A stretch of DNA of 64,000 bases from Octopus sinensis. Taxonomy: Eukaryota. The stretch spans positions 39,246,001 to 39,310,000 of the forward strand of contig NC_043001.1 of the NCBI RefSeq assembly GCF_006345805.1, written 5' to 3'. The notes beneath the pieces were generated by a model, which ran no database searches, was not told where the DNA came from, and saw nothing but the letters and a program-made list of their open reading frames with translations. Each line of letters starts with the position of its first letter. Position 1 is the stretch's first letter. Of this stretch, positions 1 through 64,000 are shown piece by piece. Position numbers and translations under genes: made by a program.

Positions 1-628
1 GAAATACCTCAGTTCTTTGGTCCTCACGTCGCTGGACATTGGCAAACTTCTTCTTTTCTGCTATATCTTTGGCTATGTATACCTGCCGCCCGGCCTCCCT
101 TTGGCTACTTGGTACGGTTCCCTGCTACCCCCATCCCTCCAGGCTCTCCAGGCCTGTTTCTTAGAACTAATGGCTTTGTCTACTGCACTATTCCACCACC
201 ATGTAACTCTAGGTCTGGAAGGAACTTTGCACCATCCACAGACTTGGTCTGTGGCACTCAGCAAGCTGTCCCGTAGGAATTTCCAGCTACCTTCTATGTC
301 CGACGTCTGTAGCTCCTCCTCCCTCTCATCAAATTTCTTGATGAGGATGTCCCTAAATCTCTGACCATGTGAAGGGTTCTTTAGCTTCCAAATCCTTCTT
401 TTCTGGATTGGTCTGTTTCTTGGAGTTCTTCTGGCCTCAAGCCTAAAGTCACTAATTATTAGCCTATGCTGAGGAATACACTCTTCACCCGGGAGGGTCT
501 TTGTATTTAAGAGCGACCCTGCATCCCGCTGTCTGGTGAGGATGAAGTCTATTTGGCTAGCGGAGTCCCCTGACTAATAGGTTATAAGGTGGCAGTCAGG
601 CTTCCTGAAGTTAGTGTTGCAGATTAAA
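1..628 (-). mobile_element. RTE-clade LINE fragment (end of endonuclease plus linker)
   Basis: Minus-strand VCGWCKVPSRPRVTWWWN... matches the copies at 27340 and 60200. Confidence 0.9.
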
Positions 629-629
629 A

Positions 630-1010
630 GGTTACATATACACATATATTTAGAAACAAATAAATACTTGAATTCCAACCAAGCTGAATGTAGAGCATGA
701 ATTCTTTATCCTCTCTTTGATATATCAGGGTAAAAAAACCAGAATTGTCTAATAAATTCAATTTGTATGAACTAACAGAAACAATAGAAATTCTGGTAAG
801 ATGTCATTTCGGAATTTGTGTTTGGAGAGAAAGTTCTTCAGTAAATTAGCCTTCAAGATTTTATTCCATAATCAAACTGCTAATTTTATTAGAGTAATTA
901 TATAAAAGTACTTACAGGGTGATTCACAGGATAAAATTTACTCTTATGTGTTTTGAGTTAGAAAAAGGTGTGGACCTAAATTAATTAATGCCAAGTAATT
1001 AATTTATTGG
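630..1010. repeat. Older diverged paralogue of 3120-3490 and 7820-8190
   Basis: Collinear similarity with many substitutions, e.g. gaatttgtgtttggagagaaagttcttcagtaaattagccttcaa versus ...gagacagttcttcagtaaattggccttcaa. Confidence 0.85.
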
Positions 1011-1028
1011 TTTTACTATTTCTGCCAG

Positions 1029-1090
1029 TCAAAAGTTAAGTTGATATCTGAAATTAATCATGTTACCATAAAAGCCATCCCAAGGTATGG
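1029..1090 (-). CDS. Probable terminal coding exon: (T)IPWDGFYGNMINFRYQLNF-stop
   Basis: Acceptor cttatttctcaag, phase 1. DGFYGNM resembles the a/b micro-exons. No donor precedes the TGA at 1031-1029, and AATAAA follows on the minus strand near 1003-1008. Confidence 0.7.
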
Positions 1091-1603
1091 CTTGAGAAAT
1101 AAGATATTTTGCATAATTACTTTCAAGCTAGAGCTGTCTAAAAACAACTGATTATAATGTGTCATATTCACCATTGCAAATCTCTTCCATATTTTATGTG
1201 TCTTGCCTGAATAAATATCTAGTGAATTTATTGTAAATTATATATTTACTTGGTTTACTAGTACAGCTAAGGCTTACAAAGCATATTCATGGGTTTGATT
1301 ATTAATGAGGATTAATAAAAGTACAAATTTTGTGTAGAATTTTAATATCTTTAATGTTGTACTTAAGTATATGCATATGCATATTATTTAACTATATATT
1401 TCACACAAAGGAAGAACAAGCCAAAATTTTTTTTATAATTTCACCAGAACTGATTTCAGTGATAGGGCTGGGAAATGAGTCTAAAACAAACAAATAACCC
1501 CACCCGTTTTGTCACAGCCCCTGACAGAAACTAAAATAAAATAAAAGGGTGAACTTGTGCTTTAATTAGTGTAATTGTATTAAAGGATTGTTTATACACT
1601 TAC

Positions 1604-1645
1604 TATCAGGTCTCCTTGAAATGTTACCATAAGCATCATCCATCT
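1604..1645 (-). CDS. Cytoplasmic micro-exon type a (42 bp, phase 1-1): MDDAYGNISRRPD
   Basis: Acceptor tttttatttcttaaag, donor A|GTAAGT. Contains YGNI. Confidence 0.8.
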
Positions 1646-2135
1646 CTTTAAGAAATAAAAATAATGAATGTAATATATAGCTATAAATAATATTTAAAAT
1701 ATATTGTATTGTGTTGAATCTTACAGAATAAAGACTAATGAGATAGACTCAAACACATGCACACACACACACGCTCACACACGCACATACATCTATACAT
1801 ACATACGTGTGTGTGTGTATGTATGTATGTATTTATATATACACAAGAATATGTGTGTCTTTGCGTTCATCTCCAGCCATCACTTGACAGTCATAGTTAG
1901 TTCACATCCACTGAACTTAGTGGTTTGGCACAGGAAATCAACAGAATAAGTACTAAGTTTAAAAATAAGTATTTTCATGGATTTGTTAGACTAAACCCTT
2001 CAAGGTAGTGCCCACAGTCCAATGGGTGAAACAAAACAAATATAAATGTCATATGTGAAGCTGCCTAAACCAAGATATTTGCTAACTCTTGCACTAATGA
2101 ATGTAATTTTATTAATGAATTTCTTATATACTTAC

Positions 2136-2177
2136 TACCAGGTATCTGTGAATCATTAACGTAAGCACCATCCATAT
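2136..2177 (-). CDS. Cytoplasmic micro-exon type b (42 bp, phase 1-1): MDGAYVNDSQIPG
   Basis: Acceptor tttttaatttcttaaag, donor A|GTAAGT. Contains YVND. Confidence 0.8.
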
Positions 2178-2299
2178 CTTTAAGAAATTAAAAAAAAAGA
2201 ATAAATAGCATAGCTATAAATAACATTTAAGTGATGTTAGTACTGTGCCAAATCTGCCATAATGCTAGAGAAATAGACTTAAACATTTTCACACACACT

Positions 2300-2822
2300 C
2301 TGCTTTGGACACTAAACTCTGCTTGCGAAGACTTGTTGAGGCAAGTGAAATCGAAATCAAATTCAATAACTGGCTTCCGTGCTAGTGGAGTGCTAAGAGT
2401 ACCATACGAGTGAGATCATAGCCAGAACAACAAGCTGGCCTCCGTGCCGATGGCATGTTAAAAACACCATTCGAGCGTGATCGTTACCTGCGTCGCCTTA
2501 TTGCACTTGTGCTGGTGGCTCGTGAAAAGACATTCGAGCAAGGTTGTTGGCAGTACTGCTGGACTGGCTCCTGTGCAGGTGGCACATAAAAAGCACCATT
2601 TGAGCATGGCTGTTGCCAGTACCGCCTGATCGACCCTCATGCCAGTGGCACGTAAGAGCATCCACTACACGCTTGGAGTGGTTGGTGTTAAGAAGGGCAT
2701 CCAGCTGTAGAAACTCTGCCAGATCAGATTGGAGTCTGGTGCAGCCATCTGGTTTGCCAGACCTCAGTCAAATCGTCCAACCCATTCTAGCATGGAAAGC
2801 GGACGTTAAACGATGATGACGC
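2300..2822 (+). mobile_element. 3' UTR / non-autonomous piece of the RTE-family LINE (duplicated at ~7020-7520)
   Basis: Ends ...gcatggaaagcggacgttaaacgatgatga, the same 3' end as the long LINE at 26370-29887. Confidence 0.85.
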
Positions 2823-2954
2823 TAATGATAATACATGTATGTATGCATATATCAAGAGCCAAAAGTTTGAGAGTGACATGTTTCATGATTGTTAGCTTTC
2901 TGTTTTTGTTATCCTATGATCATGCTATGTACTTCCAATATTGATTATACTTAC

Positions 2955-3014
2955 CTGGCTGTTTCATGCATAAATATCTGGGATCACTAATTTCTGTGCA
3001 CTGTTCTTCCACAG
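2955..3014 (-). CDS. Cytoplasmic micro-exon type c (60 bp, phase 1-1): VEEQCTEISDPRYLCMKQP
   Basis: Acceptor aattttttgaag, consensus donor CAG|GTAAGT. Contains YLCM. Confidence 0.82.
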
Positions 3015-3564
3015 CTTCAAAAAATTACATAAAAATAGGTATATTTATTGTTTGGAGAGTATGATTTAAATAAACTGATATTGCATAGAAAGTAACTAAA
3101 AATATAGGAAAACATACTGCATATTTCACATATATACATGTATATTTAGACAAAAATAAATATTTGAATTCGAACTCAGCTGAATGTAGGGTATGAGTTC
3201 TTTATCCTCTCATTGATGTACAGGGAAAAAGAAAAGAACTGCCTAATAAATTAACTTTGTATGAACAACAGGCAATAAAAGTAATTTTGGTAAAATTGCA
3301 TTTCAGAATTTGTGTTTGGAGAGACAGTTCTTCAGTAAATTGGCCTTCAAAATTTTATTCCATATTGAAACTGCTAATTTTATTAGAGAAATTATATAAA
3401 AGTACTAATGGCGTGGTTCACAGTTTAAAATTGGCTCTTAAGTGATTTGATCTCAGAATATTTTGGTTTTATATTAATTAATGCCAAGTAATTCCACAGA
3501 ATACAGTCTAACTAAATAGATTCACACACACACATGCACACAGACACACACACACATAACAATA

Positions 3565-5900
3565 CATACATCATCATCATCATCGTTTAATGCCCGTTTT
3601 CCATGATGGCTTGAGTTCTTCAGTTTGATTGAGGACTGGCAAGCCAGGAGCCACACCAGGTTCCAATCTGATCTGGCAGTGTTTCTACAGCTGGATGCCC
3701 TTCCTAATGCCAACCACTCCTAGAGTGTAGCGGATGCTTTTTACATGCCACTAGCATGGGAGCCAGTTAGGCGCAGCTGGCTTTGGCCACATTCAGATGG
3801 TACTTTTTATGTGCTATGGCTTTTTATGTGCTACTAGTCGGGACGGGGAGGCTGGCATCAAACATGTTTGGATGGTGCTTTTTACATGCCACCAGCTTGG
3901 AAAGCCAGTCAGGCAGTACTGGCAATGACCCACGCATGCATGGTACATATTGCATGCCACCAGTATGGGAGCCAGTCAGGTAGCACTGGCATCTGCCACA
4001 ACTACAATTCGATTTGATTATATTTTGATTTTACTTGACTCAATAGGTCTCCTCAAGCGCAGAATGTTGCTTGACAATTCAAAGGTACTTTTTAAATGGG
4101 CTGGTTATGCAACACTGGTGTAGGCTACAGCTGTGATCTCACTTTACTTACTGGGTCTTCTCAGTAATAGCATACCTCCAGAGGTCTCAGTCTATTGTCA
4201 TTGCCTCTGTGAGGCCCAACGTTCGAAGGTCATGCTTCACCCTAATCACATTTTATGTCTTACTGAGTCTCCTTCTTCCATGGGTTCCTTCCACTGTTAG
4301 GGAGTGACACTTCTTCACACAGTTCTCCTCATCTGTATGCAGCACATGACCATACCAGCACAGTCATCTCTCTTGCACTCTATGTCCAATGCTTATGTCC
4401 ATTTCTCTCAGGGCACTTACACTCTGTACTGTGTGCACATTGACATTACACATCAAGTGGATCCAACTAGCTTTATTTCTTTCAAGCCTATGCATGTCTT
4501 CAGCAGTCATGGCCCATGTTTCACTGTTATTTAGCATGGCAGTTCACACGCATGCATCATACAATCTACCTTTCACTCTGAGTGAGAAATCCTTTGTCAC
4601 CAGTAGAGGTAGGAGCTTTCTGAACTTTGCCCAGGCTATTCTTATTCTAGTGGCAATGCTCTCTGAACATCTACCCCCACTGCAGACTAAGTAATGGAAG
4701 CTATCAACTATTGAGTTGATGCATAATTATTGCGGCTTTTTTCAAGAAATTTTATTCAACAAAAACAATAATAACATGTAACAAAAACATCTTTAAATGA
4801 TTATTCCAGAGCATATTCACTATCTACTTCAATTACTGCTTCCCATTTGCTTGGCAGACTGTCAGACTGTCATTTAAAGATGTTTTTGTTAAATATTATT
4901 ATTTTTGTTGAATAAAATTTGTCGAAAAAATGCCGCAATAATTATGCACCGACCCATTATTTCTAGTTTTTCCCCCTGTCATGTGATGGAATCAGTCTTA
5001 TGAGCATCTGCAGGGTTTATTGCCCCTGTGCACACAAAAGCTATCTTCCTGGTTAACATACCTTTGATGTGCTGCACCACTTATGCATCCATAGCTTACA
5101 CTGTGTACATCTTATAGAGTTTCTACCTACACCTTTTATACACACCGGGCAGGGCCACCTACCTGAAGGGGTATGTGATGTGTTCGCCTTCATATGTAAT
5201 AGGACTTTGGTCTTTGTGACATTGACTCTAAGGCCCTTCAATTCTAAACCTTGCTTCCACATCTGAAATTTCTTCTCTAGTTCTGGTAGTGATCCTGCTA
5301 TGAAAGCAAGGTCATCAGCATAGAGGATCTCCCACTGTTATTGCCTGGAGGACTATGATGAATAAGAAGGGGGATGAGGACTGATCCTTGGTGAACCCCT
5401 ACTTCTACCTGGAATTCTTTACTATACTCATTGCCGACTCTTATCTTACTAACAACATCCCTGTACAAGACCTGTATAGCTCTTATTAACCACTCGTCTA
5501 TCCCCAGTTTCTGCATTGCTCACCAGATAAAGGCTTGAGGGAATCCGTCAAAGGCTTTCTGCAAGTCAACAAAAGCCAAGTATAGGGTTTATCTTTGGTT
5601 AGGTATTACTCCTATTGTTGCTGTACCAGGTATATAGCATCAGTGGTGCTTCTACCTGACACAAAACAGAATTGCATCTCATCTAAGCAGACTCTCTTCC
5701 TAATTAGTTAGGCTATGATCCTCTCTGTGACCTTCATAACCTGATCCAGCAGTTTGATATCCCTGTAGTTATTTCTATCTAAAGCATCACCTTTACATTT
5801 GTAGCAGCTGACTATGGTGCTGCTATGCCATTAATTAGGTATGACGTCTTTGTGAATTACCTGGTTTACAATACGGGTGACTAGGCCATGACCCACACCA
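3565..5900 (-). mobile_element. Degraded RTE LINE (RT plus 3' UTR) interrupted by a MITE; duplicated at ~8270-10605
   Basis: Minus-strand KLGIDEWLIRAIQVLYRD...GVHQGSVL and GRWPCPVCIKGVGRNSIRCTQC; (CAT)n tail at the left end. Confidence 0.9.
4711..4957. mobile_element. Tc1/mariner-type MITE, 247 bp, TA target-site duplication
   Basis: Imperfect ~80 bp TIRs (gatgcataattattgcggc... / ...gccgcaataattatgcacc), flanked by TA on both sides, splitting LINE sequence ctatcaacTA|tttctag. Confidence 0.9.
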
Positions 5901-6298
5901 CCAGATATTTTAAACATATATTTTAAGATATAATGTGCATTATATCTTTGCTTGGTTTACTGGTACAGCTAAGGCTTACAAAGACGATGTATTGGCTGGA
6001 TTATTAATGAAGATGAATAAAGATGTAAATTATGTGTATAATTCTAAATATTTTCAATTTTGCATTTAAGTACATGCATACGAATCTTCTTAAGCCATAC
6101 AGAAAGTAAGAACAAACCAAAATTTTTGTTAACTTCCCCAGAACTGATTTCAGTGATAGGGCTGGGAAATGAGTCTAAAACAAACAAATAACCCCACCCC
6201 GTTTTGTCACAGCCCCTGACAGAAACTAAAATAAAATAAAAGGGTGAACTTGTGCTTTAATTAGTGTAATTGTATTAAAGGATTGTTTATACACTTAC

Positions 6299-6340
6299 TA
6301 TCAGGTCTCCTTGAAATGTTACCATAAGCATCATCCATCT
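6299..6340 (-). CDS. Cytoplasmic micro-exon type a (42 bp, phase 1-1): MDDAYGNISRRPD
   Basis: Acceptor tttttatttcttaaag, donor A|GTAAGT. Contains YGNI. Confidence 0.78.
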
Positions 6341-6830
6341 CTTTAAGAAATAAAAATAATGAATGTAATATATAGCTATAAATAATATTTAAAATATATT
6401 GTATTGTGTTGAATCTTACAGAATAAAGACTAATGAGATAGACTCAAACACATGCACACACACACACGCTCACACACGCACATACATCTATACATACATA
6501 CATACGTGTGTGTGTGTATGTATGTATTTATATATACACAAGAATATGTGTGTCTTTGCGTTCATCTCCAGCCATCACTTGACAGTCATAGTTAGTTCAC
6601 ATCCACTGAACTTAGTGGTTTGGCACAGGAAATCAACAGAATAAGTACTAAGTTTAAAAATAAGTATTTTCATGGATTTGTTAGACTAAACCCTTCAAGG
6701 TAGTGCCCACAGTCCAATGGGTGAAACAAAACAAATATAAATGTCATATGTGAAGCTGCCTAAACCAAGATATTTGCTAACTCTTGCACTAATGAATGTA
6801 ATTTTATTAATGAATTTCTTATATACTTAC

Positions 6831-6872
6831 TACCAGGTATCTGTGAATCATTAACGTAAGCACCATCCATAT
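6831..6872 (-). CDS. Cytoplasmic micro-exon type b (42 bp, phase 1-1): MDGAYVNDSQIPG
   Basis: Acceptor tttttaatttcttaaag, donor A|GTAAGT. Contains YVND. Confidence 0.78.
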
Positions 6873-7654
6873 CTTTAAGAAATTAAAAAAAAAGAATAAA
6901 TAGCATAGCTATAAATAACATTTAAGTGACGTTAGTACTGTGCCAAATCTGCCATAATAAATGCTAGAGAAATTGACTTAAACAATTTCACACACACTCT
7001 GCTTTGGACACTAAACTCTGCTTGCGAAGACTTGTTGAGGCAAGTGAAATGAAAATCAAAATCGATGACTGGCTTCCGTGCTAGTGGAGTGCTAAGAGTA
7101 CCATACGAGTGAGATCGTAGCCAGAACAACAAGCTGGCCTCCGTGCCGATGGCATGTTAAAAACACCATTCGAGCGTGATCGTTACCTGCATCACCTTAC
7201 TAGCACTTGTGCTGGTGGCTTGTGAAAAGACATTCGAGCAAGGTTGTTGGCAGTACTGCTGGACTGGCTCCTGTGCAGGTGGCACATAAAAAGCACCATT
7301 TGAGCATGGCTGTTGCCAGTACCGCCTGATCGACCCTCATGCCAGTGGCACGTAAAAGCATCCACTACACGCTCGGAGTGGTTGGTGTTAAGAAGGGCAT
7401 CCAGCTGTAGAAACTCTGCCAGATCAGATTGGAGTCTGGTGCAGCCATCTGGTTTGCCAGCCCTCAGTCAAATCGTCCAACCCATTCTAGCATGGAAAGC
7501 GGACATTAAACGATGATGATGCTAATGATAATACATGTATGTATGCATATATCAAGAGCCAAAAGTTTGAGAGTGACATGTTTCATGATTGTTAGCTTTC
7601 TATTTTTGTTATCCTATGATCATGCTATGTACTTCCAATATTGTTTATACTTAC

Positions 7655-7714
7655 GTGGCTGTTTCATGCATAAATATCTGGGATCACTAATTTCTGTGCA
7701 CTGTTCTTCCACAG
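7655..7714 (-). CDS. Cytoplasmic micro-exon type c (60 bp, phase 1-1): VEEQCTEISDPRYLCMKQP
   Basis: Acceptor aattttttgaag, donor CAC|GTAAGT. Contains YLCM (YxxM). Confidence 0.75.
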
Positions 7715-9414
7715 CTTCAAAAAATTACATAAAAATAGGTATATTTATTGTTTGGAGAGTATGATTTAAATAAACTGATATTGCATAGAAAGTAACTAAA
7801 AATATAGGAAAACATACTGCATATTTCACATATATATACATGTATATTTAGACAAAAATAAATATTTGAATTCGAACTTAGCTGAATGTAGGGTATGAGT
7901 TCTTTATCCTCTCATTGATGTACAGGGAAAAAGAAAAGAACTGCCTAATAAATTAACTTTGTATGAACAACAGGCAATAAAAGTAATTTTGGTAAAATTG
8001 CATTTCAGAATTTGTGTTTGGAGAGACAGTTCTTCAGTAAATTGGCCTTCAAAATTTTATTCCATATTGAAACTGCTAATTTTATTAGAGAAATTATATA
8101 AAAGTACTAATGGCGTGGTTCACAGTTTAAAATTGGCTCTTAAGTGATTTGATCTCAGAATATTTTAGTTCTATATTAATTAATGCCAAGTAATTCCACA
8201 GAATACAGTCTAACTAAACAGATTCACACACACACATGCACACAGACACACACACACATAACAATACATACATCATCATCATCATTGTTTAATGCCCGCT
8301 TTCCATGATGGCTTGAGTTCTTCAGTTTGATTGAGGACTGGCAAGCCAGGAGCCACACCAGGTTCCAATCTGATCTGGCAGTGTTTCTACAGCTGGATGC
8401 TCTTCCTAATGCCAACCACTCCTAGAGTGTAGCGGATGCTTTTTACATGCCACTAGCATGGGAGCCAGTTAGGCGCAGCTGGCTTTGGCCACATTTGGTT
8501 GGTACTTTTTATGTGCTATGGCTTTTTATGTGCTACTAGTCGGGATGGGGAGGCTGGCATCAAACATGTTTGGTTGGTGCTTTTTACATGCCACCAACAT
8601 GGAAAGCCAGTCAGGCAGTACTGGCAATGACCCACGCATGCATGGTACTTAGTGCATGCCACCAGTATGGGAGCCAGTCAGGTAGCACTGGCATCTGCCA
8701 CAACTACAATTCGATTTGATTATATTTTGATTTTACTTGACTCAACAGGTCTCCTCAAGAGCAGAATGTTACTTGACAATTCAAGGTACTTTTTAAATGG
8801 GCTGGTCATGCAACACTGGTGTAGGCTACAGCTGTGATCTCACTTTACTTACTGGGTCTTCTCAGTTATAGCATACCTCCAGAGGTCTCAGTCTATTGTC
8901 ATTGCCTCTGTGAGGCCCAACGTTCAAAGGTCATGCTTCACCCTAACCACATTTTATGTCTTACTGAGTCTCCTTCTTCCATGGGTTCCTTCCACTGTTA
9001 GGGAGTGACACTTCTTCACACAGTTCTCCTCATCTGTATGCAGCACATGACCATACCAGCACAGTCATCTCTCTTGCACTCTACGTCCAATGCTTATGTC
9101 CAACATTTCTCTCAGGGCACTTACACTCCGTACTGTGTGCACATTGACATTACACATCAAGTGGATCCAACTAGCTTTATTTCTTTCAAGCCTATGCATG
9201 TCTTCAGCAGTCATGGCCCATGTTTCACTGTTATTTAGCTTGGCAGTTCACACACATGCATCATACAATCTACCTTTCACTCTGAGTGAGAAATCCTTTG
9301 TCACCAGTAGAGGTAGGAGCTTTCTGAACTTTGCCCAGGCTATTCTTATTCTAGTGGCAATGCTCTCTGAACATCTACCCCCAATGCAGACTAAGTAGCG
9401 GAAGCTATCAACTA

Positions 9415-9661
9415 TTGGGTTGATGCATAATTATTGCGGCTTTTTTCAAGAAATTTTATTCAACAAAAACAATAACAACATGTAACAAAAACATCTTTAA
9501 ATGATTATTCCGGAGCATATTCACTATCTACTTCAATTACTGCTTCCCATTTGCTTGACAGACTGTCAGACTGTCATTTAAAGATGTTTTTGTTAAATAT
9601 TATTATTTTTGTTGAATAAAATTTGTCGAAAAAATGCCGCAATAATTATGCACCGACCCAT
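9415..9661. mobile_element. Duplicate copy of the 247 bp mariner-type MITE
   Basis: Same TIRs and TA TSD at the equivalent position of the second 4.7 kb unit. Confidence 0.9.
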
Positions 9662-11010
9662 TATTTCTAGTTTCTCCCCCTGTCATGTGATGGAATCAGT
9701 CTTATGAGCATCTGCAGGGTTTATTGCCCCTGTGCACACAAAAGCTATCTTCCTGGTTAACATACCTTTGATGTGCTGCACCACTTTTGCATCCATAGCT
9801 TACACTGGGTACATCTTATAGAGTTTCTACCTACACCTTTTATACACACCGGGCAGGGCCACCTACCAGAAGGGGTGTGTGATGTGTTCGCCTTCATATG
9901 TACTAGGACTTTGGTCTTTGTGACATTGACTCTAAGGCCCTTCAACTCTAAACCTTGCTTCCACATCTGAAATTTCTTCTCTAGTTCTGGTAGTGATCCT
10001 GCTATGAAAGCAAGGTCATCAGCATAGAGGATCTCCCACTGTTATTGCCTGGAGGACTATGATGAATAAGAAGGGGGATGAGGACTGATCCTTGGTGAAC
10101 CCCTACTTCTACCTGGAATTCTTTACTATACTCATTGCCGACTCTTATCTTACTAACAACATCCCTGTACAAGACCTGTATAGCTCTTATTAACCACTCG
10201 TCTATCCCCAGTTTCTGCATTGCTCACCAGATAAAGGCTTGAGGGAATCTGTCAAAGGCTTTCTGCAAGTCAACAAAAGCCAAGTATAGGGGTTTATCTT
10301 TGGTTAGGTATTACTCCTATTGTTGCTGTACCAGGAATATAGCATCAGTGGTGCTTCTACCTGACACAAAACCGAATTGCATCTCATCTAAGCAGACTCT
10401 CTTCCTAATTAGTTGGGCTATGATCCTCTCTGTGACCTTCATCACCTGATCCAGCAGTTTGATATCCCTGTAGTTATTTCTATCTAAAGCATCACCTTTA
10501 CATTTGTAGCAGCTGACTATGGTGCTGCTATGCCATTAATTAGGTATGACTTCTTTGTGAATTACCTGGTTTACAATACGGGTGACTAGGCCATGACCCA
10601 CACCACCAGATATTTTAAGCATATATTTTAAGATATAATGTGAATTATATCTTTGCTTGGTTTACTGGTACAGCTAAGGCTTACAAGGAAGATGTATGGG
10701 CTGGATTATTAATGAAGATGAATAAAGATGTAAATTACATGTATAATTCTAAATATTTTCAATGTTGCATTTAAGTACATGCATACGAATCTTCTGAAGC
10801 CATATATTTTACAGAAAGTAAGAACAAACCAAAATTTTTGCTAACTTCACCAGAACTGATTTCAGGGATAGGGCTGGGAAATGAGTCTAAAACAAACAAA
10901 TAACCCCACCCCGTTTTGTCACAGCCCCTGACAGAAACTAAAATAAAATAAAAGGGTGAACTTGTGCTTTAATTAGTGTAATTGTATTAAAGGATTGTTT
11001 ATACACTTAC

Positions 11011-11052
11011 TATCAGGTTTCCTTGAAATGTTACCATAAGCATCATCCATGT
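11011..11052 (-). CDS. Cytoplasmic micro-exon type a (42 bp, phase 1-1): MDDAYGNISRKPD
   Basis: Acceptor tttttatttcttaaag, donor A|GTAAGT. Frame open, contains YGNI. Confidence 0.8.
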
Positions 11053-11679
11053 CTTTAAGAAATAAAAATAATGAATATAATACATAGCTATAAATAACAG
11101 TTAAAATATATAGTATTGTGCTGATACTATCAGAATAAAGACTAATGAGATAGAATGAAACACATGCACACACAGCGACACACAGACACATGCACACACA
11201 TAAGTATAAACATGTGTTTCAGGTGTAAGTTTTAATTTCTAATTCTTAGATAAGAAACTTTCTTATTCCCTCATGAGGAAAGTTAAAGAACAAGATATTT
11301 ACTGCTCAATCAATGTTACTTAAACAAAATTCCACAAATCATGTCATGATTCACTATTTTTCCCATTTCGATTTCTTCTCAAATGACAAATTCCCAGTAA
11401 CTTCTATTAAAATGATTTTTGACACCATCATTCTTAACAATTAACTGACTAATCAATGTTCTAAACTAAAGCAAGAGAGAGTCATGTACAAGTGCTTAAT
11501 GACACATTTGGAATTACTGATCATTAAGCATTAGAGGCATTCAAGTGCCCTCCATGGAATGTTATTAAATATGAAGATTCTTCCTAACATGGACCCCACA
11601 TAGGAAACAGTTGTTCTAGTAAACAGAAGTATCATGGGTAAATCATTTAAGGTTATGAAAATAAAGAAAGTCTTCATAA

Positions 11680-11740
<61 letters not shown>

Positions 11741-11899
11741 GTGTATGTGTATATATACATTAATAACTTTGCCATTCTCTCTCATTTTTTGGTCCTTTTT
11801 CCAGCATGTATAATTATAAATTTATTCTCCTCTACCTTCACCACCATCTAAAAAAACACTTTACCACACTTTCTTTCAGCTGATTTCAGCCTTCTATTA

Positions 11900-14800
11900 A
11901 TCTTTTTCCCTACTGATTTCCAAAAAAACACGCTTTTGTAATTATGTTTCCTTTCTCGCTCTTTGCCTTCACCACTACCTCATCTCCGAAGGTTTCCACC
12001 TCTATTTCCACTCTACTTTCCATTCTGCCTCTGCCATCTTACTCTGTCACCTTATGCCTGCCACCATTCATTCTAATCACTCCAAAATACACACCCTTAA
12101 CCACCTTCTCCTACTTGCTTATTCCACCTTTTTTTCCTACTGCTCACCATTTATTGCACATTCCACCTTATGTTTCATCTTCCATCTGAACCACCTTTTC
12201 CATGACTTCCTCGCTTGCACTAAACAACATAAACTCCACTCACTCTTTCATCCTGTCCCACCTGATGCCACTAAACCCACCCCTCATTCCCACCCTTCCA
12301 CATACCACTTCCTCCTCTGTCTCCTTCCAGCCTTCCATTACTTCCACCATCCCTCCCCCACCGAGCTCATCCCCCCACTTCAGTCTGTTGTTACCATTCC
12401 TCCTGAACTCTCCTCTCTGAAGTAGATTTCTCTCTTCCCAATAAGGGTCTGCACTTCATTCCTCTCATACCATCCAGTAACAAGTTTCAGACTCATGCTA
12501 TTATCCTACACTTTGTGCACTACGTCAGGCTACATACACTATTCCACAACAGTCCACCTCCATCTAATGAAGAAGACTGTTTCACCCACTTCACCCACAA
12601 ATGGTACCAGCTCCTGGTCAGTTCCAAGCAGTTGATCAATTTGCAAGCATTTGCCAACATGTTGTGGACCGGTTCAACTTTTGCAGGTGTCCCTGACATT
12701 TTTTAACACCTCTCCAGCTGAACTCTCAGTCCTTCGATGTCTCTGGTGCCACAAACTGGCCAACAAGGGTGGAGTTATAGTGGTGTGGTGCACAGACTTT
12801 TACAAGGCTGAAGCTCTCCGTCAGCTTCAAGTCACCTCCTTCTATTGCCCTCTGCCCTCCAACCTCATGCCTAACTACCAACAGATTGCCCTCCACTATT
12901 CATGACTTCATTTCCTCCTTCCATCTCTCTCCTACCACCTCCAACCTCATTGTCCATATCCCACACACTCACACTATTTACTTCCTTTCCAAAGTTCACA
13001 AGCCCAACAACCCTGGCTACCCCAATCATCTCCACCTGCAACTGCCCCACTGAAATGATCTCCAAATACCTTAACCATGTCCTTGCCCCCTAGTGACTTC
13101 CCTCCCCTCACACACCCATGACACCAATCATGCTTTCTCTCTGTTTAACACTTTCTCCTTCCCTTCTAGCCCCTCTCAACTTTTCATTCATGTTGGAGTT
13201 TTACCAACAGGTCTTGGGAGTGAGAATGAGAATGGGCACCAACTATGCAAACCTGTTCGCTGGCTATGTTGAGGCCCAAATATTCTCCCAGTTCACTGGT
13301 CACACTCCAGCTATATGGTCACTATATTGATGACTGTACAGGCATGACCTGACTCTCCTGCAAACAACTGGACTTCTTCCTAACTTTGTCCAATCCTTCC
13401 ATCTTGCCCTCAAATTCTCCTGCACTATCTCTAACTCTTTCGTCAAATTTCTCAACATTTTTCTCAGCATACACCACTGTGCTCTCATTACCTCCATCCA
13501 CTACAAACACACTGACTCACACTCCTACCTTAGCTTATTCTCCTCTCACCCAACCCACACCAAGTTCTCCATCACCTACTCCCAATTCCTCCATCTACGT
13601 AAGCTCTGCAGTGACGACCATGACTTTGGGGCTCAGTCTCAACTCATGGCTCACCACGTCATAATACATGGATATCTCCTCACCATTATCCACACTGCCC
13701 TTGCTCATGCCTGATTTGTGGACCATGCTTCTGCTCTTTCTCCTCACTTATCACCCCTGCAACGCACCATTCTCTGAGCCTTCTGGCAACTCCAGCCCGA
13801 CCCCTCCACTTCACACATCTTTCCTAACTTACCTGTTCTCTCCTTAAAATAAGCCCATAACCTGTGTGACCTTCTGGTCCACAGTCTCTTCCCTACCCCT
13901 GCATCACAACCTGGTTCCTTCCTCTGCTCCTGTCCATGCTGTCACACCTGCCCCTACTTCTCCATCACCACCATCTTCACTGGCACCCATAACTGTCCCT
14001 GTCACATCACCGACTCCTTTGCCTGCACCTCTACTAATGTTATTTACTACATCTCATGCTCTTTCTGTCCTTCTTTATATATTGTTCAAAAGGGACACCA
14101 CTTGGCTGACTGGTTCGCAGAGCACCTCCAAGACATCAGACAATGACAGCCCAGTCTCACACCACTTCCTCTCTACTGGTTGTTCACTACAATATTTGTT
14201 TGTGTTGGAACTTTCTCTGCACTGGGGCCACCTGGACACTTGCCTTCACTGTGAACAGGAATTAATTTTCTCTTTTCATTCCTTTGCACCATATGGGATT
14301 AACTCACTTCTTATCTTCATTTGGTACCAACGCCACATGGATTCCCACACACCTCCCACATTTAACTCCCCCTTTCTACTAACACACCTACACATCACCT
14401 ACCTCAGTACCCTCACCACACACACATAACTATAAAATCACTCATACACACTTGTCAACACATTACTCACTTCACACACCACTATACACAACACTACACC
14501 GACCACTCCCCAGATACTCACAGGTCACCAACACATCTTCAATAGCGTCAAACCACACATAACACAAAATGCGAGCAGCCACACACCTGTTTTTTTAACT
14601 AAGTACAACACCGAAACACAACCATCATGCACACTCCCACACCCATACAAGCACATATTACCTGAACACAGACAATATATACACACACATGCAACATGCA
14701 TAAATACATGCATAAACAAAGATAACTTTCACCCACATATGCTATATACATGCCCACTATTTGGCCACAGAGATACATACACATGCATGTGCACGCACCT

Positions 14801-15180
14801 TCTGAACAAGCACACATGCACTGCTACATGCAAAATCACACATACACATGTTAGACTCACTTTTCCCCATTCACACATACAGACTCGAATACACACACAT
14901 GCTTGTGCATCTTAGTTTGTTGGGGTTACCATTACCATTATTATATTATCTCCATTTCATTCAACCTATTTTTTCCAGTCATCTCATCATGTCGGACCAT
15001 TGAACTCTGCAAACATTTTCTCTCTAGGTTTTTTTCATTCTCCCTCCAGTTTTTGCCTCTTAATCATTTCTCTCAAAGAGCTTAGGCTCAGCACATAAAA
15101 GACTTTTCCATTTTTCCCAAGCGTTAAATTAATACACCTGTTTGTTGTTTCCTACACGTTTTTCATCTTTTGTTTCCTGC
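11900..15180 (+). mobile_element. Degraded Penelope-like element (RT + GIY-YIG + CA-rich tail)
   Basis: Remnants FPKFTSPTTLATPIISTCNCPTEMISKYLNHVLAP and MGTNYANLFAGYVE..YIDD (PLE RT), then NVIYYIXCSLCPSLYIVQ...LADWFAEHL (GIY-YIG). Boundaries approximate. Confidence 0.85.
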
Positions 15181-15189
15181 TATAATATA

Positions 15190-15499
15190 TACACCATGAT
15201 CACGTGACCGACCAGACCATCAATGTTGTGTACACATCGATCACAATTGGTTCGCATTGTTGTTTGACCTTCAATGACGCGCACCCCGCTGGCTAAGCGA
15301 GTCAGGCCATAAGAAGAGTGGGAGAAAGAGTGGTTAGAAGATTACGGACAGGGATCACCACCCCCTGCCGAGCCTCGTGGAGCTTTTAGGTGTTTTCGTT
15401 CATAAACGACACAAACGCCCGGTCTGGGAGATTGAAACCAGGGGGCGATCCTGCAGACCGCGATTCCGCTGGCCTAAACCACTAGGCCATTGCGCCTCC
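15190..15499 (-). mobile_element. tRNA-derived SINE
   Basis: Minus-strand head tggaggcgcaatggcctagtggtttagg with an A-box (TGGCCTAGTGG) and a degenerate B-box (ggtttcaatctcc). Confidence 0.8.
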
Positions 15500-15543
15500 A
15501 CACACACACTATATTATATATATATATTATATATAATATATAT

Positions 15544-15589
<46 letters not shown>

Positions 15590-15593
<4 letters not shown>

Positions 15594-17000
15594 TGCTGGC
15601 CAAAATTTAGATCAGTGAAAAAAACTGCTGCCAAAATGAACTCCTTTCAGACTGATATATTTGACTACTTTTTCATTATAGATTCATAATTAGCAAATAG
15701 AAAAGATATACAAAACCTAAAGAAATGTTTAAATTTAATGCAGAAAATATGGATTGTATGAAAATGAAAAATTTAAGTCCATGACAAATAAAAAGTTTGA
15801 ATTGGGTATAGTCTATAAAAATTTTGGCATTTATGTTCAAGCTTTCTGTGTGTCAACAACTGCCAGTCACTCCCTATCTATTACACAACAGCAACAATGA
15901 GCAAATCTAAAATGTTGATGGATTTTGAACATGGTAGACTTGCAGAGCTCCAGATACAAAGCCTTTCTCAACATGCCATCTCCACTGAAATTGGTTGCAG
16001 TAAAATCTCCATTGCAAACTTCTTAAAAGACCCTGCGGCATACAGATAGAAAAGATTGACTAGCTGGCCAAAGAAAATTTCACTTGCATTTAGTAGGATT
16101 TGACGGAAAGTTAGGAAAGGCACTAGTTGATCATCAAACTAGATTAATGTACTTATGGATGTGGAATGTAGCTCAAGGAAGGTAAGATAACATTTGAGAG
16201 AGAGATAGAGAGAGGCTTAAAAAATCTTGAATGTCTTCAGAGACCTCATCTTCATCCATACCTCAAAACTACTTGTTTAGAATTTGCTCAGAATCAGCAG
16301 ACCTAGGATGTTTACAACTGGAAGAAAGTTTAATCCTGGGATGAGAAAAAATTCAGCCCTGATGGTCCTGATGGTCTCCAACAATATTGGCATGCAAAAG
16401 ATATTCCACTGGAGACTTTTTCAAATAAGCACAGTGGTGGAGGCTGTGTCATGGTGTGGGGTGCTTTCTTGAACAGAAGAACTATGGAACATTAGGTTGC
16501 GCAGAGACATCAAACAGCAGCTGGCTATGTTGGCATATTGGCACAGGCATCACTATTGACTGAAGGCTCTCGTTTGTGTGAAGAAGACTGGATTTATCAA
16601 CAGGGTAATACTACAATCCATAATTCTCGCAGGCCAAAGGATTTCTTCAGAACAAATAACATTCATCTTTTGAATCATCTTCCATGTTCTCCTGACTGAA
16701 ACCTCATTGAAAATCTTTGAGGATGGACGGCAAGAGATGTTTACAAGAATGAATTGCATTTTGAGACTGTGGATGCTCTTTGCTTAACAGTCCTCACCTT
16801 ATGGCATAACATTCTGGACAACCTCCGATAAAATGCTTGTTTTGAGTATGCCACAGCAAATTTTTGAAGTTATTCACAGGAATGGGGTAGAGCAACTAAC
16901 TACTAAGTACCCTTGTTTACTATTTATTCATTTATGTTTTTGTTATTTGTCATGGTGTTGACCAAGCAAAATATTGTTAGTTTTAATACAATGCATATTT
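15590..17000 (+). mobile_element. Decayed Tc1-family (Tc3-like) transposon
   Basis: Remnants [35 protein letters not shown] and PPCSPDXNLIENL, with stops and frameshifts. Confidence 0.88.
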
Positions 17001-17269
17001 TGTACATTTAATGATGAACATTTCTTGAGGTTTATGTATATTTTTTTTTATTTGCCAATTCATCATCATCCTCATCAGTACTTCCTTTGACAATCTCTCA
17101 GTTCCTTCTCTCTTCCTCCCCTCATATATACACTGTATACTATGCTGTTTTCATTTACTTTGAATACTTCACTAACAGCAGACATTCCTCTGTGAGAATT
17201 GAAAAATTATGTCAAAATAGATATCAAACTAAGCTAAAATCTCTGTTTTCCTAGCTTTAATTTCTGAAA

Positions 17270-19589
17270 TAAACTTTGCTTTTCACTGTGTCAAACCTGC
17301 TTTTATGCATCAACCTTAATTTAATATGTCCCTTCTTTAATCTAATATGGCCTGTTATTAATACCCCTTTCTTTCATATGAGCATGCTTCCTGTTCTCTT
17401 AATATCAATATTTTGTATTTCTCATGAAAATTCGGATATTCTGTCCAACACAGTGATGGCTATGGTTATCATCATCTGCCAAGCGCGCGGCAGAATTGGA
17501 TGCAGCATTGCATGCCTGCTGGATAGCACTTTCTTATGGGGATGTTTCGGCCCTCATGGCAGAAGTGGATGCAGCATCACAAGCCTGACAGATAGCACTC
17601 TTTTGTGGGGTTTCTGCAGCCCTTGCATCAGCAGCATGTACTTGATAGGTTTCATGCTACTCTGGAGTAGTTTCAGCTCTAGCAGCAGCAGCTCTTTTCA
17701 ACTGTCAACAGGACTTCTGGTCCTCAGATTCCTTATCCTGCCAGTGCTACTGCAGAAGACTTTCTGCCAATGCATGCTCTCTTTTCAGGTGGCATGCTTG
17801 TATTATCTGGAAAAGGAAAATAGGTTTTAGTGCACCATGTGATTATCAGTTCTACTATAAGCTAACAAAAGTTCCTTTATTCTGCCTTCCCACATAGCAT
17901 AACGTAACAGTGAATGCCACATAAAGTGGCATTCACTTTATGTGAATGCCACTGTGAACAGGAATTAATTTTCTCTTTTCATTCCTTTGCACCATATGGG
18001 ATTAACTCACTTCTTATCTTCATTTGGTACTAACGCCACATGGATTCCCACACACTTCCCACATTTAACTCCCCCTTTCTACTAACACACCTACACATCA
18101 CCTACCTCAGTACCCTCACCACACACACACACACAACTATAAAATCACTCATACACACTGTTCAACGCATTACTCACTTCACACACCACTATACACACAC
18201 TAGCACCGACCACTGTTCAGTACTCACACCACACACAATCTTCAATAGCGTCACCACACATACCACTATGCGAGCAGCCACACACACTGTTTAACTAAGT
18301 ACACACCGCACACCATCATGCACACTCCCACACCCATACAAGCACATATTACCTGAACACAGACAATATATACACATTGGTATGAAATTGGTATGGAGCT
18401 TTCTGAAAGATATGTACAGCTTTTGCTAATGGAAGCAAAATTGTTATTTAAAAATTGTTTCTTTGGGACAAATCATATATGATTGTTTAAAAAAGAAACG
18501 ACAATGCTAAAACGTATTTGAAACAATGGACAACAGTCGAAATATAATAGATGGGTAAATAAACATCCTAAAAGGAAAACAACACATTGGTAAGTTAACA
18601 AAGGTATTAACAAATAGAAGAGAGGAAAGGGAACATCAAGTAGCTTGGAATGGGTAGAGGTAAGCTTGCCAAAGTCTAATGCAGCTTAAATATGGAGATT
18701 AAGATTGTTTGGTATTGGATATTCATCACGTGCAGTGTTCCTAGCCAATTTAATCACAATCACAAGTGGACAATCAAAATATATAAATAGACAAAATCCT
18801 TTCACTTTTATAATATTCTCTAGCCAAAACTCAAACTATTCACACCAATATACATATAGAAAATATAGAAAGTATTAATACACAATTACAACATATAAAT
18901 AAATAATAAATGAAAAAAGGTAGAAACAACTAAAAGATATTCTGTAATGCAAATATACTACCATATACATTAAAAAATATGGAAAGCTGTCGAAATAAAT
19001 AGGCCAAATCCTTTCATTTTTATAATATTCTCAGACCAAAACTCAAACTACATACACTAATACACATAAAAAAATATAGAAAGTTATAATACATAATTAC
19101 AACATATAAATGAATAATAAATCAAAAGAATGTGATAACCACTAAAAAATATTCTCTAATGCCAATATACGACCATATAGATTTAAAAATTATAAGAGAA
19201 CCTACATACAAAAAAACTATGTCCATACAACGAATTTGGATAAATCATTTACATTAACATAAACATTTATTTACATGAAAACAAAATGACAGCTTCCAAG
19301 TCCTGTTTCGTGACAGGGTCACCATGCAGTCACGACAGTCAAAATAAATAAATAGACAAATTCTTTCATTTTATAAAAAATGAAAAAAGTATGGAAGATC
19401 CTACACACAAAAAACTATGTCCATTTACGCCCATTTATGGGAGAGCTCTGGGCAAAATGTTACAGTGCATGATCATCCCTTGAGACATAAGTAGTGTGTT
19501 TGTAAAGTTTGAAGAAAATCGGTGGAGAATTGTGGAAATGTATGTGTTAGTCATTATACACAGACATACTGTGATTTGTCGATACTAGA
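17270..19589 (-). mobile_element. Helitron remnant (5' region and N-terminal RepHel-like repeats) with internal ~212 bp tandem repeats at 18780-19400
   Basis: Minus strand 17830-17300 gives degenerate MPPEKRACIGRKSS...RAETTPE...RAAETPQKSA repeats. 17880-18540 is homologous to the Helitron-ended element at 31380-31600. Possible 5' TC at 19589. Confidence 0.55.
17950..18376 (+). repeat. Local copy of 14247-14686 (Penelope tail) inserted into the Helitron remnant
   Basis: Near-identical sequence from cactgtgaacaggaattaatt to gacaatatatacaca at both sites. Confidence 0.9.
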
Positions 19590-19599
19590 TTATGGTTGT

Positions 19600-19990
19600 A
19601 TAACAGAATACCACTTCTAACTCTTTCTGGAGCTATGGTAAGAAGCTAGATCCTGCTGCCTCACATATGGCTTTTCAGCAGCAACTCTCACCAGCTAGGG
19701 TTTGACCACAGTCTCCAGTAGCTTCACATAGCCATCAGAATTGAACCTAAGGCCCTGTTCATTAGTTATTGGGTGAATTCCAGCTGTAGACACAAAATGC
19801 CTGCTGTGTCCTTTCCAGTTGACCATGGCTTTAAGTCCCTGTTGCGGCTGTTCATGTTATGTTTCACAGCTTTTACAGTGTTCACAGAGCATTGAGCAGT
19901 AGTCATGATCTCAGTATTTTGATATCTGGTATGAATCATTATGATACAGTTAACTCTTTTCCCTTATTGAAATGGTTTTCAGTCCTCCAT
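19600..19990 (-). mobile_element. Tc1/mariner-superfamily transposase remnant
   Basis: Minus strand GLRFNSDGYVKLLETVVKP*LVRVAAEKPYVRQQDLASYHSSRK. Confidence 0.7.
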
Positions 19991-20299
19991 GTCAGTTAAC
20001 TTTTTCTTTAATCTTTATGCTTTCTAATGACATGGAGTGTTTACCAATATGTCAGGTTGTTCTTGGAAAAAGTAGACAAAAGAATCATCAAATTTAGCTT
20101 TACTAGCTGCCTCCCACAAAATTTCAGGCCTTCTGCCAATAGAAGAACGGATTCTTTTCTTTCTTCTTCTTCTTGTAATTATATCATCTGAGTTCAAATT
20201 CCACTGAGGTCAACTTTGCCTTTCATCCTTTTTAGGTTGATAAATTAAGTACCAGGGAAATACTAGGGATGATGTAATTGACTGTTGCCCTCTCCCAAA

Positions 20300-20338
20300 T
20301 TTCAGGCCTTGTGCCTATAGTAGAAAGAATTATTATTA

Positions 20339-20376
<38 letters not shown>

Positions 20377-20649
20377 TATTATTATCATCATCATCATTAT
20401 TATTCCAGTACTATATTTAAGAGATGAGGAATTACTCTCTTTTACTCTTTTACTTGTTTCAGTCAGGTGACTGTGGCCACGCTGGAGCACCGCCTTTAGT
20501 CGAACAAATCGCCCCCAGGGCTTATTTTTTGTAAGCCTAGTATTATTCTACCAGTCTCTTTTGCCGAACTGCTAAGTTACGGGGACGTAAACACACCAGC
20601 ATTAGTTGTCAAACGATGTTGGGGGACAAGTGCAGACACACAAACATAT

Positions 20650-20700
<51 letters not shown>

Positions 20701-20888
20701 ACAGGCTTCTTTCAGTTTCCGTCTACCAAATCCACTCACATGGCTTTGGTCGGCCCGATGCCATAGTAGAAGACATTTGCCCATGGTACCATGCAGTGGG
20801 ACAGAACCCGGAACCATGTGGTTCATAAGCAAGCTACTTACCACTGCTCTCTCGCTTAATAATAATAATAATAATAATATCATTATTA

Positions 20889-20921
<33 letters not shown>

Positions 20922-21420
20922 CATTGCGTGAGAGAGCAGTGCATGCCATCAAAGTGACACTGGGGTACAAATATCCGAAACCTAATATAATGATCACGAC
21001 TACCTGTCTGATAAGGGTACACCAGGCACATACATCACAATCATATGTGCATGACATGGTGATTTCATATCAAGATAATCGGTGCATGACCGTGCAGGTG
21101 GGGCCCAGTTAGAATTTTCTTCAGGTCGAGTAGACCATCCCACTCAAGAGGTCCCTGAATAAGGTTTATTTTAAGGATGATGAACAAAACACCCATGTTT
21201 CCAAAGGTGAATTATTCAAATCCCAAAGAATTCCTCTTAACACATGATTTTGATGCTCCCCTACTACTTCTGCTCATGATCAGAGATGCACATATCATCA
21301 GCCACTAAGGGACATGCTCAACTGGTTATGGTCAAACAACTGACAAGAAAATCTGTGGTATTGAGCTGAATATTTGCTGCATTCCATCTTTTATACCAAG
21401 ACAAAACAATGTACATGATA
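20300..21420. mobile_element. Cluster of SINE/retroposon fragments with (ATT)n and (TA)n tracts
   Basis: Recurrent SINE body (...gctggagcaccgcctttagtcgaacaaatcg...) also seen at 46745-46990. (ATT)n at 20333-20400 and 20858-20925. Confidence 0.7.
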
Positions 21421-21492
21421 ACATTTCTGACTCAAGAGTCAAGACTATTGAAAAGGTTGCAAGATGCAATGAAAATTTTAGGAAAATAAAAA

Positions 21493-21632
21493 AAAAGAAA
21501 GAAGTGGAAATTTTACCAGTGAGTGTGTTACATTATAAGGCACAAAAAGAAAATGACTCTCCCCAGACACAACAGAATATGCATCAACACACGAACTCAT
21601 ATAAAGAATCTTGCAAACCAAATACAAAAACG

Positions 21633-21693
<61 letters not shown>

Positions 21694-21792
21694 TACACAT
21701 ACATACATATATATATACATACATATATATTATGGATATATATACATACATATACATATATATATAATACATGCATATAATACATACATACA

Positions 21793-21824
<32 letters not shown>

Positions 21825-21938
21825 CATATATATACATACATACATATATATATACATACATACTATATATATATACATATATATATCATACATACATATA
21901 TATATACATACATACATACATATATATACATACATACA

Positions 21939-21970
<32 letters not shown>

Positions 21971-22107
21971 CATATATACATACATATATATACATACATA
22001 CATATATATATGCATACATACATATATATATACATACATACATATATATATACATACATATATATATATACATACATACATATATATATACATACATACA
22101 TATATAT

Positions 22108-22156
<49 letters not shown>

Positions 22157-22267
22157 AAAAAATACAAACTGGGACAAGAATGCAAAACATTTAGAAGACA
22201 ATACAAAAAACACGGACGGTACATTTGAAGCCTTCAATCTTCAGTCAAGAACCGGATCATCCTCGCA
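21493..22267 (-). mobile_element. Penelope-tail-like insertion carrying a ~520 bp (TA/TACA) microsatellite, flanked by 33 bp direct repeats
   Basis: caagatgcaatgaaaattttaggaaaataaaaa at 21460-21492 and 22268-22300. The inserted ends match the plus-strand element at 50220-50660. Confidence 0.65.
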
Positions 22268-22334
22268 CAAGATGCAATGAAAATTTTAGGAAAATAAAAA
22301 TAAGAAATATATATATATACATACATACATACAT

Positions 22335-22367
<33 letters not shown>

Positions 22368-22750
22368 CATATACACATACATATACATACATACATATAT
22401 ATATACATACATATATACATACATATACATATATATATACATACATATATACATACATATACATATATATACATACATATATACATATATAATATATATA
22501 TATATATATTATATTATACATACATACATATACACATACATACATACATATATATATATACATACATATATACATACATACATCCATATACATATATATA
22601 TACATATATATATTCATATACATACATATATATATATATATACATATACATACACATATATATACATACATATATACATATATATATGTACATATACATA
22701 TATATATATATACATATACACATATATACATATATGTATACATATACACG

Positions 22751-22791
<41 letters not shown>

Positions 22792-22805
22792 TCATATATA
22801 TATCA
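21635..22805. repeat. Compound (TA)n/(TACA)n microsatellite arrays (21635-22152 and 22308-22805)
   Basis: Directly visible; these explain the YI/MY-repeat ORFs. Confidence 0.98.
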
Positions 22806-24560
22806 TCATCATCATCATTGTCATCATTTAACGTTTGCTTTCCATGCTGGCATGTGTTTGACTGTTTGACTGAGAGCTGGCAAGCCAGAAGGCTGCACCA
22901 GGCTACAATCTGATCTGGCAAAGTTTCTGCAGCTGGATGCCCTTCGTGATGCCAAACACTCTGACAGTGTAGTGGGTGCTTTTTATGTTCCACCGGTATG
23001 AGGGCCAGTTTTATCTGGTACAGGCATCAATCACGATAGAATGGTGCTTTTTACATGCCACTGGCATGGGAGCATTGACCACATTTGGTGCTTTTTACAT
23101 GCTACTAGCACTGGCAACGAATGGTGCTTTTTATATGCCACTGGCATGGGACTAATTAGGCGGCACTGTTATCAACCAATCACGAATGGTGCTTTTTAAG
23201 GGCTACTGGCACGGGTGCCAACCAAACGGTACTGTCATCGATCACGATACTGACTTCACTTGACTCGACAGGTCTTCGCAAGTGTGGTTTATTGCCCAAT
23301 GATTGAAGTGTACTTGTAAATGGGCCAGTTATGCTGCACTTGCATAGGCCATAGTTACAGTCTCACTTGGCTTCCTGGGTCTTTTCAAGCACAGCATATG
23401 TCCAAAGGTCTCTCTCACTTGTCATCGCCACCGTGAGGCCCAATGTTTGAAGGCCGTGCTTCATCACCTCATCCCAGGTCTTCCTGGGTCTACCTCTTCC
23501 ACAGGTTCCCTCATCTGCTAGGGTGTGACAATTTTTCACACAGCTGTTCCCATCCATACGCAACACATAACCATACAAGAGCAGTTGTCTCTCTTGCACA
23601 CCATGTCTGATGTTTCGTATGTCCAACTTTTCTCTCTAGGCACTTACACTGTTGTGTATGCACACTGATATTACACATCCAGTGGGGCATACTAACTTCA
23701 TCCCTTGCAAGCTTACACATATCCTCAGCAGTTACAGCGCATGTTTCACTGCCATGTAACATGGCTCTTCACACACATATCATACAACCTACCTTTTACT
23801 TTGAGCAAGAGGCTCTTTGTCACCAGCAGAGGTAGGAGCTCTCTGAACTTTGCCCAGGCTATTCTTATTCTAGCAGCTATTCTTTCGGAGCATCCACCTC
23901 CACAACTGACTTGGTCACCTAGGTAACAGAAGCTATCAACTACTTGTAGTTTTTCCCTCTGGAATGTGATGAAAGCTGTTTTCTGCACATTTTCAATGTT
24001 TATTGCACCTGAGCAATTGTCACACACAAAAACTATCTTCCCACTTAGTCTTCCTTTGATATTGCTGCACCTCTAATGTGTCCATAGCTTACACTGGATA
24101 CATTTTAAGGAGTTTCTACCTACGCCTTTTCTACAGATCGAAGAGGGCCATCTACCTGAAGGGATTTGTGGTTTGTCTGCCTTTCCACTTATTAAGACTT
24201 TGGTTTTTGATATTTTGTCTTTAAGGCCCTTCAACACCTGAAACTTCTCTAATTTTTATAGTGACTCAGCTATCCTGGCTTGAATTCGTTTGTTATTTTC
24301 TGGAGGATTATAATGAATACGGGGGCTGAGGACTGATCCTTGGTGGACCCCTACCTCTACTTGGAATTCTTTACTGTACTTGTTGCCATCCCTCACCCTA
24401 CTGTCAGCATCCCTGTACAAGGCTTGTACAGCTCTCACTAACCACTCATCTATCCCTAGTTTCCTCATTGACCGCCAGATAAGGGATCAAGGAAGCCTGT
24501 CAAAGGCTTTCTCCATGTCACTGAAAGCCAGGAACAGAGGTTTATCATTGGTTAGGTAGT
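22805..24560 (-). mobile_element. 5'-truncated RTE LINE (RT C-terminal half plus 3' UTR)
   Basis: Minus ORFs MRKLGIDEWLVRAVQALYRD, VVDSFCYLGDQ and GRGRPRKTWDEV; (CAT)n tail. Confidence 0.92.
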
Positions 24561-24949
24561 TTTCCTCTTATGTTTCTTCATATTATGTATTTTCATCTTT
24601 TGTCTCAAGTTCTTCTTGAGCACTTCTAAATGTAAAACATAACTTTGAGACTTAATGATTAATCATATTCTTTCTCAAAACAATATACATACATATAAAT
24701 AAGTAACAAAGATGTACATGTGTCAGTTCATTACGGCTGTTTCAAGCGGTTCCATTTAATTGATTAATGAAAACATTACATCAATTTGAAAGAAACCATT
24801 CTTGTCAGAGGACCGCATAGACTTCAAACATAAAGGATAAACCATTTTTAACAAATTTACATCAATAATGTAAACCAAAATATTTACGCCATTTCCTTTT
24901 GCTATATCAGTGGAAGAATGAGCTTAGAAAATAATGCATACCTTGTTAG

Positions 24950-25790
24950 GCCTACTATAATTTAGAGTGTAGCAGAGGAAATAGTGGTGGTCAAGATAAA
25001 AGGAGTGGTGACGTAGTTACTTGTATTTAGAAAGCTTTATGTAGTATGTAGTCTTCAACCATTTAGAATTAACTCCATTGGGAGTTGTCAGCTGTATTCA
25101 GTTAATGATGATAAATCAATTAATGTTAGATAATCTATAATGTACTGGAACCATATATCTAGCTTTAACTGCATAAAAGATTAGGTTGCAAGGCTGGTAG
25201 TCAGAGAATGTCTGATGGAGAAGGGGTGGTAACTGGAAGAAAGAAGGATAGGGTGGTCAATACTTATTTAGATTATCAAATAAAGGGGAATATAATGAAA
25301 AACCAAAAGAGATAAGTAATATAAACTTTAGGGGTGGAAATTAGAATTGAAGGATACAGGAAGTAATAATTTATAACTTAGTAAATTTATAGTATTAAAC
25401 TGAGAAAATTAAAATCAATATATAGAATAAGGATAGAAATTTAACTTTAAATTTTCTACATACTTGTTAACACCCAGCAGGCTGGTTTATTTTTTTTTTT
25501 TTGTTCATGGGTGAAGATCTTTATATTGACCAAATATTTTAGGTCTTTTATCATATGCTTTAAGTCTTTTTCAAATTTCACCATAGCAGGATTTGGAGGA
25601 GTGTTCATATAAAATTTAGTGTTGTAAGTATCTTTTTCTATAGTTTTAGCAGGGTGTTTGGATTTTGATTTAGTATCATAAAAGAATGCTCTCCATCTCA
25701 TCCTAGTAATGAGACTGTTAGTTTTTTGTATTAGGGCTTCCATATATGCATCCTTAGATGGTAATGGGATATTTTAAACTGAACAAACTA
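24950..25790 (-). mobile_element. Penelope-like element N-terminal remnant
   Basis: ORF 25456..25743, LIQKTNSLITRMRWRAFFYD...FEKDL, matches the N-terminal motif of marine-invertebrate PLE ORFs. Left boundary uncertain. Confidence 0.65.
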
Positions 25791-26369
25791 TTGTATATAT
25801 AACCTACATTTGTATATTTAAAAACTGATATACAGCGATCCATGGCAGAATATGTTTATATAAATTGTTGAACCTATTTGAATTCTCCTTATCATTTTTT
25901 ATACACACACACACACATATATATATATATATTTCATTATCTGTGTAAACACAGTTTTATCTTCCAACTGTATGTTTAGAGAAAAATCTTAAGATCCCTT
26001 CACTCAATCCAACTCTCTCTCTCTCTCTTTCACACTCATTTATTCATTCATTTATCTAATTTTGTCACAGTTTGACTGACTGAAAACTCTTGGTTGTAGC
26101 TCTAGTTAAGAATTCAAATGTCCAATTCTATCTCATTATTATGATCAATATTCTCTCACACTAGCAGCATGAGTTTTTACTGTTTTGCAGTGTGCTCATC
26201 CTTCCTCCCCATCACCTGTACTGGAAGTCTCTATTCTCTGACATCTATCGGATGTCTCTCCCATGAACACCTCCAAAGGCTTTATGCTCCCCCATCCCTA
26301 CTTAAAGTTTATCTCCTATGTAACTATTGTATGTTTATGAGTTCTGCCAAATGCGAGCTTTCTTTTCAG

Positions 26370-29300
26370 GTACATGAAACTGCTGTCCCCCATTCCAGGG
26401 TCTCATGGGCCCACACTTCCCACACCCTCAGAGCTAGCACACTTACTGTTGGCACACTGAAATGTAGGTCTGGTGAGATTGTTGAGATTCTTGAATGGAG
26501 ACATGTAGATTTGTGCTGCATCCAAGAAGTAAGGTGGAGAGGAAGTTCTAGGTTCCTCAAGGAAAAAGAACATAGGTGTAAGATTTTCAGAGAAGGGAAC
26601 ACAGACAGGGTCAGGGGCGTGGGTATACTTCTTGTGATTAATTGGTTTGATAAGGTAATCGCGGTAGTCGGAGTCTGTGATAGAATACTTAAGATTAGAT
26701 TAGTGCTACAATGTGGGTTAGCAACCATTATCTCGGCCTATACCCCTCAGCCAGGGCTACCTGATGAACAGAAAGACACCTTCTTGCAGACTGCTTCATT
26801 GACAAATGATAGTGATCTTTTCTTTGTGGCTGGCGACTTCAATGGGCATGTTGGACAACATGCAGGAGGCTTCCATAGAGTACATGGCGGCTATGGTTTA
26901 GGTTCACGCTATGAGGAGTGAACCAAGCTGCTGGAGTTCTGCAATGGAAATTATCTTATGGTTTGTATTACTAACTTCAAGAAACCTGCCAGTCACCTAT
27001 TCACCTACCGATTTGGTGGACACACTAATCAAATTGATTACATCCTCACCAGGAAATGGGAAAAATGGCTACTTATAAATGCCAAAACCTTCCCTAGTGA
27101 AGAATTCACAACACAACATAGATTAGTAGTTAGCAACTTCAGGATCAGGGTTAAATGGATGGCCAGAAGATGACCAGCATGGAAAAGAAGGGTCTGGAAG
27201 CTTAAGGATGCTACAAATGAACATAGATTTAGAGACGTATTACTTGAAGCTTTTGATGAAATAGAGGGAGATAGAGCATCACATGATGTGAAAGACAACT
27301 GGAGGTTTTTACGAGACAACCTGTTGAAGGCTCTTGACCAGATCTGTGGATGGTGCAAAGTCCCCTCTCAATCCAAAGTAACGTGGTGGTGGAACAATGT
27401 AGTTGAGAAGGCCATTAAGGAAAAGAAACAGACAAGGAAGGACTAGAAGAACATTGGTAGCAAGAAATTGTATCAGACTGCCAGAAGGGAAGCTTGGAGA
27501 CAGGTTTACTTAGCCAGAGAGGAAGCAGATAAGAAAAGATTTGCCAATGTTCTGTGTCATGAGGACCAATGACTTGAAGTGTTTCGTGTTGCAAGACAGT
27601 GTGTGAGAGAGAATCGTAATGTCATAGAAGAGAAATGTGTCTGCATGGATGATGGCTCACATTTAATAAGGCTGCTGAGAGAGAGCCTAGGAGACGCCAC
27701 AATGAAAGGTTGCTAAATGAAGAGAATGAATGGGAGAAAGTGAGTCTGCCGAATGTCAACCCAACAGAGAGACCAGCAATTCGAATTGACAGTACCTTGG
27801 TAGATAAGGCAACTAAGGAAAGCTCCCGGACCATCAGGAATCACTGCAGAGATGCTTAAAATATCTGGCAGTGTCAGCTATAGTCTAGTCATCTGTATAG
27901 TCAATCAGGTGATACATGAAGGAGTCATACCCAATGACTAGTGTAGTAGCACCATAGTCAACTGCTACGAAGGTAAAGGTGATGAATTAGATACAAATAA
28001 TTAGAGAGGTATCAAGTTGTTGGATCTGGTAATGAAAGTCACAGAGAGGTTCATAGCCCAACTAATTAGGGAGAGAGTCAGTTTGGATGAGATGCAGTTT
28101 GGTTTCATGCCAGGGAAAAGCACCACTGATGCTATATTTCTGGTAAGACAGCTGCAGGAGAAATACCTAGCCAAAAAATAAACCTCTGTACCTAACTTTC
28201 ATTGGCATGGAGAAAGCCTTTGACAGGGTCTCCTGATCCTTTATCTGGTGTTCAGGGCAGAAACTAGGGATAGATGAGTGGTTAGTGAGAGTTGTACAGG
28301 TCATATACAGGGATGCTGTCAGTAAGGTGAGGTTTAGCAATAAGTACAGTGAAAAATTCTGGGTAGGAGTAGGGGTCCACCAAAGATCAGTCCCAGCCCC
28401 CTCTTATTCATCATAGTCCTTCAGGCAATAACAGAGGAATTCAAGCCAGGATCCTGCTGGGAGCTTCTGAATGCTGATGACCTTGCTCTAATTGCTGAGT
28501 CACTATCAGAATTAGAGGGGAAGAAAGGTCTAGAATGGAAGGCCTTAAAGTCAATCTAGCAAAAACAAAGCCTTAATAAGTAGGAAGGTAGACAAACCAC
28601 AAATCCCTTCAGGTAGATGGCTTTGTTTGATTTGTGGAATAGGCGTAGGTAGAAACTCCATAAAATGTACCCAGTGTAAGCTATATACACATAAGAGGTG
28701 CAGCAATATCAAACGAAGGCAAAGTAGGAAGATAGTTTTTGTGTGTGGCAAATGCTCAGGGGCAATAAACCCTGAAAATGTGCAGCTTCTGTTACATTCC
28801 AGGAGGAAAAACCGCAAGTAGTTGGCAGCTTCTGTTACCTAGGTGACCAAGTCAGTAGCCGGGGTGGATGCTCTGAAAGTGTAGCTGCTAGAGAAATGAT
28901 AGCCTGGGCAAAGTTCAGAGAGTTCCTACCTCTGCTGGTGACAAAGGGTCTCTCACTCAAAGTAAAAGGTAGACTGTATGATGCATGTGGGTGAACAGCT
29001 ATGCTACATGGCAGTGAAACATGGGCTGTGACTACTGAGGATATGCGTAAGCTTGCAAGGAATGAAGCCAGTACGCTCCGCTGGATGTGTAATGTCAGTG
29101 TGCATACACGACAGGGTGTAAGTGCCCTGAGAGAAAAGTTAAACTTATGAAGCATCAGATGTGGTGTGCAAGAGAGACGACTGTGCAGGTATAGTCATGT
29201 GTTGCGTATGGATGAGGACAGCTGTGTGAAAAATTGTCACACCCTAGCAGTTGAGGGAACCTGTGGAAGAGGTAGACCCAGGAAGACCTGGGATGAAGTG

Positions 29301-29887
29301 GTGAAGCATGACCTCAAATATTGGGCCTCACCAAAGCAATGACAAGTAACCAAGACCTTTGGTGATCTGATGTGCTTGAGAAGACTCGGTAAGCCAAGTG
29401 AGACCATAACCCATAGCTATGCCAGTGCTGTATAACCAGCCCATTTAAGAGTACCTTCAATCATTGGACAAGAAACCATGCTTGTAAAATTGCTGTACCA
29501 CCTGATTGGCACCTGTACCGGTGGAACGTTAAAAGCACCATTCGACATGATCATTGCCAGGGCCACTGACTGGTTACCATGGCTGTGGCACGTAAAACAA
29601 TGCACCATTCGAGTGTGGTCGTTGCCAGTGTCACCAGGAGTGTCTCCTGTGCAGGTGGAATGTAAAAAGCACTATTTGAGTGTGGCCGATGCCAGTACCA
29701 CCTGACTGGCACATAAAAGCACCCACTACACTCTTGGAGTGGTTGGCGTTAGGAAGGGCATCTAGCTGTAGAAACTTTGCCAGATCAGATTGGAGACTGG
29801 TGCAGCCTACTGGCTTGCCAGCCCTCAGTCAAACCAGCCAACCCTTGCCAGCATGGAAAGTGGATGTTAAACGATGATGATGATGAT
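26370..29887 (+). mobile_element. Near full-length but decayed RTE-clade LINE (APE endonuclease + RT with PHD-like insert + 3' UTR ending in (GAT)n)
   Basis: TLTVGTL..DLCCIQEVRW..GVGIL..SAYTPQ..GDFNGHVG (APE), QFGFMPGKSTTDAIF, ADDL, FCYLG and GRPRKTWDEV, with many stops and frameshifts. Confidence 0.95.
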
Positions 29888-30890
29888 AAGACCAGACATG
29901 ACTCTGATTTCAGATGAATTTAAAGAACAAGTATATACATAATAGATTCAAAGTAAAGTGGGGAATTTTAGGTTCGTATGGTACAGTTCTGTCTAATAAG
30001 TTCAAATGTTTTTTATTTATATCATTGAGTACCTTTTTATGGACGTGTTTATAGTTAGTTTTTAACTCTTTCAAAATAATTCATCATATTTTTCTAGTGG
30101 TTCATTATATTTTTCTAGTGAACACATATTACCAGTTCATGTGAGGCTTTATTTTTTCTATAGTTTTAAGAAGTTCCTTCTGGAATGAATTGGTATAGTT
30201 TGAGAATTTCAGGTTTTTAATCATTAGCGTTGTTTTCAAAATTCGCTAGATCAAGTTTTGGAGGAGAGTTTTTGTAAGATTTCATATAATAAATATTCCT
30301 TTGTTTAGCTTGATTAGATTGATTACTTTTCATATCATAGTGAAAGGCTTTCAATCTCATTCTATTGATAAGATTTTTAGTCTTCTGGAGAAGATACATT
30401 TTAAAACAAACTATTTTTCTTATCATGAATAATTTATTGGAATATATTTAGTTCTCTTTCTTCCTCCACCCATGCCTCTTATCTATAAAAAAAACCTAAC
30501 CTCTAGTATTTGTCATTGTCAACTTGCAAACGTAAAACCTGTTACCCTGAAGAAGGAGGAACTACTAAATAGTGGGTACTATACCCCTTATTTTTACAGG
30601 CAATTAACCTCTAGAAATGGCCGTTGGTACCCTATTTTAACAGTTTTCAACTATCCTGACTTTTCATTTCTTTCCTTCTTGCATCTTTTATTTTGCTTTC
30701 ATCACTACTTCAGGCCTTCTTCAATATATTTATGATATATACATGTTTTAATATATTTATGTCTACATCTAAATTTTATTTAAAATCTATTATCTTACAT
30801 ATATATATTTTTAATGTATCATGTTCTTTAAATTCATCTGAAATCACAATCATGTCTATGGATTAAATTATCTGGTCTTATGTTTCTTCA
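29888..30890 (-). mobile_element. Penelope-like element 5' remnant bounded by an inverted repeat
   Basis: ORF 30217..30426 (LLQKTKNLINRMRLKAFHYD). ataagaccagacatga..gatttcagatgaatttaaagaaca at 29886-29929 is the reverse complement of 30822-30880. Confidence 0.6.
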
Positions 30891-30960
30891 TGCTAAATAG
30901 TGTGTGTGTATGTATGTATATATATATATATGTGTGTGTGTGTATGTATATGTATTTATA

Positions 30961-31830
30961 CTAGCAAACAAACCCATCCTTTGGATGGTTTAAGTTGTTT
31001 GATGGTATTTTTTTCACCAAATAATTGAACTACCATGAAGGTTTATGAGTAGCATGGCAGTCTGTTTCCAATTAACCTAGGAACAAAAAATCAAATAAAA
31101 GTCTGGTTATTGTGGAAGTTGTTGCACTAATGATTATATAACATATAAGTTTGCAAGCGATGCTAAGTAGAGCTACGGAAGTGTTTTGGGAGTAGATAAC
31201 AAATAATGACTACAAAAAAACTTATTTTACACAAAAACGAAATTTCTCAACAGAAACAGAAACATGGTATAATGAAATTAAAAGAAAATGTTGAGACTTC
31301 CCCTCAGTGAGTTTATTTTTTTCAACAGCAAAGGGAGCTATTTTTCTTTTTTGAGAGATAAACTAACAAAAGCCCCTTTATTCTGTCTTCCTACATAGCC
31401 TGTGCATAAACTAACAGTGAATGCTGCATAAAGTTAAATTGGTATGGAGCTTTCTGAATGATACACATCACTTTCGTGAGTGGAAGCAAAACTCTTATTT
31501 AATGGTTGATTCTTTGGAATGAATCACATGTGATTGTTTCAAAAAGGCTTGAACGACAGTGCTAAAACATAATTGAAACAGTGGAGTTATGATATAAGCA
31601 CGTGCTAAAACCCATCTTGACTTTTTTTTTTATTTTTACGAATTTTTACAAAGTTTTTTTTATTATGTCTTAATGGAATTAATATGATTATGCAAAACTT
31701 TTTTTAAAATACCCCCAAATCACCCCCCCCTCCCATTTTTTAAAATTTGGGTTTTTAAAAACAGACAGTGCAAATCTACCATTCGTTTTTCTTTATAATT
31801 TCCAAATAACTTTTTAATACTTCTATGAAA
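30961..31830 (-). mobile_element. Non-autonomous Helitron (3' end defined, 5' end uncertain)
   Basis: The minus strand ends with the hairpin ccatcc-aaa-ggatgg followed by ...tttgCTAG|T at 30961. Confidence 0.6.
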
Positions 31831-31983
31831 AAAGTCAACTGAAGGTCTTCACAATTTTTCATATAATCTTGGACTTTATATGTGAAATGCCAGTGACATG
31901 CTGCATGTCCATCAGCAATTATTAGCAGTGGTACAACATATAGACCAAGTAGATGAAAGCCTTCTTTTTAAGAGGAAAACTGA

Positions 31984-34170
31984 TGTTGGAACAGTGGTGA
32001 AGTTTTACGTGATGTGAAGGAGGAAAAAGATGGAAGCAAAGAGAATTGTGGTAGTCTTACCTGTTGATCTGGAAGGGTTACAATGCCCATGTGCTCTGTC
32101 TGTCATCGTACCATCTAACACATCTGCTGTCCACCACCAACTGGCTTCTCGCACCTCACTGATCCTGCATGCCCACCACGGCCCTTCTGCAGGAATCCAC
32201 AGGCCCCACTTCCAACAGGATGTGCACTCCCTCACTTCCAGTCCTTCCTTACAACACAGCCTGGCTCATAGCACCACACGCCACCCCTTGATCTGAACAT
32301 CATTCCACCAACCTGCCCGCATGCCTTAACTTGTCTTGTGATCAGCCAACCAGTGAGGAGGGCACCACTTCCTCCATGACCACCGTGAGACTTCAGGACT
32401 GGCCTCAGTTCCTGACATGTTGCCGCCGGCTTCGTCCTCTTGTTCATTACTGTTGGCTCCATCCTCCATTGCAGTGATAATCCTGCGCACATCCAAAGCA
32501 TGACGTGACATGCCATCTACAGACACATTGTTCCTCGAATTTACAGAGGTTATTGTCCCTTTTCTCTATTGTGATGTGCACCACACATTTGGGGGTTTAA
32601 CCTAGACTTTTTCTCTGACCTGCACAAAGGCATGCTCTTTCTCTTCTATGGGTTGTGGTGATGTGGTACATGGATGTCTCCACTCGTACTTGAATATTGC
32701 TCTGTATGGCACTAACTCCTCAGCCTGTCCTGACCTGGGCAACATATTATACCAAAAAACGACCTCAACTGGTGAAATGTGGCTCTCTCTGCTATGGTTT
32801 TCATGGTGTGATGATGCCTCTCCAAAACCCCATTGCCACATGGCCAGTATGCTGCCCTGAAGAAATGGCTAACACGCCACTTGTCGAGCATTTCCTCCGG
32901 TACCTCCGAGTGAAACGCAATGTCACTGTCCACAAGTAGCTCATCCACAGGGCCTCATTCTAGGAATATCTCACTTAGTATTCTTATGATTTCGTCCATG
33001 GTCCCCATCTTCATCTCCCTCCATACGGCCAACCATCCTGGTCTTCAGTCGACCATTGAGAGGTATGTCCCCTACCATTCATTTCTAGTATTGTTCCACT
33101 TGAATGCTTCCTACCTCATGCACACCTGGAGTGGGGTCAATAGACTGGCACCTGTCGCAGCTCCCAACTCTCTGCAAACTCTGCCTGGTCACATCAGAAT
33201 CAACTTTCCTGGCTAGGAACAGGGTCCTGTCCACCCCCATGTGATGCATGGTATGCAGTCTCCTCAACTCCGAGTCACTCAGTCGACACACTGCAGCCAC
33301 TCCTTGCTCTAGATCCTCCAGCACCTGCAACCAAGCTTTCTTTACTCTGGTCAGGATGTCTGTTCTATTCCTCTCAGAGGCCACAAAAACCACATGCAGC
33401 CTCAGCAGCTAGCTTGCCCAGAATTCCCAAACAGCATCTCTGTGCCCCCTTTGGTTCACACCCTCTGCTCGCCGCTGACAACTGATCCCATCCAAGTACA
33501 GTAACCAAATTGGTCAAGATCTCAATGGTATACAGCCCCCAACTCAGGGCCAGGTTGAGCCCTTTCAACATGACATCCAGCTTCACCATGTTGATGTGGT
33601 TGAAGTCGTCCTTCTTGAACCAGGCTGCATTCTCCACCACGACACCTCCAATTTCCAGGATAACTCCCGTTGCTATGCTGCTGGCATCATACCATACAAT
33701 CCCTTTCTTCAATTTGGGCACATACCAGTTTCCTCTTACTAGGTCCTCCACAATCACTCTCCCCAAGACTTCCTGCATCATGGCAGTTGTCTTTTCACCC
33801 ACGTTGTCACCCCACCTTACTCCTTCAGTTCACCTCTTGATGAAGCTGCATGCTGTCCAGAGCCATCCTGGAAACGGGTAGTGTCCCAGAAGCTTCCCAC
33901 ACACAGAAAACAGTTCCCACCTACTTGTCTTTGAGCCCACTTCTAGGATCTCATTCCCTCTCTGAAATACCAACGCGTCAGCCTTGTCTCGTCATAGCTT
34001 GAATTCCAGTGCAGCTCCTCCTTCCATCACCTCCAGCAGTTTGGCAGTTAGCCCAAGACTCCTCAGGTGGTTTATGACCTCTTTTGCTGACACTATGCAC
34101 TCGTCTCCAGGATGTTATCAATATAGGAATTGGTTGCTCTTTTCACTTTGTCCGCCTTTCCCATGATGGT
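31984..34170 (-). mobile_element. Decayed Ty3/gypsy LTR-retrotransposon pol (RNase H + integrase)
   Basis: WYDASSIATGVILEIGG..FNHINMVKLD (RNase H), LHTMHHMGVDRTL..CDRC (HHCC zinc finger) and GNGVLERHHHTMK (integrase core). Confidence 0.88.
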
Positions 34171-34189
34171 TTTGAGAATCGTTGATTTA

Positions 34190-36005
34190 ATCTTCGGCGA
34201 TTAATCTTTCCCAATTTATATCACAGCCTCTGACAAGCTGGGGTATCCTTTTATGAAAAAATATTTCGCAAATTTTTACAATACGACCCACACTCCACGC
34301 ACCCTCATATCCCACTCTAGACCGATTTAGGCAAATTATTGTATTGTTTTTGTTGTTTTTGGCCCTTCAAAACCATGGGAGAAGCCTTTTTGGTAAAAAA
34401 AAACCCAGAAAATATTCAAAAAATATCGTTAATATTTTTATTGGGCGACGAAATTCGGATCTTTTCCTTTTGATAGCCAGATTTCAACACAATTTCTAAT
34501 TAACTAAAACACTTTAAAACTTCGTATACTGGTAGAATGTGTCAAAAGAAAACATTATTTTCAGTTGTCTTTTTTGAAAAATTTGTAATTCGTTTGTTTA
34601 ACATAGTTTAATTTTTCGAATTTTAATCAATCCTATGCTCTCCTTTGAGCTGAAATCCTTTGCTGCGTTATCGATATTGATAAACAAACGAGGAGGGTTG
34701 TGTTGGCATGTGCTAAAAATAACAGCCATATCTCTTAAATCGATGAATTTCGGGATCTTTTCCTTTTGATGGACGGAATTCAACACAATTTCTAGTTAAC
34801 TAAACAATTTGAAACTTCGTATACTGATAGAATGTGTCAAAAGAAAACATTATTTTCACTTGGCTTTTTTGATAAATTTGTAATTTGTAAGTTTAACGTA
34901 GTTTAATTCTTCGAATTTTAACCAATGAATTGCCAGCATTTGAGCTAAAATCATTTGCTGCGTAAACAGCGCGCGTGCACACACATACACACACACGTGT
35001 TATTCATCCTTCTCTCTTCTGTCTGTCTTGCTCATCGATATTGATAAACAAACGAGGAGCGTTGTGTTGGCATGTGCTAGAAATAACAGCCATATCTCTT
35101 AAATCAATGAATTTCATCGCCCAATAAAAATATTAACGATATTTTTTGAATATTTTCTTTATTTTTTTTACTGAAAAGGCTTCTCCCATGGTTTTGAAGG
35201 GCCAAAAACAACAAAAACAAAACAATAATATGCCCAAATCGGTCTAGAGTGGGATATGAGGTTGCACGTGGAGTGTGGGTCGTATTGTAAAAATTTGCGA
35301 AATATTTTTCATAAAAGGATACCCCAGCTTGTCGGAGGCTGTGATATAAATTGGGAAAAAAATCCTCGACACCAGTGCGTAATTGGTACTTAATTTATCG
35401 ACCCCGAAACAATGAAACATTGACCTCCCCCATTTCTGGTTTATTTACCTTTTGTGTAAATTTGTTCCGGCAAGGGGCAAAACACAGAGGGGACAAAGCA
35501 TGAGATACAAAAGTATTAAGTCGATTATATCGACACCAGTGCGAACTCACGAACGTGTATGTATGCTTGTGTGCGTATGTGTGTGTACGCTTATATATTA
35601 ATTACTATATGCTTGTGCAAATGTATATGCATGTGTTTGAGAGAGAGTGACAGAGAGTGTGTGTGTGCAAGTGTACGTGTGTATGTATCTGAATATATGT
35701 GTGTGTGTGTGTGTATGCGGCGTGCGTCTCCTCGTTTGTTTATCAATATCGATAACGCAGCAAATAATTTTGAGCTCAAATGCTGGCAATTCATTGGTTA
35801 AAATTCGAAGAATGAAACTACGTTAAACTTACAAATTACGAAAATTCGAAGAATTAAACTACGTTAACTTACAAATTACGATTTTCTCAAAAATCAAGGG
35901 AAAATAATGTTTTCTTTTGACACATTCTACCAGTATACGAAGTTTCAAATTGTTTAGAGTTAACTAGAAATTGTGTTGATTCCGTCCATCAAAGGAAAAG
36001 ATCCA
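34190..36005. repeat. Foldback-like composite of a ~260 bp inverted repeat (34195-34455 / 35105-35360) and a ~300 bp unit in direct (34455-35110) and inverted (35725-36005) copies
   Basis: Reverse-complement matches read by eye, e.g. tcccaatttatatcacagcc / ggctgtgatataaattggga and cttcgtatactggtagaatgtgtcaaaag / cttttgacacattctaccagtatacgaag. Confidence 0.85.
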
Positions 36006-36919
36006 ATTCTTGGACTAATGTATTTGTACATAATGATGCTACTCATAATTCACTGAAATATAAATACACTGGACCTTTTAAAGTTTTGTCAATTAGATAT
36101 AAAACTATGACTTTGGATATGCATGGTAAAAAAGAGATTGTCAGTTTAGACAGAGTAAAAAAAGCTTATTTCGACAAGTATTCATGTCATGGAAATGAAG
36201 ATGCAAGCAATTGCAAATCTAAAAGTTAATGGAAACACTCAAAAGTCAATTTTGAAAATCAACATAACCCAAGTGTCAAAAAAAAGACTCGAGAAGTTGG
36301 TTAGAATTGTTACATTTTCCAAAAAACCTTTCTACAGTTTGTTTGAGGATTTTCAAATGTTTTTTATATTCCTGGATTTATATTTTTTTAAAAATTTTTC
36401 TTGCAGTGAACTGAAATGAACTGTACATAAACATTTATAATTGTAAAGCCGTGTTGAAAGGTTATTTTCATATGTTTAACATGTAATTTGTAAATGCATT
36501 GTATATATTGAAGTGTTACAACTATTAATTCAAACGTTGTATTGAAATATATGCGTATTACGAATTTCATTTTCGCAAAAGTTTGACAATTTTACTGGCG
36601 AAAGGCTGATGTAGCATGAGGCCATTTTCATTTCATATTGGCGGCACTAAATAGTGCCGCCAATATGTGGTAGCTGGCAATATGACGTAATGTCGTATTG
36701 CCAAAGAAATATGATTGTCTTTTTCCCATTGGTTGAAATAACTGCTCATATAGGAATTCTGAAAATGAGTTAAAGAATATTTTTATGTGAATTCAATTCT
36801 TTAAAGTCAAGTTGAGCAGTTATATAAAAACCCTGGATTTTGAGGAAAACTTTAGTGTTTGTTGGATGTCAATTTGGCTCGGACGTGTTTTTTGAACCTG
36901 CTTTGGCTGATATTGTTTG

Positions 36920-38132
36920 TTGATTAATTTTTGTTAAAGGTTATTGTTGATTTTGTCTGTATTAAGACAGACAAGGAAGAAACGGTTTGCCCCTCCCTAA
37001 GGGAGAAAATGGCAAGGAGGAATGTGTTTGCAAGCCTCAGTGAGTCAGACCTGTCGACCTCTGAGGAGGAACTAGAAAGGGCAGTGAGAAAAATAGACAG
37101 AGAACTCGGAGATGGAATTAAATATGCGCGAGCGACGAGGTAAGCGGAGAAAGAGATAGACCTGGCTAAGTTGCCAGGCTATCAAGAATTCGTTACGAAG
37201 ATCGGCGGTGAAGTTGAATTGTCGCCGCCAATAAAAAGAAGAGAATGGTATGAGAAGAAGACCATTACATATAGAGTATTTGCTAATGAAAAAAGGAAAA
37301 TTGAGTTGGTCGGCATGGAAATGATAGAGGAAACTCTGAGAAGGACAGAAGAGGAGGTAGTGTTTCTGGCAAGAGGCCTAGGTTTCGGCAAAAGGTCTGA
37401 AGTCGAAAGACGAAGTATACTGAGAACAATCCCTTATATACAAGAAAGGTGGCTCAACAGATCCTAGGAAAAAGGGTGTCATGAGACCTTAACCAAAGGC
37501 ATTGATTGGTTGGCTTTGGACAGTGGCACGTTGATAATGTTTGTTAAAGGTTATTGTTGATTTTGTCTGTATTAAGACAGACAGGAAGAAACGGTTTGCC
37601 CCTCCCTAAGGGAAAAAATGGCAAGGAGGAATGTGTTTGCAAGCCTCAGTGAGTCAGACCTGTCGACTCTGAGGAGGAACTAGAAAGGGCAGTGAGAAAA
37701 ATAGACAGAGAACTCGGAGATGAATTAATATGCGCGAGCGACCGAGGTAAGCGGAGAAGAGATAGACCTGGCTAAGTTGCCAGGCTATCAAGAATTCGTT
37801 ACGAAGATCGGCGGTGAAGTTGAATTTGTCGCCGCCAATAAATAAGAGAATGGTATGAGAAAAGACCATTACATATAGAGTATTTGCTAATGAAAAAGGA
37901 AAATTGAGTTGGTCGGCATGGAATGATAGAGGAAACTCTAGAAGGACAGAAGAGGAGGTAGTGTTTTCTGGCAAGAGGCCTAGGTTTCGGCAAAAGGTCT
38001 GAAGTCGAAAGACGAAGTATACTGAGAACAATCCCTTATATACAAGAAAGGTGGCTCAACAGATCCTAGGAAAAAGGGTGTCATGAGACCTTAACCAAAG
38101 GCATTGATTGGTTGGCTTTGGACAGTGGCACG
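36920..38132 (+). repeat. ~610 bp tandem duplication (36920-37530, 37531-38132) of an ORF1-like non-LTR retrotransposon 5' fragment
   Basis: Copy 1 reads MARRNVFASLSESD...*...KKTITYRVFANEKRKIELVGMEMIEETL...VVFLARG. Copy 2 differs almost only by single-base indels. The L1/Tx1-type ORF1 assignment is tentative. Confidence 0.75.
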
Positions 38133-38649
38133 AAATAAGTAGAGACAAATCTCGCCACATGTCAACCAATCAGATCAGTGGACACAACAGGAACAACCCA
38201 GCCAAAGATGGCTGTAATCTCAAACGAGATCATTCCTGCTGTGTCTCTCAAACAGTGAGGATATCAGATACCACTACATATCCCTACTTCAAAAGTAAAA
38301 TATATTTATCTATTTCCAAATAGGAAACATAAAAGTAGTGTTACACTAAACCAACCAAAAAATACCCCGCTATAAAAACTAGTGCCGCTTTAATGATAAT
38401 GATGATGCAAGTGTGATAAATCAAGAAAAAGATCATTTTTCTCTATGACTTTTCACACTCAGCATTAACTATGGATACATGATCAGACCTATAGTTGTTG
38501 TTTACACCCAAGTCAGACATGATCAAAGGCATTTTCTCCTTTGCATTCAAACCTGAAGTAAGATCTGGTCCTCTAATCCATTGAATCCTATTGATCCATC
38601 CAACTCGTGTCAGCATGGAAAGCAGAATTATAGCATTTTATATGTGTAG

Positions 38650-39075
38650 AGGTGATTAAGAAGCTTGCTTTGCAACCATGTGGTTTGAGGTACAGTCCCA
38701 CTGGGTAGCACCTTGGTCAAGTGTCTTCAACGATAGCCCAAGGCCAAGCAATACCTTGTAATTGAACTTGGTTGATAGAAACTGTGAAGAAGTCTCTATC
38801 TCTCTCTATATATATATGTATGTACAACATACATATGTACATGTCATTGTGTCTGTGTGCATTTGAGTTTGTGTTGTGTTTGTTCCCACCACCACTTGGC
38901 AACCAGTTTTGGTTTGTTTATATCCCTGTAACTTAGTGGTTCTACAAAGGAGACAAATAGAATAAGTACTAAACTTAAAAATAATCACTGGTGTTGATTG
39001 ATTTATTCAACTAAAACCCTTCAAGTTGGTGCCTCAGTATGGCTGTAGTCCAATGTTTAACACAAATAAAAAGAA
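38650..39075 (+). mobile_element. tRNA-derived SINE
   Basis: Head ...aagaagcttgctttgcaaccatgtggtttgaggtacagtccca... and the common tail agaataagtact...gatttattcaactaaaacccttcaag...aaaagaaaa. Confidence 0.7.
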
Positions 39076-39116
39076 AAAAAAATATATGAGTGTTTGTATA
39101 GTATATGTATTATATA

Positions 39117-39627
39117 TCTATATATATAAAACTGTAGTTGTGTGAGTGTCTGTCTCCTACGATTTAGATTCCTAACTCCTCCCACATTTTGCGGTGCAGT
39201 TTAACCAAATTCAGGTATCTTATAGTCGTGATTAATATCAAGCCCGTCTGGCTATTAGCGCACGTCTACGATGAGTCTACGATTTTAAAAATAATTTACA
39301 CTCATTTTTTATTCCATTTTAATGCATAATTTTTCGTGTGTCGATGCGGCGGAGTTGGCGTCCACGCTCAACACCTGCACCTGTTTTTGCTTCTCCCCTC
39401 TTCCCTCCCTCGTGAAGCGTTGGGGAAGGGAGTTTAGGAAATCAACGTCGTAATGCGTTGTCAAGGAGACCAGCGTTCTTTTAGAACACGACTTCATGGC
39501 TTGAAGACACCAAAACAGAAATGGCTAAGAAAGCCCGAATTGGCATCTATAAAGGAAGTAACTCTCTAAAAATGCTTATATAGTTATTTCCCTTACAAAC
39601 CCGAGCAACGCTGGGCGATACTGCTAG
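39117..39627 (+). mobile_element. Complete non-autonomous Helitron, 511 bp
   Basis: A|TCTATATATATAAAA 5' end; 3' hairpin cccgagc-aac-gctggg then CTAG|T; inserted between A and T with no TSD. Confidence 0.88.
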
Positions 39628-39749
39628 TTATATATATATTAATTGAATATATTCTTTTGCTTGTTTCACTAATTAGACCGTGGCCATGCAGATGCACCAC
39701 CTTGAAGTGTTCTGTCAAACAAACCGAATCCAGTACTTATTTTTAAACC

Positions 39750-41295
39750 TTCTGAGGTAGAAGTAGGGGTTCTCCAAGAATCAGTCCTCAGAACCCTCTC
39801 CTTCATCATAGTCCTAAAAACAATAACAAAGGAATTTAAGACAGGCTGCCCCTGGGAGCTCCTTTATACTGATGACCTTGCTCTGATAGCTGAGTCACTA
39901 CCAGAACTAGAGAAGTAAGGTCTAGAATTGAAGGGCCTTAGAGTTAACGTAGCAAAAACCAAGTCTTAGTAAATAGGAAGGCAGAAAAATCACAAATCCC
40001 TTCAGGTAGATGGCCCTGCTCGATGTGTAGAAAAGGTGTAGGTAGAAACTCCATAAAATGTACCCAATGTAAGCTATGGACACACAAGAGGTGCAACAAT
40101 ATCAAAAGAAAGTTAACTGGGAAGATAGTTTTTGTGTGTGGCAGATGCACAGGTGCTATAAACGCCAAAGATGTACAGAAAACAGATTCCATCACATACC
40201 AGGGGGAAAATCTAGAAGTAATTGATAGCTTGCCAAGTCAGTTGCAGGGGTGGATGCTCCGAGAGTGTAGTTCCTAGAATAAGAATAGCCTGGGCAAAGT
40301 TCAGAGAGCTACCCCTACTGATAACAAAGGCCTCTTGCTCAGAGTAAAAGGTAGACTGTATGATGCCTGTGTGTGAACAGCCATGCTACATGGCAGTGAG
40401 ACATGGTCTGTGACTGTTGGGGATATGAGTAGGCTTGAAAGAAATGAAGCTAGTATGCTCCATTGGGTGTGTAATGTCAGTGTGCAGACACAAAAGAGTG
40501 TAAGCCCCCTAAGAGAAAAATTGAACTTAAGAAGCATCAGATATGGTGTGCAAGAGAGACAGCTGCACTGGTGATGTGTATGGATGAGGACAGCTGTGTG
40601 AAGAAATGTCACTCCCTAAGAGTGGAAGAAGTAGATCCAGGAGGACATGGGACGAGGTGGTGAAGCACAACCTTCACGATGTTGGGTCTACAGAAACAAT
40701 GGCAAATGACAGATCTTTGGAGATATGCCGTGCTTGAGAAGACCAGTAAGGTAAGTGAGATTGTAGTCATGGCTAATGCCAGTGTAGCATAACTGGCCTG
40801 TTTAAAAAAGCACTCTCCAATTGTTGGGCAATATACCATGTTTGTGAAGACCTGTTGAACCAAGTGAAATTGTAGTTGTGGCCAATGCCAGTGCCATTTG
40901 ACTGGCACCTGTGTTGGTGGCATGTAAAAATCACCATCTAAGTATGGCTGATGCCAGTGTCGCCTGACTAGCACCCATGCCAGTGGCACGTAAAAAGCAC
41001 CATTTGAACATGACCAATGACAGTGCCACCTTATGGCAACCATGCCGGTGGCACTAAAATAAGCATCACTCGAGCATGGCTGATGTCAGTACTGCCTGAC
41101 TGGCTCCTGTACCAATGACACATAAAAGTACCCGCTACACACTCAAAGTGGTTGGCGTTAGGAAGGGCATCCAGCTGTAGAAACCTTGCCAAATCAGATT
41201 GGAGCCTGGTGCAGCCTCTCAGCTTGCCAGTTCTCAGTCAAACCATCCAAACCATGTTGGCATGGAAAGTAGATGTTAAGTGATGATGATGATGT
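39750..41295 (+). mobile_element. 5'-truncated RTE LINE (RT C-terminal part plus 3' UTR)
   Basis: GCPWELLYTDDLAL, WPCSMCRKGVGRNSIKCTQC, LHGSETW; (GAT)n end at 41281-41294. Confidence 0.92.
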
Positions 41296-42545
41296 ACTTG
41301 TACTATCAGTTTCTTTCTTCTGAACTGTTAAGTTATGGGGATGTAAACAAACCAATACCAGTTGTCAAGTGGTTGTAAAGGACAAACACAAACACAATGA
41401 GATGCACACATAGATATATACATACATAATTGACAAGTTTCTATTTCCATCTATGAAATCCCCTCATAAGAATTTGGTGAGCCTTGGGTTATAATAAAAG
41501 GCACTTACCCAAAGTACCATGTAGTGAAGCTGAACCTAGAAACTAAGAATAGTAATGTCCAGATACTTCTTTTCCATTATGCCAAATTCATTGCTTCTAA
41601 ATAACTGGTCCACAAGAAGACAGCTATTACAGACATCATGTTCAATATCTTAATAACGAACTTGGTAAGAGTGATGAGGAATGTGTCCTGCATGTGTGAC
41701 TCAAAGGAATTGGAAAGACACTGACATTACTTCATCCACCACATGCAATTCTCTGACTACAACCAAAGGGAGAGGATAAGAATGTACAAAGGAGCCAGGG
41801 CTAAGAACAAGGTTATTATAGTGATAATGGGATCTGTCTGCTATAGAGGAGTAAATCCTGGAGCAGCACAGGATTATGACTATAAAAAATATCAGTGTCA
41901 TGTTTGCTGATGCTGGTGCCAAAGTAGCATAACTTTTTAGAAAAGCATTAGATAAGGTAAATCTACAGATTAAAGTATTAGAAAAGCTAAGAACCCCCAT
42001 AAAACCCCTGACCTGTTGAACTGAGCCTCAACAGAAAACATGAATGGAACAATAACACCTCCCCCTGCCATCACACTACACAACATGACAACTATAGACA
42101 GATGGGGAAAAACAGATACAGATACAAAAGGATAATGCACACACGAAAGACAAACATGCACACATGATGAAATATAAGAAATAAGGATAAATATGTAAAC
42201 AAAAAACTATATAAAGGGCACAGATACAAACAATATAATAAACAAGCCCAAATCCATACACACAAATACACAGTAACTTCACAAGCTGCTACAACAGCAA
42301 ACAATAACAACATGAATGAACACACACACAGAGAAATACAAGAACAATTTCAAAATAAGAGTCAAGAACAGCAGCAACATAAGTGAAACTGTAGGTGAGG
42401 GGAGGGTCAACATACTAAATATTGGTACCATTAAGAACAAGGACAATAATAGCAACAACAATTATATAAAGGGCATGGATACAAACTATATAGTAAGCAA
42501 ATCCATATACACATACAAAACACATAGATACATGTACACACATGC

Positions 42546-42584
<39 letters not shown>

Positions 42585-43610
42585 TGCAAAAGCATGCACA
42601 GATAAGGATACACATCATAGAAAGACACAAAATGGACTAAACAGAAAAGGAGGATACACATGGATGGAAAAGTCACTGGAGAGGTCACAGATGTGGAATG
42701 AAATATTTCAAACAATGGACATAAGGATAAATAAGAACAATAGGAAAGGAGTGAAGAACAAATATATAGTGTGTGTGTTTATTTGGCAAGAAAAAATGAC
42801 CACCCTGAAGTAGAAATATATTATATATATATATATGTCATTGGTATGGAGTCTGTGGAAGCAAGGGAAGCAATGCTTCCTTAAAAAATTATAGAAACAA
42901 AATTGAAACTATATTACTTATTTTTAATAAGATCTTTCTTCTAATGTTCTATAAAATTAATATATACGACATGACATCATTGGCTTCAGACTTTTATTGT
43001 TGGAAATAGCATGAGACAACAAGCAGTGACAGATGATGCAACAAAAATTTGTGCAAGGGAAGCAACATGGCTGTTGTATCTTTTCGGTGTAATATTTTAA
43101 ACATTTTTTCTGATAAAAATGCCTCAAAGACAGTTTTTTCTAGTAAGAGCTGATAACAAATAGTTTTAGATGCTAATAAAATACTTATATGCTTAGATTA
43201 AGTTTCTGTCAATTCACAATGCCTATGATATATATAATCTTCCGTTGTGATGTAACACTTATATAGGAAAAAGGAAGCCAGTTGACATTCTACTTCCATC
43301 AGAAAAAATGGTGTAAAGATAATGCGCATAGTTTTCTACATTTATTCAACTAATATTTTATACTTTTTCAAATTACAGAACATCCTTAATATAGAATGTG
43401 ATTAAAAAAAGTTTTTTTAAATAGCTGTATATGAATATGTCTATTTGATTTAAATATCAATGTGACAGAAAATTTTTGTCATTGCTTCCCCAGCCAGAAA
43501 GATCCCTGCATGTCCCTGTTATTTACATATATATATGTGTGTGTATAGATAGATGACTAGATAGATAATAGAGAGAGAGAGAAAACACTCAGATAGAAAC
43601 ATATATATAT

Positions 43611-43992
43611 ATAAAATATTAGAAAAAACTCCACCTTTTATCAATTCAAAATGAACAATTAAATTAAACCATTTAGAAAATTACATATAATAGAAAAGTT
43701 AAATTAAAATAACATAAAATGTAAAGATTAATAAATTGCAAAAATAATAGCGACTATATTTTATATCGAAGTGATTTCTCTACTACTCTAATCATTTCTT
43801 AAATATAGCCATGAAATACGTGTCGTTTTTCTACCTATTATATACGTTTTTATTATTATTTTTGCAATTACTTAATCGTTACATTTTATTGTTATTTTAA
43901 TTTTAACTTTTCTATTATATGTAATTTTCTGATGGTGTAATTTAATTGTTGATTTTGAATTGATAAAAGGTGGTTTTTTTCTAATTTTTTTA
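43611..43992. mobile_element. AT-rich MITE with ~140 bp terminal inverted repeats, within (TA)n
   Basis: ttagaaaaaactccaccttttatcaattcaaaatgaacaattaaatta... at 43619 is the reverse complement of ...taatttaattgttgattttgaattgataaaaggtggtttttttctaa at 43938-43984. Confidence 0.8.
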
Positions 43993-44169
43993 TATATATA
44001 TATATATTGAGTGAAATTTGATTTAGTATTTCTGAATTGAATTTTTTTCCTTGTAAGTATGGATTTTATTCCCTCAAATAATGATTATATATATATATAT
44101 ATATTTACATAGATTTAGATATATAAATATATACATATGCACACATGTACGTGTGTGTGTGTGTGATTA

Positions 44170-44850
44170 TTAAGTTTTATTTCAAGACTTTATACTTAAA
44201 TGGTAGACTTCTGGAAAGTTTTACAAATTTTTAAAGTTCCACTGATGGCTCGTATTTGTAGTCTTTGAATCAGCTTTTTCCGATCTGGTTTTGAGAAGCC
44301 TGATTTCTCAAGATTGGTACTTAGACAGTGTATTACATAACCTAATATCCCAATAATTACAGGTATAAACCTAAACTTGTAATCTGAATAGAATAACTGT
44401 AGATTTCTTGATAGTTCAGCATAGGTATTTTCATTTTCACTGATCTTTAGCGTTATGTTAACATCTACTAGGCAGATGATTTCTATTACAGTACACAGTT
44501 TCTCTTCTCTGTCCCAAATCACTATGTTAGGTCTATTATGTTTACATTTTATTGAGGTTTTCAGTAGGACATTCCACTTGTACTCCTTCTCATTATGACT
44601 GTCTATGCCCTCTACCATACTGTGGGTTTTTATTTCTTTGACCTCAGAGTTATCCATCCGGTGGTTCTCATTGTAGAGTGTCCTGGCTACAGTATGATGT
44701 CTTATCAGCAGATAATACCCTGGTGACAATTTTAGACGATTGCTTATGATGTTAACTCTACAAGGTCTGCATCAGTTATCACATTTTGGTGTTTTCCCTA
44801 CATCTCTCTCCCGTTTGTGCATCAGGTATTTGGTTGATATTTCTTGTTCA
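44170..44850 (-). mobile_element. R4/Dong-clade LINE 3' fragment (restriction-like endonuclease domain)
   Basis: ORF 44196..44729: RHHTVA...HNRPNIVIWD...EIICLVD..K..Y..L...FIPVIIGILG, a PD-(D/E)xK-type RLE domain. Confidence 0.9.
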
Positions 44851-45089
44851 TGGATTGCAAATGTGTATGTATGTATGCATGTATGTATGTCATTGTTCAG
44901 TTTTATTTAAAGATTCTTGTCAATAAAGTGTTGGTTTCTAACCTAAATTCAAGGCTGCTTCATCGGAATTTCAACATCAACAACAGGATCTATTTTTTGG
45001 GATGTATGTATGTATATGTGCAGATTTGTTACCTTTTGCTTTATGTATGTATTTTCATGCAAATAGTTGCATATCTAAACATGCTCATA

Positions 45090-46745
45090 TATATTTAAAT
45101 GCTAAACTTCTGGAAAGTTTTACAAATTTTTACAGTTCTAGTGATGGACTGGAACAGTAGTCATCGAACTAGCTTTCTGCTTTCTGGTTTTGAGAAGCCT
45201 AATTTCTCAAGATTGGTATTTAGGCAGTGTGTTACATATCCCAGGGCCCTAATAATTACAGGTATAAACCTGAACTTGCAATTTGGATAGAGTAACTGCA
45301 GATTTCTCAATAGTTCAGCATAAGTATTCTCTTTTTCACTGATCTTCAGCTTTATGTGCACAGTCCTCTTCTTAATCCCAAATCATTATATCAGGTCCGT
45401 TGTACTTACATTTTACAGGGACATTCCACCTGTACTCCCTTTTTTTATGAGTGGCTTTGGCTTCTACCATACTGTGGGTTCTTATTTCTTTATCCTTGAG
45501 ATTATCCTTCAGACGGATTTCATTATAGGGTGTCCTAGCTACAAGATCATGTCTCATCAGTAGATGTTTGGACAACTACTTATGATGCGGGTGATATCTT
45601 TGGTGTTAACTCCACTAAGTCTGCATCAGTTGTCACATTTTATTGCTTTTCTTGCATGTCTATCCCTTTTGTGCATCAGGTACCTGATTGATATTTCCTG
45701 TTCCTGGATTACAAATGCATACCTTCAGAGTGGAAGGTAATAATCTGATTATTGGCCCATGATAAACTGCTATGACAATCGATGTTACCATAATCTCAGA
45801 GCTTTCTACTAATATATACATGCATAGCCTTCTGCTCATATAAGCTCATCCTTTTATCTGATATGTTGCAGTAGAGTCATGTGACTTCTTTGGGCATGTA
45901 TTCTAGGTTATCGAACAAAGAACGTTGCTCAAGGAGCTGCCTTTCAAGTCTTATGATGTTATTAGCCTCATGTATGCAAACCTGGTCAAGGGATGCACTT
46001 TGACACTTGGTGGTTAAAAGATGTTGCTGAAGGGATTTGATATGACATTCAAAGGCATTTTGGATCAATGTTAAACCTCTACTGCCTTGTTTTTGTTTTA
46101 GGTAGAGGTGATCTACGTCACTGTTTATGTGAAAATTATGTGTGCTTGTTAGTATTTTTCAGGTTTTCACATCAATGACTCAGATTTCATCAATCGTCTG
46201 ATCAATCAGCCCAAATGTTGGTATGATTACCAGCAATGCAAATACGTTGTGGGCCACTGCTTTATTGAATGCAGAGAGTTCTGAGGTCCAAATTGTCTTT
46301 ATTCAGCTGTAATATTCTTCAGTGACACATGTTTTGTTACAAGTGCCATTGTAAGATATGTTTTCATCCACCCCTAAACACCTGTAACATTCCTCATCAG
46401 ATATAGGAGAAACACCCAAATCATTGAAGATGTTATTAGTCTGGTTTATAGTTTTCCCCCTTTTCACAGCCACATAAATGCATTTATCTTGACCAAACTC
46501 CAAGTCTATATTGTTTGAGAATGTTGCAACTACATCAAGGCTCTTTTTCATCTCATGTATATTCTTTGCATAAAGTTTCAAGTCATCCATAAAGAAACGG
46601 TGTATAATTTTGATATTTCTGTTTCCTCGTGAACCAGTGAAATATCCTTCAGAATTCTTTAACATGAATGACAAGGAGTTTACAGAAAGTATTAACAACA
46701 TCACAGAGACGTCTTTGCAATACTGTACTCTATCAGTCATAATAT
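45090..46745 (-). mobile_element. Second R4/Dong-clade LINE fragment (RT + CCHC + RLE)
   Basis: HRFFMDDLKLYAKN..FGQDKC, RHDLVAR and GPDIMIWD. Confidence 0.9.
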
Positions 46746-47464
46746 CCTTTTACTCTTTTATTCTTCTATTTGTTTCAGTCATTTGAATTCAGCCATGCTG
46801 GAGCACTACCTTTAGTCGAATAAATCAACCCCAGTACTTATTCTTTGTAAGCCTGGTACTTATTCTATCAGTCTCTTTTTGCCAAACTGCTAAATGATAG
46901 GGACATAAACACACCAACATCGGTTGTCAAACGATGGTGGGGGGATAAACACAGACACAAACAACAAACACATACATACATATACATATATATATATATA
47001 TCATCATCATCATCATCGTTTAACGTCCGTTTTCCGCGCTAGCACGGGTTGGACGGTTTCGACCGGGGTCTGGGGAGCCAGGGGCTGCCCCAGGCTCCAG
47101 TCTGGTCTGGCAGTGTTTCTACAGCTGGATACCCTTCCTAACGCCAACCACTCCGCGAGTGTAGTGGGTGCTTTTTACGTGCCACCTGCACAGGTGCCAG
47201 AGGGGTCTGGCATCGGCCACGGTCAGTTGGTGCTTTTTATGTGCCACCTGCACAGAAGCCAGTCGGGGCGGTGCTGGCATCAGCCACGTTCGGATGGTGC
47301 TTTTTATGTGGGGGGGGGAGGGTGCAGAAATATAGGGGAGCACCAGTGGGGAGGGGTGTTCGGAGAAACGATGACAGGTTCTAGACAAGTAGAACGTAGG
47401 ATATCACGAGAGGGTAATGCATGGTGAAATAGCGTATTGAAAAGGGGGGTTCGAAGAGTAGACA

Positions 47465-47543
<79 letters not shown>

Positions 47544-47700
47544 GATAGGTTTCTTTCAGTTTCTGTCTACCAAATCCACTCACAAGGCTTTGGTTGGCCT
47601 GAGGCTGTAGTAGAAGACACTTACCTAAGGTGCCACACAGTGAGACTGAACTCAGAACCATGTGGTTGGAAAGCAAGCTTCTTACCACACAGCCACTCCT
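46745..47700 (-). mobile_element. SINE fragments, RTE 3' UTR fragment (46998-47310) and (TA)n
   Basis: catcatcatcgtttaacgtccgttttccgcgctagc; SINE bodies as seen elsewhere in the window. Confidence 0.75.
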
Positions 47701-48795
47701 GTGTCTATAATATGATCACTCATTGTGTTTAATTTCAAGATGGTAGCCCATGATGAAGTCAGGTCAGCTATGACTGTATGAATGCATGTATGTCATTATT
47801 CTGTTTTATTTCAAGATTTCTTGCCAATAGAGAAAGAGCTGCTTTCTAGCCTAAATCCAAAGCTCCTTCACTAGAATTTCAACAATATCAACAGGGTATT
47901 TTTGTATGCATGCATGTATGCATATGTGCAAATTTGTATAACTTGTTTTATGTATATATTCTCATGCATACAGTTGCATGTCTCAAAATACTCATCTATA
48001 CTTAAATGATAAACTTCTAGGAAGTTTCTAGGAAGTTTGGATCTGTAGTCTTCGAATGAACTTTCTCCTTTCTGGTTTTGAGAAGCCTTATTTCTCAAGA
48101 TTTGAATTTAGACAGTGTGTTACATATCCCATGTATGTATGTACGTACGTACCAATACATACATACATGCATACATATGTATATACATATGTATATATAT
48201 ATATATATAGGAGATAAATAAAAATATATGCATACATACAAACATATATGTACGTACCTACATCTACATGTATATATACATGCATATATAAATAATTATA
48301 CGGGAGTACAGGACATCACAAAAAGACGTAGAAACGGAAAAAGCCAAAAAACAAAAAACAAGAAAACGGGAAAACGAAGAACAAGAAAACGAAAAACAAA
48401 TACAGGACGAGCTACACAAGGACCAAACCCCGTCCATCAGCTGTCGCTAGAGGAGTCGGGCATGTTTCGAAGGCATAACAGAACACTAATCCAATAGGCC
48501 TTCCTGCGAGAGAATTAAAATAAAATTTCAAGCAGCGGGGCAAAATGAGTACGAACACAAACAAGACGTAACAATAAGACTGCAAAATTAAAATACATGT
48601 ACAAAACCAAACACAAGAGGACGAACGAAAAAGCCTTTTTTCTGGCATAGACAAACGATAAAACTGCAAAAATAAAAATACATGTACAAAAAGTACAATT
48701 AGTTACAAAATGAGAAAATAACAAGAATACTATACAGGAAATCAACCACACAAGGGGACGAACGAAGAAGCCTTTTGCTGGCAAGGACGAAAGTG

Positions 48796-48829
<34 letters not shown>

Positions 48830-48839
<10 letters not shown>

Positions 48840-49620
48840 AGGATGTGTGTCTGTCTGTCTGTCTGTGTGTTTCCCTAAAACTTGAGAACTACACAACCAA
48901 TTTCATTCAAATTTTACACATGCCTTACTTAGGGTCCATGTAGTTTCATGGGCAAAAAAATGTTCAACTTCATGCCTAGAGCGAGCCTGTAGCAATATCT
49001 TCTCTACTATTTCAGTATTACGTGTTAAAAGTGAAACAAAAACATTTCTCTACTTTATGTCAGATACTTTCACTTTAACAATAAAAATAATAATAACAAT
49101 TGAATTATATGTAGTAAGCAATAATTAAAATCAAACTAAAGTATAATATAATCGTAACATAACAAAAGTAAAAATAGCAATTGGTATAAAATTGCATCAA
49201 TGACTTGAACTTGAATAAGTGGTTTCACATGAATGGAAATAAATTAAAAATAAAATTAGCGTGCAGAAATGGAATAGTCCAGATGTTATTATTATTACTG
49301 TTTAACTATTGTTATCACGTTTGTTGGTTCCTCATAAAGGAAATATTGTTGTGTTGCATTTGTTAAATAATTGTAAACTGTAATCCTCCCCCTTTGGGAG
49401 AAGGAGCTTTGGTTATTGTTTAAAATTTGAATTGTGTCCCTGTTTGGGGAAATTGACAATATTTTCACCGTTTACACGGAAGCATTTTTGTTAGAATGCC
49501 TTCGATAGAAGAAAGTCCAAAAATGAATTTCGCTGCAGCTGTCGGTGGACGCGAACTCATTGAAATTAAAATGGAAGAAATACGGATTGATCACTGACAA
49601 AGACGGTAAATCTAGGATCA
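48830..49620 (+). mobile_element. Helitron-associated non-autonomous element, 5' part
   Basis: Starts tatatataaaatgaggatgtgtgtctgtctgtc...caaccaatttcattcaaattttacacatg, resembling DINE/Helitron-type heads. 3' end not identified. Confidence 0.45.
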
Positions 49621-50886
49621 CACCACCAAACGAAATAAAAAATTAAATTAAAGAAAAGACTATTGTCTATAAAGTATACAATGTAGAGAAAAAAAAAAGA
49701 TTTGAACACCTGGAGGAAAGCACCATCGAAAAGCGTCTGGGGCGACTATGAAAGATATCTAACTAGAGGCGGTAAGTTCGCCACAATAGAAGCAAGGTTC
49801 GAGTTAACGGAGCGTGCAAGGGAGCACTCGACTTGAACCTTGCAAAGTGGAAATATTTTATTTTTACCTTTATATCTGGGACGTAGGACGTCCCGGATAA
49901 AAATTTAAAATGTCCCCCAAGAAGTAGAGGTAGGCTGGATTGTAGCCACACTTCTATACAAGAGGGAGTACAAGATACAATTGATCGAAATTGCAAGATA
50001 CGGGCCTACAATTCCAGTCTGTTATATATTTTGAGTATTGTTATCACTAGTGATATCAAGATATAACTTTGTATTTTGTATTTTATGTGTAGATGTATAT
50101 ATATAGATAGATGTACATGTAATATGTACACATATATATATACATATATATACATGCACTAGGACTATGACCATGCTAGCATGGAAAGCAGACGCTAAAC
50201 AATGATGATGATGATGATGATTTTTGTATTCATATTCGTGTAACACCATCTGTTTTTCCGTCCTTGTTTTGTATACATTCAAAGCTTTTTTCCAAGGAAT
50301 CTAATGCGATTAGCTTAGTTTTTCCTAGGGGCTGGCCAGATTGGAGCAATCTAAAGATTAATCAGCCAAAATTGCGAGAATGATCCGGCTCTTGACTGAA
50401 GATTGAAGGCTTCGAATGTCTCGTCCGTGTTTTTTGTATCACCTTCTAAATGTTTTGCGTTCTTGTCCCAGTTTGTATTTTTTTATATATATATGTATGC
50501 ATATACATATATATATACAAATGTATGTATGCATATACATATATATATACATATGTATGTATGCATATACATATATATATACACATATGTATGTATGTAT
50601 GCATATACGTATGTATGCATATATGTATGTATTGGTCGAGTCATTTTCTTGTTACTCTAGAAATTCATCCATGTGCACTAAATGGCAAAACCCCTGAGTA
50701 GCAAGGGACTGACTTGATCCAAATGAAATATATTAAATCCCTACTATTGTACTTCCAACACTCAACACTAACAGCATGATTCACACACACACAGATTTCA
50801 ATGTCTATTTAACCACGTCAGGTAGAGGAGTTTTAAGACTATATATCTCATATAATTAACAAACCTTTATAATGTGTAAACATCCA

Positions 50887-50992
50887 ACCTCTTATTTTTG
50901 TGGCATTTTATAAGCAAGAAGCCCCACAATTTTAATAATAATATACAGTTCCTACACTGCAACCAATAATCATTCCACAAGAGTTCCATATT
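50887..50992 (-). pseudogene. Frameshifted duplicate of the transmembrane exon (probably an assembly artefact)
   Basis: Same sequence as 52045-52149 but with several 1-2 bp indels that break the frame. Lies in the first copy of the 49951-52270 tandem duplication. Boundaries approximate. Confidence 0.7.
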
Positions 50993-52044
50993 TCTGAAAA
51001 GATATATTAAAAGACTTTGCATTATTACATTAATAAGATAAAGGTTATGAAAATTTTTCAAATTATTGTCTTGTATTGTAAGGTCATAGACACTGGGATA
51101 CACAGTTCAACTTCTATACCAAGAGGGAGTACAAGATACAATTGATCGAAATTGCAAGATACGGGCCTACAATTCCAGTCTGTTATATCTTTTGAGTATT
51201 GATCACTAGTGATATCAAGAGAAAACTTTGTATTTTGTATTTTATGTGTAGATGTATATATATAGATAGATGTACATGTAATATGTACACAATATATAAC
51301 ATAGATATACTGCATAGGACATGACCATGCTAGCATGGAAAGCAGACGCTAAACAATGATGATGATGATGATGATTTTTGTATTCATATTCGTGTAAACA
51401 CCATCTGTTTTTCCGTCCTTGTTTTGTATACATTCAAAGCTTTTTTTCCAAGGAATCTAATGCGATTAGCTTAGTTTTTCCTAGGGGCTGGCCAGATTGA
51501 GCAATCTAAATTAATCAGCCAAAATTGCGAGAATGATCCGGCTCTTGACTGAAGATTGAAGGCTTCGAATGTCTCGTTCGTGTTTTTTGTATCACCTTCT
51601 AAATGTTTGCGTTCTTTGTCCCAGTTTGTATTTTTTTATTTATCATGTATGCATATACATATATATATACAAATGTATGTATGCATATACATATATATAC
51701 ATTGTATGTATGCATATACATATATATATACACATATGTATGTATGTATGCATATACGTATGTATGCATATATGTATGTATTGGTCGAGTCATTTTCTTG
51801 TTACTCTAGAAATTCATCCATGTGCACTAAATGGCAAAACCCCTGAGTAGCAAGGGACTGACTTGATCCAAATGAAATATATTAAATCCCTACTATTGTA
51901 CTTCCAACACTCAACACTAACAGCATAGATTCACACACACACACAAATTTCAATGTCTATTTAACCACAGTCAGGTAGAGGAGTTTTAAGACTATATATC
52001 TCAATATAATTAACAAACCTTTATAATGTGTAAAACATACCAAC

Positions 52045-52149
52045 CTCTTATTTTGTGGCATTTATAAGCAAGAAGCCCCACAATTATTAATAATAATACA
52101 GTTCCTACACTGCAACCAATAATCATTCCCAAAGAGAGTTCCATAATTT
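52045..52149 (-). CDS. Transmembrane exon (phase 1-1, 105 bp)
   Basis: Acceptor tatatcttttcag and donor AGAG|GTTGGT. Encodes (E)IMELSLGMIIGCSVGTVLLLIIVGLLAYKCHKIR, a hydrophobic helix followed by a basic stop-transfer segment. Joins in frame to the 56242 exon. Confidence 0.85.
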
Positions 52150-52299
52150 CTGAAAAGATATATTAAAAAGACTTTGCATTATTACATTAATAAGATAAAA
52201 GGTTATGAAGAATTTTTCAAAAATTATTGTCTTGTATTGTAAGGTCAATAGACACTGGGATACACAGTTGCTGCTGAAAACTTCAAAAACAATAAAAAT

Positions 52300-54640
52300 G
52301 CACATACAGTTGTACACCCTTTTTATATCAGCACAGATATTGTTTTAAAGAAACAATAGAATTACTGCCTAACATATTCGGTGATAAAACTTCTCTATTT
52401 AACACCCGAATGGGGTATTGCAATATAATGAAAAAAGAGAATGATGATTTTATCACATACACAGGAACAGTCAACAGGATGTGTGAAAGTTTTAAACTCA
52501 AAGTACTTACACCTGAGATGTTCAAGTATCTTATTTTCGTACAAGGTCTAACAGCAAGCAAAGATACAGAAATTCAAGCAAAAATTCTTTCTTTATTAGA
52601 ACAAATGAATATAGATCTGACTTTACAGTCTATGGCAGAAGAATGCCAAAGAATGGTAAACCTGAAACATGATGTAGAAAAAATTCTAGAAAAGGATTCC
52701 TCAAAAATACAAATATGCCAACCAGAAAAGTATAACTAGAAAAGAGCACCACATCCTAATCCATGTTATGGATGTGGGGGTATACATTTAAGAAAAGACT
52801 GTCCATTTAAAAATCAAAAATGTTACAGTTGCAAAAGAAATGGTTGCATGAGTTCACATGGGAGAACAAAATTTCAAAGGTCCTAATGTGCTCTCAGCAG
52901 AAACAAAAATTGACTCCCAAACAAGAAAATTTGTACACATAAAAATATATGGAATACATACTAAACTTCAATTGAATACTGGAAATGATATTTCAATAGT
53001 AAATATGGACACACGGAAGAAAATAGGGAAACCTATGTTGAGAAAAACAGCAAAATCTGCTCATAGCATACCAGGTGACAAGTTACATTTCATAGGCAAA
53101 ATGTGGACTGATGTTACATTTCAAGGGAAAACATGCAAGGTGAAAGTCTTCATCATTAAAAATGTAACCGATCTGTTTGGTACTGATTGGTTAGAATTTG
53201 ATTTATGGGACCTCCCCATAAATCTCTATTGTAAAAACAAAAATGATTGTCCCTCTAAAAATAATCTGTCTGAAGAGTTAAAGAAAAAATTTTTTTAAAT
53301 GTTTCCACAAGTACTCTTGGACAAACTAGGTCTATGCCCAAAAACTGAGAGCCCACGGTCCAGGATACATATTGACCACACAGGACCAGTGAATGGTGCA
53401 TACTATCAAATTGTTGTGGATAGCTATACAAAGTGGCCAGAGGTATGCAGATGTAAGAAACTCACAGCAAGTACAACCATAAAGTTCCTACTTGAGTTAT
53501 TTGCTTGATGCAGTGTTCCAGATATGTTAGTTTCAGATAATGGAACACAATTCATGGAATATAAATTGAGAAATTTCTGCAAAATACATGCCACAAAGCA
53601 CATTTTTACCCCACCTTACCACCTGAGGTCAAATGGGCAGGCAGAAAGATTTGTCAACAGGTTCAAAAGAGCTCTAAGAAAAATTAGAAACAAGCTAGAT
53701 AATAACAAGGCACAAACGAAATTTTTGAGAGTATACAGAATAAAGCCAAATCCAAATGCTAATTCAGTTAAGTTAATGTTCGTGCATAAAATAAAATCAA
53801 TTTTTGATAAATTATTGCCAGGAAAAATACATATAAAGGAAAGACAAAAAATACATTTGAAGGAAATACAAGAAATATTACATTTCGAAGTAGAAGATAA
53901 AGTTAATTTTAAAAATTACAAAAATGGTAAAGAAGGTTTGGAGGATGGCTGTGTAATCAAAAGATTAGGTAACATGGTATATTTAATTAAAGGACAATGT
54001 TTGGAACACAAGAGACAGCTTAACCAGTTAAAGATAAAAATACAAAAAAAAACCAAGGGTAATGCCAATGGAAGTCTTCTATGATATGTTTGAAGAGCCA
54101 GCACTGAGAGATATTGAACCCCATAGAACTAGCTTCAGAAAACAAAAACAGCCTGAATATCTAGAAGTAATCCCTAAACGAAAAAGATATTAAATTTTCA
54201 AAAAAAAAAAGTGGGGGAAAGAATGAGATTGCTTAATACAATGAAAAGTAAACATGTTGTGCGCAACAAACAATGCTATCTTAAAAGTTGGACAACAGTT
54301 AAGATACAAAAGCAATAAAAAAAAAGAGGGAGGGGTGCTGGAAAAAAAAAATGGAGAAAGAAATTCCACTTTCTCACAGTAGTCGAAATCTCAGAATGGG
54401 AGATGTGATGAGAGTTATGGTGCCCCGTTTTTGAGAGATCGGCTGGTCCGAGTAAAATATAAAAATAGTGATGATCTGAGTTTAAGGTCTGGAGTTTGGA
54501 GTCAAGTGAAGTTTGTGTTAGTTCACAGTGAAGTCAGATGGTGTTGGTTGGTTAGTTCACAAGAAATATTGATTGTTTTTTCATAAAGAGATTTGTTAGT
54601 TCATTACATTGTTTTTACTGTTATCTGGTTATCTTATTTA
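52300..54640 (+). mobile_element. Ty3/gypsy LTR retrotransposon with RT/RNase H deleted (gag zinc knuckle, protease, integrase, PPT, probable 3' LTR)
   Basis: CYGCGGIHLRKDCPFKNQKCYSCKR, LQLNTGNDISIV, RIHIDHTGP..VVDSYTKWPE, LVSDNGTQF..PPYHLRSNGQAERFV; purine tracts at 54200-54221 and 54315-54338. Confidence 0.9.
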
Positions 54641-54641
54641 T

Positions 54642-55145
54642 TCATCATCATCATCATTGTTTAACGTCCGTTTTCCATGCTAGCATGGTTTGGACGGTTC
54701 AACTGGGGTCTGGGAAGCCAGAAGGCTGCGCCAGACCCAGTCTGACCTGGCAGTGTTTCTACAGCTGGATGCCCTTCCTAACGCCTACCACTCCGTGAGT
54801 GTAGTGGGTGCTTTTTATGTGCTACCGGCACATGTGCCAGACGAGGCTGACAAACAGCCATGATCGGATGGTGCTTTTTACATGCCACTGGCACTGGCAT
54901 CACAGCTACAATTTCCATTGATGTTGAACGATTTCGATTTTGATTTTCACTTGCCTCAACAGGTCTTCACAAGTAGGGTTTGTGTCACAAGAAGGAAAGG
55001 TATGCATAAGTGGGCTGGCTACATCCCAGGTAGAGGCCACGGGTTATGGTCTCACTTGTCCTGCCGGGTCTTCCCATGCACAGCATACTTCCAAAGGTCT
55101 CGGTCTCTGGTCATTTCCTCGGTGAGACCTACAGTTTGAAGGTCG
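54642..55145 (-). mobile_element. RTE LINE extreme 3' fragment
   Basis: catcatcatcattgtttaacgtccgttttccatgctagc, plus the RT C-terminus (LTEEMTRDRDLWKYAV on the minus strand). Confidence 0.88.
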
Positions 55146-56241
55146 TGGTAACAAATTACATTACATCTGGCAATGAGTAACTATGTTACAACAGCCTGCT
55201 CTCTAGCACTCTCCGTATTGATAGAATTATCATCTATGGTACAGGTTATTTTTATATTCACACAATTAATTGTATGCTTCCAATAATTTTAGTTATATTA
55301 ATTTTCATTTCATTGAGATACATCATTTCCTTGAAATTTTCAAGCACATTTAGCTAAACATTTTCTGTAATCATTAATTTAATTTAATTTTGTTATAATC
55401 TTTATATCAATATAGGGAATCATTTTTTAAAAATATTTATTTGATCCTACTGAATGAATATTATCACTATCAATTTGATTTCATTGCAATCGAGGATATT
55501 GTTAAAGATCTTACAAAATAAAATTATTTTATGGATTAAGAATCAATCCAAATCATAAACATTTGCCTTGCCCCTAAAACTCTCATAGTAATTGTAATTC
55601 TAACAACCATCTAACCTTTAGCTCTTACTTCCTTGAGTATTAAAAAATAAAACCAAACTGTAATCATAATCTTTCAGTTCCCAACCCTAAGATTATCTAA
55701 TAAATAAAGCAAAATTTTATCATTTTATTGGAAAATAAAATGAAATATATAGAAATAAAAGTATTGGAGGTGTATATGATCTTTTTTATTTAGTCATAAA
55801 ATTGAACAATAGCTCTCACTTTCTTGGATATTGGATTTGAGAAAGGGAGTGGAGAGGTTCATTGTTCAAGCTACAGATGGCCTTCACATGATTTTCAAAC
55901 TCCACTCTAATTATAAACATAACATTTAAATAAATAAACTAAAGAAAAATAGTTAATTGACCCGAAAACTAGAGTTCAGGGAACGGTTCTCAAGTGAAAG
56001 TTTTGCTATCAGAAATTTTCTAGAATATTTCTGAAAAGAAAATTATGTTCACCTACAAAAGTAAAAAATACTTAAACAAGAAAGTTAAAATTGATCTGCC
56101 ATCTTTATAACATATAGCTAATTTTAAAACATGAGCTAAAAACAGAAGCTCAAGTACTTCACAATATATTAATCAATTTTATATAACATGAAACAATATT
56201 TTAAGAGATTAAAGAATAATTACAAACATGTAACAACTTAC

Positions 56242-56550
56242 CTTTAGATCTCAAGTCAAAAATAATTATTTCTTTTCCTATGGAGTTTTCCACTATTAAT
56301 TGATATGTACAAAAATCATTAGCTTTGATGTCTTCTATCTTTAAACTAGTACAGCTTCCTTTGAAAGGAAACTCATTTGATAAATAATCAGTTGTTAAAT
56401 ATTTGTTTGAGTCAATTAATTTGTCATTTATTTGCCATTTTACATCAGATTTTGGATGTGAATAAAAACACTGTTTGAAAATTACAGATTCTCCAATTGC
56501 AACATTTCTCATTTTAGGATCGTTTGATATTGAACTGAAAATAGGTTTCA
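56242..56550 (-). CDS. Membrane-proximal Ig-like (I-set-like) domain exon (phase 1-1, 309 bp)
   Basis: ORF 56201..56551. Acceptor ttttttcttcaaccag and donor AAAG|GTAAGT. Translation KPIF...VIFKQCFYSHPKSDVKWQIND...SLKIEDIKANDFCTYQLIVENSIG...DLRSK follows Ig strand spacing. Confidence 0.9.
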
Positions 56551-58460
56551 CTGGTTGAAGAAAAAATAAAATATTGAAAGAGAAAATAATATATAATGTA
56601 CATTTGAAACAGAAAATTTCTAAGTTTACGAAAAATAGAAGAAATAATAAAACATAAACTATACAATTTTATGGCAGAAATTTACTTTCAGACTAATTCA
56701 GTTAGTATTTAAAGCTAAAAATTTGACAATTCTAAGCATCTGTACCATTTCACCTCCATATTAGAATCCCTTTAACTCTTACTTACGATCCTTTTCAAAT
56801 ACAAACTCTACACAGCGACCATTGCAAATTCTACAGTGTTTGGTCCCAGACAATCCTCTAACATTGTTGTCTCATCACATTCCACCTGATCAAATCACCC
56901 AACTACTTGCATTTCTCTAAATTTTATGTTAACAATCTGTTGTACTAAGTATGTAAAATAACCTGCCAAATGCCAAACACAATTTTGATTGTTGTGTAAG
57001 ACCCTCTCAATTTTACACAACACTAAACCATGTACATTATCTACCAGTGAATGCTTTACAACAGTCCGTTCTACTACAATACAAACATACAAAACTTCAA
57101 TTTCAAGATTAACAATAGAGTAAAATACACCTTCATATAAGTTTTATCACTCTTAATTCCAATTACACAAATTCTTGCTTATTAGACACCCGGCAACTTT
57201 GTCAAAGAATCTTATTCACCACTTTTTAACTAATCTAGTAATGTAGACATGCATATGGCAGTAAAATCTGTCATATGAGCTACCTACATCATATCCAGTT
57301 TAACTTCATATACATAACAAACACTCAATTACTTTGTTCAGTTCTACTCATTATTTAAGATGTGATCTTTATGGTTTTTAATTAGAAAAAGGCCTTTGAT
57401 CACTTAAAACTAGTAAGTCAAGTTAATAGTTTCAAGTGTTATCTTAAATTGTTTTTTTTACTGATTATTTTCATATATTTGATCAAAGACAAAAGGCCAA
57501 TGTGTGACACAAAAGAAATATTTACAAAGGAGTTGGATTTATATAACCTGTATTAGACCTCACTTCAGAAATTTGGGGATTTATGATAATTTAGGAAGCA
57601 ATTTTCATTACCTGATATTATCCTAGATATCACTTTGAAATTATTCTTGCAAATCTACTAATTCCTTGCAAGTTTTGAAATTTCCCTTTTCAAAGGTCAC
57701 TTAATCCAAAATGTATGTTATCTCCAATAAAGACAAACTCCTCAATACTGCTCAGAAACAGTATTTCTAAAATTATACATATAATCTTGATTCATCAGTG
57801 CTTACATTACCTTAAATCTCAAGGCATCTAAAGTGGTACACATCCTAGAAACAATTCCTTCTATGTTACAAAATGGCTTTCATAAAGATATAAACACAAT
57901 ACAAACATTTCTCTTCTGAAGCTAGTAAATATGACATGGTATAGAATTTAAATAGAAACTCTATACTCCTAAAAGTTTGTCTATTGTAATAAATTTATTA
58001 GCCAAAATTGTATATCTTTATGATTTGAATTACTCTAGCAAACAATATTTGATGTTCTTGCCTGATAAGTTAATTTGCTATATATTCTTTATACAGGCAT
58101 ACAGTAGACAGTTAAAATGGAACAAACTAAAAAACAAAAACTGAACATGGAAACAATTTCACTATATAAAATGAATGCTTAAAATTTACTTGAAAATAGC
58201 TTCAGATCTTTTGGAGAAAATTTGAGGATACTGAATTTGAAAATTATAATTAAGAAAATATTGAATTTTAAGAGGATATTGAATTTGAAAATTAGAATTA
58301 AAAATTATCAGTTTTATTGATATACATAAAAAGAGACAAAGTCCAACAATCTTCTAATGAGATAAAATCAAATAAATAACTAAACAATTTATCATTCTAA
58401 AAATAATTCAAATTGTAAATATGTTTTTATAAATAAATTGTGGCTTTGTAAAATACTTGC

Positions 58461-58712
58461 CTGGAATTTTGTAGTTTGATGATTTACTCACATGAAAATA
58501 TTCATTGCTTACATGACACTCCCATGTACCAGTATTATTGAAAGTAGAATTGTTTATAGATAATACATTTATATTATAAGTATTCTTAGTGGTGTTTCCC
58601 CATTTTTGCTCCAGTTTGTATTCATAATTTGGTGGAATTCCATCAAATGCAGTGCAATTAATTATTATATTATTTGTCTCATTTGAAATATGAATGTTTA
58701 CTTGAGGAGGAT
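58461..58712 (-). CDS. Ig-like domain exon (phase 1-1, 252 bp) of a type I IgSF receptor
   Basis: Acceptor ttttttaag. Open frame xPPQVNIHISNETNNIIINCTAFDGIPPNYEYKLEQKWGNTTKNTYNINVLSINNSTFNNTGTWECHVSNEYFHVSKSSNYKIP has the Ig Cys...Trp...(TG-W-x-C) pattern and several N-x-S/T sequons. It ends at CAG|GCAAGT (GC donor), in phase with the next exon. Not in the ORF track. Confidence 0.85.
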
Positions 58713-59557
58713 CTTAAAAAAAAATAACAAAAAATTCAGAAAACAGTTCTAATTTAGAAAATAAGATAAAAATACAAAATTTCAGTTTCCCACTCATTTT
58801 ATAATCAGATTCTATGATTGTCATTGAACATGTTTTCTCATACATCATAGCAAAACACAGTAAGCAACCTAAATCACCTCAAATCCATAATCTTGGAACA
58901 GTTTGAGCTTGGCCTTGTGGCTAATAGAACCTTCATCAGGTTTTCAATGCTTACAGTGGGTTGCAACAGTGAGATGTACTTCCATGTAATGCTTGTACTT
59001 AGATGGGTAGATTGTCTAGGAAGACAGTTTTGTCTTTTTGTTTTACTATCTTTTTTAATTAGTATAATTTTGATCAACTTCAAGAGCCCTCTATTCAAAA
59101 GAGTTTAAACAGTCTTATATCTTTTCGTCAGATTTGAATATAAACCTTAATTTTTGATACAGATTTTTAATACTGTTATCCATTGCACTGTAGTCTCATA
59201 GATGCTTAGGATTTTTAATTGTGCATCAGACATATTGTGCCTTTGTTCTGAAGTCCCTGATCAAAGTTTCTTAATCTCTTCTGTTATGATATTTAGGGCT
59301 TTCTCATTTCCATATTGAAAATTTTTGGTAAATGCATTGTAAACATAACTCCTTCAGCTATCCAAACTTGAAGTTTGAATGTGACATCTTGGAAATTTGT
59401 TTCATTGATTTGAGTGTATAACTAATACAAAATCTTTGTGACTCCATAATAACTGTTTGTTGTAAAGTGGAGCTACCAGTGATTAGGGATTTCATTGCAT
59501 ATGTGTGGGAGACCACAGGTTATTTATTCCATAAAAATATGGTCTCCAAAAGACTGC

Positions 59558-59810
59558 TTCATCATCATCATCATCGTTTAATGTTCACTTTCCATGCTAG
59601 CATGGGTTGGACGATTTGAGTGAGGACTGGTGAACCAGATGGCTGCACCATGCTCCAATCTGATCTGGTAGAGTTTCTACAGCTGGATGCCCTTCCTAAC
59701 ACCAACCACTCTGAGATTCTAGTGGGTGCTTTTATGTGCCACCGGCACGATGGCCAGTCAGGCAGTACTGGCAACGGCCACGCTCAAATGGTGTTTTTTA
59801 CGTGCCACCT
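59558..59810 (-). mobile_element. RTE LINE 3' UTR fragment
   Basis: catcatcatcgtttaatgttcactttccatgctagcatggg. Confidence 0.85.
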
Positions 59811-60199
59811 CAAGTATCTCCTATTTTATTTTGAAGTTAGCTATTCTTGTATAGGCATTTCTATTATTTATTTTTCGTTATTAACTAATGACATATTTTG
59901 TAATAATTCTTCAAATTATTGATCTAGTTTGTTTCTGACAGTAGAGCTTCATCAGAAAAAAACTATTGTGAACCAGTAAATCACATTAAAATTGATGACT
60001 TGACAAAGCATAATCAAAAGAAACTCTTTTGTTTTAGTTCATTGAAATGCACAGCATTTTTGAAAAACAAGATAGTTTAATCAGTAAGAAGGGAAATAAT
60101 TTTTAATTGGGCACCAACTCAAAAAAAGAACATGTTGAGTATCTACAGCTGACAACTGATCTTGACAGAACTCTGAATGTATGTTTATAGATTATATAT

Positions 60200-62190
60200 G
60201 TGAAGGACTGGAAGAACGGAGGTAGCAGGGAACTGTATCAGACTGCCAGAAGGGAAGCTAGGAGACAGGTTTATTTAGCCAGAGGGGAAGCAGATAAGAA
60301 AAAATTTGCCAATGTTCTGCACCGTGAGGACCAAAGACTTGAGGTATTTCGTGTTGCAAGACAGTGTGTGAGAGAGAATCTTGATGTGGTAGGAGAGAAA
60401 TGTGTTCGCATGGATGATGGTTCACTTGTGCTAAATGAGGATGCAAAAAGAGAGGTTTGGAGACACCACTATGAAAGGTTGCTGAATAAAGAAAATGAAT
60501 GGGATAAAGAGAGTCTGCCGAATGTCGACCCAACAGAGGGACCAGCTATCCGAGTTGACAGTTCTTTGGTAGTTAAGGCAATTAGAAGCATGAAGACAGG
60601 GAAAGCCCCAGGCCCATCAGGAATTACTGCATAGATGCTCAAAATATCTGGCAGTGTCGGCTATAGCCTAGTCACCCGTATAGTTAACCAGGTGATACAC
60701 GAAGGAGTCATACCCAATGACTGGTGTAGCAGCATAATAGTCAACTGCTACAAAGGTAAAGGTGACGCCCTAGATACAAATAATTACAGAGGTATCAAGC
60801 TGTTGGATCAGGTAATGAAGGTTATGGAGAGGGTCATAGCCCAACTGATTAGGGAAAGAGTCAACTTAGACGAGATGCAGTTTGGTTTCGTGCCAGGGAA
60901 AAGCACCACTGATGCCATATTTCTGGTGAGACAGCTGCAGGAGAAATACCTAGCCAAAGATAAGCCCCTGTACCTGGCTTTCGTTGACATGGAGAAAGCA
61001 TTGGACAGGGTCCCCTGATCCCTTATCTGGTGGTCAATGAGGAAATTAGGGATAGATGAATGGCTAGTGAGAGCTGTGCAAGCCATGTACAGGGACACTG
61101 TAAGTAAGGTAAAGGTTGGCAACGTGTACACTGAAGAATTCAAGGTAGAGGTAGGGGTCCACCAGGGTTCAATCCTCAGCCCCCTCCTATTTATCATAGT
61201 CCTCCAGGCAATTACAGAGGAATTCAAGACAGGATGCCCTTGGGAGCTCCTCTATGCTGACGACCTTGCTCTAATTGCTGAGTCACTATCAGAACTGGAG
61301 AAGTTTCAGGTGTGGAAGGAAGGATTAGAATCGAAGGGCCTTAGAGTCAACCTAGCTAAAACAAAAGTCCTAATAAGTAGGAAGGTAGACAAACCAGAAA
61401 CGCCTTCAGGTAGATGGCCCTGCTCGATCTGTAGAAAAGACGTAGGTAGAAACTATAAGATGTACCCAGTGTAAACTATGGACACATAAGAGGTGCAGCA
61501 ATGTCAAAGGAAGGCTAACTAGGAAAATAGTTTTTGCATGTGGCAGATGCTCAGGAGCAATAAACACTGAAAATATACAGAAAACAACTTCCGTCACTTT
61601 CCAGGGGGAAAAACTAGAAGTAGTTGATAGCTTCCATTACCTAGGTGACTAAGTCAGTAGCGGGGGTGGATGTGCTGAAATTGTAACTGCTAGAGTAAGA
61701 ATAGCCTGGGCAAAGTTCAGGGAGCTCTTACCTCTGCTGGCGACTAAAGGCCTCTCAGAGTAAAAGGCAGACTGTATGATGCATGTGTACGAACAGCCAT
61801 GCTACATGGCATGGCAGTGAACCATGGGCTGTGACTGCTGAGGACATGCGTAAGCTCATGAGGAATGAAGCCAGTATGCTCCGATGGATGTATAATGTCA
61901 GTGTACATACTCGACAGAGTGTAAGTACCTTGAGAGAAAAGTTGGACCTAAGAAGCATCAGCTGTGGTGTGCAAGAGAGACGATTGTGCTGGTATGGTCA
62001 TGTGGTGAGAATGGATGAAGATAGGTATGTGAAAAAGTGCCAATCCCTAGCAGTTGAGGAACCCAGGAAAACCTGGGACGAGGTGGTGAAGCACGACCTT
62101 CGAACTTTAGGCCTCACCGATGCAATGACTAGTGACCGAGACCTTTGGAAATATGCTGTGCGTGAGAAGACCCGGCATGACAAGTGAGTC
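60200..62190 (+). mobile_element. RTE LINE internal fragment (linker + RT), the least decayed copy
   Basis: ORFs 60200..60634, 60635..61018, 61037..61474 and 61783..62187: KAPGPSG, NYRGIKLL, QFGFVPGKSTTDAIF, FVDMEKA, GVHQGSILSP, YADDL. Confidence 0.95.
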
Positions 62191-62215
62191 AGAGTAGAGT
62201 CACTATTATATATTC

Positions 62216-62419
62216 CTATATATGTGATTAGTATGTATTCTTCTCTGACATGCCAGTTGCAGAAATGATTTTGATGCTGCTGTCATTTGGATGATCCCCG
62301 ATGACATCTTTTCTTCTATATATGTGATTAGTATGTGATTCTTCTCTGACATGCCAGTTGCAGAAATGATTTTGATGCTGCTGTCATTTGGATGATCCCC
62401 GATGACATTCTTTTCTTCT
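62216..62419. repeat. 100 bp tandem duplication
   Basis: ctatatatgtgattagtatg...gatgacat(t)cttttcttct twice; the copies differ by single-base indels. Confidence 0.9.
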
Positions 62420-63419
62420 TAAAATATGTTTTGGTTTAAAAGGTTTACCTTTGCTCATTAAATTTTTGTCTTTTCAGGTTAGTTCGTATTACCCAGTTTT
62501 TTAACCAACATTTTGGTGAGGATTATGATTTCTAGGTAGGAGATGTAATCAATAGTTTTATTGAAACTTAGCTTCTCTAATTTCAAAATTCAGTGAGCTA
62601 CCTTCAGTTAAGGATAATAAATGTGTTAGGTTGGGTACATCATTAGCTTTGTGACATCTTCATTATGAACTACATTGGTCTTTTCAAATTCAAAGTGATA
62701 TAATGCTTCAGTGGCATTGAATATAAAATTGAAATTTTAAGGTTTTGAATTGATTCAATCAGTAACTGTTTTGACAATTTTTGAATTCAAATGTCTAATT
62801 TCTTAAAGTTTCTATCTTAGGGTGAGATATTTCAATTAAATATGTCTCTGCAAAACATTACTTGGATTTTTATCTATCCATTGATAGTGGATAAGAATAC
62901 TGAAAATACTGAAAGAATATTGATAGTGGATTAGAAGAAATTAAATTTGCCCACTAAAAACCCAGTAAAAATATGTCAGTATGTAGAAATAGGGTAGATG
63001 TAGATGTTTACAGTATACACCATTAGAAGTAGAGAGCAAAAAACAGACATTAGAGACCAGAAAAATCACAAATACTGGAAATCCTCTAAATTGGAGAAAC
63101 TGATATTTGTTTGGTCACAATAAATTTCTTAATAAAATCAAGGATCAAGAAACCCAAATCATTTTTTTAATTCTCTTGCTAATTTGTTTTTATTTACAAA
63201 AGGTCATGCTCCTAATCTGAGTAAGTTCTGAAGCTTAAACAACAGCAAGATTGCATAGAATGGGTGTCATTAATATTACTCCCAAGGTAATTAGAATGAA
63301 TACAGCAGGATTAGTGTGTTAGATTAATGATGCAGATATTATTTTTTACAAACTCTCTAAGACTGTTAAGACTGATACAAATTATGTTCAGTTTTAAACC
63401 TTAATATCTACAAGTAAGT

Positions 63420-63780
63420 CATAAGTGGGAAGGGAATTTCACAGAGTTCAACTCTGGAAAGGTTTGATTATGCATAGTGGTCAATGAAATACAAAAGTGA
63501 CAAGAAGAATGGGAGAGACAAATGTATTGGGTGAACTTGGATGGATGTTGTTTAAAGCTAGGAGCAGTGATTTGAGTAATAATAGAATAAGCAGAGAGAA
63601 GAGACAGCACATGTATGAGTGAGAGGTGGTGTGTGTTACAGAGTCATTACCAATTAGTGGGGCTTTCATTGAGTTATGACACATGATGTTTGTATGGATA
63701 ATAGCAAATCTGTCCTGGGTGTAGCAGCAGTAATTCTTTGTGGATCTTACTTGAATTAGGTAGAAAATTAGTAATTTAAA
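63420..63780 (-). mobile_element. CR1/L2-group LINE C-terminal remnant
   Basis: Minus strand VSSLCLFYYYSNHCS resembles the xSLxLFYRYY...CS motif of these elements. Confidence 0.45.
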
Positions 63781-64000
63781 GGCTGAAGTATTTTCTAACT
63801 CTGACGGGAAAAGGTTGTCTTTGGGATGCTGTTTCAGCTAGGTTAAGTATGTGGATTTTCAGAATATATCACCAGAAATTGTGAAACCTAATGACTACAA
63901 CCTTAATATTATTCAGTTTTGTCTGTCTCAGTTCCACACAGGTTGACTTTACTTTTCCTTACTCTTAATTGATAAAGAAAATAGTAATACTTTCATGGCT

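Follow-up and report, generated by a model that had tools for sequence, protein, structure and literature searches.

Gene architecture of the window

The 64-kb stretch of DNA analysed here, referred to as the window, maps to Octopus sinensis chromosome CM016863.1 and probably holds the 3' two-thirds of one type-I immunoglobulin superfamily (IgSF) receptor gene from an octopod tandem array. On the minus strand, two Ig domain exons, a transmembrane (TM) exon and seven micro-exons, arranged A-B-C-A-B-C-A, form a single frame. The features are the following:

58461..58712, minus strand: Ig domain exon 1 (Ig1); 252 nt, phase 1-1; T-rich tract and AG acceptor; Pfam Ig_3
56242..56550, minus strand: Ig domain exon 2 (Ig2), I-set type; 309 nt, phase 1-1; donor G/GTAAGT
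52045..52149, minus strand: transmembrane exon (TM); 105 nt, phase 1-1; EIMELSLGMIIGCSVGTVLLLIIVGLLAYKCHKIR; donor G/GTTGGT
50889..50993, minus strand: dead TM-exon duplicate; 105 nt; stops in the phase-1 frame
26445..26675, minus strand: repeat-derived open frame inside the 41 kb TM-to-A1 intron; exon in the O. vulgaris annotation
11011..11052, minus strand: micro-exon A1; 42 nt; MDDAYGNISRKPD; YxN module; CDS of XP_036359227.1
7655..7714, minus strand: micro-exon B1; 60 nt; VEEQCTEISDPRYLCMKQP; YxxM module; CDS of XP_036359227.1
6831..6872, minus strand: micro-exon C1; 42 nt; MDGAYVNDSQIPG; YxN module, paralog of type A; CDS of XP_036359227.1
6299..6340, minus strand: micro-exon A2; 42 nt; MDDAYGNISRRPD; CDS of XP_036359227.1
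2955..3014, minus strand: micro-exon B2; 60 nt; peptide identical to B1; CDS of XP_036359227.1
2136..2177, minus strand: micro-exon C2; 42 nt; peptide identical to C1; CDS of XP_036359227.1
1604..1645, minus strand: micro-exon A3; 42 nt; CDS of XP_036359227.1
1029..1090, minus strand: decayed A/C-type module, the former 'terminal exon'; IPWDGFYGNMINFRYQLNF, then stop; donor destroyed
1237..11201, no strand: A-B-C cassette tandem duplication; 4.7 kb unit, 2.1 units, 96.7% identical

All eleven minus-strand segments that a preliminary description of this DNA had joined into a chain are in phase 1-1 with a pyrimidine tract and an AG acceptor, and GTAAGT is the donor in seven of seven micro-exons. 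Every peptide quoted in that description was found in its place in the minus-strand translation, and the exon phases, splice signals and junction-codon residues are exactly as listed there. Ten exons of the chain (Ig1, Ig2, TM and the seven micro-exons) are corroborated, all with an open frame and splice signals, while the eleventh (1029..1090) is a decayed module, absent from all fetched proteins and without a match to the module HMM. The donor of Ig1 is the non-canonical CAG/GCAAGT, and an identical GC donor is present in an O. sinensis paralog model; the weak donor of the TM exon recurs in the paralog locus L001.

Could exons as short as these be fortuitous? A scan for AG, a pyrimidine tract, an open phase-1 frame and GTAAGT gave six minus-strand matches, five of which are A/C exons, and the strict micro-exon scan gave zero matches on the plus strand of the window; the micro-exon pattern is far beyond chance. 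The A-B-C cassette is a recent tandem duplication, its units differing by 143 substitutions versus 12 indel events. The dead TM copy sits within a separate tandem duplication of 1.16 kb (49950-51107 versus 51110-52269, 95.8%).

The encoded protein belongs to the immunoglobulin superfamily. The domain search proposed in the preliminary description found Pfam I-set (3.5e-11) and Ig_3 (3.3e-10), both over curated cut-offs, and the core Cys/Trp residues (C/W/C) are intact in the Ig1 and Ig2 exons. In the TM region, a 25-residue hydrophobic stretch is followed by the basic KCHKIR. A low-confidence structure prediction for an ortholog places a TM helix at the matching position and leaves the tail unstructured, with pLDDT of about 23-28. 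These features support the earlier reading of the gene product as a non-catalytic type-I IgSF receptor, of which the window would encode an Ig-Ig-TM-tail fragment.

The gene extends past both window edges. No more Ig exons were found in a search of the remaining 58.7-64 kb of the window, and orthologs carry a signal peptide and about six additional Ig domains, in agreement with the claim that the 5' exons lie beyond the right edge. Because these exons are outside the window, the signal peptide is known from orthologs (P0181, P0139) only. At the other end, the tail had been described as ending at the exon with YGNM (1029..1090), but in the O. sinensis and O. vulgaris annotations A3 is spliced onward, past the left edge, and four more modules follow before both models end in DYQ and a stop.

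Orthologs and annotated models

To which annotated genes does this frame correspond? Ig1-Ig2-TM shares 85% identity with O. bimaculoides LOC106874055 (XP_052824264.1/XP_014777113.1), in which a 94% identical TM is joined to window-type tail modules; Ig2 is 70-75% identical to other family members. In O. vulgaris CAI9722595, Ig1 and Ig2 are 98.9% identical to those of the window and are likewise joined to window-type modules, while the TM exon is skipped in favour of a repeat-derived exon that matches window 26445..26675 at 98.7%. P0143, an unrelated model of the family, has a similar sequence at its N-terminal end. The window tail segment has its best matches in LOC106874055 and in CAI9722595/6. 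Models P0140 and P0179 pass from TM to modules, and P0138 and P0181 from Ig1 and Ig2 to modules. The proposed chain Ig1-Ig2-TM-A/B/C therefore matches LOC106874055 and, the TM exon apart, CAI9722595, of which the window gene appears, by sequence comparison, to be the O. sinensis ortholog.

The annotated models of the family in O. sinensis, O. bimaculoides and O. vulgaris are all named 'uncharacterized protein', a search of the literature found no paper naming any of these octopus loci, and a protein search with the tail only gave no match. The family is an uncharacterised, octopod-restricted and fast-evolving group of IgSF proteins. The receptor had been called hidden, which applies at most to the Ig1, Ig2 and TM exons, since all seven micro-exons are already contained exactly in the O. 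sinensis RefSeq model XP_036359227.1 (LOC115212116). This model, the one O. sinensis model with these micro-exons, joins the TM and early tail of another paralog to A1, across the Ig and TM exons of the window. On paper, RefSeq thus links the micro-exons to a TM exon other than the one assigned to them in the preliminary description, but the model looks like a chimera or read-through fusion of at least three tandem paralogs. Its segments have their best matches in three different O. bimaculoides genes, and it extends over 780 kb and encloses LOC115212119, whereas the O. vulgaris ortholog occupies 184 kb.

Such a junction could also be genuine. The micro-exon block might serve as a 'constant' tail for several upstream Ig-TM units, in the manner of clustered protocadherins or UGT1A, and Ig1, Ig2 and TM of the window would then be one alternative 'variable' unit. 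The paralogs share one strand in a tandem array. All exons are in phase 1-1, therefore a junction from any paralog would stay in frame, as the one in XP_036359227.1 does. However, members of the O. bimaculoides array are separate genes with their own tail and stop (LOC106879981, for example, ends in ...ATMFYTSTH and a stop), and in the orthologs, TM and Ig exons of the window type are found specifically with modules of that type. The N-terminus of XP_036359227.1 is taken from a third gene, which points to model chaining, and the model spans 780 kb over a nested family member. A tail shared between genes is therefore improbable, and a single gene with its own tail is the preferred reading.

Tail modules and their turnover

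The tally of six YxN and three YxxM motifs, with YGNM counted in both, is correct for the full tail as first described. The corroborated exons contain YxN five times and YLCM in B1 and B2; the sole combined YxNM site in the window falls in the decayed module. Neither ITIM ([SIVL]xYxx[IVL]) nor ITAM (YxxL/I-x6-8-YxxL/I) motifs were found in the window tail, where the two Tyr of the B modules are only 8 residues apart, and the earlier statement that there is no ITIM holds. ITIM/ITSM patterns were flagged in other family members by a permissive regular expression.

The YxN and YxxM cores are the conserved module positions. Across the family, the A/C-type core D-x-x-Y-x-N-x-S-x-K-P is conserved in 33 module copies (D2 in 33/33, Y5 in 29/33, N7 in 30/33 and P12 in 32/33), and the B-type core Y-L-C/E-M is conserved across 27 copies (Y13 in 19/27; M16 in 15/27, with L there in 6/27). 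The codons of the conserved Y, N and D carry synonymous changes, and in some family modules S replaces N at +2 or the Tyr has been lost. Between loci, identity is 64-71% in the exons and 64-78% in flanks within 50 nt, versus 33-53% in flanks more than 100 nt away; a micro-exon and about 50 nt of flanking intron are one conserved unit.

Modules are gained as well as lost. The exons of the paralog locus L001 are again of 42/60 nt and phase 1, and one of its B exons has been triplicated independently, a separate instance of tandem module duplication; unused copies there have lost their donors or frame. The segment at 1029..1090 aligns to a C/A-type module in which the donor GTAAGT has become AAATAG, with extra bases and an in-frame TGA. 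An AATAAA lies about 25 nt downstream, and the segment is at most an unproven alternative last exon. In O. bimaculoides LOC106869178, whole modules of 14 or 20 residues are all that distinguishes the RefSeq isoforms X1-X7; such whole-module differences are a feature of O. bimaculoides RefSeq models, both of paralogs and of the ortholog. The window micro-exons show two of the features expected of alternatively spliced cassette exons, a symmetric phase (1-1) and intronic flanks that are conserved up to 50 nt away.

The description of the gene as fast-evolving is borne out by the Ig exons, with a dN/dS of about 0.7, by near-equal pN and pS in the A/C modules (0.26 versus 0.22) and by recurrent module duplication and decay. 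Judging from these ratios, selection looks weak overall, and part of the module conservation could merely be young age. Does this mean that the locus itself is decaying? Ig1-Ig2-TM of O. sinensis might be an unexpressed remnant, or the gene a pseudogene in an array too young for its exons to show damage. The high overall dN/dS, the dead module directly after A3, the duplicated TM region with one dead copy and the TM exon missing from the O. vulgaris model would all fit, and the searches returned no O. sinensis protein with the Ig1, Ig2 and TM exons, although these were non-exhaustive and also missed the near-identical O. vulgaris protein. By contrast, open frame and splice signals are kept in all ten exons, the Ig core residues are intact, Ig1 and Ig2 are nearly identical to an annotated O. 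vulgaris CDS, and copies that are truly dead, in the window as in L001, have frameshifts, stops and missing donors. We regard decay of the whole gene as very unlikely and retain the intact receptor gene as the preferred reading.

A putative docking tail and its counterparts

What might a tail of this kind do? The SH2 preferences pYxN for Grb2 and pYxxM for p85 are well established (reported by Songyang et al. 1993/1994), and docking of Grb2 and PI3K by the tail is plausible on the strength of its motifs. The labels 'activating' and 'immune', which had also been attached to the receptor, are conjecture only. The tail would act as a disordered, multivalent phosphotyrosine scaffold. Clustering driven by a ligand may lead Src-type kinases to phosphorylate tyrosines in an acidic context, after which Grb2/Drk-type SH2 adaptors would be drawn to pYxN sites and the PI3K regulatory subunit to pYxxM sites. 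Module exons are frame-neutral, therefore the number and mix of sites can change without affecting the ectodomain; duplication, decay and cassette splicing may each bring about such changes.

The gene model may be right and the modules serve another purpose, as YxxPhi sorting or endocytosis signals or as a site for some other partner of the A/C-type core. YGNI, YLCM and YVNV all match YxxPhi, and conservation beyond YxN reaches S at +4 and K-P at +6/+7, residues not required if the site only has to bind SH2. However, one sorting signal normally suffices and here there are seven or more modules in variable number, 30 of the 33 A/C-type copies retain N at +2, YVNV is the textbook Grb2 optimum, and acidic residues precede the Tyr as in Src/Syk-type sites. 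Such a role seems rather unlikely. SH2 docking can be extended to a tentative proposal, possible but short of an even chance, that this is an octopod-specific IgSF array in which signalling valency is set by genome and splicing together. Each frame-neutral micro-exon would supply one putative SH2-docking Tyr (YVNV-type for Grb2/Drk, YxxM for PI3K), with unequal crossing-over varying module number between sister species and cassette splicing varying it between cells.

Parts of this arrangement have counterparts elsewhere. The micro-exon genes (MEGs) of Schistosoma contain many symmetric micro-exons, so that protein variants arise in frame when one is skipped or duplicated. The octopus gene resembles them in building a coding region from symmetric micro-exons, but the products of MEGs are secreted proteins of the parasite and not receptor tails, and the sequences are unrelated. 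PECAM-1/CD31 is also a multi-Ig type-I receptor with a tail from short exons, individual ones of which have a single signalling Tyr; its cytoplasmic domain is encoded by very short, alternatively spliced exons, including the 19-residue exon 14 with one functional Tyr (PMC2132561). Whereas the octopus tail repeats a few module types in tandem, the PECAM-1 exons are not such duplicates, and its tyrosines lie in ITIMs that recruit SHP-2 and not in YxN or YxxM motifs. A PDB sequence search returned no relatives at E<=0.001, and no PECAM-1 homology was detectable.

Nephrin/SYG-2 and Kirre/SYG-1 are IgSF adhesion proteins with multi-tyrosine tails that are Src-phosphorylated and SH2-read, and SYG-1, like LAT (PMC9629719), combines a multivalent pY tail with SH2/SH3 adaptors (bioRxiv 10.64898/2026.08.25.747070). 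One octopus family member is automatically named 'syg-2-like'. Membership of the Nephrin/SYG-2 group, defined by Ig repeats, a membrane-proximal FnIII and YDxV tail motifs, was rejected: the full-length paralog P0011 matched only Ig families and no FnIII, PDB relatives are likewise lacking, and no YDxV (Nck) motif was seen by eye in the listed family tails.

CD28, ICOS, DAP10 and CD19 are non-catalytic receptors or receptor partners with YxN and YxxM motifs for Grb2 and PI3K p85, but have one to few sites and no micro-exon modularity. The tails of LAT and NTAL are disordered and contain several Grb2/Gads sites of the pYxN (YVNV-type) kind, whose number governs adaptor networks and condensation (PMC9629719, PMC8094118). 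Both are palmitoylated, vertebrate-specific adaptors without a ligand-binding ectodomain, whereas the putative scaffold of the octopus gene is attached to an Ig ectodomain, with a site number that would be set by exon duplication and splicing. If this is true, one ectodomain could drive outputs from weak signalling to LAT-like adaptor condensates.

Exons and splice signals of the receptor gene

The part of the gene in the window is composed of two immunoglobulin exons (Ig1, Ig2), a transmembrane exon (TM) and tail modules, of which A and C are 42-nt YxN-type micro-exons and B is a 60-nt YxxM-type micro-exon.

Exons of the receptor gene in the window (a slash marks the exon end)
58461-58712, minus strand: Ig1, donor CAG/GCAAGT
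56242-56550, minus strand: Ig2
52045-52149, minus strand: TM, donor G/GTTGGT
11011-11052, minus strand: A1, MDDAYGNISRKPD, donor GTAAGT
7655-7714, minus strand: B1, VEEQCTEISDPRYLCMKQP, donor GTAAGT
6831-6872, minus strand: C1, MDGAYVNDSQIPG, donor GTAAGT
6299-6340, minus strand: A2, donor GTAAGT
2955-3014, minus strand: B2, donor GTAAGT
2136-2177, minus strand: C2, donor GTAAGT
1604-1645, minus strand: A3, donor GTAAGT
1029-1090, minus strand: last segment of the chain first proposed

All six peptides quoted in the preliminary description were found in the minus-strand translation, and each was inspected with its flanks. Every exon of that chain is in phase 1-1 behind a pyrimidine tract-AG acceptor, and the linker residues proposed are exactly those given by the junction codons. 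The Ig matches it expected were obtained with Pfam (I-set, 3.5e-11; Ig_3, 3.3e-10), exceeding the curated cut-offs. A strict scan of the window, which required AG, a pyrimidine tract, an open phase-1 frame and GTAAGT, gave six matches to the micro-exon pattern, all on the minus strand, of which five are A/C exons. No further Ig exon was found upstream, in 58.7-64 kb, and neither additional modules nor the O. bimaculoides 'VEGTDETISYKQN' exon were found in the 41 kb intron.

The GC-AG intron after Ig1 (donor at 58461) is kept in an O. sinensis paralog locus, L001 (LOC115212119; position 10906). This intron is read through in the O. bimaculoides model P0008 (KIPGKYFTKPQF). The O. vulgaris model P0011 skips the Ig1 exon, so Ig1 may itself be an alternative cassette.

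Annotated models and the exon chain

Is this gene hidden, as was first claimed? A search with the stitched protein returned octopus proteins only, the best match being the product of LOC115212119 (P0001), which has the same layout of Ig-Ig-TM and modular tail. Its locus, L001, lies on chromosome CM016863.1; as in the window, the donor is GC after Ig1 and GTTGGT after TM, and the phase-1 tail exons measure 42 and 60 nt. An exhaustive HMMER search with P0001 as the query returned XP_036359227.1 (P0014), 'uncharacterized protein LOC115212116 [Octopus sinensis]', whose residues 1040-1149 are exactly A1-B1-C1-A2-B2-C2-A3 of the window. The seven micro-exons are thus already annotated coding sequence and are not fully hidden. 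The Ig1, Ig2 and TM of P0014 and the long first portion of its tail come from another locus.

By segment-wise blastp, the N-terminus of P0014 best matches LOC106869178 of O. bimaculoides and CAI9722591 of O. vulgaris, the middle matches O. bimaculoides LOC106879981 (91%), and the last 181 residues match O. vulgaris CAI9722595 and O. bimaculoides LOC106874055. In these two species, an N-terminus of the P0014 type pairs with a C-terminus of the LOC115212119 type. The gene annotated for P0014 extends over 780 kb and encloses LOC115212119 on the same strand; the O. vulgaris ortholog gene spans 184 kb, and in O. bimaculoides the counterpart pieces lie on one chromosome as distinct genes that each have an end of their own. 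From the different genes matched by its segments, the long range with a nested gene and the separate O. bimaculoides genes, we infer that in XP_036359227.1 three or more array members have been fused by read-through.

The Ig1-Ig2-TM part of the window is 98.9% identical to CAI9722595 and 85% to LOC106874055, both of which also carry a window-type tail. LOC106874055 joins its TM exon (94% identical to that of the window) directly to A/B/C-type modules. The O. vulgaris ortholog model joins Ig1 and Ig2 to modules, and uses as a coding exon, where the TM exon should be, a repeat-derived open frame in the big intron (26445-26675, minus strand, DSDYRDYLIKPINHKKYTH...FQCAN); this is probably an annotation error, with gene predictors misled by what is probably a piece of a transposon. 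In the family model P0143, part of the N-terminus is made of similar sequence. Since both orthologs carry matching pieces, the chain of the first ten of the eleven exons proposed is supported at the level of annotated models; the eleventh exon is not.

This eleventh segment, 1029-1090, can be aligned with a module of the C/A type in which the donor GTAAGT is changed to AAATAG and the body has extra bases and an in-frame TGA. It gave no match with the module HMM and is absent from all fetched proteins. Distal to it, 633-1000 repeats the intron preceding B (83% identity with 3128-3493); the homology ends at about 633, with unrelated sequence from there to the window edge, and no B-type exon was found between 1029 and that edge. 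After A3, P0014 continues with N-MDGAYINYSQKPG-T-VEDQYAEMSHPRYLCMKKL-AVEVQYGEVSEHIYIEMKKR-DMDVDYVNVPKNPG-DYQ and a stop, and none of the corresponding exons are present within the window. In L001, dead modules with lost donors or frameshifts are interspersed with used ones. An AATAAA lies ~25 nt past the stop of the segment, which could therefore act as an alternative last exon. The better reading is that 1029-1090, first described as the terminal exon, is a decayed module within the intron that follows A3.

The 780 kb O. sinensis reference gene model, a probable fusion, is corrected here. In two of the three species with annotations, the models of this octopod-specific array of receptors are probably stitched wrongly, owing to exons that are tiny, symmetric and repeated. 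Another model, XP_036359229.1, has a D-T-G-S motif in its first 20 residues (MQLDTGSNITIINQKSWKYV; L001 10001-10060), which resembles that of retroviral-type aspartic proteases. A frame with weak similarity is found in the window at 52966-53043 on the plus strand (tblastn E=0.45). If that first exon is repeat-derived, XP_036359229.1 would lack its true 5' end and have borrowed its first exon.

Duplication, splicing and conservation of tail modules

The A-B-C cassette lies within a 4.7 kb tandem repeat (1237-6487 vs 5939-11201, 96.7% identity). Substitutions (143) far outnumber indel events (12) between the copies, which rules out an assembly artefact; the repeat is a real recent duplication. 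The three identical B exons of L001 (38875, 42000 and 47047) are an independent tandem multiplication.

Further duplicated and repeat-derived sequences
49950-52269, window: tandem duplication of the TM exon and its flanks, 1.16 kb unit, 95.8% identity
50889-50993, window, minus strand: TM pseudo-exon (distal copy), 105 nt, acceptor and GTTGGA donor kept, in-frame stops
46306-46749, window: reverse-transcriptase fragment, RVT_1 E=4.7e-5, weak and under the cut-off
40500-40637, 45545-45682, 51137-51267 and 61496-61618, L001: unused module copies

The unused copies in L001 comprise two B-type ones that are open with the donor lost (GGAAAA), a frameshifted one, and an A-type one in which the donor is weakened (GTTAAC), suggesting a birth-and-death process among tail modules. 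Small indels are unusually numerous in the TM duplication (24 gap events vs 40 substitutions), and the distal TM copy may represent a poison exon, a pseudo-exon or sequence that was insufficiently polished in the assembly.

Are the modules alternatively spliced? The seven RefSeq isoforms of O. bimaculoides LOC106869178 differ only by whole 14- or 20-residue modules, and two models of the O. bimaculoides ortholog of the window gene differ by 68 residues (20+14+14+20). Before the distal modules, the order is A-C-A-B-C-A-C-A in the O. vulgaris ortholog model and A-B-C-A-B-C-A in the window, which implies that the number of units differs, that B exons are skipped, or both. As all of these are models from annotation rather than reads, cassette splicing is considered no more than likely.

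When the window is compared with L001, the 50 nt of intron next to an exon match at least as well (0.64-0.78) as the exons themselves (0.64-0.71), and flanks at distances above 100 nt drop to 0.33-0.53. What persists as a unit is the exon with its splice flanks, a pattern that regulated cassette exons would be expected to show. The fast evolution first proposed is borne out by the Ig exons (dN/dS ~0.7 at dS ~0.18) and by the A/C modules, where pN (0.26) is close to pS (0.22); in B modules pN is lower than pS (0.27 vs 0.46). The A/C modules compared, 33 distinct ones drawn from 16 proteins in four octopod species, have the consensus M-D-[DG]-[AV]-Y-V-N-[VI]-S-[KR]-K-P, with D2 in 33/33, Y5 in 29, N7 in 30, S9 in 27, K11 in 24 and P12 in 32; the conserved D, Y and N codons show synonymous differences. 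The 27 B modules conserve E7, S9, Y13 (19/27) and M16 (15/27, with L in six), and their ancestral first tyrosine (Y5, 16/27) is Cys in the window.

Elsewhere in the window, Pfam gave for ten intronic ORFs the single weak RVT_1 match. Long imperfect (TA/CA)-type microsatellites at 21500-22800 and 47400-51800 create YIYIYMYV-like open frames in the intron. The stretch 12001-16000 has a higher GC content (0.44) than the rest and a strongly negative GC skew (-0.43); it holds short TA and AC microsatellites and no tandem array accounting for its composition, and is possibly a repeat element.

The tail as a possible docking array and its analogs

The window encodes an Ig ectodomain fragment and a single hydrophobic helix followed by KCHKIR, with no charged residue in the TM of the kind suggesting an adaptor partner. 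The AlphaFold model of the ortholog, of low confidence (mean pLDDT 41.7), was drawn on only for the TM helix and the tail, which it leaves unstructured (pLDDT ~23-28). The corroborated exons hold five YxN and two YxxM sites with acidic residues ahead of each, and a motif scan of the tail found neither ITIM nor ITAM, in agreement with the earlier statement on ITIMs.

The SH2 domains of Grb2/Drk/SEM-5 are specific for pYxN, and those of p85 for pYxxM. Multivalent tails are known from LAT (PMC9629719) and SYG-1 (bioRxiv 10.64898/2026.08.25.747070). By analogy with these tails and from the established SH2 specificities, receptor clustering would lead to Src-type phosphorylation of the tail, the phosphorylated tail would recruit Grb2/Drk and PI3K, and the number of modules would set the number of docking sites. 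Alternatively, the tyrosine motifs may be sorting signals, the tail exons may be shared by a cluster of genes, or the locus may be decaying. If the tail does act as a docking array, it would be a clear natural case of micro-exon duplication and cassette splicing adjusting the number of pTyr docking sites on a receptor. The number and order of docking sites that tails need are currently studied in engineered LAT, nephrin and SYG-1 tails. For cephalopod biology, the family would then offer candidate activating-type surface receptors, testable by peptides and chimeric receptors.

Other tail repeats (D-x-x-L-Y-A-K-V-N-K-P and I-Y-A-x-V-N) occur in P0145 of O. vulgaris and P0017 of Argonauta hians. 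Both tails end in T-I-Y-A-D-[LI], fitting an ITSM/ITIM-like pattern, a hint that the family may include inhibitory-type tails alongside docking-type ones.

How widespread is the family? The exhaustive search gave 12 matches at E<=1e-30, all of those with a source name being from Octopus or Argonauta, and below these came generic giant IgSF proteins. No match was obtained in a tail-only protein search, even at E<=10, or in a PDB sequence search with a full-length paralog. Membership of the nephrin/SYG-2 family is not supported, there being no FnIII domain and no PDB relative. The literature search found no paper naming these loci, no such tails described in cephalopods and no account of the family. 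The gene models are already in databases as 'uncharacterized', and what appears undescribed is the architecture of a docking tail made of micro-exons, together with the way its modules duplicate. In architecture it comes closest to PECAM-1, in which short exons that are alternatively spliced and bear single tyrosines encode the tail (PMC2132561); in function, LAT/NTAL and the CD28/DAP10/CD19-type tails are the nearest analogs. None of these is homologous to the octopus receptor.

What the first reader, a model, noticed from the sequence alone, without database searches (positions are those of the whole stretch)
1444..11170. 4.7 kb tandem duplication adds an in-frame three-tyrosine signalling cassette
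Seen: each 4.7 kb unit is almost all LINE, MITE and SINE but contains exactly three micro-exons, c (60 bp), b (42 bp) and a (42 bp). These total 144 bp = 48 aa and are all phase 1-1, so any gain or loss of a unit preserves the frame. The units differ mostly by substitutions. They look nearly identical at the left end and more diverged toward the right end and in the third partial unit. Inference: unequal crossover between the older paralogous blocks around exon a produced the extra unit, so the number of YxN/YxxM docking sites may be a copy-number polymorphism that tunes receptor output.
Basis: partly seen in the sequence, partly recalled or inferred. Interest (0 to 1): 0.8.

Follow-up and report, generated by a model that had tools for sequence, protein, structure and literature searches.

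The report
Tandem duplication lengthens octopus receptor tail
A 4.7-kb stretch inside an octopus cell-surface receptor gene has been copied head to tail by unequal recombination, adding 48 in-frame amino acids with three tyrosine motifs to the receptor's inner tail; this is a well-known kind of event in an unstudied gene family.

Summary
Window 1444-6137 and 6138-10849 are head-to-tail copies of 4694 and 4712 nt, followed by a partial third copy to about 11201. The recently duplicated core differs by 73 substitutions and 7 indels (1.63%).

The gene is on the minus strand. Each unit carries micro-exons c (60 nt), b (42 nt) and a (42 nt). All are phase 1-1 with consensus splice signals. They encode RYLCM, AYVND and AYGNI.

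The window is almost certainly Octopus sinensis. My spliced prediction of seven exons occurs verbatim in RefSeq LOC115212116.

The middle 570-nt "a-block" is a clean chimera. Left of position 6134 it matches the right-hand block at 41 of 46 informative sites. Right of 6153 it matches the left-hand block at 33 of 34. This is the signature of non-allelic homologous recombination.

The O. bimaculoides orthologue has the block-unit-block arrangement only once. The O. vulgaris orthologue's annotated protein has three b-a pairs, against two here. Paralogues carry their own amplified tail modules.

The duplication mechanism is supported. The signalling role (YxN and YxxM docking) and within-species polymorphism are untested. 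An assembly artefact is unlikely but cannot be excluded without reads.

This is a new member of a known kind, of modest interest.

The parts
1444..6137 (.). Tandem unit 1 (4694 nt), downstream in the transcript; contains exons c1, b1 and a1
6138..10849 (.). Tandem unit 2 (4712 nt), upstream in the transcript; contains exons c2, b2 and a2
10850..11201 (.). Partial third copy: the right part of the old a-block A3; contains exon a3
1226..1800 (.). a-block A1, an old low-copy repeat. Its orthologue is O. bimaculoides L003 62376-63516 (89.8% identity)
5928..6495 (.). a-block A2, the chimeric recombinant. It is A3-like to the left and A1-like to the right
   Evidence: left of 6137, 41 sites A2=A3 vs 5 A2=A1; right of 6137, 33 sites A2=A1 vs 1 A2=A3
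10633..11210 (.). a-block A3, an old low-copy repeat. Its orthologue is O. bimaculoides L003 55812-56379 (89.5% identity)
6134..6153 (.). Most parsimonious crossover interval. The widest possible interval is 6134-6306, inside the near-identical core shared by all three blocks
1604..1645 (-). Micro-exon a1, 42 nt, phase 1-1, encoding MDDAYGNISRRPD
   Evidence: present in P0011
2136..2177 (-). Micro-exon b1, 42 nt, phase 1-1, encoding MDGAYVNDSQIPG
2955..3014 (-). Micro-exon c1, 60 nt, phase 1-1, encoding VEEQCTEISDPRYLCMKQP. The last base is G, giving Asp at the junction
6299..6340 (-). Micro-exon a2, identical to a1
6831..6872 (-). Micro-exon b2, identical to b1
7655..7714 (-). Micro-exon c2, 59/60 identical to c1. 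The last base is C, giving His at the junction
11011..11052 (-). Micro-exon a3, 40/42 identical to a1, encoding MDDAYGNISRKPD
634..1000 (-). Copy of the upstream flank of a c-type exon (83% identical to 3128-3493). The expected exon position is occupied by a LINE fragment (76-573). It corresponds to the flank of the O. bimaculoides c exon at L003 63642
52045..52149 (-). Transmembrane exon of the same gene, 105 nt, phase 1-1. Its last base G plus the AC at the start of a3 gives Asp, as in the orthologues
56242..56550 (-). Ig (I-set) exon, 309 nt, phase 1-1
58461..58712 (-). Ig exon, 252 nt, phase 1-1, with a GC donor

Best explanation
The window is part of a cluster of octopus-specific immunoglobulin-superfamily receptor genes. 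It is almost certainly Octopus sinensis. The gene runs on the minus strand: Ig exons, a transmembrane exon, then a cytoplasmic tail assembled from tiny symmetric (phase 1-1) exons.

The tail uses two exon types. The a/b type is 42 nt and encodes [ML]D-x-A-Y-x-N. The c type is 60 nt and encodes ...P-x-Y-[LV]-C-M-K-x-P.

Before the event the local order in the transcript was a3 - c - b - a1. The two a-exons sat in roughly 570-nt paralogous blocks 4.7 kb apart. These blocks are 88% identical overall and share a near-identical core.

Misaligned homologous recombination between the upstream block on one chromatid and the downstream block on the other produced a3 - c - b - a(chimeric block) - c - b - a1. 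This duplicated 4.7 kb, of which 3% is exon and the rest mostly transposon debris. It inserted 48 residues in frame, carrying YLCM, YVND and YGNI.

The copies have since drifted to 1.6% divergence. The long mismatch-free tracts around the a and b exons look like later gene conversion.

Shown here: the duplication, the chimera, the exon phases, the single-copy outgroup state, and the presence of both cassettes in an annotated protein.

Inferred only: that the tyrosines are phosphorylated and recruit SH2 adaptors (Grb2/Drk type at pYxN, PI3K p85 type at pYxxM), so that more cassettes mean more docking sites.
For: Tandem structure and low indel load.

Chimeric middle block with one switch point.

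Exons and phases.

Exact match to an annotated protein. The predicted product DMDDAYGNISRKPD-TVEEQCTEISDPRYLCMKQP-HMDGAYVNDSQIPG-KMDDAYGNISRRPD-TVEEQ...KQP-DMDGAYVNDSQIPG-KMDDAYGNISRRPD, including the His/Asp junction difference, occurs in O. sinensis LOC115212116 (P0011).

Outgroup. In O. bimaculoides L003 both O. sinensis units map to one interval, 59164-62330, at 86-91% identity. That includes the LINE fragment. A1 and A3 each have their own orthologous block.

Orthologue tail order in O. bimaculoides is a-c'-c-b-a-c-b.

The O. vulgaris orthologue (P0013/P0023) has three b-a pairs with two distinct b variants.

The same process occurs in a paralogue. Three c exons are 60/60 nt identical although their upstream flanks are about 90% identical. 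A 5.0-kb tandem duplication is present in both the O. sinensis and O. vulgaris assemblies.

Asn at +2 is kept in all 8 a-type exons compared.
Against: No reads were available. The unit divergence (1.63%) is close to the genome-wide heterozygosity reported for O. vulgaris (1.22%, PMC10700109). Divergence alone therefore does not exclude two haplotypes laid in tandem.

The right-end block (5928-6137 vs 10633-10849) is 4.8% diverged, three times the core (p=0.004). A single recent event does not predict this.

The RefSeq model holding the tail spans 780 kb and is chimeric. Splicing from the window's own TM exon to a3 is therefore inferred from the O. bimaculoides orthologue, not seen.

The O. bimaculoides assembly is gappy and built from short reads, so a young duplicate could be collapsed there.

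Two a-type exons of the O. bimaculoides orthologue lack the Tyr.

No transcript or phosphorylation data were examined.
Confidence: 0.8

Rival explanations
1. Assembly artefact. The true sequence is block-unit-block, and the assembler went round the cycle twice, once for each haplotype. Units 1 and 2 would then be alleles.
For: The three blocks share a near-identical core of about 150 nt that could mislead an assembler. Unit divergence of 1.63% lies within the range of octopus heterozygosity (1.22% in O. vulgaris). The same gene holds a second, indel-ridden 1.16-kb tandem duplication (24 indels to 40 substitutions) that looks like unpolished long-read noise. This assembly therefore does have local problems.
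Against: The window has no Ns or gaps. The indel:substitution ratio of the 4.7-kb copies is 7:73, unlike the noisy region. The annotated O. vulgaris orthologue, from an independent ONT assembly, has three b-a pairs with two different b sequences; two alleles cannot produce that. Similar tandem duplications in the paralogue occur identically in two independent assemblies. The right-end block is 4.8% diverged and carries a 7-nt indel.
Confidence: 0.1
2. The DNA duplication is real but has no effect on the protein. The extra exons are skipped, or the local gene is a decaying member of the cluster whose tail exons are only captured by read-through models.
For: The only O. sinensis model with these exons is a 780-kb chimeric model that omits the window's own Ig and TM exons. 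The O. vulgaris model skips two of three expected c exons and replaces the TM exon with a non-homologous ORF. All exons are symmetric, so skipping costs nothing.
Against: All seven exons keep consensus acceptors and gtaagt donors, and the a and b exons are identical between units. Divergence within 150 nt of the exons is lower than elsewhere (8/1040 vs 65/3427, p=0.011). The Ig and TM exons in the window are open and phase-compatible. The O. bimaculoides orthologue model joins Ig, TM and tail.
Confidence: 0.2
3. The duplication is older than it looks, or arose more than once. A two-unit (or larger) array already existed in the common ancestor of O. sinensis and O. vulgaris. It has since been homogenised by gene conversion and resized by further unequal exchanges. 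It is not one recent event.
For: Unit divergence (1.63%) exceeds the O. sinensis-O. vulgaris substitution divergence at a neighbouring locus (0.41%). O. vulgaris has b variants MDSAYVNDSQTPG (x2) and MDGAYVNDSQIPG (x1), while both O. sinensis b exons are the latter. There are mismatch-free tracts of 347 and 416 nt over the a and b exons and patchy identity elsewhere. The edge block is 4.8% diverged.
Against: This refines the main explanation rather than contradicting it. The chimeric block still points to NAHR as the founding event. O. vulgaris DNA could not be retrieved, so the unit count there rests on a protein model.
Confidence: 0.45
4. The tyrosine modules do not act as YxN/YxxM adaptor sites. 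They act as paired ITAM-like or ITIM-like motifs for tandem-SH2 kinases or phosphatases.
For: Consecutive 14-residue modules place tyrosines 14 residues apart (YVND-x10-YGNI). Many a-type exons read YxN[ILV], which is also Yxx[ILV]. A paralogue ends in NYAEL...TIYADL.
Against: In the b-a pair of this unit the first half is YVND, with Asp at +3, so it fails YxxL/I. The -2 position of the a and b tyrosines is D or G, not I/V/L/S, so the ITIM pattern fails. The invariant residue across a-type exons is Asn at +2, which defines the Grb2-type site.
Confidence: 0.15

Closest known systems
Chicken BG (butyrophilin-like) genes of the MHC
   Same: These are single-pass IgSF membrane proteins. Their cytoplasmic tail is encoded by many tiny exons whose number varies between genes (13 to 36). 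The family expands and contracts by unequal crossing-over (NAHR) (PMC4046983).
   Different: BG tail exons are 21 nt (sometimes 24) and encode heptad repeats of a coiled coil, not tyrosine motifs. The variation described there is mostly between genes and haplotypes. Here the exons are 42 and 60 nt with one Tyr motif each, and the repeat unit is 4.7 kb of mostly transposon-derived intron.
NAHR-generated hybrids and copy-number variants in KIR and LILR immunoreceptor clusters
   Same: Unequal crossover between paralogous repeats produces chimeric junctions and changes in copy number in IgSF receptor loci (titles and abstracts of PMC3460180 and PMC11130398).
   Different: Those events duplicate, delete or fuse whole genes. 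Here the exchange is inside one gene and changes the number of tail modules.
PECAM-1 (CD31) cytoplasmic domain (from my own knowledge, not checked here)
   Same: The tail of an IgSF receptor is encoded by a run of short exons that carry tyrosine motifs and can be skipped without breaking the frame.
   Different: The PECAM-1 exons are not recent tandem duplicates of each other. Its motifs are ITIM/ITSM.
CD28 YMNM and DAP10 YINM motifs (from my own knowledge, not checked here)
   Same: Short tails use pYxN to bind the Grb2 SH2 domain and pYxxM to bind PI3K p85. These are the two motif classes found in the a/b and c exons.
   Different: In CD28 and DAP10 one tyrosine serves both motifs. Here the motifs are on separate exons. 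There is no homology and no binding data for the octopus protein.

Membership tests
Tandem segmental duplication by non-allelic homologous recombination | Two head-to-tail copies with no spacer | tested here: met
   1444-6137 and 6138-10849 abut each other. 96.7% identity over 5273 nt.
Tandem segmental duplication by non-allelic homologous recombination | Pre-existing paralogous repeats bracket the duplicated segment | tested here: met
   A1 and A3 are 87.7% identical. Each has a separate orthologue in O. bimaculoides (89.8% and 89.5%).
Tandem segmental duplication by non-allelic homologous recombination | The junction repeat is a chimera with a single switch inside the homology | tested here: met
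   Left of 6137: 41 A3-type vs 5 A1-type sites. Right of 6137: 33 A1-type vs 1 A3-type. The switch lies in 6134-6153.
Tandem segmental duplication by non-allelic homologous recombination | A related genome shows the unduplicated state | tested here: met
   Both units map to the single interval L003 59164-62330 in O. bimaculoides. Caveat: that assembly is gappy and built from short reads.
Tandem segmental duplication by non-allelic homologous recombination | Reads span the junction and depth is normal | not testable with these tools
   No read data. A Logan look-up of a window ORF found nothing.
In-frame duplication of symmetric exons | All duplicated exons share the same phase at both ends, and their total length is a multiple of 3 | tested here: met
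   Exons of 60, 42 and 42 nt, all phase 1-1. The TM and Ig exons are also phase 1-1.
In-frame duplication of symmetric exons | Both copies appear in a mature coding sequence | tested here: inconclusive
   Both cassettes are in RefSeq protein LOC115212116 (P0011). That is a predicted, 780-kb chimeric model. No transcript reads were seen.
Type I immunoglobulin-superfamily receptor | Extracellular Ig domains | tested here: met
   The exon at 56249-56554 hits Pfam I-set above the cut-off (35.8 vs 23.7 bits). The exon at 58456-58713 hits Ig_3/ig just below the cut-off.
Type I immunoglobulin-superfamily receptor | A single transmembrane helix followed by a basic stop-transfer sequence and a cytoplasmic tail | tested here: met
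   LSLGMIIGCSVGTVLLLIIVGLLAY followed by KCHKIR. The signal peptide lies outside the window and is seen only in orthologues and paralogues.
Grb2-type (pYxN) and PI3K p85-type (pYxxM) SH2 docking sites | Sequence pattern Y-x-N or Y-x-x-M in a cytoplasmic segment | tested here: met
   a: YGN; b: YVN; c: YLCM. Asn +2 is kept in 8/8 a-type exons compared and Tyr in 7/8.
Grb2-type (pYxN) and PI3K p85-type (pYxxM) SH2 docking sites | Tyrosine phosphorylation and SH2 binding | not testable with these tools
   Needs biochemistry.
ITAM | YxxL/I - x(6-12) - YxxL/I | tested here: not met
   The b-a pair gives YVND-x10-YGNI. The first half has Asp at +3.
ITIM | [SIVL]-x-Y-x-x-[IVL] | tested here: not met
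   Position -2 is D (exon a), G (exon b) or P (exon c).

The most novel reading that the evidence does not exclude
The tails of a whole octopus-specific cluster of IgSF receptors are arrays of symmetric 42- and 60-nt micro-exons, each carrying one tyrosine motif. These arrays gain, lose and homogenise modules by unequal exchange and gene conversion very quickly. Sister species about 0.4% apart, and perhaps individuals, would then differ in module number. Tail length would be a heritable, selectable gain control on receptor signalling.
Probability: 0.2. Interest if true: 0.6.

Novelty: new member of a known kind. Interest (0 to 1): 0.35.

Why it matters
This is a very clean natural example of how a receptor tail can grow in whole, frame-safe signalling modules. 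It has symmetric micro-exons, a pre-existing repeat pair, a chimeric junction and an outgroup with the ancestral state.

It also shows that the public gene models for this octopus IgSF cluster are unreliable. One is a 780-kb chimeric model, and another lacks the TM exon.

The cluster as a whole shows repeated, independent amplification of tail modules. If module number varies within populations and alters signalling, the family would be a tractable invertebrate case of copy-number tuning of an immune-type or adhesion-type receptor. As it stands the mechanism is textbook and the function is unknown.

Tried and rejected
1. I first took locus L001 (O. sinensis LOC115212119) for the orthologue from another species, because its introns are 73-87% identical to the window. 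I rejected this when P0011 of O. sinensis turned out to hold the window's tail verbatim. L001 is a paralogue in the same cluster.

2. Protein searches gave false negatives. One search missed P0011 and P0013. One search, a tail-only query, returned nothing even though P0011 contains most of that query word for word. These nulls say nothing about transcripts or relatives.

4. O. vulgaris DNA for the orthologous tail could not be fetched. There was no record for P0013, and the gene range of P0023 (184 kb) is too long. The O. sinensis gene range (780 kb) is also too long.

5. A look-up of the window's Ig2 ORF in read-based assemblies found nothing.

6. I scanned 11.2-52 kb for further a/b/c-type exons and found none. 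The extra exon x of O. bimaculoides (L003 43626) has no match in the window.

7. Rfam found no RNA family in the window.

8. The argument that the units are too diverged to be alleles was weakened by the published 1.22% heterozygosity of O. vulgaris.

9. ITAM and ITIM readings of the motifs fail their patterns.

Full report
OBSERVATION

A self-comparison of window 1-16000 shows one long direct repeat. 1237-6487 aligns to 5939-11201 at 96.7% over 5273 nt. Repeat families are spaced 4695-4712 nt apart. There are no Ns in the window.

Aligning the copies separates three zones:
- 1226-1443 vs 5928-6137 is only about 80% identical.
- 1444-5927 vs 6138-10632 is the young core. It has 73 substitutions in 4467 columns (1.63%; 49 transitions, 24 transversions, 26 in CpG context) and 7 small indels.
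- 5928-6137 vs 10633-10849 has 10 substitutions in 210 nt plus a 7-nt indel (4.8%).

Beyond about 6300/11010 the third, partial copy drops to old-paralogue identity.

Its "left nearly identical, right more diverged" is right at the two ends. The interior is patchy, with mismatch-free tracts of 347, 416, 222+288 and 304 nt. The variance/mean ratio of mismatch counts is 1.96, and the third-largest gap has p=0.003.

THE EXONS

The gene is on the minus strand.
- c: 2955-3014 and 7655-7714 (60 nt), VEEQCTEISDPRYLCMKQP
- b: 2136-2177 and 6831-6872 (42 nt), MDGAYVNDSQIPG
- a: 1604-1645, 6299-6340 and 11011-11052 (42 nt), MDDAYGNISR(R/K)PD

All have pyrimidine-rich acceptors ending in aag and gtaagt donors. 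All are phase 1-1. A 20-nt a/b-type pattern matches 5 times, against 0.06 expected by chance. One unit adds 144 nt = 48 aa.

Upstream on the same strand lie:
- two Ig exons, 58461-58712 and 56242-56550; the second passes the Pfam I-set cut-off
- a transmembrane exon, 52045-52149

These are also phase 1-1. The last base of the TM exon plus the first two of a3 gives Asp, as in the orthologues. The 3' end of the gene lies beyond the left edge of the window.

WHAT THE LOCUS IS

Homology searches returned only octopus proteins, all uncharacterised IgSF members.

The decisive hit is O. sinensis LOC115212116 (P0011). Its C-terminal part contains my predicted seven-exon splice product letter for letter, including the His versus Asp junction residue caused by the single c1/c2 difference. 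The window is therefore almost certainly O. sinensis.

That RefSeq model spans 780 kb and stitches several cluster members together. It shows the exons are recognised by the annotation pipeline. It is not proof of a transcript.

The orthologues are:
- O. vulgaris P0013/P0023, whose Ig exons differ from the window by one residue
- O. bimaculoides LOC106874055 (P0018/P0024), which joins Ig, TM and a tail of the same module types

MECHANISM

The three roughly 570-nt blocks around exon a are A1 (1226-1800), A2 (5928-6495) and A3 (10633-11210). I aligned them together.

Left of position 6137, A2 agrees with A3 at 41 informative sites and with A1 at 5. Right of it, A2 agrees with A1 at 33 sites and with A3 at 1. 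That one exception is the length of a C run. The switch falls in 6134-6153, inside a core that is almost identical in all three blocks.

Unequal crossover between A3 on one chromatid and A1 on the other predicts exactly this pattern.

The O. bimaculoides orthologous locus (L003) supplies the ancestral state. A3 matches L003 55812-56379 (89.5%) and A1 matches L003 62376-63516 (89.8%). Both O. sinensis units, LINE fragment included, map to the single interval 59164-62330 at 86-91%.

The repeats that recombined are therefore older than the species split, and the extra unit is derived. One caveat applies: L003 is gappy and built from short reads, so a young duplicate could be collapsed there.

AGE AND LATER HISTORY

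Unit divergence (1.63%) is about one eighth of the O. sinensis-O. bimaculoides divergence in the same DNA. It is about four times the O. sinensis-O. vulgaris substitution divergence measured on 68 kb of a neighbouring paralogue (0.41%).

In line with this, the O. vulgaris orthologue's annotated tail has three b-a pairs. Two have b = MDSAYVNDSQTPG and one has b = MDGAYVNDSQIPG. Both O. sinensis b exons are the latter form.

Three further observations bear on the history:
- The mismatch-free tracts lie over the a and b exons.
- Divergence near the exons is lower than elsewhere (8/1040 vs 65/3427, p=0.011).
- Divergence at the array edge is higher (4.8%, p=0.004).

Taken together, the array most likely predates the sinensis/vulgaris split. 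It has since been partly homogenised by gene conversion in O. sinensis and resized in one lineage or the other. This rests on a protein model, because the O. vulgaris DNA could not be fetched.

IS IT AN ARTEFACT?

Without reads I cannot exclude two haplotypes laid in tandem. The divergence is close to the 1.22% heterozygosity published for O. vulgaris.

The same gene also contains a separate 1.16-kb tandem duplication (49950-51107 / 51110-52269). Its copies differ by 24 indels and 40 substitutions, which looks like unpolished long-read noise.

Four things argue against an artefact for the 4.7-kb repeat:
- Its indel:substitution ratio is 7:73.
- There are no gaps.
- The 4.8% edge block carries a 7-nt indel.
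- The independent O. vulgaris annotation has three b-a pairs of two sequence types.

I put the artefact at about 10%.

FAMILY CONTEXT

The paralogue LOC115212119 (L001) and its O. vulgaris counterpart (L002) carry three c-type exons that are 60/60 nt identical, although their upstream flanks are about 90% identical. With 10% divergence, the chance of no change in 60 nt is about 0.002.

Both assemblies also show a 5.0-kb tandem duplication at 97%.

Other cluster members show their own repeats: [c+a]x5, [c+a]x2, a 14-residue LYAKVNKP module x4, and MEEEQYAE...YLEL x5. O. sinensis L001 also holds an a-type pseudo-exon with a destroyed donor.

Module gain, homogenisation and loss are thus general traits of this cluster. 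The window's event is one instance.

FUNCTION (INFERRED)

The motifs are YGN and YVN (Y-x-N) and YLCM (Y-x-x-M). Across eight a-type exons from two loci, Asn at +2 is invariant and Tyr is kept in seven. From general knowledge, pYxN is the Grb2/Drk SH2 site and pYxxM the PI3K p85 site.

ITAM and ITIM patterns are not met.

The O. bimaculoides orthologue has Y-to-N and Y-to-H changes in two a-type exons, so individual modules are dispensable.

No phosphorylation, binding or expression data were available.

COMPARISON AND VERDICT

The closest described system is the chicken BG family. These are IgSF membrane proteins whose tails are encoded by 13-36 exons of 21 nt, in a family that expands and contracts by NAHR (PMC4046983). 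KIR/LILR hybrids are the classic NAHR cases in immunoreceptor clusters. PECAM-1 and the CD28/DAP10 motifs are functional analogies from memory.

The event is a new member of a known kind. The signalling and polymorphism claims remain hypotheses.

Noticed in passing
window 49950-51107 and 51110-52269: A second, separate tandem duplication (unit about 1160 nt, 95.8% identity) includes the TM exon. The downstream TM copy (about 50935-51040) carries several 1-nt indels. Across the two 1.16-kb copies there are 24 indel events to 40 substitutions, unlike the 4.7-kb repeat. It is either a decaying pseudo-exon or unpolished long-read noise.
   Followed up: partly
window 26406-26699 (-): An ORF with no Pfam hit is used as a coding exon in the O. 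vulgaris orthologue models (P0013/P0023) in place of the TM exon. The annotated protein would then lack a membrane anchor. This is probably an annotation artefact.
   Followed up: partly
O. sinensis LOC115212116 (P0011), gene range 780 kb: The RefSeq model that contains the window's tail joins Ig and TM exons and a [c+a]x5 tail from other cluster members to the window's tail exons. It omits the window's own Ig and TM exons. It is a chimeric read-through model.
   Followed up: partly
window 39548-39636 vs L001 27564-27652: An 89-nt stretch is 97.8% identical between introns of two paralogues whose neighbouring intron sequence is about 85% identical. It could be a conserved element, a young transposon piece or a conversion tract.
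   Followed up: no
L001 about 61537-61578 (O. sinensis paralogue); also L002 96109-96144: An a-type pseudo-exon (VDVAYVNLPRRPN) has an intact acceptor, but its donor has changed from gtaagt to ttaact. It is absent from the annotated protein. This is an example of module loss.
   Followed up: partly
window 58461 (Ig1 exon donor): The first Ig exon in the window ends ...CCAG|gcaagt, a GC-AG intron. The junction codon agrees with the orthologue proteins.
   Followed up: partly
window 634-1000 and 76-573: There is a copy of the upstream flank of a c-type exon, but the c exon itself is missing. A LINE fragment sits where the exon is expected. The matching position in O. bimaculoides has an intact c exon (L003 63642).
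   Followed up: partly
P0014 (O. vulgaris paralogue) C-terminus: A paralogue tail ends in ...ECNYAELEF...ETIYADLILDS, which resembles ITIM/ITSM patterns. It follows four copies of a DDVxxLYAKVNKP module. Cluster members may therefore differ in signalling type.
   Followed up: no
window 12000-14500: There is a strong strand asymmetry (GC skew -0.52, GC 0.48) with long Pro/Ser/Thr-rich open frames on the plus strand and no convincing Pfam hit. It is probably a decayed repeat.
   Followed up: partly
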